This document shows, one piece after another, positions 1 to 32,000 of a stretch of DNA of 32,000 nucleotides. The stretch spans positions 1,740,001-1,772,000 of the forward strand of contig NC_017080.1 of assembly GCF_000284115.1 (NCBI RefSeq), in the 5' to 3' direction. Both the position numbers and the translations under genes were made by a program. Every line of letters starts with the position of its first letter. Within the stretch, counting starts at the first letter, position 1. The DNA comes from Phycisphaera mikurensis NBRC 102666. GTDB taxonomy: Bacteria > Planctomycetota > Phycisphaerae > Phycisphaerales > Phycisphaeraceae. The notes below the pieces were generated by a model. That model made no database searches. It worked only from the letters and a program-made list of their open reading frames with translations, and was not told where the DNA came from.

Positions 1-894
1 CCCGGCGGCGGCGGCGAGATCTTCGGCCCCCACGTGCGGCACCGCATCGGCCCGGGCAAGGCCAGCGGCGCCCAGTGGCTGGACGTGATGGAGACGGCCC
101 ACCGCGTCGGCATGAGGACCTCGGCCACCATGATGTTCGGGCACCTGGAGGGCCGGATGGACCGGATCCAGCACATGGACGCGGTGCGTTCGCGGCAGGA
201 CCGGGCCATCGAGGCGGATCTTCCCGGCCGGTACCTCTCCTTCATCTCGTGGCCGTACCAGCGCGAGAACACGCCGCTGGACCGCCTGCCCGACCACGAC
301 CCGCTCGCGGAGAAGCGCGGCGGCGAGCCCTTCCCCGGTGACGTCCTCGCCGAGGCCGTTGCCCGCGGCGAAGTCGATCCGGAGGACCGCGCGGCCTGCC
401 GCCGCGTCGCGCCCGGAGCCGGCAAGGTCCTGCGGACGGCCGGCGGCACGGAGTACCTCCGCACGCAGGCCGTCTCGCGGCTGTACCTCGACAACATCCA
501 CTCGATCGGCAGCAGCTGGGTGACGATGGGCCCGCGGATCGGGCAGCTCGGCCTCCTGTACGGGGCCAACGACATGGGCAGCGTGATGATGGAGGAAAAC
601 GTCGTCTCGGCCGCCGGCACCACCTACTGCCTGAACGAGGCGACGCTGTGCCGGCTCGTCCGCGACGCCGGGTTCGTGCCCGCCCAGCGGAACAACCGCT
701 ACGAGGTCCTCCAGGAGCACCCCGACACCCCCGACGCCCCCGATCGCAGGATCGACGACTGGTCGACGCAGCGGCCCCGGGCCCAGCGGGCGGCCTTCGA
801 ACCCGGCGTGAAGGCGGAGGCGAAGGACGGGCCGGCCACCGTTCCGCTGACCGTCACCGCCGGGCACGTGCAGGCCGCGCCCGCGCTCGCCTGA
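1..894 (+). CDS. Radical SAM enzyme of the futalosine-pathway MqnC/MqnE (CofH-like) family, C-terminal part; the 5' end lies outside the window
   Basis: Frame 1 is open from base 1 (PGGGGEIFGPHVRHRIGPGK...) and continues into ORF 34..894. Family-typical motifs: GGGEIF, ATMMFGHLE, FISWPYQRENT, NDMGSVMMEENV. About 60 aa of low-complexity C-terminal tail. I cannot separate MqnC from MqnE without a profile search. Confidence 0.7.
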   Translation, partial: PGGGGEIFGPHVRHRIGPGKASGAQWLDVMETAHRVGMRTSATMMFGHLEGRMDRIQHMDAVRSRQDRAIEADLPGRYLSFISWPYQRENTPLDRLPDHDPLAEKRGGEPFPGDVLAEAVARGEVDPEDRAACRRVAPGAGKVLRTAGGTEYLRTQAVSRLYLDNIHSIGSSWVTMGPRIGQLGLLYGANDMGSVMMEENVVSAAGTTYCLNEATLCRLVRDAGFVPAQRNNRYEVLQEHPDTPDAPDRRIDDWSTQRPRAQRAAFEPGVKAEAKDGPATVPLTVTAGHVQAAPALA

Positions 895-948
895 TGCGGT
901 CGAGGGCCACCCGCGCCGCGTTTGGGGAGGCGGATTCCGCCCACCACC

Positions 949-994
949 CCGCGGACCGCCGCCGCCCAGCACCCGAACGACCGGCGGTCCGCGG
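949..994. repeat. 46-nt palindromic element copy 1 (CCGCGGACCG-N26-CGGTCCGCGG); arms extend to 13 bp perfect (949-961 / 982-994)
   Basis: Read directly from the sequence. Lies 55 nt downstream of the stop at 894, in a terminator-like position. Confidence 0.85.
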
Positions 995-1386
995 CCACCC
1001 GCTCCGCCGCGTGCCGCTCGCTGCATGGGACTTCCGCCGCCACGCCGCCGCCGCCACCGCCGCCTCGGGCACCGACCCCTTCACGCGGGGAGGCCCGTCC
1101 GCCTGCGTGCCCACCGGCCGCGGCGCGGGCTTCGCATGCCGTCGATTCCGCTCTACGCCCGCCGCAGCGTTGCCGTTCCGGCCAGCGGCCGGGCGTTGGT
1201 GCTCCGCCGACACCGCCTCGAGAAGGATCGGCTGAGGGGCGCACCGGCGTAAGCGGCAGGCCGCGCTCGGGACACGCCCTGCACCCGCGGCGGCGTTTCG
1301 CGATGCTCGGGAACCCCGGCGGCACCCGCGTCGTCCAACCCGCGATCCGGAGACCCGCTCCGGCCCGCGCCCGCCCGAACCGAACC

Positions 1387-3408
1387 ATGCACCCCTGCTC
1401 CGCCCTCCGCTTCGCCGTCGCCCTCGCCCTTCCCGCCCTCTCCCTCCACGCCGAGCCCGCCGACCTGCCGCTGGATGCCATCACGCTGTACTCCAGCGGG
1501 GTCGGGCACTACCGCCACGCGGGCGCGGTGCCGGCCGGCGGCGAGGTGACGCTGAACCTCGACGCGGAGGAGCTCAACGACGCGCTGAAGAGCCTCACCG
1601 TCGGCGGGCTCGGCGGCAGCGGCGGGGTCAGCGTGAGCTACCCCGGGCAGGCGGGCGTCGATCAGCGGCTGGCCGCCTTCGGCGTGGACGTCCGCGGCGT
1701 CGGCAGCCGGGCGGCGCTGCTGGATCGGCTCCGGGGCGTGCCGGTGACGGTCACCCTCGGCACCGGCGAGGCCCGCTCCGGCCGCGTGCTGGCGGTCGAA
1801 GAGCGCGAGGTGAGCGGCGGCGACGAGACGCCGGCGACCTCCCGACGCGTGCTCACGCTGGTGAGCGGCTCGGGCATCGTCGACGTCGACCTCGAGAAAG
1901 TCGGCGGGCTGACCATCGAGGACGAGCGGCTGGCCGGCGAGCTGAAGGCAGCGCTGGAGCTGCTCGCGTCGCAGCGCGACACCCGCACCAAGCCGCTGAC
2001 GCTCACCTTCGCCGACGCGGCGGAGGACGCGCGGGTCTCCTACCTCGCCCGGGCCCCGCTGTGGAAGCTGTCCTACCGGCTGGACCTCTCCGGCGACGAC
2101 CCGCTGCTGCAGGGCTGGGCCATCGTCGACAACCCCAGCGACCGCGACTGGGACGCGGTGGGCGTGACGCTGGTCTCCGGCCGGCCGATGAGCTTCGTGC
2201 AGGACCTCTACACCCCGGCGTACCTGGAGCGGCCGGTGGTCGAGCCGGAACGCTTCGCGGGGCTGGAGCCCGAGGAGCACGGCCAGGGCTCCGCCGAAGG
2301 CTTCGCGGGGGCGGAGATGGACGCGATGGCGGTGCCGGAGACCGCGCCGATGGAGCCGGCCCTCCTGGAGCGATCGCGCGTCTCGCCGTCGCGTCGGGCG
2401 CCGGCGGCCGCGGGCCTGGAGAGCCTTGCGCCGGCCGCCGAGGCCGCCGATCTCGGGCAGCTGTTCGCGTACACCCTCGCCGAGCCGGTCACGCTCGCCC
2501 GCGGCGCGTCCGCCATGCTCCCGGTCCTGGACGCCGCCATCGAGGCCGAGGCGGTGTCGGTCTTCAACGCGGGCGTGCTGGAGGCGCACCCGCTCCGCGG
2601 CGTCCGCCTGAAGAACACCACCGAGCTCAAGCTCGACGCGGGCCCTGTCACCGTGCTCGACGGCGGCGCCTACGCCGGCGACGCCCGGCTGGGCTTCCTC
2701 GCCCCCGGCGACGACCGGCTGATCACCTACGCGGTGGACCTGGAGGTGACGGCGACGAGCAACGAGCGCTCCGACTCCACCCGGGTCGGCGCTTCCTTCG
2801 ACCGCGGCGTGCTCGTGCTCCGGGTGCGCGACGTGCTCGAGCACCGGGTCGGCTTCCGCAACGCCGCCGGCGACGCCCGCAAGGTGCTGGTCGAGGTCCG
2901 ACGCGAGCCCAACTTCGAGTGGGCGGAGCCGGCCGGCGACGTCGAGACGCTGATCGATCGGTACCGCTTCCCGCTGGCGGTCCCCGCGGGCGGCGACGCC
3001 GAGGCCGTCGCGAGACAGGTGCGGACCCGCAGCGAGCGGGTTTCGCTGGTCGGCCTCGACGGCGAGCGTCTCGACCGGCTCGCGCTCGGTGGCGGCGTCG
3101 AGCCCGCCGTCGCGGAGAAGCTGGAGGAAGCCGCGGCCCTGCGTCGGGTGCTCTCGGAGGCGGAGCGCGCCGTCGAAGCCGCCGACGCCGAGCGGCAGCG
3201 CATCGCGGAGGAGCAGGAGCGCATCCGCGAGAACCTCCGCCCGCTGGACCGCGACAGCGCCCTCCGCCAGCGCTACGTCGACATCCTCGACCGGCAGGAA
3301 GATCGCCTGGCCGCGCTCGTGGACGAGCGGGCGGCGGCGGCGGCGGCCGTGGAGGAGGCGCGGGACGCGTTCCTGCGGTTCGTCGCCGGGCTCGGCGGTT
3401 CGCGCTGA
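1387..3408 (+). CDS. Secreted DUF4139/DUF4140-type protein (MuiA-like family) with a C-terminal coiled coil
   Basis: Part of ORF 922..3408. ATG at 1387 gives the signal peptide MHPCSALRFAVALALPALSLHA. The in-frame stretch 922-1386 has many A/T-ending codons and Pro/Arg-rich junk, so I treat it as non-coding. LPLDAITLYSSGVGHY, then WKLSYRLDL and GWAIVDNPSDRDW, resemble DUF4140/DUF4139. The Glu/Arg/Ala-rich heptad-like tail is AEKLEEAAALRRVLSEAERAVEAADAERQRIAEEQERIRENL. Confidence 0.6.
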   Translation: MHPCSALRFAVALALPALSLHAEPADLPLDAITLYSSGVGHYRHAGAVPAGGEVTLNLDAEELNDALKSLTVGGLGGSGGVSVSYPGQAGVDQRLAAFGVDVRGVGSRAALLDRLRGVPVTVTLGTGEARSGRVLAVEEREVSGGDETPATSRRVLTLVSGSGIVDVDLEKVGGLTIEDERLAGELKAALELLASQRDTRTKPLTLTFADAAEDARVSYLARAPLWKLSYRLDLSGDDPLLQGWAIVDNPSDRDWDAVGVTLVSGRPMSFVQDLYTPAYLERPVVEPERFAGLEPEEHGQGSAEGFAGAEMDAMAVPETAPMEPALLERSRVSPSRRAPAAAGLESLAPAAEAADLGQLFAYTLAEPVTLARGASAMLPVLDAAIEAEAVSVFNAGVLEAHPLRGVRLKNTTELKLDAGPVTVLDGGAYAGDARLGFLAPGDDRLITYAVDLEVTATSNERSDSTRVGASFDRGVLVLRVRDVLEHRVGFRNAAGDARKVLVEVRREPNFEWAEPAGDVETLIDRYRFPLAVPAGGDAEAVARQVRTRSERVSLVGLDGERLDRLALGGGVEPAVAEKLEEAAALRRVLSEAERAVEAADAERQRIAEEQERIRENLRPLDRDSALRQRYVDILDRQEDRLAALVDERAAAAAAVEEARDAFLRFVAGLGGSR

Positions 3409-3544
3409 GCCCCGCCGGGGATCCGCTCCGCCCGGCGCCCGGGGGCATCCGCCGGGTCTTCCGCACCTCCGCGGCATCGCGTGCGACCGGTGCCGCCGGT
3501 AGGCGCTCCTTCGTGCCCGGTGCCGCGGGGCGTTCCGGGGTTGG

Positions 3545-3565
3545 GCGTCCTCCCAGGGAGGACGC
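3545..3565. terminator. GC-rich hairpin between convergent genes (gcgtcctccc a gggaggacgc)
   Basis: 10-nt perfect inverted arms. Sits 3 nt beyond the minus-strand stop at 3569 and 137 nt after the plus-strand stop at 3408. No T-tract. Confidence 0.4.
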
Positions 3566-3568
3566 GCT

Positions 3569-4615
3569 TCAGGCGTCCTTCTTGTAGTACTCGATCTGCC
3601 GCCCGGCCTGGTCGGCGCACGCCGCCAGCAGCTCGTCCGCCCGCGCCGCGGTCATGCCGCCGAAGCCGCTCGCCGCCGCGAGGTTCTGCCGCAGCTCCAC
3701 CGCGTCCTCCATCCCGCTGATGAGCGACGCAACCGGCAGCGACCAGACGTAGCCGAAGGCGTCCTCCAGGCTCACCCGCTGCGGGATCACCGCGACCGGC
3801 GGCGGCGAGTTCTTGCCCCAGCTCTTGTCCACACCGGTGAGGTTCCCGCCGGCGAGCGTCTTCATCGCGAGCACGCCGTAGCCGTGCTCGACCAGCCGCG
3901 GCAGCACCGTCTCGGTGTACGAGAGGTAGCCCGGCTCGATCACGTTCATCGGCATCTGCGCCGCGTCGAGGTGCGTGCCGAGGCCGTCGAGCCGGTCGAG
4001 CATCCGGTGGAAGGCGGCCGGGTCGCGGTGGCCGGTGAAGCCGATGTGCCGGATCTTCCCCTCGTCGCGGGCCTTCATCAGCTCGTCGAGCACGCCGTTG
4101 TCCAAGCGCTCGTCGACGTCGCCGACGCTCTCGAGGGAGTGGATCTGGTACAGGTCGATCACGTCGACGCCGAGGCGCTTCAGGCTGCCGTCGAGCTGCT
4201 TCCGCGTGCCTCTCGCGTCCTTCGCGTTCACCTTCGACATGAGGTAGAGCACGTCGCGGTGCTTCGGCACGAGGAGCTCGCCGAAGCGCTGCTCGCTGCC
4301 GCCGTTCTGGTAGGAAACGGCCGTGTCGATGAAGCGGATGCCCCCGGCCATCGCCTCCTCGATCAGCGCCTCGGCGTCGCGTTCGGAGCCGATGGCGCCG
4401 ACGTGGTAACCGCCGAGGCCCAGCACCGTCACCCGCTCGCCGGTCCGGCCGAGCGGGCGGGTCGGCAGCAACTCGCCCACGCGGTCGCGGGCGGGGGCCG
4501 AGGGGGCCGAGCCCGCGGCGGAGGAGGAGGATCCCTCCGCTCCCGCGGCGAGCGGCAGGCCCGCGGCGGCGGCAACGGCGGAAAGACGCTTGAGCAGGTC
4601 GCGGCGTGGCAGCAT
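3569..4615 (-). CDS. Aldo/keto reductase with twin-arginine (Tat) signal
   Basis: Real start is the ATG at 4615 ([26 protein letters not shown]). AKR-typical segments: [35 protein letters not shown]. The upstream part of ORF 3569..5050 is low-complexity junk. Confidence 0.8.
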
Positions 4616-4667
4616 GCAAGAGCTTACGGCCCGCCGCTTCCTCCGCGCCGCGGAGCGACCCGGCGGC

Positions 4668-6332
4668 TCAGCGCGCCGCGTCCCCGCCGGCCTCCACGCC
4701 GATGCCGCGGCGTTGGAGCAGGCTGCCCTCGGCGAGCTGGAGGTCGATGAGGGCGAGGCGGTGCTCGGTGCGGCTGGTGACGACGGCGATCTCGGCGGCG
4801 AGCAGGTCGCGGCCGGCGAGGGCGGCGTCGAGGCTGGTGGCCTCGCCCGCCTCGAAACGCTGGCGCTCGCCGGCGGCGACGCTGCGCTGGAAGGCGAGGG
4901 TGGCGCGGCTGGCCGCGATCTGCTGACGGGCACGCTCGAGCTCGACGGCGGCGCGGCGGACCTCCAGCCGAACGAGCTGCACGAGGTTCGCCACGGCGGC
5001 GGCCGACTGGGCCCGCGTGGCGGAGGCGGCGCGGTCGAAGCCCTCGGCACGCTCGTTGCCGAGCGGGGCGACGAAGCGGAAGCCGGTGGCGAGGTCGTAG
5101 CTCTCCGAATCCAGGTCGTCGAAGCTGCCGGCGAAGGTGTCGTCGAAGCCGGCCTTGCCCAGGTCCAGGAAGACCTCCAGCCGCGGCAGCAGGCCGTTGC
5201 GGGTGAGCACGGTCTCCAGCCGGTCCTGCTCCAGCCGGACGCGGGCCTCGAGCAGCTCGGGCCGGACGCGGGTGGCGAGGGCGACGCGCTCCTCGAGGTC
5301 GTCCACGGGCGGCGGGTCGGCGCCGAAGGCGTCGTCGCCGGGCGCCTCGGTGGCGACGGGGCGGGTGAGCCAGTCGGCGTCGGCGGGCCCGTCGAGGTCG
5401 CCGGTGGGGCCCCCCAGCAGGCGCAGCAGCGCGAGCCGACGGGCCTCGCGGAGGCTGCGCGCGTCGATGAGGTCCTGCCGGCGGAGCGCCGCCTCGGCCT
5501 CGGCGGCGGCGCCGGCGTTGGGCGCGAGGGCCCCGGCGGCGATGCGGCGCCGCGCGGCCTCGCTCTGCTGCTCGGCGAGCTCCAGGGCGCGTTCGAAGAG
5601 GGCGAGCCGCTGCCCGGCGAGGCGGTAGAGCCACCAGGCCCGCTCGGCGTCGGCGAGCAGCCGCTGCACGAAGCCGCGCAGCTCGTGCCGGCTGGCGTCG
5701 ACGTCGAGCCCGGCCTGCCGCAGACGCACGAGGTTGGCCGCCGGGCCGGCGCCGCGCAGCAGCTGCTGGGTGACGGTCAGCCCCAGCCGCGCGTCCTGCT
5801 GCTCGGGCGCCCGGTCGGAGCTGCTGCGCTGCTGGTCGACCGAGAGCTCCACCTCGGTGCCGGTGGGCAGCAGCTGCCGCAGGCCCGCGACGGTGCGGAG
5901 GTCGTCGCCGTCGACGCTGAAGCGTTCGCCGGTGGCCCGGCTGGTCTCGGTGATGGAACGCTCCTGGTAGGTCAGCTCGGCGAAGGCCTCCGGGTCGAAT
6001 ACGCCCCGCTGCACGCGCTGCAGCGCCGCGGCGATGGCGGGGCTCTGGGCGCTCACCGCCAGCTCGCGGTTGGCCGCGAGCGTCATGAGCAGCGTCCGCC
6101 CGAGCGTCAGCCGCAGCTCGCCGCTCCCGCCGATCCGGACCGCTTCCGCTTCCCCGGCCGCGAAGCCGACGGCGGGCGCCTCCGCCGCGGCGTCCTCGGC
6201 CGCGTCGGCAACCGCTTCACGCGTCGCCTCGGGCCAGTCCACGCCCAACAGCGGCGACCGCTCGGGCGCCAGGCAGCCGGTCAGCGCGAGGCACCCGAGA
6301 GACGCCAAGATCCACGGCACCCCGCTCCTCAC
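4668..6332 (-). CDS. RND efflux outer membrane factor (TolC/NodT family lipoprotein)
   Basis: C-terminal 554 aa of ORF 4668..9302. GTG start at 6332 overlaps the pump stop as GTGA. Lipobox-like N-terminus [20 protein letters not shown]. Two-repeat, Ala/Leu/Arg-rich coiled-coil pattern typical of TolC-family proteins. Confidence 0.8.
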
Positions 6333-9300
6333 GCCGCCACCGCCGCGGACCGTGGCGCGAACGGGCGGTTCTGCCCCGCGGTCCGCGGATCCGCCCCGCG
6401 GTGGACCAGCGAGTACACCGCGGGGATCAGCACCAGCGTGATCAGCGTGGAGGCGATCAGCCCGCCGAGCACGGCCCGGGCCAGGGGGGCCTGGGCGTCG
6501 GCTCCTTCGCCGATGCCCAGCGCCAGCGGGAAGAGCCCCAGCACCGTGGTGAGCGTGGTCATCAGGATCGGCCGCAGCCGCCGCCGCCCGGCCTCGATCA
6601 CCGCGGCGTCGGTGCCCAGCGGGGCTTCGCCGCCCTCGCCGGCCCGCAGCTGCCGCGCCTGGTCCACCAGCAGGATGGCGTTGTTCACGACGATGCCGCC
6701 GAGCATGATGCAGCCGATGTAGCTCTGCAGGTTCAGCGTCGTGGACGTCAGGTACAGCGTCACCAGCACGCCCACCGCCGCGACGGGAACGGCGAGCATC
6801 ACCACGACGGGATCGCGCAGCGACTCGTACTGGCTGGCGAGCACCATGTAGACGAGCACCAGCGACAGCACGATGCTCACGAGCAGCTCGCGGAAGGCCT
6901 TCTTCTGCTCCTCGAGGCTGCCGGCGACGCCGAGTTCGTAGCCGGGCGGACGAGCGATGGTGGCGAGCCCGGCCTCGATGTCCGCGGCGATGGAGCCCAG
7001 GTCGCGGCCGCTGGTGTTCGCCCGGATCGTGGAGACGCGGCGCCCCTCCTCGTGGTCGATCTCCTCGGGGGCGAGGCCGTCGACGACGTCGAGCACGCTG
7101 CGCAGCGGGACGCGGTCGCTGCCGGCGCCGGCCACCGTCACCTGCAGATCCAGCAGCTCCTCGACCGGGAGCGAGCGGGCGTCGGCGAGGCGGACGCGGA
7201 TGGGGTAGCTGTCGCCGCCGCGGCGGAAGTCTCCGGCCTGCCGTCCCGCCACGGCGAGCTCGACGGTGCGGGCGAGGTCGACGACCTCCAGCCCCAGGTC
7301 CGCGGCCTTGTCGCGGTTGATCACCAGCTGCTTCTCGGGCGTCCCGACGCCGTCGGGCACGTTGACCCAGGTGACGCCGTCGACGCCCTGGACGACTTCC
7401 TCGGCGGCGAGCGTCAGCCGGCGCAGCTCGTCGAGGTCGGACCCGCGGATCTTCACCTCCAGCCGGCTGGCGTTGCCGCCGCCGAGCAGCCGCTGCAGCA
7501 GCCAGTCGCCCTGGGGCCCGTTGGCCCAGACGTCGCCGCCGGGGACGGTGCCGCGGATCACCCTCCGCAGCTCCTGGGCGACCTCCTGATTCGAGAGCTC
7601 GCGCTCGCTCGCGGGCGGGAGCTTCATCTCGATGCGGGCGCGGCCCGGGGAGGTCTCGACCATCTTGGCGGGGATGCCTGGCAGCGCCTCGTCGACGAGC
7701 TCCTCGAGCAGGCGGCTCTGCCGGTCGGTCAATTCCAGCGTGGTGCCGCTGGCGAAGTTGACGCCGGCCTGCACGCGGCCCTCGTCGGTGGGGGGCAGCA
7801 GCTCGGTGCCGATCAGCGGGAAGAGCAGCAGCGACAGGCCCAGGAGCGAGAACGCCGCGGCGACCGTGAGCCCGCGGAAGCGGAGCACGCGGCGGAGCAG
7901 CCGGCCGTAGGCGAGGCCCATGCGGTGGAGCCCGCCGCCGATGGCGGACGAGCCGCGGTCGACGATCCGCCGGAAGCCGGAGCGGGGCGGGGTCGCGTGC
8001 GGGTCGCCGGCGGCGTCGGCCGCGCTTGCCCCGCCGGCCCCGCCGCGGCCTCGCCGCGCGAGGAACTGCGAGGCGAGCACGGGCACCAGCGTGAGCGACA
8101 CGACCAGCGAGGCGAGCAGCGAGAACGCCACCACGTAGCCCAGCTGCCGGAACATGGTGCCCGCCGAGCCGTCGACGAAGACCAGCGGCAGGAAGATGAC
8201 CAGCGTGGTGACGGTGCTCGCGAGGATGGCCGGGCCGACCTCGGCGGCGCCGCGGATCGCGGCGGTCTTGCCGTCCTCGCGCTCCTCGTCCCGCCGCCGC
8301 GCGATGTTCTCGATCACGACGATCGAGCTGTCGACCATCATCCCCACGCCCAGCGCGAGCCCGCCGAGCGTCATGAGGTTCAGCGTCAGCCCGCCGCCGT
8401 TCATCAGCGCGAAGGTGGCGACGATGGCGATGGGGATCGCGATGGCGATGACCAGCGTCGAGCGGACGCTGCGGAGGAACACGAGCAGCACCAGCACCGC
8501 GAGCGAGCCGCCGTACAGGACCGAGCGGGCGACGTTGTCGATGCTCCGGTCGATGAAGCCGCCCTGGTCGGAGAGCGGCACGAAGCGGAGCTGCGGGAAG
8601 TCGGCCCGCAGCTCTTCGAGCTCCGCGAGCACGGCGTCGGCGACGTCCACGGTGTTGGCGTCGGCCTGCTTGTTGATGGCGATCCGCACGCCCGTGTCGC
8701 CGTCGATGCGGATGCCGCGGTCGCGGCGACGCGGCTGGAAGTCGACCTCGGCGATCTCGCCGAGCGTGACGACGCCGGAGGTCGCGTCGTCCCCGGGGGT
8801 CGCGACGACGAGGCGGCGCAGCTCGTCGATGCTCTTGAAGCCCGCGGGCGCCCGCAGGCCCACCGTGGCTTTGCCCTCGTCCAGCTCGCCGGCGGGGAGG
8901 TCCACGTTCGCGTCGCGGATCGTCTGCAGGAGGCCGTCGAGCGGGAGCTGGAGCGCCTTGACCTTTGCGGGGTCGAGGTCGACGTTGACCTCCCGGGCGG
9001 TGTCGCCCCAGATCTCCGCGTCCGCCACCCCCGGCACGCGGACCAGGCGGTCCTTGAGGGTTTCGATCGCGAGGTCCGAGAGCTCCAGCAGGTTCATCGG
9101 CCCGGAGACGCCGATGAGCACCACCGGGGAGGCGTTCACGTCCCACGTGTCGACGCGCGGCCGCGTCGCTTCGTCGGGGAAGCGGTTGGCGCCCTCGTCG
9201 AGCCGGGCCTTCACCGAGTCGGCGGCTTCGTCGATGCCCACCGACGGGCTGAAGCGGAGCCGCACCTGGCTGCGGCCCCGGCCCGACTCGCTGCTCATCC

Positions 9301-9535
9301 ACTCGATGCCCGGAGCGCTCTTGACCAGCTCCTCCACGGCGTCGGTCACCTGCGACTCGACCACCTCGGGCGCCGCACCGGACCAGTTGACGCGCACGGT
9401 GACCCAGGGCATCTCGATCTCCGGCAGGAGATCGGTGCGGAGGTTGGCCAGCGACATCCCGCCGAGGACGCCGACGATGAGCGTGAGCATGGCGGTGAGC
9501 ACCGGCCGGCGGACGCAGAAGGCGGGCAGGTTCAC
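6329..9535 (-). CDS. RND efflux transporter permease (AcrB/AcrD/AcrF superfamily), pump 1
   Basis: GTG at 9535 ([22 protein letters not shown]...) overlaps the adaptor stop as GTGA. 1068 aa with the 12-TM, two-large-loop architecture. Motifs: [22 protein letters not shown] and [18 protein letters not shown]. Confidence 0.9.
6343..6388. repeat. 46-nt palindromic element copy 2, inside the last 60 nt of the pump-1 coding sequence
   Basis: Exact 10-nt arms at 6343-6352 and 6379-6388, with a 26-nt spacer. Encodes the tail ...[19 protein letters not shown]. Ends 11 nt upstream of the outer membrane factor start codon. Confidence 0.85.
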
Positions 9536-10881
9536 GCGTTGCGGCCGGCGGGTCCGGCTTCCTCGGGCAGGACCAGCGGGGCGACGGCCTCGCCCCGGGA
9601 CCGGGCCGGGTTGACCACCTGCCCGTCCTCGAGCAGCTGCTGCCCCAGCACGACCACCTCGCTGCCGCCGGGCAGCGGCGGCGAGAGCACCTGCACGCGG
9701 TCGCCGGCGGTCATGCCGAGCTCGACGGCGACCCGCTCCACCGCGGCGACGCCCGGGGGCAGCACGAAGACGATGTTCTCGTCGTCGCGCCGCGTGACGG
9801 CGTCGCGCGGCACCGAGACGGCGTCGTCGAGCGCCTCGAGGTCGGTGGTCAGGCGGACGAACATGCCCGGCCGCAGCAGGCCGTCGGGGTTGGCGACGTC
9901 GACCTCGACGCGGGCCTGCCGCGACGACTCCGAGAAAGAGGGGGCGAGGCGGTCGACCGCGGCGGCGAAGCGGCGGCCGGGGTACGCGTCGGTGGTCAGC
10001 TCGACCGGCTGCCCGGTGGAGAGGCCCGCGTGATCGGCCTGGGTGGCGCTGAACACGGCCCGCAGCGGGTCCAGCTGGACGAGGCGGACCAGCGGGTCGC
10101 CGGGGGAGACCGAGTCGCCCTCCTGCACGGTGACCGCGGCGACGCGGCGGGTGGCTCCCGCCCCGCCGAAGCGGGCCCGGACGGTGGCGTAGGAGCGGCG
10201 GATGCGGGCCGCGGCCGCTTCGGCTTCGGCGGACAGCCGCTGCGCCTCGGCGACCTCCACGGCCGCGGCCGCGGCGAGGCGGCGGGCCTCGGCGGTGTCG
10301 GCCTCGGCCTCGCTGGTCAGGCCCTCCTCCCGCAGCTGCCGAACGCGGGCGACGGTGCGCTCGGCGATCGTCTCGGCGGCGGTGGCCTCCGAGGCGTTGG
10401 CCTTCGCCACCGCGAGCCGGGCTTCGGCCGCCAGGGCCGCCTGCTCCAGCTCCTCGGGGTCGAGCTGGACCAGGGGCTGCCCGGGCTGGACCACGTCGCC
10501 GAGCCGCACGCCGACCGAGGTCACGCGTCCGCCCACCAGGGCCGAGGCCTCGAGCACCGCCGGGGAGACGAGTGTGCCGCTGAAGCCGCGGGTGCGCACC
10601 AGCGGCCCGACCTCCACCGGCGCCACGATGACCGCCGGCGCGACCGGCGCGTCGTCCTCGTCGGCGGGATCGGGCAGGAAGATCCCGGAGGTGCCCGAGA
10701 GGACGACCAGCGAGAGCCAAAGCAGAAGCGGCACGCCCAGGAGCAACGCGACGACGCGGCGCGGGGGCGTGGCGGCGGCCGCCCGGTCGGCCCGCGCCGG
10801 CGGCGCCGGCGCGGGCGTCCGCGGCGGGGCATCGGGCAGGGGTGGGGTTTCGGCGGGCGGATCGGCCGTGAGCGGCGGCAT
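9532..10881 (-). CDS. RND efflux periplasmic adaptor (membrane fusion protein, HlyD/AcrA family), system 1
   Basis: ATG at 10881 (MPPLTADPP...). Pro-rich N-terminus, one TM (VVALLLGVPLLLWLSLVVL), lipoyl-like and coiled-coil hairpin segments, beta-barrel region. The start is less certain than the rest of the call. Confidence 0.75.
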   Translation of the reverse strand: MPPLTADPPAETPPLPDAPPRTPAPAPPARADRAAAATPPRRVVALLLGVPLLLWLSLVVLSGTSGIFLPDPADEDDAPVAPAVIVAPVEVGPLVRTRGFSGTLVSPAVLEASALVGGRVTSVGVRLGDVVQPGQPLVQLDPEELEQAALAAEARLAVAKANASEATAAETIAERTVARVRQLREEGLTSEAEADTAEARRLAAAAAVEVAEAQRLSAEAEAAAARIRRSYATVRARFGGAGATRRVAAVTVQEGDSVSPGDPLVRLVQLDPLRAVFSATQADHAGLSTGQPVELTTDAYPGRRFAAAVDRLAPSFSESSRQARVEVDVANPDGLLRPGMFVRLTTDLEALDDAVSVPRDAVTRRDDENIVFVLPPGVAAVERVAVELGMTAGDRVQVLSPPLPGGSEVVVLGQQLLEDGQVVNPARSRGEAVAPLVLPEEAGPAGRNA

Positions 10882-11090
10882 CGGGGCGAGGGTAGGGCCG
10901 TCCCGCGGCCACAGATCGCGGCCCGAGGGGTTCCGCGGGTCGAGCCGCCATCGGGTGTCCTCGCGCGCGGATGCGTCCGCCCGCGTCCGACGGTGAGCGT
11001 CGGGACCGGCCACGAGCGGTCGGCAGCGGAACCCGACGGCCGGGCCGGAGGCCCCTAGCTTCACAGGGTCCGCCGCTCCCCGAGCCTCCC

Positions 11091-12281
11091 ATGCCCCACC
11101 CCCCGATCGGCCGCGCTTCCGTCCTCGTCGTGCTCGGGGCGGCTTCGCTGTCGGCGGGTTGCGGGCAGGAGGCGGCCCCGCCCGCACCACCGCCGGCCGA
11201 CGTGGTCGTCGCCGAGCCGGTCGTCCGCGACGTGACCCGCTATTACCGCTACTCGGGCACGACCGCGTCCCCCGAGGCCGTCGACGTCCGGGCCCGCGTG
11301 GCCGGTGTCCTCGAGGAGCAGCACTTCACCGCGAGCACCGACGTGGAGGCGGGCGACCGCCTCTTCACGATCGAGCGGCGGCCCTTCGAGGTGGCGGTCG
11401 AGTCGGCCCGGGCTCGGGTGGCCGAGGCCGACGCGAACCTCGAGCTGGCCCGCGTCGAGCGTGACCGCGTGACCGAGGCCTTCGACGCCGGAGCCGCGAC
11501 CGAGCAGGAGAAGCTCGAGCGGGAGGCGACGGTGAAGGCCGAGGAGGCCCGCCTGGCCGAGGCGCGCGCGCGGCTGGACGACGCCCGGATCCAGCTCGGC
11601 TACACGGAGGTCGCCTCGCCCATCGACGGCCGGGTCGGCCGCCGCCAGGCCGATCCCGGCAACCTCGTCGGCCGCACCGAGCCCACGGTGCTGACGCGCG
11701 TGGTCCAGCTCGACCCGATCCACGTCTACTTCGACGTGAGCGAGCGGATCGTGCTGGAGTACCTGGAGCGCGGCCGCAACGGCGGCGTCGGCCAAGAGGA
11801 AGCGCCGGTGATCCAGGTCGCCCGGGCCAACGACCCCGCCGGGGCGTTCCCCTTCGAGGGAAGGGTCGACTTCGTCGAGCCCGAGGTCGACGCCGGCACC
11901 GGCACGATCCGCGTCCGCGGGGTGGTCCCCAACGCCGAGAAGCTGCTGTTCCCCGGCCTGTTCGTCCGCATCCGGGCGCCGTACGACGTGATCGAGGGGG
12001 CGCTGCTGGTGGAGCGCGACGCGGTCGGACGGACGCTCGCCGGCGACACGCTGATGGTGGTGAACGACCAGAACCAGGTGGAGCAGCGCGTCGTGAGTCT
12101 CGGCGAGGAGGACGGCGGGCGGGTGACGGTTCTCAAGGGCCTCTCCGCCGGCGAGCGCTACGTCGTCCGCGGCCTTCAAAAGGCCCGGCCCGGGGCCGCG
12201 GTGAATCCGCTGACCGAGGCACAGATGGAGGAGAAGCTCCAGGAATCGGCCTCCATCGGGAAGGGCGGCGGCGACACCTGA
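11091..12281 (+). CDS. RND efflux periplasmic adaptor lipoprotein (AcrA/MexA-like), system 2
   Basis: ATG at 11091. Lipobox in MPHPPIGRASVLVVLGAASLSAGC. Motifs: RARVAGVLEEQHF, coiled-coil hairpin, IQLGYTEVASPIDGRVG. Confidence 0.85.
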   Translation: MPHPPIGRASVLVVLGAASLSAGCGQEAAPPAPPPADVVVAEPVVRDVTRYYRYSGTTASPEAVDVRARVAGVLEEQHFTASTDVEAGDRLFTIERRPFEVAVESARARVAEADANLELARVERDRVTEAFDAGAATEQEKLEREATVKAEEARLAEARARLDDARIQLGYTEVASPIDGRVGRRQADPGNLVGRTEPTVLTRVVQLDPIHVYFDVSERIVLEYLERGRNGGVGQEEAPVIQVARANDPAGAFPFEGRVDFVEPEVDAGTGTIRVRGVVPNAEKLLFPGLFVRIRAPYDVIEGALLVERDAVGRTLAGDTLMVVNDQNQVEQRVVSLGEEDGGRVTVLKGLSAGERYVVRGLQKARPGAAVNPLTEAQMEEKLQESASIGKGGGDT

Positions 12282-12449
12282 TCCGCCCGGCGGTTCCCGG
12301 GGCCGCCGACGCGTGCGTCGGTCGGAACACCGGGCCGGGCGTCGTTTGGGCGTGCCCGAGCCGACGCCTGGGGCTCCGCCTTCACGACCGGCCGCGTCGC
12401 CGCGGCAGCCCCGCCCCACGCCTCCGGGCAATCCTCCCCAAACCGCCTC

Positions 12450-15400
12450 ATGCTCAGCCGCTTCTTCATCCACCGGCCCATCTTCGCCACCGTCATCGCG
12501 CTGCTGACGGTGGTCGCCGGGCTGGTCTCGGTGCCGCTGCTTCCCATTGAGCAGTACCCCGAGATCACGCCGCCGACCGTCCGCGTGAGCGTGCGCTACC
12601 CCGGCGCCGACGCCGTCACGCTCGCCGAGACGGTGACCGCGCCGATGGAGCAGGCGATCAACGGCGTCGAGGGGATGATCTACATGAAGTCGACCAGCTC
12701 CGACGACGGGAGCGTCAGCATCGACGTGACCTTCGAGCTGGGAACCGACGCCGACCTCGCCGCGGTCCGCGTGCAGAACAACGTGAACATCGCCGAGGCC
12801 CGGCTGCCCGAGGCGGTGCGGCGGCAGGGCATCACCGTGACCAAGCGCTCGCCGTCGCTCCTGCTGGTGATGTCGCTGGTCAGCGACGTGGACGAGGCGA
12901 CGGGCGAGCCCATCTACGACTACGCCTTCCTCTCCAACTACGCGACGCTGCGCGTGCTCGACCCGGTCGCGCGGACGCCCGGCGTGGGCGAGGCGAGCCT
13001 CTTCGGGCCCCGCGACTACTCGATGCGGATCTGGCTGGACCCGCAGAAGATGCGGGCCCGCGACCTCACCACCGTCGACGTGCTCGCCGAGCTGCGTGCC
13101 CAGAACGTGCAGCTCGCGGCGGGGCGCCTGGGGGACCAGCCCACGGGCGATCCAGACGGCTTCACCTACACGCTCACCAGCGAGGGGCGGCTGACGGATG
13201 TTTCGCAGTTCGAGGAGATCATCGTCAAGACCGGCGATGACCAGCGCGTCGTCCGCGTGAAAGACGTCGGCCGGGTGGAACTCGGCAGCGAGCTCTACGG
13301 CTCCACCGCCCGCCGCAACGGCCAGCCGGGGGCACAGATCCCCGTGTACCAGCTCCCGGGCAGCAACTCGGTGGAGACCTCCGCCGCGGTCAAGGCGGTG
13401 ATGGAGGAGCTCGCCGCCGACTTCCCGCCGGGGCTCCGCCACGAGGTCACCTTCGACTTCACCAAGTTCGTCGAGGCCTCGATCGAGGAGGTGGTCTTCA
13501 CCCTGCTGCTCGCCTCGGCGCTGGTGATCCTCGTCGTCTTCGTCTTCCTGCAGGACTGGCGGGCGACGCTGGTGCCGGCGATCACGATCCCGGTCTCGCT
13601 GGTGGGCACGCTGGCGGCGCTGCTGGTCTTTGGCTACTCGCTGAACCTGCTCACGCTCTTCGGCCTGGTCCTCGCGATCGGCATCGTGGTGGACGACGCG
13701 ATCGTCGTGGTCGAGAACTGCGCTCGGAAGATCGAGGAGACCGGCTGCTGCGCCGCCGACGCCGCGACCGACGCGATGCGCGAGATCACCGGCCCGATCG
13801 TCGCGACGACGCTCGTGGTGCTGGCGGTGTTCGTGCCCGCGGCGCTGCTGCCCGGGCTCACCGGGCAGCTCTACCGGCAGTTCGCGGTGACCCTGTCGGT
13901 CGCGACGGTCTTCAGCTCGGTCAACGCGCTGACGCTGAGCCCGGCCCTGTGCGCCCTGCTGCTCAAGCCGAGCCCGGGCTCGCGGGACGCGCACGGCCGC
14001 CGGGAGAAAGCCGAGGCGGAGCCAAGCCGCGGGGAGGCAGAACCTCCGGGCGGCGACGGGAGCGGGCCCGGTGACGATCCGCAGAGCGAGCCCGCCGAGC
14101 GGGAGCGGGAGCGGGCGGAGGCGTCGGCGTCGCCGGGCCGCGGCGGCTTGCTCGGCAAGGCCTTCAAGCCCTTCAACCGGGGCTTCGACCACGCGACCTC
14201 CGGCTACGCCTGGCTCGTCGGCAAAGCGGTTGCGCTGTGGCCGGTCACGCTGGTCGTCTACGCCGCCGCCGCCGCGGCCACCTACCTCGCGGTGACGCTG
14301 GCGCCCACGGGCTTCCTGCCCGAGGAGGACCAGGGCTACTTCTTCATCAACGTGCAGCTGCCCGAGGCCTCGAAGCTCGACCGCACCGACGCCGTGCTCC
14401 GCCGCGTGGAGCAGCTCCTCCTGGACAGCCCCGGCGTCGAGAGCACCATCGCCGTCGCCGGGTTCTCGCTCCTGGCGGGGGTCAACGCCCCCAACGCCGC
14501 GCTGTGCGTGGTCATCATGGAGGACTGGCCCGAGCGGCCCGATTGGCCCGTCACCCGGCTCATCGAGGAACTCGGCCCCCGCCTCGGCGGGATCCCCGAC
14601 GCGGCGGTTTTCGCCTTCAACCCGCCCGCGATCCGCGGGCTCGGCCAGGCGGGCGGCTTCGAGATGCAGATCCGCGACGAGAGCGACCTGGGCATCGAGG
14701 CGCTGGCGCAGGCGACGCGCGCCTTCCTCGACGCCGCCGCGGGCGACCCGAAGATCGGCCGCGCGCTCACGACCTTCAACGCCCAGAGCCCGCAGCAGAA
14801 GATCGTCATCGACCGCGAGCAGCACCTCAAGCTGGGCATCGAGCCGGAGGTCGTCAACGACACCCTCTCGACGATGCTCGGCGGGGCGTACGTCAACGAC
14901 TTCAACTACTTCGGCCGCGTCTACCGCGTGTACGCCCAGGCCGACACGCAGTACCGCCAGACCGAAGCCGACCTCCTGAACCTGCAGGTGCGCAATGACG
15001 AGGGCTCGATGACGCCGCTGGACTCGTTCGTCGAGCTGCTGCCGATCGTCGGCCCGCAGAACGTCGTGCGTTACAACCTCGCGACCTCCTCGACGGTCAA
15101 CGGCTCGGGGGCGCCGGGCGTGAGCAGCGGCGAAGTGCTCAGCACCGTCGACCGCATCGCCGCCGACGTCCTGCCCACGGGGATGGGCTACGACTGGACG
15201 GGCGTCACCTACCAGCAAGAGCAAGCGGGCAACACGGCGCCGATCGTGTTCGCGCTCGCCGTGGTGGTCGTGTTCCTGGTGCTCGCCGCGCAGTACGAGA
15301 GCTGGACGATCCCGCTGGCGATCCTGCTCGCGGTGCCGCTGGGTGTGCTGGGCGCGGTGCTCGGGCTGCTGTTCCGCGGCTTCCCCAACGACGTCTACGC

Positions 15401-15764
15401 GCAGATCGGCCTCGTGCTGCTGGTGGCGCTGGTGGCCAAGAACGCGATCCTGCTCGTCGAGTTCGCGGTGCAGAAGCGCAGCGGGGGCGACGGCGTGGTG
15501 GACGCCGCCGTCGAGGCGGCGCGGCTGCGCTTCCGGCCGATCCTGATGACGGCGTTCAGCTTCGTGCTCGGCACCGCGCCGCTGATGTTCGCCTCCGGCG
15601 CCGGGGCGACCTCCCGCCAGACGCTGGGCACCGCCGTCGTCGCCGGCATGGTCCTCGCCACCGCGTTGGGCCTGGTGATGACGCCGGTGTTCTACGCCGT
15701 GATCCAGCGGACCAAGGAGCGCTTCAAGCCGCGGACCGCGGACGAAAACGCCGAGAAAGCCTGA
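12450..15764 (+). CDS. RND multidrug efflux permease, HAE1 (AcrB/MexB-like), pump 2
   Basis: MLSRFFIHRPIFATVIALLTVVAGLVSVPLLPIEQYPEITPPTVRVSVRYPGADA is a near-textbook AcrB N-terminus. 1104 aa. Contains a low-complexity insert of about 55 aa in the central cytoplasmic linker. Confidence 0.92.
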   Translation: MLSRFFIHRPIFATVIALLTVVAGLVSVPLLPIEQYPEITPPTVRVSVRYPGADAVTLAETVTAPMEQAINGVEGMIYMKSTSSDDGSVSIDVTFELGTDADLAAVRVQNNVNIAEARLPEAVRRQGITVTKRSPSLLLVMSLVSDVDEATGEPIYDYAFLSNYATLRVLDPVARTPGVGEASLFGPRDYSMRIWLDPQKMRARDLTTVDVLAELRAQNVQLAAGRLGDQPTGDPDGFTYTLTSEGRLTDVSQFEEIIVKTGDDQRVVRVKDVGRVELGSELYGSTARRNGQPGAQIPVYQLPGSNSVETSAAVKAVMEELAADFPPGLRHEVTFDFTKFVEASIEEVVFTLLLASALVILVVFVFLQDWRATLVPAITIPVSLVGTLAALLVFGYSLNLLTLFGLVLAIGIVVDDAIVVVENCARKIEETGCCAADAATDAMREITGPIVATTLVVLAVFVPAALLPGLTGQLYRQFAVTLSVATVFSSVNALTLSPALCALLLKPSPGSRDAHGRREKAEAEPSRGEAEPPGGDGSGPGDDPQSEPAERERERAEASASPGRGGLLGKAFKPFNRGFDHATSGYAWLVGKAVALWPVTLVVYAAAAAATYLAVTLAPTGFLPEEDQGYFFINVQLPEASKLDRTDAVLRRVEQLLLDSPGVESTIAVAGFSLLAGVNAPNAALCVVIMEDWPERPDWPVTRLIEELGPRLGGIPDAAVFAFNPPAIRGLGQAGGFEMQIRDESDLGIEALAQATRAFLDAAAGDPKIGRALTTFNAQSPQQKIVIDREQHLKLGIEPEVVNDTLSTMLGGAYVNDFNYFGRVYRVYAQADTQYRQTEADLLNLQVRNDEGSMTPLDSFVELLPIVGPQNVVRYNLATSSTVNGSGAPGVSSGEVLSTVDRIAADVLPTGMGYDWTGVTYQQEQAGNTAPIVFALAVVVVFLVLAAQYESWTIPLAILLAVPLGVLGAVLGLLFRGFPNDVYAQIGLVLLVALVAKNAILLVEFAVQKRSGGDGVVDAAVEAARLRFRPILMTAFSFVLGTAPLMFASGAGATSRQTLGTAVVAGMVLATALGLVMTPVFYAVIQRTKERFKPRTADENAEKA

Positions 15765-15776
15765 CGGTCCGCGGCT
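15727..15776. repeat. 46-nt palindromic element copy 3 (arms extend to 12 bp), straddling the pump-2 stop codon
   Basis: Core arms at 15729-15738 and 15765-15774, with a 26-nt spacer. The spacer supplies the last codons ...PRTADENAEKA and the TGA at 15762-15764. Also lies 54 nt beyond the convergent stop at 15830. Confidence 0.85.
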
Positions 15777-15829
15777 CGGACGCTCGCGGGGACGGCCGCC
15801 TCGGGCCGCCGGGGGGCTCCCCGAGACCT

Positions 15830-17287
15830 TCAACCGCCCAGGGCCGCCGCGGCCGCGTACACCCGGCGGTTCAGCTCTTTCATGTGCTCGAGCAGGGGCG
15901 GGTAGGGCTCGAAGACGCTGGTCACGATGCCCTTGTTGCTGTCGCGGTTGCTCGGGTCGGTGTTGAGGTTGGTCGGGTCGTTGTCGCGGTACTTGAACCA
16001 GTGCCAGCCGACGCAGCCGCGCGTCTCCAGCAGCGAGAGCGCGTAGTGCTGGTAGAACGCGCCGCGGTCGGCCTGGGTCGGCACCGTCCAGCCGGCGCCG
16101 CTGCCGTTGCTCATCCCGCTGTCCTCGCCCTTGGCGTACCACTCGGTGACGATCACCGGGCGGTCGGCCCAGCGGGACAGCTCCTCGATCCGCCGGCCCG
16201 GCGTCCAGTCGTAGTAGTGGTTCGTCGAGAGCACGTCGGCGTGCCGGCCCACCGCCTCGACCAGCGGCCGGCACCGCTTCTCGCTGCCGTAGAGGCGCGG
16301 GCCGAGGATCAGGTGGTTCGGGTCCACCGCGCGGATCGCCTCCACGACGGTGCCGAGGTAGACGTCCATCACGTGCCCGCGCCAGCGCTCGCCGGAGGCC
16401 TCGCCGTCGCCGTGCTCGGCCACCCACCGCGCGGCCTCGGCCCGCCCGGGGTCGCCCTCCGCCAGCGCCAGGAAGCGCCGCAGCGAGTCCTTCGGGAAGG
16501 GCAGCTCGTTGTCGGTGAAGTGCCCGAGCAGCCAGGGGTCGTCGCGGGTGGCGGCGAGCCGCTGCCGCGCGTGGCGCCGGCAGAAGGCGGGGAAGGCGGG
16601 GTCGAAGGCGAAGATGCACGAACCGGGGTAGAGCTTGTGGCCCGAGCCCTGCGCGAGCCCGCCCCGCTCGCGCTCGCCGTAGGTCGTCATGAAGTTCGCG
16701 TTGGGGCAGTAGGCCAGCGGCGCCGGCCCGGCGCGGTTCAAGGCGTCGTCGCTCCAGCTGCCGGTCGTGTTGAAGCCGTGCTCGTGCAGCATCGGCTGGG
16801 TCTGGTCCCGCCAGCGCTCCGGCTCGCCGCCGAAGCGTTCCGCGTACGCCGCCGCGCCCAGCGTGCCGCCGTCCCGCTCGCCGGGGTTCTGCCCCCGGAC
16901 GCTGTTGAGCCCGACGCTGAGGAAGGGCAGCCCCTCGGGGTCGAACAGCCACCAGCGGCCGCCGTGCCGGCCGGTCGTGAAGAAGCCGGTGCCCGCGCGC
17001 CGGAAGGGCGACGCCGCCCAGCCGCCGTAAGGGCCGATCACGTCGGCCTCCGCCGGCAGGCCGGCGACGTCCTCGACCAGCCGCACCGGGTGCGGCTTGG
17101 CGTCCGCGGCGGTCTGCTTCTTGGTCCACACCCGCACGGTGCGCCCGCCGGACTGCGCACGAGCCGAACCGATCCCGCCGGTCACCCAGGCGGCCACGCC
17201 CGCGGCCCCCGCGAGCACGGCCGCGCGCCGGGAGAGCCGGGGCACCGGGAGCGGGCCGGAAGACGGGCGGGGAGCGGGCTTGGGCAT
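15830..17287 (-). CDS. Secreted (Tat-like signal) glycoside hydrolase-like TIM-barrel protein, clan GH-A type (agarase/beta-galactosidase-like); specificity unknown
   Basis: N-terminus LSRRAAVLAGAAGVAAWV. Candidate acid/base motif HFTDNELPF and candidate nucleophile motif VIVTEWYAKG. CVGWHWFKYRDND near the C-terminus. Family assignment is from pattern memory only. Confidence 0.55.
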   Translation of the reverse strand: MPKPAPRPSSGPLPVPRLSRRAAVLAGAAGVAAWVTGGIGSARAQSGGRTVRVWTKKQTAADAKPHPVRLVEDVAGLPAEADVIGPYGGWAASPFRRAGTGFFTTGRHGGRWWLFDPEGLPFLSVGLNSVRGQNPGERDGGTLGAAAYAERFGGEPERWRDQTQPMLHEHGFNTTGSWSDDALNRAGPAPLAYCPNANFMTTYGERERGGLAQGSGHKLYPGSCIFAFDPAFPAFCRRHARQRLAATRDDPWLLGHFTDNELPFPKDSLRRFLALAEGDPGRAEAARWVAEHGDGEASGERWRGHVMDVYLGTVVEAIRAVDPNHLILGPRLYGSEKRCRPLVEAVGRHADVLSTNHYYDWTPGRRIEELSRWADRPVIVTEWYAKGEDSGMSNGSGAGWTVPTQADRGAFYQHYALSLLETRGCVGWHWFKYRDNDPTNLNTDPSNRDSNKGIVTSVFEPYPPLLEHMKELNRRVYAAAAALGG

Positions 17288-17352
17288 CCCGGCAAGCTAT
17301 CGGTTGTCGACAATCCGGGCGGATCGATCCCCCGCCGCGAGGGGCGAGGGCG

Positions 17353-18063
17353 TCAACCCATCGGCAGCGGGTCCGAGGACCGCACCGCGTCGATGGGCCG
17401 GCGTCGCAAGCGCGTCCGCTGCTTCCCCGCCTCGTCGAAGTTGACGGGCCGGAGCCACTCGACGAAGGCGGGCCGCCGCTCCGGCCACTCCCTGTCCAGC
17501 AGCGCGTAGCAGGCCGTGTCGCGGTTCTGGTCGCGGGCCACGCGGTGCTGGCGGGCGATGCCCTCGAAGCGGAAGCCGAGGCGGTCGGCGGCGCGGCGCG
17601 AGGGCTCGTCGCCGGCGTTGCACTTCCACTCCACGCGGCGGTAGCCGGCGGCGAAGGCGTGGTCGATCAGAAGGAAGTGGGCCTCGGTCGGGGCCTGCGT
17701 GGCGGCGTATCCGGGGCCGTGGGCGGCGTAGCCGATCCCGACCACGCCGTGCGGCGGGTTCATCTGCAGGTACGCCGCCATGCCCACCGCCGTTCCCTCA
17801 GGCCCGCGGAGCAGGCACGCGGCGGCGTCCAGGTCGATCGCGATCGCGTGCAGCCGGTCCCGCAGGTCCTCCGCCGTGTGGAGCGGGTCCCAGCCAAGCC
17901 ATCGGAGGTGGTGATCGGCCCGCTCGTCGCCGCCGAAGGCCTCCCAGAGCGGGGCGGCGTCGCGGTCGGGGTCCAGCGGCCCGATCGAGAGCCAGTGCCC
18001 GCGGACCCGCGGGGCGGCGAGCGGCGGCGGCGGCGTCCAGTGCAGCGGGGGGCGTGCTTCCAT
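17353..18063 (-). CDS. GNAT family N-acetyltransferase (RimJ/RimL-like)
   Basis: ATG at 18063 (MEARPPLHW...). YRRVEWKCNAGDEPSRRAADRLGFRFEGIARQH is the typical Acetyltransf_3 core. The upstream part of ORF 17353..18810 is Arg-rich junk. Confidence 0.75.
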   Translation of the reverse strand: MEARPPLHWTPPPPLAAPRVRGHWLSIGPLDPDRDAAPLWEAFGGDERADHHLRWLGWDPLHTAEDLRDRLHAIAIDLDAAACLLRGPEGTAVGMAAYLQMNPPHGVVGIGYAAHGPGYAATQAPTEAHFLLIDHAFAAGYRRVEWKCNAGDEPSRRAADRLGFRFEGIARQHRVARDQNRDTACYALLDREWPERRPAFVEWLRPVNFDEAGKQRTRLRRRPIDAVRSSDPLPMG

Positions 18064-18098
18064 GCGGGGAGCATGACGGGGAGGGGCCGGCCCGGGGT

Positions 18099-19235
18099 TC
18101 AGCCGGTCAGCACGAGGCTGTCGCGGTGGATGACGGCGCTGTAGGCGGGCCGGCCGAGGATGCGCGCAAAGTCGCCGGACTGCCTGCCCTGCAGCAGCCG
18201 CACCTCGGCGGCGGCGTAGTTGGAGAGGCCGCGGGCGAGCTCGCGGCCGGCGGCGTCGCGGACGAGCAGCACGTCGCCGCGGTCGAAAGCGCCGGTGGTG
18301 GCGGTGATGCCCGACGCGAGCAGCGACGCCCCGCCGCCGGCGAGGGCTCGGGCCGCGCCCGCGTCGACGGTGACGCCGCCGGCGGGGCGGGCGGTGAGGC
18401 CGATCCAGCGGCGGCGGGCGTCCAGGCGGCGCGCGGCGGGGACGAACAGCGTGCCGGCGTCTTCGGCCTCGCCGGCGAGCACGCGGGCGACGACGTCTCT
18501 CTGCCGGCCGCCGGCGATGACGCAGGTGGCGCCCGCGCCGACGACGATCCGGGCGGCGTCGATCTTGGTGCCCATGCCGCCGGAGCCCCAGCCGCTGCGG
18601 TCGGCCCGCACCTGCGCGGACGCGGCCAGGAGGTCGCTGACCTCCGGGATGACGGCGCCGCCGCCGTCGAGCAGGCCGGCGACCCCCGAGAGGATCACCA
18701 GCGCGTCGGCGTGGACGGCGTTGGACAGCAGCGCGGCGAGGAGGTCGTTGTCGCCGAAGCGCAGCTCCTCGACGGCGACGGTGTCGTTCTCGTTGGCGAT
18801 CGGCACGCAATCCATCGCCTGCAGCCGGGTGACGCAGTTGTGCAGGTTGAGGAAGCGCAGGCGGTCGTCGAAGTCGGTCCGCGTGAGCAGCACCTGCCCC
18901 ACGCCGAGGCCGACTCTGGCGAAGGCGTCGTGCCAGTGCGTCATCAGCCGCCGCTGGCCCACGGCCGCGACGGCCTGTGCGTCGGCCACGTCGGTGGGGC
19001 GGTCGGCCCGCCCCAGCTCCGCGCAGCCCGCCGCGATCGCCCCGCTGGAGACCAGCGTCACCCGCCGGCCGTCGGCGTGCAGGCCCGCCACCTGGCGGGC
19101 GATCGCGCCGATGAAGCGGGTGTCCACCGCCAGCCGCGGCTCGCCGCCGCCACGCGGCCGGCGGGCGGTGGCGAGCAGCTGCGAGCCGATCTTGACGACG
19201 ATCTCTCTGGCGTTCGTGAGTGCGGTGCGGGGCAT
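18099..19235 (-). CDS. proB: Glutamate 5-kinase with C-terminal PUA domain
   Basis: MPRTALTNAREIVVKIGSQLL, NENDTVAVEELRFGDNDLLAA, GMGTKIDAA, then the PUA-like segment VTVDAGAARALAGGGASLLASGI. Its ATG overlaps the upstream stop by 1 nt (TGATG). Confidence 0.9.
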   Translation of the reverse strand: MPRTALTNAREIVVKIGSQLLATARRPRGGGEPRLAVDTRFIGAIARQVAGLHADGRRVTLVSSGAIAAGCAELGRADRPTDVADAQAVAAVGQRRLMTHWHDAFARVGLGVGQVLLTRTDFDDRLRFLNLHNCVTRLQAMDCVPIANENDTVAVEELRFGDNDLLAALLSNAVHADALVILSGVAGLLDGGGAVIPEVSDLLAASAQVRADRSGWGSGGMGTKIDAARIVVGAGATCVIAGGRQRDVVARVLAGEAEDAGTLFVPAARRLDARRRWIGLTARPAGGVTVDAGAARALAGGGASLLASGITATTGAFDRGDVLLVRDAAGRELARGLSNYAAAEVRLLQGRQSGDFARILGRPAYSAVIHRDSLVLTG

Positions 19236-20518
19236 CAGTCGGTTCCGCCTGCGGCGGGGGGGAGCAGGTCGCGGAGCATCCGCGCGTGGCGGGCGGTGGC
19301 GCCCTGGTGGGCGAGGATGACGGCTTGGCCGGCGGCGGCGACCTCGGCGGCGAGTGTCGGATTCGCCAGCAGCTCGGCGGTGGTGGAGGCGGGGTCGTCG
19401 GTGACGAGCAAGCCGCCGGCGTTTCGCATGATCGCGACGGTCTCGGCGAAGTCCTTGTGGTGGGGGCCGATCATCGTGGGCACGCCCAGCGCGGCGGGCT
19501 CCATGGCGTCGCTGCCGTAGAGGTCGCCCAGGAAGCTGCGGCCGACGATGGCAACGTCGGCGAGGGCGTAGGCGCGGCCGAGTTCGCCGATCGTGTCCAG
19601 CAGGAAGACGCCGGAGGTCCCGCGGACCGCGGTGCTGCGGCGGCCGAATCCCGCGCCGTCCGCGGCGCAGGCGGCCGCCGCGGCGGCGAAGTGCTCGGGC
19701 TTGCGGGGGGCGATCAGCAGCTGCGCATCGCGCGGGCGGCCGCGCAGCAGGAACGCCGGCTCGCCCGGCCCGGTCGAGCCGGCGACCACGAGCGGGCGGT
19801 CGCGGTCGATGCCCATGGCTTCCGCGAGCTCCGCCGCCCCGGGCACGCCGGCTTTGGCCCGCACCACCGCGTTGTCCCACTTCATCGTGTCCAGCACGCG
19901 GACGCGCTCGGCCGGCGTGCCCAGCGCCACGAAGCGTCGGCCGTAGGCCTGGGTCTGCACGCCCGCCGCGGCCACCGCGGCGAAGGCGGAGCGGACCAGC
20001 GGCCGGGCGAGCCGGTAGCGGCGGAACGACCGCTCCGAGAGACGCCCGTTGACAATCGCGACCGGGACGCCGCGGAGCCTCGCCGCCGCGACGAAGTTCG
20101 GCCACAGCTCCAGCTCCACCGTCGCGACGAGGTCGGGCCGGATGGCGTCGAGGAAGCGGCCCACGGCCCAGGAGAAGTCCAGCGGGTAGCGGACCACCGC
20201 CACGCCCTCCCGGCCGCCGTAGAGCTGCTGGGCCCGGTCGACGCCCGTGTTCGTCGTCACCGCGAGGACCAGGCCGCACGGCTCGGGGCCGCTCCGCAGC
20301 GCGTCCACCAACCCCCGCAGCGCGTTGACCTCGCCCACCGAGACCGCGCAGAACAGGATCCGCGGACCGCCGGCGTTTTCGAGGGTTTCGCCCGACGGTC
20401 CGCGGCCGAAGCGGCCGGCCCAGTCGGTCCGCCACTTGCCGGTCCGCAGCAGCGACGCGCCCCACAGCGGCGACGACGCGAGCAGCCCCGCGGCGTACGC
20501 CGCGTCGCGGGCGAGCAT
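19235..20518 (-). CDS. waaA: 3-deoxy-D-manno-octulosonic acid (Kdo) transferase
   Basis: ATG at 20518. ILFCAVSVGEVNALRGLVDAL (the hAvSvGE motif), ELWPNF, FLLDTIGELGRAY, GGHN-like PHHKDFAE region. Confidence 0.85.
   Translation of the reverse strand: MLARDAAYAAGLLASSPLWGASLLRTGKWRTDWAGRFGRGPSGETLENAGGPRILFCAVSVGEVNALRGLVDALRSGPEPCGLVLAVTTNTGVDRAQQLYGGREGVAVVRYPLDFSWAVGRFLDAIRPDLVATVELELWPNFVAAARLRGVPVAIVNGRLSERSFRRYRLARPLVRSAFAAVAAAGVQTQAYGRRFVALGTPAERVRVLDTMKWDNAVVRAKAGVPGAAELAEAMGIDRDRPLVVAGSTGPGEPAFLLRGRPRDAQLLIAPRKPEHFAAAAAACAADGAGFGRRSTAVRGTSGVFLLDTIGELGRAYALADVAIVGRSFLGDLYGSDAMEPAALGVPTMIGPHHKDFAETVAIMRNAGGLLVTDDPASTTAELLANPTLAAEVAAAGQAVILAHQGATARHARMLRDLLPPAAGGTD
19620..19665. repeat. 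46-nt palindromic element copy 6 (one mismatch in the right arm), inside waaA coding sequence
   Basis: Left arm ccgcggaccg at 19620-19629 is exact. Right arm ccgtccgcgg at 19656-19665. Spacer is exactly 26 nt. Confidence 0.6.
20360..20405. repeat. 46-nt palindromic element copy 4, inside waaA coding sequence
   Basis: Exact arms at 20360-20369 and 20396-20405, with a 26-nt spacer. Encodes RGPSGETLENAGGPR just before the conserved SVGE motif. Confidence 0.85.
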
Positions 20519-20544
20519 GGCAGCGGTGCGGCGAGCCGACACGC

Positions 20545-22059
20545 TCAGGCGGGCCCGGCCACGCGGGCGCACGCCAGGGCCGCCACCGCGTCGAGGTCGT
20601 AGAAGCGGCAGGCCTCCATCAGGAAGCGGCACTCGGTGTACACGTCGCCGTCGACCATCGGCAAGAAGAGGTCGTGGATGTTGTCGACGCCGAGGTAGCA
20701 GCCCACGCCGGCGGCGAGCAGCTCGGGCACCGGGGCGATGGCGTTGTGCGACGGGGCGTGCACGTCGAGCTGCTTCATCGACAGCGCGGCGCTCGGGCAG
20801 ACGATGACCCCGACGCCCGCCTCGGCCAGCAGCTTCGCCACCCGCTCGCGCTCGTGGCGCGGCTGGGCCGCGAGCGAGACGCTGTGCACGGCGAAGACGC
20901 GGCCCTGCATGCCGTGCTCGAGGGTCTTGAGCGCGAGCATCTCGGTCTCGTGCTCGTCGGGGTCGTTCTCCTGGTCGACGTGCACGTCGAGCCGCTTGCC
21001 CTGGTCCCTGGCGATCGAGAGGATCACGTCGAGGTGCTTCTCGGGCGTCGGCCGGTCGCGCGAGGGCAGCCCGCCGCAGAAGTCCGCCAGGCCGCAGGCC
21101 TGCTCGTACGCCCGGCGGCTGGCGGGCTCGAGCACGCCCTCCAGCGGCTGGATGCCGACTTCCAGCGTGAGCCGGTCCGCGAATCGCTTCTTCACCTCCA
21201 ATGCCGCCTTGACCGGCATGAGCCCGCAGATCGAGTCGGCGTCCACCATCGTCCGCAGGTACGCCACGCCCTGGTCGACCATCGCCTGGGCCCCGCGGCT
21301 GATCCGCTCGATGAGGTCGTCGGGCGTGTAGCTCTCCTTGAGCTGGCGGTAGAGCTGCCACTTCCGCTGCATGTCCACCTGCGAGAGCCGCAGGTTCGCC
21401 AGCGAGATGAGGTAGGCCTTGTCCAGGTGGGCGTGGTGGACGGCGATGCCGCCGTGCTGCCGGCAGAGCTCCAGGAACTCCAGCCGCAGGTTCCACGGCT
21501 GGTTGCTGTCGGCGACGCGGTAGGCGAAGGTCCCCGCCTCCTGGTCGCGGACCACCTGCAGCAGCGTCGCTTCCGCGATCTGCGGGTCGGTGATCAGCGG
21601 GATGTTCTGCCGGATCGACAGAGACCGGATCAGCTTCGCGTCGCTGCCCTCGTCGTAGTCGGCGTCGCCGGTGAGCACGTTCACGACCAGGTCGATCCGG
21701 CTGTCGCGCAGGAACGAGAGGATGTTGGGGTCGCGGTGCTCGGTGATCTTGTGGATCAGCGTCGACCCGACGCCGGCGTCGGCGAGGAACTGGTGCGTGC
21801 CGGGGGTCGCGAGGATCTCGACCTGACCCAGGGCGGCCAGCGCCCGCACGGCGGGCAGCAGGCGCTGCTTGTCGGCCACGCGGCCGGCGGAGAGCAGCAC
21901 GTTCTTCGCCGACCGCTGCCCGAGCAGCTTGACGTTGAAGGCGAGCAGGTCGAGCGGGTCGGGGCCGCGGGCGGCCGCCACGCCGGGGCCGGCGGAGGCG
22001 GGGCGGGCGCTTCGGCGCCGCTCGGGCGGCTCGGCGGGCGGCGTCGGGTCGTCACTCAC
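20545..22059 (-). CDS. Fusion protein: N-terminal MGS-like domain plus C-terminal cytosine deaminase (CodA)-like metal-dependent amidohydrolase
   Basis: The N-terminal part (NVLLSAGRVADKQRLLPAVRALAALGQVEILATPGTHQFLADAGV...IDLVVNVLTG) resembles the CarB/MgsA MGS-like fold. The C-terminal part has the HxH motif VHHAHLDKAY, LDVHVDQENDPDEHETEMLAL (compare CodA VDVHCDEIDDEQS) and GVDNIHDLFLP. GTG start at 22059 is uncertain. Confidence 0.7.
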   Translation of the reverse strand: MSDDPTPPAEPPERRRSARPASAGPGVAAARGPDPLDLLAFNVKLLGQRSAKNVLLSAGRVADKQRLLPAVRALAALGQVEILATPGTHQFLADAGVGSTLIHKITEHRDPNILSFLRDSRIDLVVNVLTGDADYDEGSDAKLIRSLSIRQNIPLITDPQIAEATLLQVVRDQEAGTFAYRVADSNQPWNLRLEFLELCRQHGGIAVHHAHLDKAYLISLANLRLSQVDMQRKWQLYRQLKESYTPDDLIERISRGAQAMVDQGVAYLRTMVDADSICGLMPVKAALEVKKRFADRLTLEVGIQPLEGVLEPASRRAYEQACGLADFCGGLPSRDRPTPEKHLDVILSIARDQGKRLDVHVDQENDPDEHETEMLALKTLEHGMQGRVFAVHSVSLAAQPRHERERVAKLLAEAGVGVIVCPSAALSMKQLDVHAPSHNAIAPVPELLAAGVGCYLGVDNIHDLFLPMVDGDVYTECRFLMEACRFYDLDAVAALACARVAGPA

Positions 22060-22069
22060 GGGCGCGAGC

Positions 22070-22366
22070 CTACCCCCGGCCGCCGCCGCTCACCCGCGGG
22101 CGGGGGGTGAGGATCGGGACCGGATCGAACTCGATCTCGATGTCGTCGAACGCGCTGTCGAACGCGGCCAGCGCCCGCTCCACGCGGCGGTGGTGCGCCT
22201 CCCGCTTCAGCCGGACCGCCTCCAGCAGCGCCCGCCGCTTCGCGATGCGGGCGTGCCCGGCGGTCATGAGGTTGGCCGCCAGCAACGCGGCCACGAACCC
22301 GCTGCCGAGCGCGAGCAGCGTGAGGAGGGCGGGGGCGGACGGCACGGTTGGACCATCGGAAGCCAC
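22070..22366 (-). CDS. Small single-pass membrane protein, hypothetical
   Basis: Tail of ORF 22070..23113. Third-position G/C is near-saturated from about 22345 downward. TM segment APALLTLLALGSGFVAALLAANLM followed by a charged helix. Candidate GTG starts at 22366 or 22345. Stop lies 10 nt before the next gene's start. Confidence 0.4.
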   Translation of the reverse strand: MASDGPTVPSAPALLTLLALGSGFVAALLAANLMTAGHARIAKRRALLEAVRLKREAHHRRVERALAAFDSAFDDIEIEFDPVPILTPRPRVSGGGRG

Positions 22367-22501
22367 GGGGCGGAGGTTTAGCGGCGTGGCCCGGCACCGG
22401 GGCGGATGCCGGGGCGTTGACGCGTGCCGCGTCGCGCTCGCCGCCGCCCCCGCCCCCGCCCGGCGACGACCGATCGTTCCCGCGCCTCCTAGACCTCTGC
22501 C

Positions 22502-23062
22502 ATGAGCCAGCCCGCGCACGCCGCCCGCTTCTTCACCGCCACGGGCCTTTTCGTCCTGCTCCTGTTCACCGGCACCGCCTGGGTGACGCTCGTCGAGGTG
22601 ATCCCCGCGGGGCTGCCGCGCGACCTGGTGACCTGCGGCGTCGGCCTCGCCTTCGCCGCGGTTTTCCTCTGGCTGCTGGTGACGCGCGTGCAGGCGGTCT
22701 ACGCGGGCGAGGGCTTCCGCCGCCGGGACGTCGCGATGATGGCGGTCAACCTTCTGCTGATGCTGCTCGCGTACGCCTACGTCTACGGCGTGCTGGGCAT
22801 CACCGACACCACCCGCGAGGGCAACCCGGTCGTCGGCGGCGTGAACGAGGGCTTCTCGTTGCTCACGCTCGCCCGCTGCTTCTACTTCTCGGTCGCGACG
22901 CTGACCACCGTTGGCTACGGCGACTTCCGCCCGACCGCGGGCGTCTGCCGGGTGGTCGCCGGCAGCCAGGCGTTGCTGGGCTACCTGGTGCTGGGGGTGC
23001 TGGCGTCCACGGCGGCCAACCTGATCCAGAGCGTCGCGGGACGCGGCGGCGGGAGGGGCTGA
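22502..23062 (+). CDS. Small potassium channel-like protein (Ion_trans_2 pore domain)
   Basis: Selectivity-filter signature TLTTVGYGD flanked by hydrophobic helices. 186 aa with about 4-5 predicted TM segments. Confidence 0.8.
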   Translation: MSQPAHAARFFTATGLFVLLLFTGTAWVTLVEVIPAGLPRDLVTCGVGLAFAAVFLWLLVTRVQAVYAGEGFRRRDVAMMAVNLLLMLLAYAYVYGVLGITDTTREGNPVVGGVNEGFSLLTLARCFYFSVATLTTVGYGDFRPTAGVCRVVAGSQALLGYLVLGVLASTAANLIQSVAGRGGGRG

Positions 23063-23093
23063 GCCGGCGGCGACCGCACGGGTCGGCGCCGGC
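23063..23093. terminator. Strong GC hairpin between convergent genes (7 bp + 1 mismatch + 5 bp stem, 5-nt loop)
   Basis: gccggcg g cgacc gcacg ggtcg g cgccggc. Starts 1 nt after the channel stop and ends 17 nt before the convergent stop at 23110. No T-tract. Confidence 0.5.
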
Positions 23094-23109
23094 GGACCGG
23101 GGCGCGGGA

Positions 23110-23490
23110 TCAATTCCGAGGCGCGTCGGGGCGGCGCGGCCGCTGGTCGTCGCTGTCGCCGTTGCCGCCCGGCTCGCGGGCCGCGGCGCCGGGGTTGTTG
23201 AAGAGGCGGTCCAGCAGCAGGCCGTTCTCCAGCACCATCTGGTCGTCGCCGCGGTCGACCGAGTACACCAGCAGCGTGCTGGTGGCGTGGTCGATCACGA
23301 ACAAGCCCTCTTCGCGGCCGTCGATGCCGGCGGTCAGGAGCGTGACGTTTTCCTGGGGGTTGTAGATCGCGGCTCCGGCTTCGGGCACGCCCGCGTGGCC
23401 CGCGAGGCGGACGAGCAGGGCGCCGCCGAGCACGAGGGCGGAGGCGGCGAGGCCGGGGATCAGCAAGTCGGGGCGGGCGGGGGTACGCAT
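23110..23490 (-). CDS. Small N-terminally anchored or secreted hypothetical protein (paralog A)
   Basis: Near-saturated G/C at third codon positions. N-terminal hydrophobic segment LLIPGLAASALVLGGALLV. Core NVTLLTAGIDGREEGLFVIDHATSTLLVYSVD. Acidic/Pro-rich tail. Confidence 0.65.
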   Translation of the reverse strand: MRTPARPDLLIPGLAASALVLGGALLVRLAGHAGVPEAGAAIYNPQENVTLLTAGIDGREEGLFVIDHATSTLLVYSVDRGDDQMVLENGLLLDRLFNNPGAAAREPGGNGDSDDQRPRRPDAPRN

Positions 23491-23565
23491 GGGCGGCCGG
23501 GCGGGGAGCGGGGGTGGGAGGCGCGTGGGACGCGAAGACCGAAAGGGGGGACGCGGGGGCCGGCC

Positions 23566-23880
23566 TCAGCGGCGGGCGGCGACCGCGGCGGCGTCGGTGG
23601 CGATGTCCCGGCCGCGGAAGAGGCGGAAGCCCTCTCGGCCCTCGCTGTAGCTCACCGGGACCGTGGCGCCGGTCTGCTTGTCGACGAGGTAGACGTACGA
23701 CTCGTCGTTGCCCTGGCTCCCGCGGGCGGCGATCATCGTGTAGCGCCCGTTGCCCGCCGCGAACCCCGGCCGCGGCTGGGCGGAGGCCTCGGGCGCGGGG
23801 CCCGCGGTGAGCCAGAGCCCGCCGAGAAGCGCGGCGTTGAGGGCGAGGAGAAAGCCCACGGAGGTGGAGGAGCGTCGCAT
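23566..23880 (-). CDS. Small secreted hypothetical protein (paralog B of 23110..23490)
   Basis: ATG at 23880. Signal-like MRRSSTSVGFLLALNAALLGGLWL. Core RYTMIAARGSQGNDESYVYLVDKQTGATVPVSY matches the xT-hydrophobic-x-G-x-x-E-x-hydrophobic-(I/V)D-x-x-T pattern of the neighbouring gene. High G/C at third positions. Confidence 0.65.
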   Translation of the reverse strand: MRRSSTSVGFLLALNAALLGGLWLTAGPAPEASAQPRPGFAAGNGRYTMIAARGSQGNDESYVYLVDKQTGATVPVSYSEGREGFRLFRGRDIATDAAAVAARR

Positions 23881-23923
23881 GGCGTGTTCGCGTGGAGGTG
23901 GGGGAGAAGGCGGCGGGCGGGGC

Positions 23924-24136
23924 TTAGTCGAGGTGGCCGCGCTTGGAGCCCATGAAGGCGCCGACGCAGACGATCGCCACCAGCAGGCCGCCGATGACCA
24001 CCGAGAGCCACTCGCTCTTCTCCGCGGCCTTGCCCACCTGCTGGGCGGCGGCGGGGGCGGCGGCGAGGCCGGCGGCGAGCGTGGCGGCCACGGCCGGGCC
24101 ACAGAGGCGGAGGAGCGGGTGGAGCGGGCCGGTCAT
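23924..24136 (-). CDS. 70-aa hypothetical protein with N-terminal signal-like segment and C-terminal TM anchor
   Basis: Third codon position is G/C in all but one sense codon. MTGPLHPLLRLCGPAVAATLAAGLAAAPAAA then WLSVVIGGLLVAIVCVGAFMG-SKRGHLD. Confidence 0.5.
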   Translation of the reverse strand: MTGPLHPLLRLCGPAVAATLAAGLAAAPAAAQQVGKAAEKSEWLSVVIGGLLVAIVCVGAFMGSKRGHLD

Positions 24137-24142
24137 CCGCCA

Positions 24143-24158
24143 AGCGTACCCGTACGCT
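24143..24158. promoter_or_regulatory. 16-bp palindrome AGCGTAC-CC-GTACGCT centred in the 29-bp divergent gap
   Basis: 7-bp perfect arms read directly from the sequence. Lies between the ATG at 24136 (minus) and the ATG at 24166 (plus). Candidate operator only. Confidence 0.3.
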
Positions 24159-24165
24159 CGGCCCC

Positions 24166-24828
24166 ATGACGCTCCCGCTGTGGTCCTGGCACGCGATCGC
24201 CTTCGCGTGCGGTTCGATCCCCTTCGCCTTCCTCCTCGGGAGGCTCGGCGGCGTCGACGTGCGGAAGGTCGGCAGCGGCAACCCCGGCGCGAGCAACCTC
24301 GGCCGCGCGCTCGGCCGGCGCTGGGGCGTCGGCTGCTTCGTGCTCGACGTGCTCAAGGGGGCGGTGCCGGTGGCCGCGGCGGCGGCCCTGGACGGGCGGC
24401 TGGGCGCCGGCTCCGGGCCGGGGCCGGCGGCGGTCTGGGTGACCGTCGCGGCGGCGGCCGTGCTCGGGCACGTCTTCACGCCGTGGCTCGGCTTCCGCGG
24501 CGGCAAGGGCGTCGCGACCGGCTTGGGCGCCACCCTGGGCCTGTGGCCGGTGGTCACCGGCCCGGCGGTGCTGGCCTTCGGTGTGTGGGTCGCGGTGGCG
24601 AAGGTCAGCGGCTACGTCGGCCTCGCGAGCGTCGTCGCCGCCCTCGCGCTGGTGCCGCTGACCGGCCTCTGGGCGTGGGTGCTGGGGGTGGCCGCGGCCG
24701 AGGCGGGCGTCTTCCTGGCGCTCGTCGCGGCGGTCGCCGCGCTGGTGATCGTCCGGCACCGCGGCAACCTCGCCCGGCTGCGGGCGGGCACCGAGTCCAA
24801 GGCCGCGTGGGCCAGCGGGCCGGCCTAG
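24166..24828 (+). CDS. plsY: Glycerol-3-phosphate acyltransferase PlsY
   Basis: GSIPFAFLLGRLGGVDVRKVGSGNPGASN, DVLKGAVPV, HVFTPWLGFRGGKGVAT, HRGNLARL: all canonical PlsY blocks. Confidence 0.9.
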   Translation: MTLPLWSWHAIAFACGSIPFAFLLGRLGGVDVRKVGSGNPGASNLGRALGRRWGVGCFVLDVLKGAVPVAAAAALDGRLGAGSGPGPAAVWVTVAAAAVLGHVFTPWLGFRGGKGVATGLGATLGLWPVVTGPAVLAFGVWVAVAKVSGYVGLASVVAALALVPLTGLWAWVLGVAAAEAGVFLALVAAVAALVIVRHRGNLARLRAGTESKAAWASGPA

Positions 24829-24838
24829 CGCACCGCGG

Positions 24839-24970
24839 GCAATTTTCCGATCGCCTCTGCGGGCGAGTCGTGCCCCTCGCTTCGTCGGCTGCATCGCCCT
24901 GCAGGGGCAGGGCTGCTTCGCCTCCTCACGAGGAACACGACGCGCGGACGCAGGCCGATCGGAAAATTGC
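24839..24970. repeat. 132-nt imperfect palindrome with AT-rich 15-bp perfect termini (GCAATTTTCCGATCG ... CGATCGGAAAATTGC)
   Basis: Outer arms at 24839-24853 and 24956-24970 are perfect. Inner complementary blocks: gtcgtg/cacgac (24867-72 / 24936-41) and cctcg/cgagg (24875-79 / 24929-33). Apex palindrome ccctgcaggg at 24897-24906. Sits between convergent stops at 24828 and 24996. Confidence 0.8.
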
Positions 24971-24995
24971 GCACGATGCTCTAAGCGGGTTCCGG

Positions 24996-25307
24996 TCAGC
25001 GGCCGAGGGACCACAACGCCGCCATGAGCAGCGCCGCGGCGAGCACGAGCGAGGCGGAGATCGGGCGGAGCGGGTCGGCGGTCTGCACGCCGTAGACCCC
25101 GCCGATGGCCACCACGGCCCCGGCGAGGCCCAACGCGATCAGCGGGAACCTCCACCGGCCGGCCCCCCCCGGCGCCGCCGGTTTCGTGCGGTCGCTCACG
25201 TTCAGGCGGGTCTCCTTGTCGTAGCGCTCGCCGCACTCGGGACAGCGGCCCGAGCCGGGCAGGCCGATGAGGTCGTAGCCGCAGGCGGCGCAGCGGGAGT
25301 CTCGCAC
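24996..25307 (-). CDS. Zinc-ribbon membrane protein (CxxCGYDL...CPECG motif, two C-terminal TM helices)
   Basis: GTG start at 25307. RCAACGYDLIGLPGSGRCPECG, followed by FPLIALGLAGAVVAIGGVYGV and SLVLAAALLMAALWSL. Confidence 0.7.
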   Translation of the reverse strand: MRDSRCAACGYDLIGLPGSGRCPECGERYDKETRLNVSDRTKPAAPGGAGRWRFPLIALGLAGAVVAIGGVYGVQTADPLRPISASLVLAAALLMAALWSLGR

Positions 25308-25400
25308 GCGGGAACGCTACGCGGGGCGACGCGCGGCCGTGGCGCGGGCCCACCGCGAGCCGATCCGTATCCTCGCCGCCCCCGCGAGAGCGACACCACC

Positions 25401-27041
25401 ATGAGCGAGAGCAACCCCCCCAAGCCCGTCGTCGTCGTCGTCCGCGACGGCTGGGGCCACAACCCCGACCCGTCCCACGACGACTTCAACGCGGTGCACC
25501 TGGCCGAAACCCCCGGCAGCGACGGCCTGAAGGCGCGCTTCCCGCACACCCGCCTGCACACCAGCTCGCGGCACGTGGGCCTGCCCACCGGCACGATGGG
25601 CAACAGCGAGGTCGGGCACCAGAACATCGGCGCCGGCCGCGTGGTGAACCAGGAGTCGACGCGCATCACCGTCGCCGCCGAGGACGGCAGCTTCTTCGAG
25701 AACGTGGCGCTGCTCGCGGCCACCCGCGCCGCACGCGACGCCGGCAAGAAGCTGCACCTGCTGGGCATCGCCTCCGACGCCGGCGTCCACGGGCTGATGG
25801 ACCACCTCTACGCCTGCCTCGAGCTGGCCCGGCGGGAAGGCCTGCCGCCCGGGGACGTGTGCCTGCACCTGTTCAGCGACGGCCGCGACACCGGCCCCTT
25901 CACCGGCAAGGCGTTCCTGCGGGAGATCGAGGCGAAGTGCCGGGAGATCGGCGTGGGCCGCGTCGTCTCGCTGATCGGCCGCTACTTCGCCATGGACCGC
26001 GACAGCCGGTGGGAACGCGTGGCCCGGGCCCACGACCTGCTCACCGGCCGCGGGGAGACGCCGCCTTCCTTCGCCGACGCGGCCTCCGCCGCGCAGGCCT
26101 ACTACGACGCGCCGACGAACGACAGCCAGGCCGGCGACGAGTTCATCACGCCGCGGACGATCGGCGAGGACCCCGCCGGCACCCGCGTGTCCGCCGGCGA
26201 CGCGGTCGTCTTCTACAACTACCGCGGCGACCGGCCGCGCGAGCTCGTGCGGGCTTTCATGCAGCCCGACTTCCACGGCAACGTGCCGCCCTCGCCCGAC
26301 ACCGGCGAGCGTGGCTTCGACCGCGGCCCGGACCTGGGCCTCCGCTTCGTCTGCATGACCGCGTACGACGAGGGCTTCACCGGCTTCCCCGGCGTCACCG
26401 TCGCCTACCCCAAGCCGCCGAAGATGGGCGGCATCGGCGGCGAGGTGATCGCCGAAGCCGGGCTCACCCAGTTCCGCTGCGCCGAGACCGAGAAGTTCCC
26501 GCACGTCACCTTCTTCGCCAACGACTACCGCGAGGCGCCGTTCCCCGGCGAGACGCGCGGCATGGCGCAGAGCCCCAAGGTCGCGACCTACGACCTGCAG
26601 CCGGAGATGTCCGCCGACGAGGTGACGCGGCTGGTGCTCGAGCAGGTCGAAAGCGATGCCTGCCCGGACTTCATCCTCGTGAACTACGCCAACGGCGACA
26701 TGGTCGGTCACACCGGCAAGCTCGACGCCGCGATCGCCGCGGTCGAGAAGGTCGACGCCTGCGTGACGCGGCTCGTGGACGCGGTGCTCGCCCGGGGCGG
26801 GGCCCTGCTCGTCACGGCCGACCACGGCAACGCGGAGCAGATGTTCGACCCCTCCACCGGCAGCCCGCACACCGCGCACACCCTCAACGACGTCGACTGC
26901 ATCGTGGTGAAGGCCGGCCTGGACGCCGCGACGCCGCTGCGGTTCGGCGCGGCGCTGTGCGACGTCATGCCCACCGTGCTCGACCTCCTGGGCCTCGACA
27001 AGCCCGCCGCGATGACCGGCGCCACGCTGCTCGTCCGCTGA
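25401..27041 (+). CDS. gpmI: 2,3-bisphosphoglycerate-independent phosphoglycerate mutase
   Basis: ATG at 25401. TGTMGNSEVGHQNIGAGR, SDGGVH-like SDAGVHG, FSDGRDT, GRYFAMDRDSRWERV, FYNYRGDRPRE, NYANGDMVGHTG, TADHGNAE. Confidence 0.92.
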   Translation: MSESNPPKPVVVVVRDGWGHNPDPSHDDFNAVHLAETPGSDGLKARFPHTRLHTSSRHVGLPTGTMGNSEVGHQNIGAGRVVNQESTRITVAAEDGSFFENVALLAATRAARDAGKKLHLLGIASDAGVHGLMDHLYACLELARREGLPPGDVCLHLFSDGRDTGPFTGKAFLREIEAKCREIGVGRVVSLIGRYFAMDRDSRWERVARAHDLLTGRGETPPSFADAASAAQAYYDAPTNDSQAGDEFITPRTIGEDPAGTRVSAGDAVVFYNYRGDRPRELVRAFMQPDFHGNVPPSPDTGERGFDRGPDLGLRFVCMTAYDEGFTGFPGVTVAYPKPPKMGGIGGEVIAEAGLTQFRCAETEKFPHVTFFANDYREAPFPGETRGMAQSPKVATYDLQPEMSADEVTRLVLEQVESDACPDFILVNYANGDMVGHTGKLDAAIAAVEKVDACVTRLVDAVLARGGALLVTADHGNAEQMFDPSTGSPHTAHTLNDVDCIVVKAGLDAATPLRFGAALCDVMPTVLDLLGLDKPAAMTGATLLVR

Positions 27042-27058
27042 AGCGTCCGGCGGCCGCA

Positions 27059-27078
27059 GCCCGCCGCCGCCGGCGGGC
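27059..27078. terminator. Hairpin gcccgccg-ccgc-cggcgggc, 18 nt after the gpmI stop
   Basis: 8-bp perfect GC stem with a 4-nt loop. No T-tract. Immediately followed by element copy 5. Confidence 0.4.
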
Positions 27079-27087
27079 GGGGCGGCG

Positions 27088-27133
27088 CCGCGGACCGGCG
27101 GGCGTGGCGGGCCGAGACAGCCGCGGTCCGCGG
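27088..27133. repeat. 46-nt palindromic element copy 5, intergenic between gpmI and the GT21 gene
   Basis: Exact arms at 27088-27097 and 27124-27133, with a 26-nt spacer. Ends 13 nt before the ATG at 27146. Its right flank is aatcctcccccc. Confidence 0.85.
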
Positions 27134-27145
27134 AATCCTCCCCCC

Positions 27146-28432
27146 ATGCTTCCCCTCCCGCTGCAGCTCGTGGCCGCCGCGGTCCTCGCGGGCTGGTGCC
27201 TCCAGGCGCTGCTGGGGGCAATGCAGGTCCGCCGGTTCAGCAAGCGGCTGCGCCGCGGGGAGCGGCCCAGCTACGCGGCGTTCCGGCCCGAGGCCTGGGT
27301 GGTCGTGCCGTTCAAGGGGGTCGACGACGAGGGCGTCGCGAACCTGCACGCGCTCTTCCAACAGGACTACGGCGACTACCGCCTGCTCCTCGCGGTCGAG
27401 TCGGAGGAGGATCCGGCGTTCCGGCTTCTCAACGAGGAGCGGGCGAAGTTCCCGCGGATCCGCTCGGAGGTCGTCGTCGCCGGCCCCGCGCCACCGTTCC
27501 GTGGGCAGAAGGTGCACAACCAGCTCGCGGCCCTGCGGCACGCCCTCGCGGGCGAGGGGCTCGACGGCCCCCGGCCCGCGCCGCCGCGCTACCGCGACGA
27601 GCGGGCGTGGGTATTCGCCGACTCCGACGCCGCGGCCAACCCCGCCTGGCTGGGGAACCTCGTCGGGCCGCTGTCGCAGCGGGACAAGAACGCCGTCACC
27701 ACCGGCTACCGCTGGCTGGTGCCCGCCCGCGGCCCCGGCGGTCGCTTCCGCTGGGGCGGCCGCATCGCCAGCGTCATCAATGGCCAGGTCGCGACCTTCG
27801 CCTCGCTGGAGCGGGCGGCCTTCGCCTGGGGCGGGTCGATGGCGATCCTGGAGGGCACGGCCGAGGCCGGCGGCCTGCTGGAGCGGTGGGAGCGTGCTCT
27901 CTCCGACGACTTCCAGGTCACCGCCGTCGCCCGCTCGCTCGGCCGGCGCATCCTCTTCTTGCCCGAGTGCCTCGTCGAGTCGCCCGTGGACATGCCGCTG
28001 CGGAGCCTTCTCGAGTTCTCGCGCCGGCAGTACCTCATCACGCGCGTGCACGCGCCGCGGTTCTTCTACGCGGTGGTCGCCGCGGTGGGCTTCTACGTGT
28101 TCGCCGCGGCTTCGGCGTGGCTGCTGCTGCTCGCGGCGCCCTGGCACCGGGTGGGGTGGCTCGCGGCCGGCGCGGCCGCCGCGCTGCTCTTCGTGGCGGG
28201 CGCCAACCGGGTGCGGGCCGCCGCCCGGCGGCGCGTGGTGCGCGGCCTCTTCGGGCAGCAGACCGCCGAGCGGCTCGCGCCGGCGCTCCGCCTGGACCGC
28301 TGGGCGACCACCGCGGTGATGGCTCTCAACCTCGTGCTGCTCCTCCGCGGCTGCGTCGGCCGCACGATCCGCTGGCGCGGCCACGGCTACCGGCTTCGGG
28401 GGCCGATGGAGATCGAGCGGCTCTCTGCTTGA
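27146..28432 (+). CDS. Membrane glycosyltransferase, family 21-like (ceramide glucosyltransferase / HpnI-like)
   Basis: ATG at 27146. N-terminal TM, VVVPFKG, DYRLLLAVESEEDPA, the DxD-like VFADSDAAANPAWL, WGGSMAIL, and C-terminal TM helices. Confidence 0.7.
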   Translation: MLPLPLQLVAAAVLAGWCLQALLGAMQVRRFSKRLRRGERPSYAAFRPEAWVVVPFKGVDDEGVANLHALFQQDYGDYRLLLAVESEEDPAFRLLNEERAKFPRIRSEVVVAGPAPPFRGQKVHNQLAALRHALAGEGLDGPRPAPPRYRDERAWVFADSDAAANPAWLGNLVGPLSQRDKNAVTTGYRWLVPARGPGGRFRWGGRIASVINGQVATFASLERAAFAWGGSMAILEGTAEAGGLLERWERALSDDFQVTAVARSLGRRILFLPECLVESPVDMPLRSLLEFSRRQYLITRVHAPRFFYAVVAAVGFYVFAAASAWLLLLAAPWHRVGWLAAGAAAALLFVAGANRVRAAARRRVVRGLFGQQTAERLAPALRLDRWATTAVMALNLVLLLRGCVGRTIRWRGHGYRLRGPMEIERLSA

Positions 28433-28495
28433 TTGGCCCGGAGCATCGGGTGCCCCCCCCGGCCGGGTTGGTCCTCGTCTCCGCCGGAACGTACT

Positions 28496-28523
28496 CGCGG
28501 ACGCGGATCAGCCCGCGTCCGCG
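28496..28523. terminator. 11-bp perfect GC hairpin (cgcggacgcgg atcagc ccgcgtccgcg) straddling the minus-strand stop at 28508
   Basis: Read directly from the sequence. Lies 64 nt after the convergent GT21 stop. The loop contains the TGA of the adaptor-like gene. Confidence 0.45.
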
Positions 28524-29404
28524 GTCGGCGCCGGCCCGTCCAGCAGCGAAGGGGCGGCGGGCGCTTCGGGCAGGGCGTCGGTGTCGAAGAACACCACGAA
28601 GCCCGCGGGCAGCTTCTCCTGGTCGTTCTCGATCTCGAAGAGGCAGCGGAACGTGCGGCTGGCGGAATCGATGACCGGGTCGATCGCGATCAGCCGCCCG
28701 GGGATGGTCTCGCGGGAGATCACGAAATCGGGCTCGAGCGGGTACACCTCGCCGACCTTCAGGCGGCCGAACATCTCGATGGGCAGGTAGACGCGGGCGA
28801 GCAGGGGATCGAGGCTCACCAGCGAGAGGATCTCCTGGCCCCGCTGCAGGTTGGTGCCGGGCTCGACGTGCCGACGCGTGACCCGCCCGTCGAAGGGGCT
28901 GCGGACGCGGTGGCGGTGGAGCATCTCTTCCTGCAGCCGCAGCTCGGTCATGGCGAGCTTCCGCTGGTCCTCGGCGTCCTGGAGGCGGGCGGCGGCCTGG
29001 TCCCGCTGGAGCCGGGCCTGGCGCACCTCCCACTCGTTGGCGGCGCTGCCGGCCATGGCGTCTTCCTTCCGCGCGAGGATGATCTCCTGCTCGGCGAGCA
29101 CGGCGGAGGCTTCCGCGATGGGGGCCTCGGCCTCGGCGCGCAGCCTGGCCTTCTCCACCTCCACCGCCTGGAGCCGGTCGTCCATGAGCACGACGGCCTC
29201 GCCCTCGGGCACGCGATCGCCCTCCTGGTACGGCAGCTCGGCGACGATGGCGTCCAGCGGCGAGCCCAGCGTGACCTCGCGGCCGGGATCAACCAGGCCC
29301 TGCACCCGCTCGGCCGCGGCGGGACCCACGAGCCACATCGCGCCCGCCGCGCACGCGAGCAGCGGGAGCGCCAGAACCGGAGGTGAGCACGGACGCCGGA
29401 TCAC
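28508..29404 (-). CDS. HlyD-family periplasmic adaptor-like protein (biotin-lipoyl-like, coiled-coil hairpin, beta-barrel), with no cognate transporter adjacent
   Basis: GTG at 29404 overlaps the upstream stop as GTGA. Signal/TM VLALPLLACAAGAMWLV. Coiled coil LQAVEVEKARLRAEAE...RLQDAEDQRKLAMTELRLQEE. VRSPFDGRVTRRHVEPG is the typical adaptor motif. Confidence 0.7.
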   Translation of the reverse strand: MIRRPCSPPVLALPLLACAAGAMWLVGPAAAERVQGLVDPGREVTLGSPLDAIVAELPYQEGDRVPEGEAVVLMDDRLQAVEVEKARLRAEAEAPIAEASAVLAEQEIILARKEDAMAGSAANEWEVRQARLQRDQAAARLQDAEDQRKLAMTELRLQEEMLHRHRVRSPFDGRVTRRHVEPGTNLQRGQEILSLVSLDPLLARVYLPIEMFGRLKVGEVYPLEPDFVISRETIPGRLIAIDPVIDSASRTFRCLFEIENDQEKLPAGFVVFFDTDALPEAPAAPSLLDGPAPTADAG

Positions 29405-29808
29405 TGGACCTCCCGCCCGCCGGTGGCGATCTCGCCGTGGCGTCGCTCGTGGTCGCGGAGGATCCGCGTCAGCTCCAGCGTCAGCATCTTCGCGGTGCGG
29501 TAGGACATCACCGAGCGCTGCAGCCACTCCAGCTCGACCGCCCCGGCCACGCCCTCGGCGGCGTCGGGGCCGTTGGGGTCGAGCTTCACGAGGTTGAAGC
29601 CCATGTCGACGACCAGCTCCTCGCCGCTGGCGTGCGTGCGGAAGGCGTTGACGTAGGCCCGGCCGATGCCGTCCTCACGCTGCACGAGGCGGAGCCGCTG
29701 CCCGGCCGGCTCCTCCGACCCGGCGACGCCGTTGGCGGAGGGATCGGGTTCGGTTCCCTCGAAGCCGTGCGTGGCTTCGGCGTCCTGGTTTTCTTCTTGT
29801 TCGCTCAT
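29401..29808 (-). CDS. DUF3467 domain protein with acidic disordered N-terminus
   Basis: ATG at 29808 (MSEQEENQDAE...). Core AYVNAFRTHASGEELVVDMGF...RSVMSYRTAKMLTLELTRILRDHERRHGEI matches the DUF3467 pattern yaN-f-v-hs-eEf-lDfg ... vmsp-aK-l-L---i--yE--fGeI. No signal peptide. Confidence 0.7.
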   Translation of the reverse strand: MSEQEENQDAEATHGFEGTEPDPSANGVAGSEEPAGQRLRLVQREDGIGRAYVNAFRTHASGEELVVDMGFNLVKLDPNGPDAAEGVAGAVELEWLQRSVMSYRTAKMLTLELTRILRDHERRHGEIATGGREVQ

Positions 29809-29884
29809 GGTCGTTCCGGGGCCGGTGCCCGCTTGGATCCCGCCGGAGCAAGCTAGCGGGCCGCCCCGCCGGGCACACGGGGCG

Positions 29885-30736
29885 CTAGCGGTCGTCTGCA
29901 ACCGACCAGCCCGGCCCGGCGGGCGGGGTGGTGTCGAAGAGGCCCGGCTCGAAGCCGTCGACGGCGGCGGGGCGGAGCAGGTCGACCGCCTGGGTGTCGC
30001 CGCCGTCGCGGCCGGTGGCGCCCCGCAGCGGGAGGCCGGTGGCGGGGTCGAACCACACGTCCAGCGGGTCGGCCGGCCGGCCGTCCTCGCGTGCTTCGCG
30101 GGGGAACAGCCGCAGGTGGACCGGCGGGTCGGCGGCCGGGTCGGCTCCGGGCAGGGCGGGCGGCAGCGACTCGGCGGGGGCGTCGGCGTCGTCGACGAGC
30201 TCGACCCGGTAGAGCCGCTGCAGCTCCGCGGCGTCGACCCGCAGCGGGATCGGGAGCGTCCGCGTCAGGTCCTCGCCGCCGCCGACCTCCCGCAGACGCA
30301 CGCGGCGCAGGCCGCGGTCGACGTCGAGCAGCCGCTGCCCGTCCCAGATCAGCGAGCGGTCCAGCTCACGCAGCGTGCCGTCGACGGCCTCGCCGTCGAG
30401 ATCGATGCGGAAGCGGTCGACCGCCACGCCGCCCGCGGGATCGCTCGCCTGCCGGAGCCGGCCGAAGCGGACCTGCGCGTCGCCGAGGAGGCCCTGGACG
30501 GTGGTGTAGCGCAGCCGCGCGTCGAGGCCGCCGCGGCCGCGAGCCGCCGCCTCGAGGCGGTGGAGCCAGCCGGCGGCGGAGGCTTCTGCGTCGGCGGCGG
30601 CCTCCGCCGCCGCGGGCGGGCCGTCCGCCGCGGGCGAGGCGGCGGCCGCGTTGGGCAGGACCGCCGCGGCGAGGACCGCCCACGCCAGGGCACGCCGGCT
30701 CACCGCCTCGGGTCCGGGATCTCCGCGTCGAGCCAT
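29885..30736 (-). CDS. Secreted LolA-like (outer membrane lipoprotein carrier fold) protein, tentative
   Basis: Signal VSRRALAWAVLAAAVLPNAAAA. Pattern L-RLEAA...LDARLRYT...G-LR...FRIDL...LIWDGQRLLDVD...LQRLYRVELV...VHLRLFPRE...LDVWFDPATGLPL...FEPGLFDTTPPAGPGWSV follows the LolA/LolB-like strand layout. Assigned from pattern only. Confidence 0.5.
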   Translation of the reverse strand: MARRGDPGPEAVSRRALAWAVLAAAVLPNAAAASPAADGPPAAAEAAADAEASAAGWLHRLEAAARGRGGLDARLRYTTVQGLLGDAQVRFGRLRQASDPAGGVAVDRFRIDLDGEAVDGTLRELDRSLIWDGQRLLDVDRGLRRVRLREVGGGEDLTRTLPIPLRVDAAELQRLYRVELVDDADAPAESLPPALPGADPAADPPVHLRLFPREAREDGRPADPLDVWFDPATGLPLRGATGRDGGDTQAVDLLRPAAVDGFEPGLFDTTPPAGPGWSVADDR

Positions 30737-30751
30737 GACCCCGCTACGGCC

Positions 30752-30769
30752 GCGGAGTTCGCGGAGTTC
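30752..30769. repeat. Perfect tandem 9-mer GCGGAGTTC x2, 16-33 nt upstream of the LolA-like start codon
   Basis: Read directly from the sequence. A partial third unit (gc) follows. Confidence 0.7.
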
Positions 30770-31135
30770 GCCGGTGCCGGAGCCGCCCGCCGCAGCGGCC
30801 CGCCGTCGGCACCGGCCGGCTGGCGGCTGAGGTTCTGCCCCACCGGCAGGAGCAACGGGAGCATGAAGACGGCCACCTTCACCCGGAATCCGCTGGGGCG
30901 GCGCAGCCGCAGCGGGGCGGGAAGCAAGAGCAGGCGGCGGCCGGTCATCGACGCAGCGTAACCGGCTGAACCGCTTTCATCCTCACGACCCGGCCACGCC
31001 GGCCCGCCGGCTCCCGGAGCGGAAGGGTCCGGCCGCGGTGCGCTCGCCCTACGCTCGCGGCCGCACCCGCCGTCGGAGCCCCGGCGATCCGCCCCGCGCG
31101 ACCCCGTGCCGACGAGTCCTCCCCCGATCCAGCGC

Positions 31136-32000
31136 GTGCGGTGGCGTCCGTGCCCGGCGGTGGTCGCCGCGTGGCTGCTCGTCCTGCTCACGCTGGCGCT
31201 GCCCGGCGGGTCGGTCCTCGCCCAGCCCGCGACCCCGCTGCAGGTCTACCGCAGCGCCCACTACCGCGTCTTCACCGACCTCTCCCGCGCCGAGGCGGAG
31301 GGCTACGGCCGGCACATGGATCTGGTCCACCGCTCGTACGAGCGGTTCCTGCGCCGGCTCCGTGGCGACGCAGGGGCCCCGCAGGCCCTCTATCTGCTGA
31401 AGGATCGGGCCTCGTACCTCCGCACGCTCGCCTTCTTCGGCATCGACGGCTCGGCCTCGGGCGGGATGTTCTTCTACGGACCCCGCGGCTCGGGCCTGGC
31501 GACCTGGGTGGGCGACCGGCCGCGGGGCGAGGTGCTGCGGACGCTGCAGCACGAGGGCTTCCACCAGTTTGCGCGGCTGAAGGCGGGCGACGGGCTGCCG
31601 ATCTGGGTCAACGAGGGCCTGGCCGAGTACTTCGGGGACGCGGTCCTGGTCGAGGGCGGGGTGCGGCACGGCATCGTCGATGCCGACCGCCTGCAGCGGC
31701 TCCGCACCGCCCGCGACGCGGGCGCCACGCTGCCGCTGGCGGTCCTGTTGGGCCTGGATCCGGAGCGTTGGCGCCTGAATCTGACCAGCGGCTCGCCCCG
31801 CGGCCCGCTGCAGTACGACCAGGCCTGGTCGGCCGTGCAGTTCCTCATCCACGGCGATCCGCGGGTGGAGGAGGCGTTCTCCGACTACCTCGTCGCCCTC
31901 AGCGAGGGCGTCCCGCACGAGGAGGCGTTTCCCTCGGCGTTCGGCTCGGACCCCAGGCCGATGCAGGCGGCGTACCTGCGCTACCTCGCGGCGTTGCGGC
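31136..32000 (+). CDS. Secreted DUF1570-type putative zinc metallopeptidase (HExxH); the 3' end lies outside the window
   Basis: Absent from the ORF track because no stop occurs before the window end; I translated it myself. GTG at 31136 gives MRWRPCPAVVAAWLLVLLTLALPGGSVLAQP. Then YRSAHYRVFTDL, LQHEGFHQF (HExxH) and WVNEGLAEYF. An alternative GTG lies at 31106. Confidence 0.7.
   Translation, partial: MRWRPCPAVVAAWLLVLLTLALPGGSVLAQPATPLQVYRSAHYRVFTDLSRAEAEGYGRHMDLVHRSYERFLRRLRGDAGAPQALYLLKDRASYLRTLAFFGIDGSASGGMFFYGPRGSGLATWVGDRPRGEVLRTLQHEGFHQFARLKAGDGLPIWVNEGLAEYFGDAVLVEGGVRHGIVDADRLQRLRTARDAGATLPLAVLLGLDPERWRLNLTSGSPRGPLQYDQAWSAVQFLIHGDPRVEEAFSDYLVALSEGVPHEEAFPSAFGSDPRPMQAAYLRYLAALR

Follow-up and report, generated by a model that had tools for sequence, protein, structure and literature searches.

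A palindromic element of fixed geometry with conserved arms recurs at gene ends in Phycisphaera mikurensis and its close relatives

The marine bacterium Phycisphaera mikurensis (Planctomycetota) and its close relatives carry a lineage-specific family of short palindromic elements in which two 10-bp arms, CCGCGGACCG and CGGTCCGCGG, are held exactly 26 nt apart (N26). In the 32,000-nt stretch of P. mikurensis DNA that was analysed (the window), the unit CCGCGGACCG-N26-CGGTCCGCGG is present as five exact copies and one copy with a single mismatch, referred to below as E1 to E6. The preferred reading, to which a probability of about 0.45 is assigned, is that this is an interspersed palindrome of the REP or TRIT kind, whose ends a sequence-specific factor would recognise and which would give transcripts a GC stem at their 3′ ends.

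The initial annotation, made by inspection of the letters, had reported that the 10-mer occurs 11 times and always within inverted pairs at N26, and this was confirmed, including the one-mismatch partner in E4. Counting the 10-mer arm on both strands of the window gave 11 occurrences; dinucleotide shuffles averaged 1.66 and contained at most 5, with none of 100 shuffles reaching 11. With gaps of 20–32 nt allowed, the arm-pair pattern returned five matches (949–994, 6343–6388, 15729–15774, 20360–20405, and 27088–27133), all of them N26 and with 0.00 expected, bearing out the earlier statement that five exact pairs at one spacing lie beyond chance. The 11th arm (19620–19629) has as its partner, at exactly N26, CCGTCCGCGG with one mismatch, and the chance of such a pair in 32 kb is estimated at <1e-3. 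A profile search of the window found no full-length copies beyond the six. The peak at 26 that was to be sought in relatives was likewise found, exact arm pairs in 197.6 kb of clade DNA being N26 in 24 of 25 cases and N25 in the other. Among the matches listed for a control of 120 unrelated high-GC loci, spacings were flat from 11 to 41 nt with N26 in 3 of 121 pairs, and unrelated high-GC genomes gave, among the matches listed, single chance pairs only, at any spacing.

Whether the pattern could come from chance, base composition, duplication of a local segment or faulty assembly was considered, as the source genome has a G+C content of ~75% that gives many near-matches (the arm with up to two mismatches occurs at 272 sites, which is chance level). 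This explanation was refuted by exact counts far above those of the shuffles, by spacers and flanks that differ among the six copies, so that segmental duplication does not apply, and by recurrence of the unit in other species, leaving it a probability close to nil. The copies are not an assembly artefact, a concern raised at the outset, because the same copies are held by a second P. mikurensis assembly (GCA_014207395.1) and by a read-built Logan contig.

The six copies all form stable predicted hairpins with stems of 10–13 bp (−23 to −34 kcal/mol), and the gene placements first assigned to them proved right. E1 (949–994) is intergenic with exact arms at N26 and pairing that extends to 13 bp, lying 55 nt past the stop of an MqnC/CofH-like gene (894) and 393 nt ahead of the start of a DUF4139 gene (1387), with a predicted RNA fold of −28.9 kcal/mol (z −3.9). 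E2 (6343–6388, read on the minus strand), again with exact arms at N26, makes up the final 19 codons of RND pump 1, the stop of which is at 6329–6331, and lies upstream of where the outer membrane factor gene starts (6320). Compared to distant homologues, the pump-1 proteins of the clade have tails with ~15 additional aa, which are encoded by E2; this copy has a predicted fold of −33.9 kcal/mol. E3 (15729–15774) has exact arms at N26 that extend to 12 bp and spans the TGA of RND pump 2, encoding the C-terminal tail PRTADENAEKA together with the stop (15762–15764); a convergent gene ends at 15830, and E3 has a predicted fold of −23.3 kcal/mol. Two copies lie inside waaA. In E4 (19620–19665) the left arm is exact and the right arm is the one-mismatch CCGTCCGCGG at N26, the frame reads A-A-D-G … A-V-R-G with the spacer encoding the conserved F-x-R-R-S motif, the length of waaA is unchanged relative to that in relatives without the arms, and the RNA fold has a z of only −1.3. 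E5 (20360–20405), with exact arms at N26, encodes RGPSGETLENAGGPR inside the variable N-terminal linker, which is 20 aa long compared to 17–23 aa in homologues without the element; its arms are identical in all four waaA loci examined and its predicted fold is −31.1 kcal/mol. E6 (27088–27133) is intergenic with exact arms at N26, 47 nt past the gpmI stop (27041) and 12 nt ahead of a glycosyltransferase ATG (27146), with a predicted fold of −29.4 kcal/mol.

Across the family, roughly one copy in two lies entirely between genes, compared to 7–8% of DNA that is intergenic (four of the eight P. mikurensis copies, in a window that is ~93% coding), with others overlapping ORF ends and a minority being internal. 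Many copies lie 2–20 nt after a stop, at least 11 of 36 metagenome copies begin 2–17 nt past a called stop codon, and some, as with E2 and E3, which overlap ORF ends, have been absorbed into ORF tails. In locus L177, 22 nt separate the end of a copy from the start codon that follows, two copies fall between divergently oriented genes, and the internal copy in mnmE of L180 lies in a region that is 7 aa longer, not 15. Coding copies use all three reading frames and the residues that they encode are common ones. At other gene ends in the window, unique G+C hairpins take the same place as the elements. Hairpin stability was discarded as a means of discriminating gene ends, 50-nt windows averaging −18.8 kcal/mol at this G+C, and transcription polarity of the spacers was set aside as the excess of A-rich spacers on the sense strand (17 vs 7, a hand tally on rough gene calls) was not significant.

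In 49 kb of P. mikurensis DNA eight good copies and one decayed copy were found, and the loci of relatives hold six in 21 kb (L121), seven in 22 kb (L182), four in 17 kb (L183), one in 21 kb (L180), and none in 11 kb (L181), a density of around one per 3–6 kb in most clade loci that is lower in one lineage; the whole-genome family probably numbers several hundred units. A metagenome scan gave 53 contigs, 31 of them from a single marine assembly, with dozens of copies in one marine metagenome, and the element pattern had no match in viral contigs. Where orthologous copies were compared, none of the 20 arm columns of E5 varied among four species vs 12 of 26 spacer columns (p = 4e-4), and none of 20 varied at E2 among three species vs 16 of 26 (p = 6e-6); GGA and GGT, rare codons that fall within the arms, are retained. 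At orthologous copies the spacer diverges but purifying selection keeps the arms and the 26-nt distance between them, in keeping with the conserved arms and strict spacing first described. With arms and spacing constant across species and the middle free, some cell factor is therefore likely to read the copies.

Whole copies do turn over. E2 has orthologues with arms matching at 20/20 positions in L182 and L183 and a decayed copy in L184, and both E2 and E3 have decayed in the L184/L180 lineage, L180 retaining only a decayed right half of E3; in the same relative, a different palindrome family begins on the pump-2 stop codon. A GTAG REPIN family, canonical and clearly distinct, coexists with the element in two relatives. 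The copy at 12942 of L178 is missing in L121, but the two loci differ by a bigger indel, one that also takes in a copy of the GTAG REPIN; this pair was rejected as a clean empty site, as the insertion boundaries are unreadable.

The unit of ~46–54 bp is dyad-symmetric, running from a weak outer flank (G-R-A-T) through the 10-bp arm, Y-S-G, and an A/T slot to a G+C-rich centre and then the mirror image, such that the half-site consensus reaches past the arms. The flank consensus is G-R-A-T/K, with f-1 never being A, and the right flank reads A-T-Y-C; as a hairpin, the unit of 46–54 nt has a 20–26 nt unpaired centre. The A/T-rich slot lies 7–10 nt in from each arm, with spacer positions 8–9 from each arm being 61–65% A/T and those on either side ~11–16% in two independent sets. 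The slots, one helical turn apart, take GTTTC or GAAAC in either orientation, with the direct arrangement seen 18 times and the palindromic one 9 times. The sub-palindromes CCGCGG and CGGWCCG lie within each arm; restriction-modification targeting of these SacII and RsrII sub-sites was rejected, as they are at expected frequency outside the elements (400 vs 425 expected for CCGCGG and 19 vs 20 for CGGWCCG). The spacer had been called free, which is true of its sequence (the best non-orthologous pairs agree at 18–20 of 26 positions, and closer matches are confined to orthologues and a single local tandem repeat) and not of its position-specific composition, with the symmetric profile and A/T slots. 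The partial extra pairing that had been seen in the spacers did not survive a column-shuffle control, which showed no excess and equalled the observed pairing, and an extended hairpin through the spacer was rejected on this basis. Arm variants were never compensated on the opposite arm.

Such an anatomy might instead denote a duplex-DNA binding site for a dimeric or tetrameric protein, whether nucleoid-associated, topology-related or a gene-end factor. One subunit or dimer would occupy each arm, the A/T slots would let the 26-bp linker bend, and sites would be kept, and perhaps created, by selection in place. This main rival is somewhat unlikely. It accounts for invariant orthologous arms at fixed spacing, for the symmetric spacer composition with A/T slots in both independent sets, for the preference of those slots for the non-palindromic arrangement, for a spacer without pairing signal and arm variants without compensation, and for the sub-palindromes in each arm; certain copies are, in addition, in divergent promoter regions and certain coding copies leave protein length unchanged. 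Yet with ~40 bits of exact sequence per site over hundreds of sites, evolution in place is very unlikely, and intermediates are not seen because unpaired exact arms are at chance level (~12 in 198 kb of clade DNA, where ~10 are expected, with no enrichment of single arms outside pairs). The clusters just past stop codons and the absorption into ORF tails resemble insertion into gene ends, and the decay of whole copies in relatives implies that many sites are dispensable. The bipartite site for a putative dimeric protein offered in the initial annotation gains support from the invariant orthologous arms, the fixed spacing, the symmetric slots and the spacer without pairing signal.

At the RNA level, the stable G+C stems immediately past stop codons could act as a U-tract-free terminator or processing hairpin, with the stem read by a dsRNA-binding factor as proposed for TRIT. 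The TRIT precedent, the unique G+C hairpins at other gene ends in the window and the non-significant sense-strand bias of A-rich spacers are consistent with such a role, as is the absence of canonical terminators at gene ends, T-tract terminators being not above chance in the window. An intrinsic Rho-independent terminator was rejected since the A-T-Y-C right flank lacks a T run and the terminator scan missed all of the elements. A purely RNA-level function is nonetheless unlikely, as read-through would be required both at E6 and at the L177 copy, 12 and 22 nt before the next start, and some copies are internal to waaA and mnmE and others separate divergent genes. The absence of compensatory changes and of a T-tract also counts against it, the fixed 26-nt loop is superfluous for a hairpin, and TRIT predictions overlap just 2–4% of mapped M. 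tuberculosis ends. The option of a terminator raised earlier is, as far as true termination goes, weakened by the missing T-tract, by copies 12–22 nt before co-directional starts and by the two between divergent genes.

The copies within genes raise a different possibility, in which molecular drive rather than insertion is at work and an uptake-signal-like or repair-biased sequence is installed and kept in place, also inside genes. In E4 the arms appear to have been gained in place around resident waaA, the coding copies are length-neutral, all three frames are used with each encoding common residues, and copies have been kept at orthologous sites. The layout of the element, with A/T tracts near +8 and +18 of a core, is reminiscent of the extended uptake signal of Haemophilus. 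Against this, single arms are not enriched, whereas known uptake signals act as single motifs, CCGCGG and CGGWCCG are at expected frequency outside the elements, and a 20-bp bipartite target has no obvious stepwise path; we know of no report of competence in this group. Molecular drive of this kind is very unlikely, and it is distinctly unlikely that the 10-N26-10 unit is a bipartite signal installed and maintained in place, its arms arising around resident sequence even in essential genes (waaA, mnmE). If true, an in-place signal would imply an undescribed sequence-specific drive for a long target of fixed geometry, with biased repair or conversion and DNA uptake by a dimeric receptor as candidates, neither of which is known in the phylum.

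In the preferred reading of a REP- or TRIT-like interspersed palindrome, a common palindromic master would have spread in the clade ancestor and the present copies, none of which looks young, would be its descendants. Recognition by a sequence-specific protein acting in trans may be what preserves the arms. Most copies must share a transcript with the gene upstream, so that each would add a 10–13 bp G+C stem to an mRNA 3′ end or intercistronic region, and this stem may protect or define transcript ends, unlike a classical terminator. In favour of the REP- or TRIT-like reading are counts far over chance with near-exclusive N26 spacing in the clade, selection on the arms, a half-site consensus that goes past them, stable hairpins in all six copies, the extension of the pump-1 tail by E2 as an insertion signature, stop-codon proximity, copy turnover, a niche shared with other palindrome families, and the same pairing of conserved palindrome and stop-codon proximity in TRIT. 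Several observations run counter to it. Independent copies share at most ~20 of 26 spacer positions, so that recent copy-and-paste is not seen, unlike in REPINs; the internal copies (E4, E5, and that in mnmE of L180) lengthen proteins less than insertions should, the E4 spacer being resident waaA; and the fixed 26-nt loop is not needed by a hairpin. The GTAG/CGTC tag is lacking, spacer pairing equals the shuffle, arm variants are uncompensated, the A/T slots are direct more often than palindromic, two copies lie between divergent genes, and predicted TRITs coincide with few of the mapped M. tuberculosis 3′ ends.

To our knowledge almost no cis-elements have been characterised in Planctomycetes. 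In Phycisphaera, a family with invariant ends marks gene boundaries and its conservation pattern points to a dedicated factor that reads it, the identification of which would provide a first handle on the transcript-end or chromosome-organising machinery of the group and also a defined, portable building block for genetic tools. Arms and spacing are frozen and the spacer is free, an unusually clean contrast that opens the question of hairpin vs duplex to direct test. Models in which palindromic repeats arise by insertion face a real anomaly in the length-neutral coding copies.

Judged from Rfam and the searched literature, the element appears to be undescribed, as had been supposed: Rfam gave no match at the elements at either the gathering threshold or a permissive E ≤ 5, and the searched papers that contain the string describe no such element. 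As with MITE and Correia elements, it has terminal inverted repeats, is interspersed near genes and is co-transcribed, but it is much shorter (46–54 bp). No target-site duplication was found, AT on both flanks of 4 of 59 copies matching the expectation under independence and the CCACC on both sides of E1 not being repeated at other copies, and a MITE was rejected on the presence of inverted ends without flanking direct repeats. Origin from a neighbouring IS was also rejected, the terminal repeats of an IS66 element (L179) and an IS3 element (L121) being unrelated and 57–84 nt away. The RPEs of Rickettsia are in-frame insertions of 100–150 bp that add a peptide segment, and the element likewise may sit in coding genes and be translated. 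In contrast to RPEs, the internal copies add little or no length (E4, which wraps resident sequence, shows no change, E5 is within the linker range of homologues, and the mnmE copy adds 7 aa), and RPE-like coding insertion was rejected with only the pump-1 tail being ~15 aa longer.

The USS has phased A/T tracts adjoining its core, and the element resembles the DUS and USS of Neisseria and Haemophilus in its over-represented 10-nt exact core, inverted pairs after genes, coding copies without indels and conservation among relatives. It differs in that most uptake sequences stand singly and their pairs vary in spacing, whereas the single arms of the element are at chance and its spacing is fixed at 26; a DNA uptake sequence over-represented as a lone motif was therefore rejected. 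Class 3 TnpA(Y1) genes occur chiefly in Planctomycetes and Acidobacteria, with an associated structure present in ~600 copies in one genome (Quentin et al., 2018; PMC6006769), these structures being local hairpins of 26–30 nt with 4-nt loops and a CnGA foot (PMC6006769). One such structure, CCGA-G-CCGCGACCGT…, resembles CGGA-T-CCGCGGACCGT of the element at 15 of 16 positions once a single gap is allowed, the sequence being G+C-rich and of low complexity, and C-n-G-A is at the matching position in only 17 of 118 half-sites; the resemblance is a lead, not a test.

IHF, gyrase and Pol I are known to bind REPs, which also stabilise upstream mRNA, and the class is defined by a short (20–40 nt) imperfect palindrome in many extragenic copies with a GTAG or CGTC foot. 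Like the REPs and BIMEs of Enterobacteria and Pseudomonas, the element is a short interspersed imperfect palindrome that probably numbers in the hundreds per genome and lies mostly outside genes, at their ends or between cistrons, with a stem sequence that is conserved among related species, and BIME linkers provide composite forms of fixed geometry. The REP features of a stem-forming palindrome and a mostly extragenic location are thus present, but the GTAG or CGTC tag is absent from the flank consensus of the element, and 10-bp arms around a fixed, variable 26-nt spacer contrast with the 3–5 nt loop or doublet of REPs. Unlike in REPINs, no near-identical copies of the element were found, so that an actively replicating population is not indicated. 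A weak regex test of six-frame ORFs found no HUH…Y RAYT (TnpA-REP, PF01797) ORF in ~350 kb of clade and metagenome DNA. The REP- or RPE-like option of the initial annotation is closest in distribution, the family being interspersed, lineage-specific, located at gene ends, subject to turnover and sharing its niche with other palindromes; it falls short in the missing tag, in the lack of a shared spacer between independent copies and in coding copies that are not RPE-like.

The TRITs (Tuberculosis Rho-independent terminators) of Mycobacterium differ from the element in their restriction to that genus, the source here being a planctomycete, and the element differs in its long fixed spacer with A/T slots and in its copies inside genes and between divergent genes. 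Predicted TRITs overlap only 2–4% of mapped 3′ ends in M. tuberculosis, making their role as terminators doubtful. The element and TRITs are nevertheless alike as stop-proximal palindromes of conserved sequence in high-G+C genomes, clade-restricted, bidirectional and often overlapping the ORF end, and for TRITs too a factor that reads the conserved stem was inferred (Gardner et al., 2011; PMC3152330).

The repeated unit in the P. mikurensis window is an arm pair, CCGCGGACCG-N26-CGGTCCGCGG. The initial annotation had counted 11 occurrences of the 10-mer CCGCGGACCG on both strands and the same count was obtained from the window, with dinucleotide shuffles yielding 1.66 ± 1.17 occurrences (maximum 5). 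With any gap of 20 to 32 nt allowed, the five exact pairs that had been reported at a single spacing were recovered, all of them N26 against an expectation of 0, while the eleventh arm (at 19620) faces a partner that is also at exactly N26 but carries one mismatch, as previously claimed. No additional full-length copies were found in the window with a profile built from 59 copies. Both the flanks and the spacers vary among the window copies, and segmental duplication is therefore excluded. A second P. mikurensis assembly and a contig derived from reads of this organism both contain these copies, so that an assembly artefact was also rejected. As explanations of the repeat, chance and artefact are excluded.

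Within a wider, 49.3-kb stretch of P. mikurensis there are one further exact, one one-mismatch and one decayed copy. The contigs of relatives, found via WaaA and the two RND pumps at protein identities of 74-86%, carry copies with arms and spacing identical to those of P. mikurensis, with seven in L182, six in L121, five in L178 (three of them within a 420-bp tandem repeat), four in L183, three in L179 together with one N25 and one N27 variant, one or two in L184, one in L180 and none in L181. Across 197.6 kb of DNA from this clade (P. mikurensis and its relatives), 24 of the 25 exact arm pairs lying no more than 200 nt apart are N26, the remaining one being N25, and the approximately 12 unpaired exact arms are at chance level. 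Chance pairs in unrelated high-G+C genomes provided a negative control against which to judge the 26-nt peak; at 120 or more such loci with single chance pairs the spacings were flat, with N26 in only 3/121 pairs among the matches listed. Spacer lengths give a sharp 26-nt peak in the clade and a flat spread in the control loci. Further afield, the exact N26 unit was found in 53 metagenome contigs, of which a single marine assembly contributed 31, with no match in a scan of viral contigs.

Variants in unit length are rare, comprising two N25 units, one of them exact-armed (L179:17212-17256 and L184:15464-15508), and two N27 units (L179:16871-16917 and L177:687-733) carrying two and three arm mismatches, and thus length change tends to accompany arm decay. 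The L178 repeat (6051-7088) consists of three tandem 420-bp units within a called 345-aa ORF lacking a Pfam match, each holding one element copy in which the right arm is the variant CCGTCCGCGG. At L182:1026-6689 a reverse-transcriptase gene, a Schlafen/AlbA_2 gene and a type I restriction-modification S and M pair are grouped, with copies at 895, 3882 (the HsdS tail) and 6757 marking the borders of this defence-like island. An 18-nt indel (CGGTCCGGCGCGGAAAT...) that includes CGGTCCG adjoins the left arm of the waaA copy at L121:10103-10131 and L178:10103-10131, is missing from P. mikurensis and L179, and may be what is left of a second, adjoining unit.

The window has a G+C content of approximately 75% and a coding share of approximately 93%; its waaA product shows 100% identity to a P. 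mikurensis protein and five further proteins match P. mikurensis NBRC 102666 entries exactly. Genes were mapped using third-position G+C, Pfam and the gene calls supplied with the contigs. The first copy, E1 (949-994), lies 55 nt past the stop of an mqnC-like gene, E2 (6343-6388) falls in the final 19 codons of RND pump 1, and RND pump 2 takes its TGA and the 11 codons before it from E3 (15729-15774). Both E4 (19620-19665) and E5 (20360-20405) are within waaA, while E6 (27088-27133) has the gpmI stop 47 nt upstream and the next ATG downstream. Placing copies relative to genes, as the initial annotation had proposed, showed that of eight good P. mikurensis copies four are wholly intergenic, two run across ORF ends and two are internal. 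Among the relatives approximately half of the copies are intergenic, the majority of those 3′ of at least one stop, with several overlapping ORF ends and two in divergent-gene intervals (L182:19319 and L183:3795). At least 11/36 metagenome copies start 2-17 nt past a stop, as placed by a rough third-position gene caller. The next co-directional start lies just 12 nt downstream of E6 and 22 nt downstream of the copy before proC, and transcription must therefore cross both copies. That the unit is purely a terminator is unlikely.

The L180/L184 lineage, poor in 10-N26-10 units, carries instead another palindrome family, made up of CCCGGCAAC-N4-GTTGCCGGG pairs; one member begins on the pump-2 stop codon, where P. 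mikurensis has E3. This third palindromic repeat family forms inverted pairs 80-170 nt apart (L180:11508-11607, 17372-17675 and 19609-19710; L181:5868-5968; L121:3156-3296) and is abundant in that lineage. Canonical GTAG REP pairs, GTAGGGTGCGTCTGGACGCACC with an inverted partner approximately 180 nt off, occur in the proB-def spacer of two relatives (L121:12716-12920; L178:12717-12920 and 12998-13155), with none in 49 kb of P. mikurensis; the same REP type is listed beside a Planctomyces brasiliensis RAYT (Quentin et al., 2018). Over the window's first 20 kb, canonical T-tract terminators do not exceed chance (3 found, 3.2 expected). Element-free gene ends carry unique G+C-rich hairpins right after the stop (window 3545-3565, 28450-28490 and also 23062-23110), including GCGTCCTCCCTGGGAGGACGC 4 nt past an aldo-keto reductase stop and a 12-bp stem where the GT2 and HlyD genes converge, both without a T-tract.

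A half-site profile was derived from 55-59 non-redundant copies (clade loci and the marine assembly), with each half oriented from its own arm and spacer positions (s1, s2 and so on) counted inward. Pyrimidines (T or C) occupy s1 in 94% of half-sites and G occupies s3 in 74%, positions s2, s4 and s5 being G or C; A/T reaches 61-65% at s8-s9, compared with approximately 11-16% on either side and a genome A+T of 26%, and the spacer centre is rich in G+C. The outer flank prefers G-R-A-T, with A almost never directly before the arm, and the profile agrees between two independent copy sets. The A/T slots read as GTTTC-like or GAAAC-like words in both orientations, the two slots of one element being arranged directly in 18 cases and palindromically in 9. 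Mirror positions in the spacer pair no more than column composition alone yields, and the most frequent change in an arm (position 9, C to G) was never seen to be compensated on the opposite arm. The spacer, previously described as free, is so only in part, given the constrained positions s1-s5 and the A/T peak. RNA folds of the six window copies range from -23 to -34 kcal/mol, a stability that comes essentially from the arms. The invariance of the arms, the fixed spacing, the symmetric A/T slots one helical turn apart and a spacer that gives no pairing signal point to sequence-specific protein recognition. These features are at least as compatible with a duplex site as with a hairpin; the main rival explanation is that the unit is a duplex-DNA site.

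The copy E5 is at the same waaA site in 4/4 species examined, with variable positions numbering 0/20 in the arms, 12/26 in the spacer and 11/16 in the flank (p = 4e-4), the arms retaining GGA and GGT codons, which the P. mikurensis genome seldom uses. Likewise three species share E2 in their pump-1 tails, where 0/20 arm positions and 16/26 spacer positions are variable (p = 6e-6). The pump-1 tail of a fourth species (L184) is unchanged in length, the E2 arms being unrecognisable there, while of E3 just a decayed right half is left in L180. Retained copies are therefore strongly constrained in arms and spacing, with single copies being losable; in the L180/L184 lineage E2 and E3 are lost and copy number is low overall.

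The clade's pump-1 tails exceed those of distant homologues by approximately 15 aa, the outcome expected of an old insertion translated as part of the ORF. The internal copies differ in this respect. Against insertion, E4 has the same codon count as relatives without arms and its spacer encodes an F-x-R-R-S motif common to distant WaaA proteins, the E5 linker is not longer than in element-free homologues, and the region holding an exact copy in L180 mnmE exceeds its E. coli counterpart by just 7 aa. Copies are read in all three frames (PRT...RSA, xAD...VRG and RGP...GPR). Arms arising around resident sequence would be an anomaly for insertion models; the alternative that the unit is a signal from in-place drive is given a small probability.

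The REP/TRIT-like distribution and the signs of protein recognition lead us to read the unit, with low to moderate confidence, as a REP/TRIT-like interspersed palindrome whose ends would be read by a trans-acting factor and which would set a G+C stem at transcript ends. In keeping with the earlier remark that no described element with this sequence was known, no Rfam family matches the unit and a full-text search gave unrelated papers only, with no literature found on repeats in P. mikurensis. What is new is the architecture together with the pattern of conservation, the kind of element being already known. The flanks of class 3 Y1 transposase genes in Planctomycetes and Acidobacteria carry CCGA-G-CCGCGACCGT, resembling the half-site CGGA-T-CCGCGGACCGT, a likeness in sequence that is a lead only. 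The unit differs from REP sequences in having neither the GTAG/CGTC tag nor a population of near-identical copies, but in distribution, niche and turnover it is like both REP-like elements and the mycobacterial TRIT motif.
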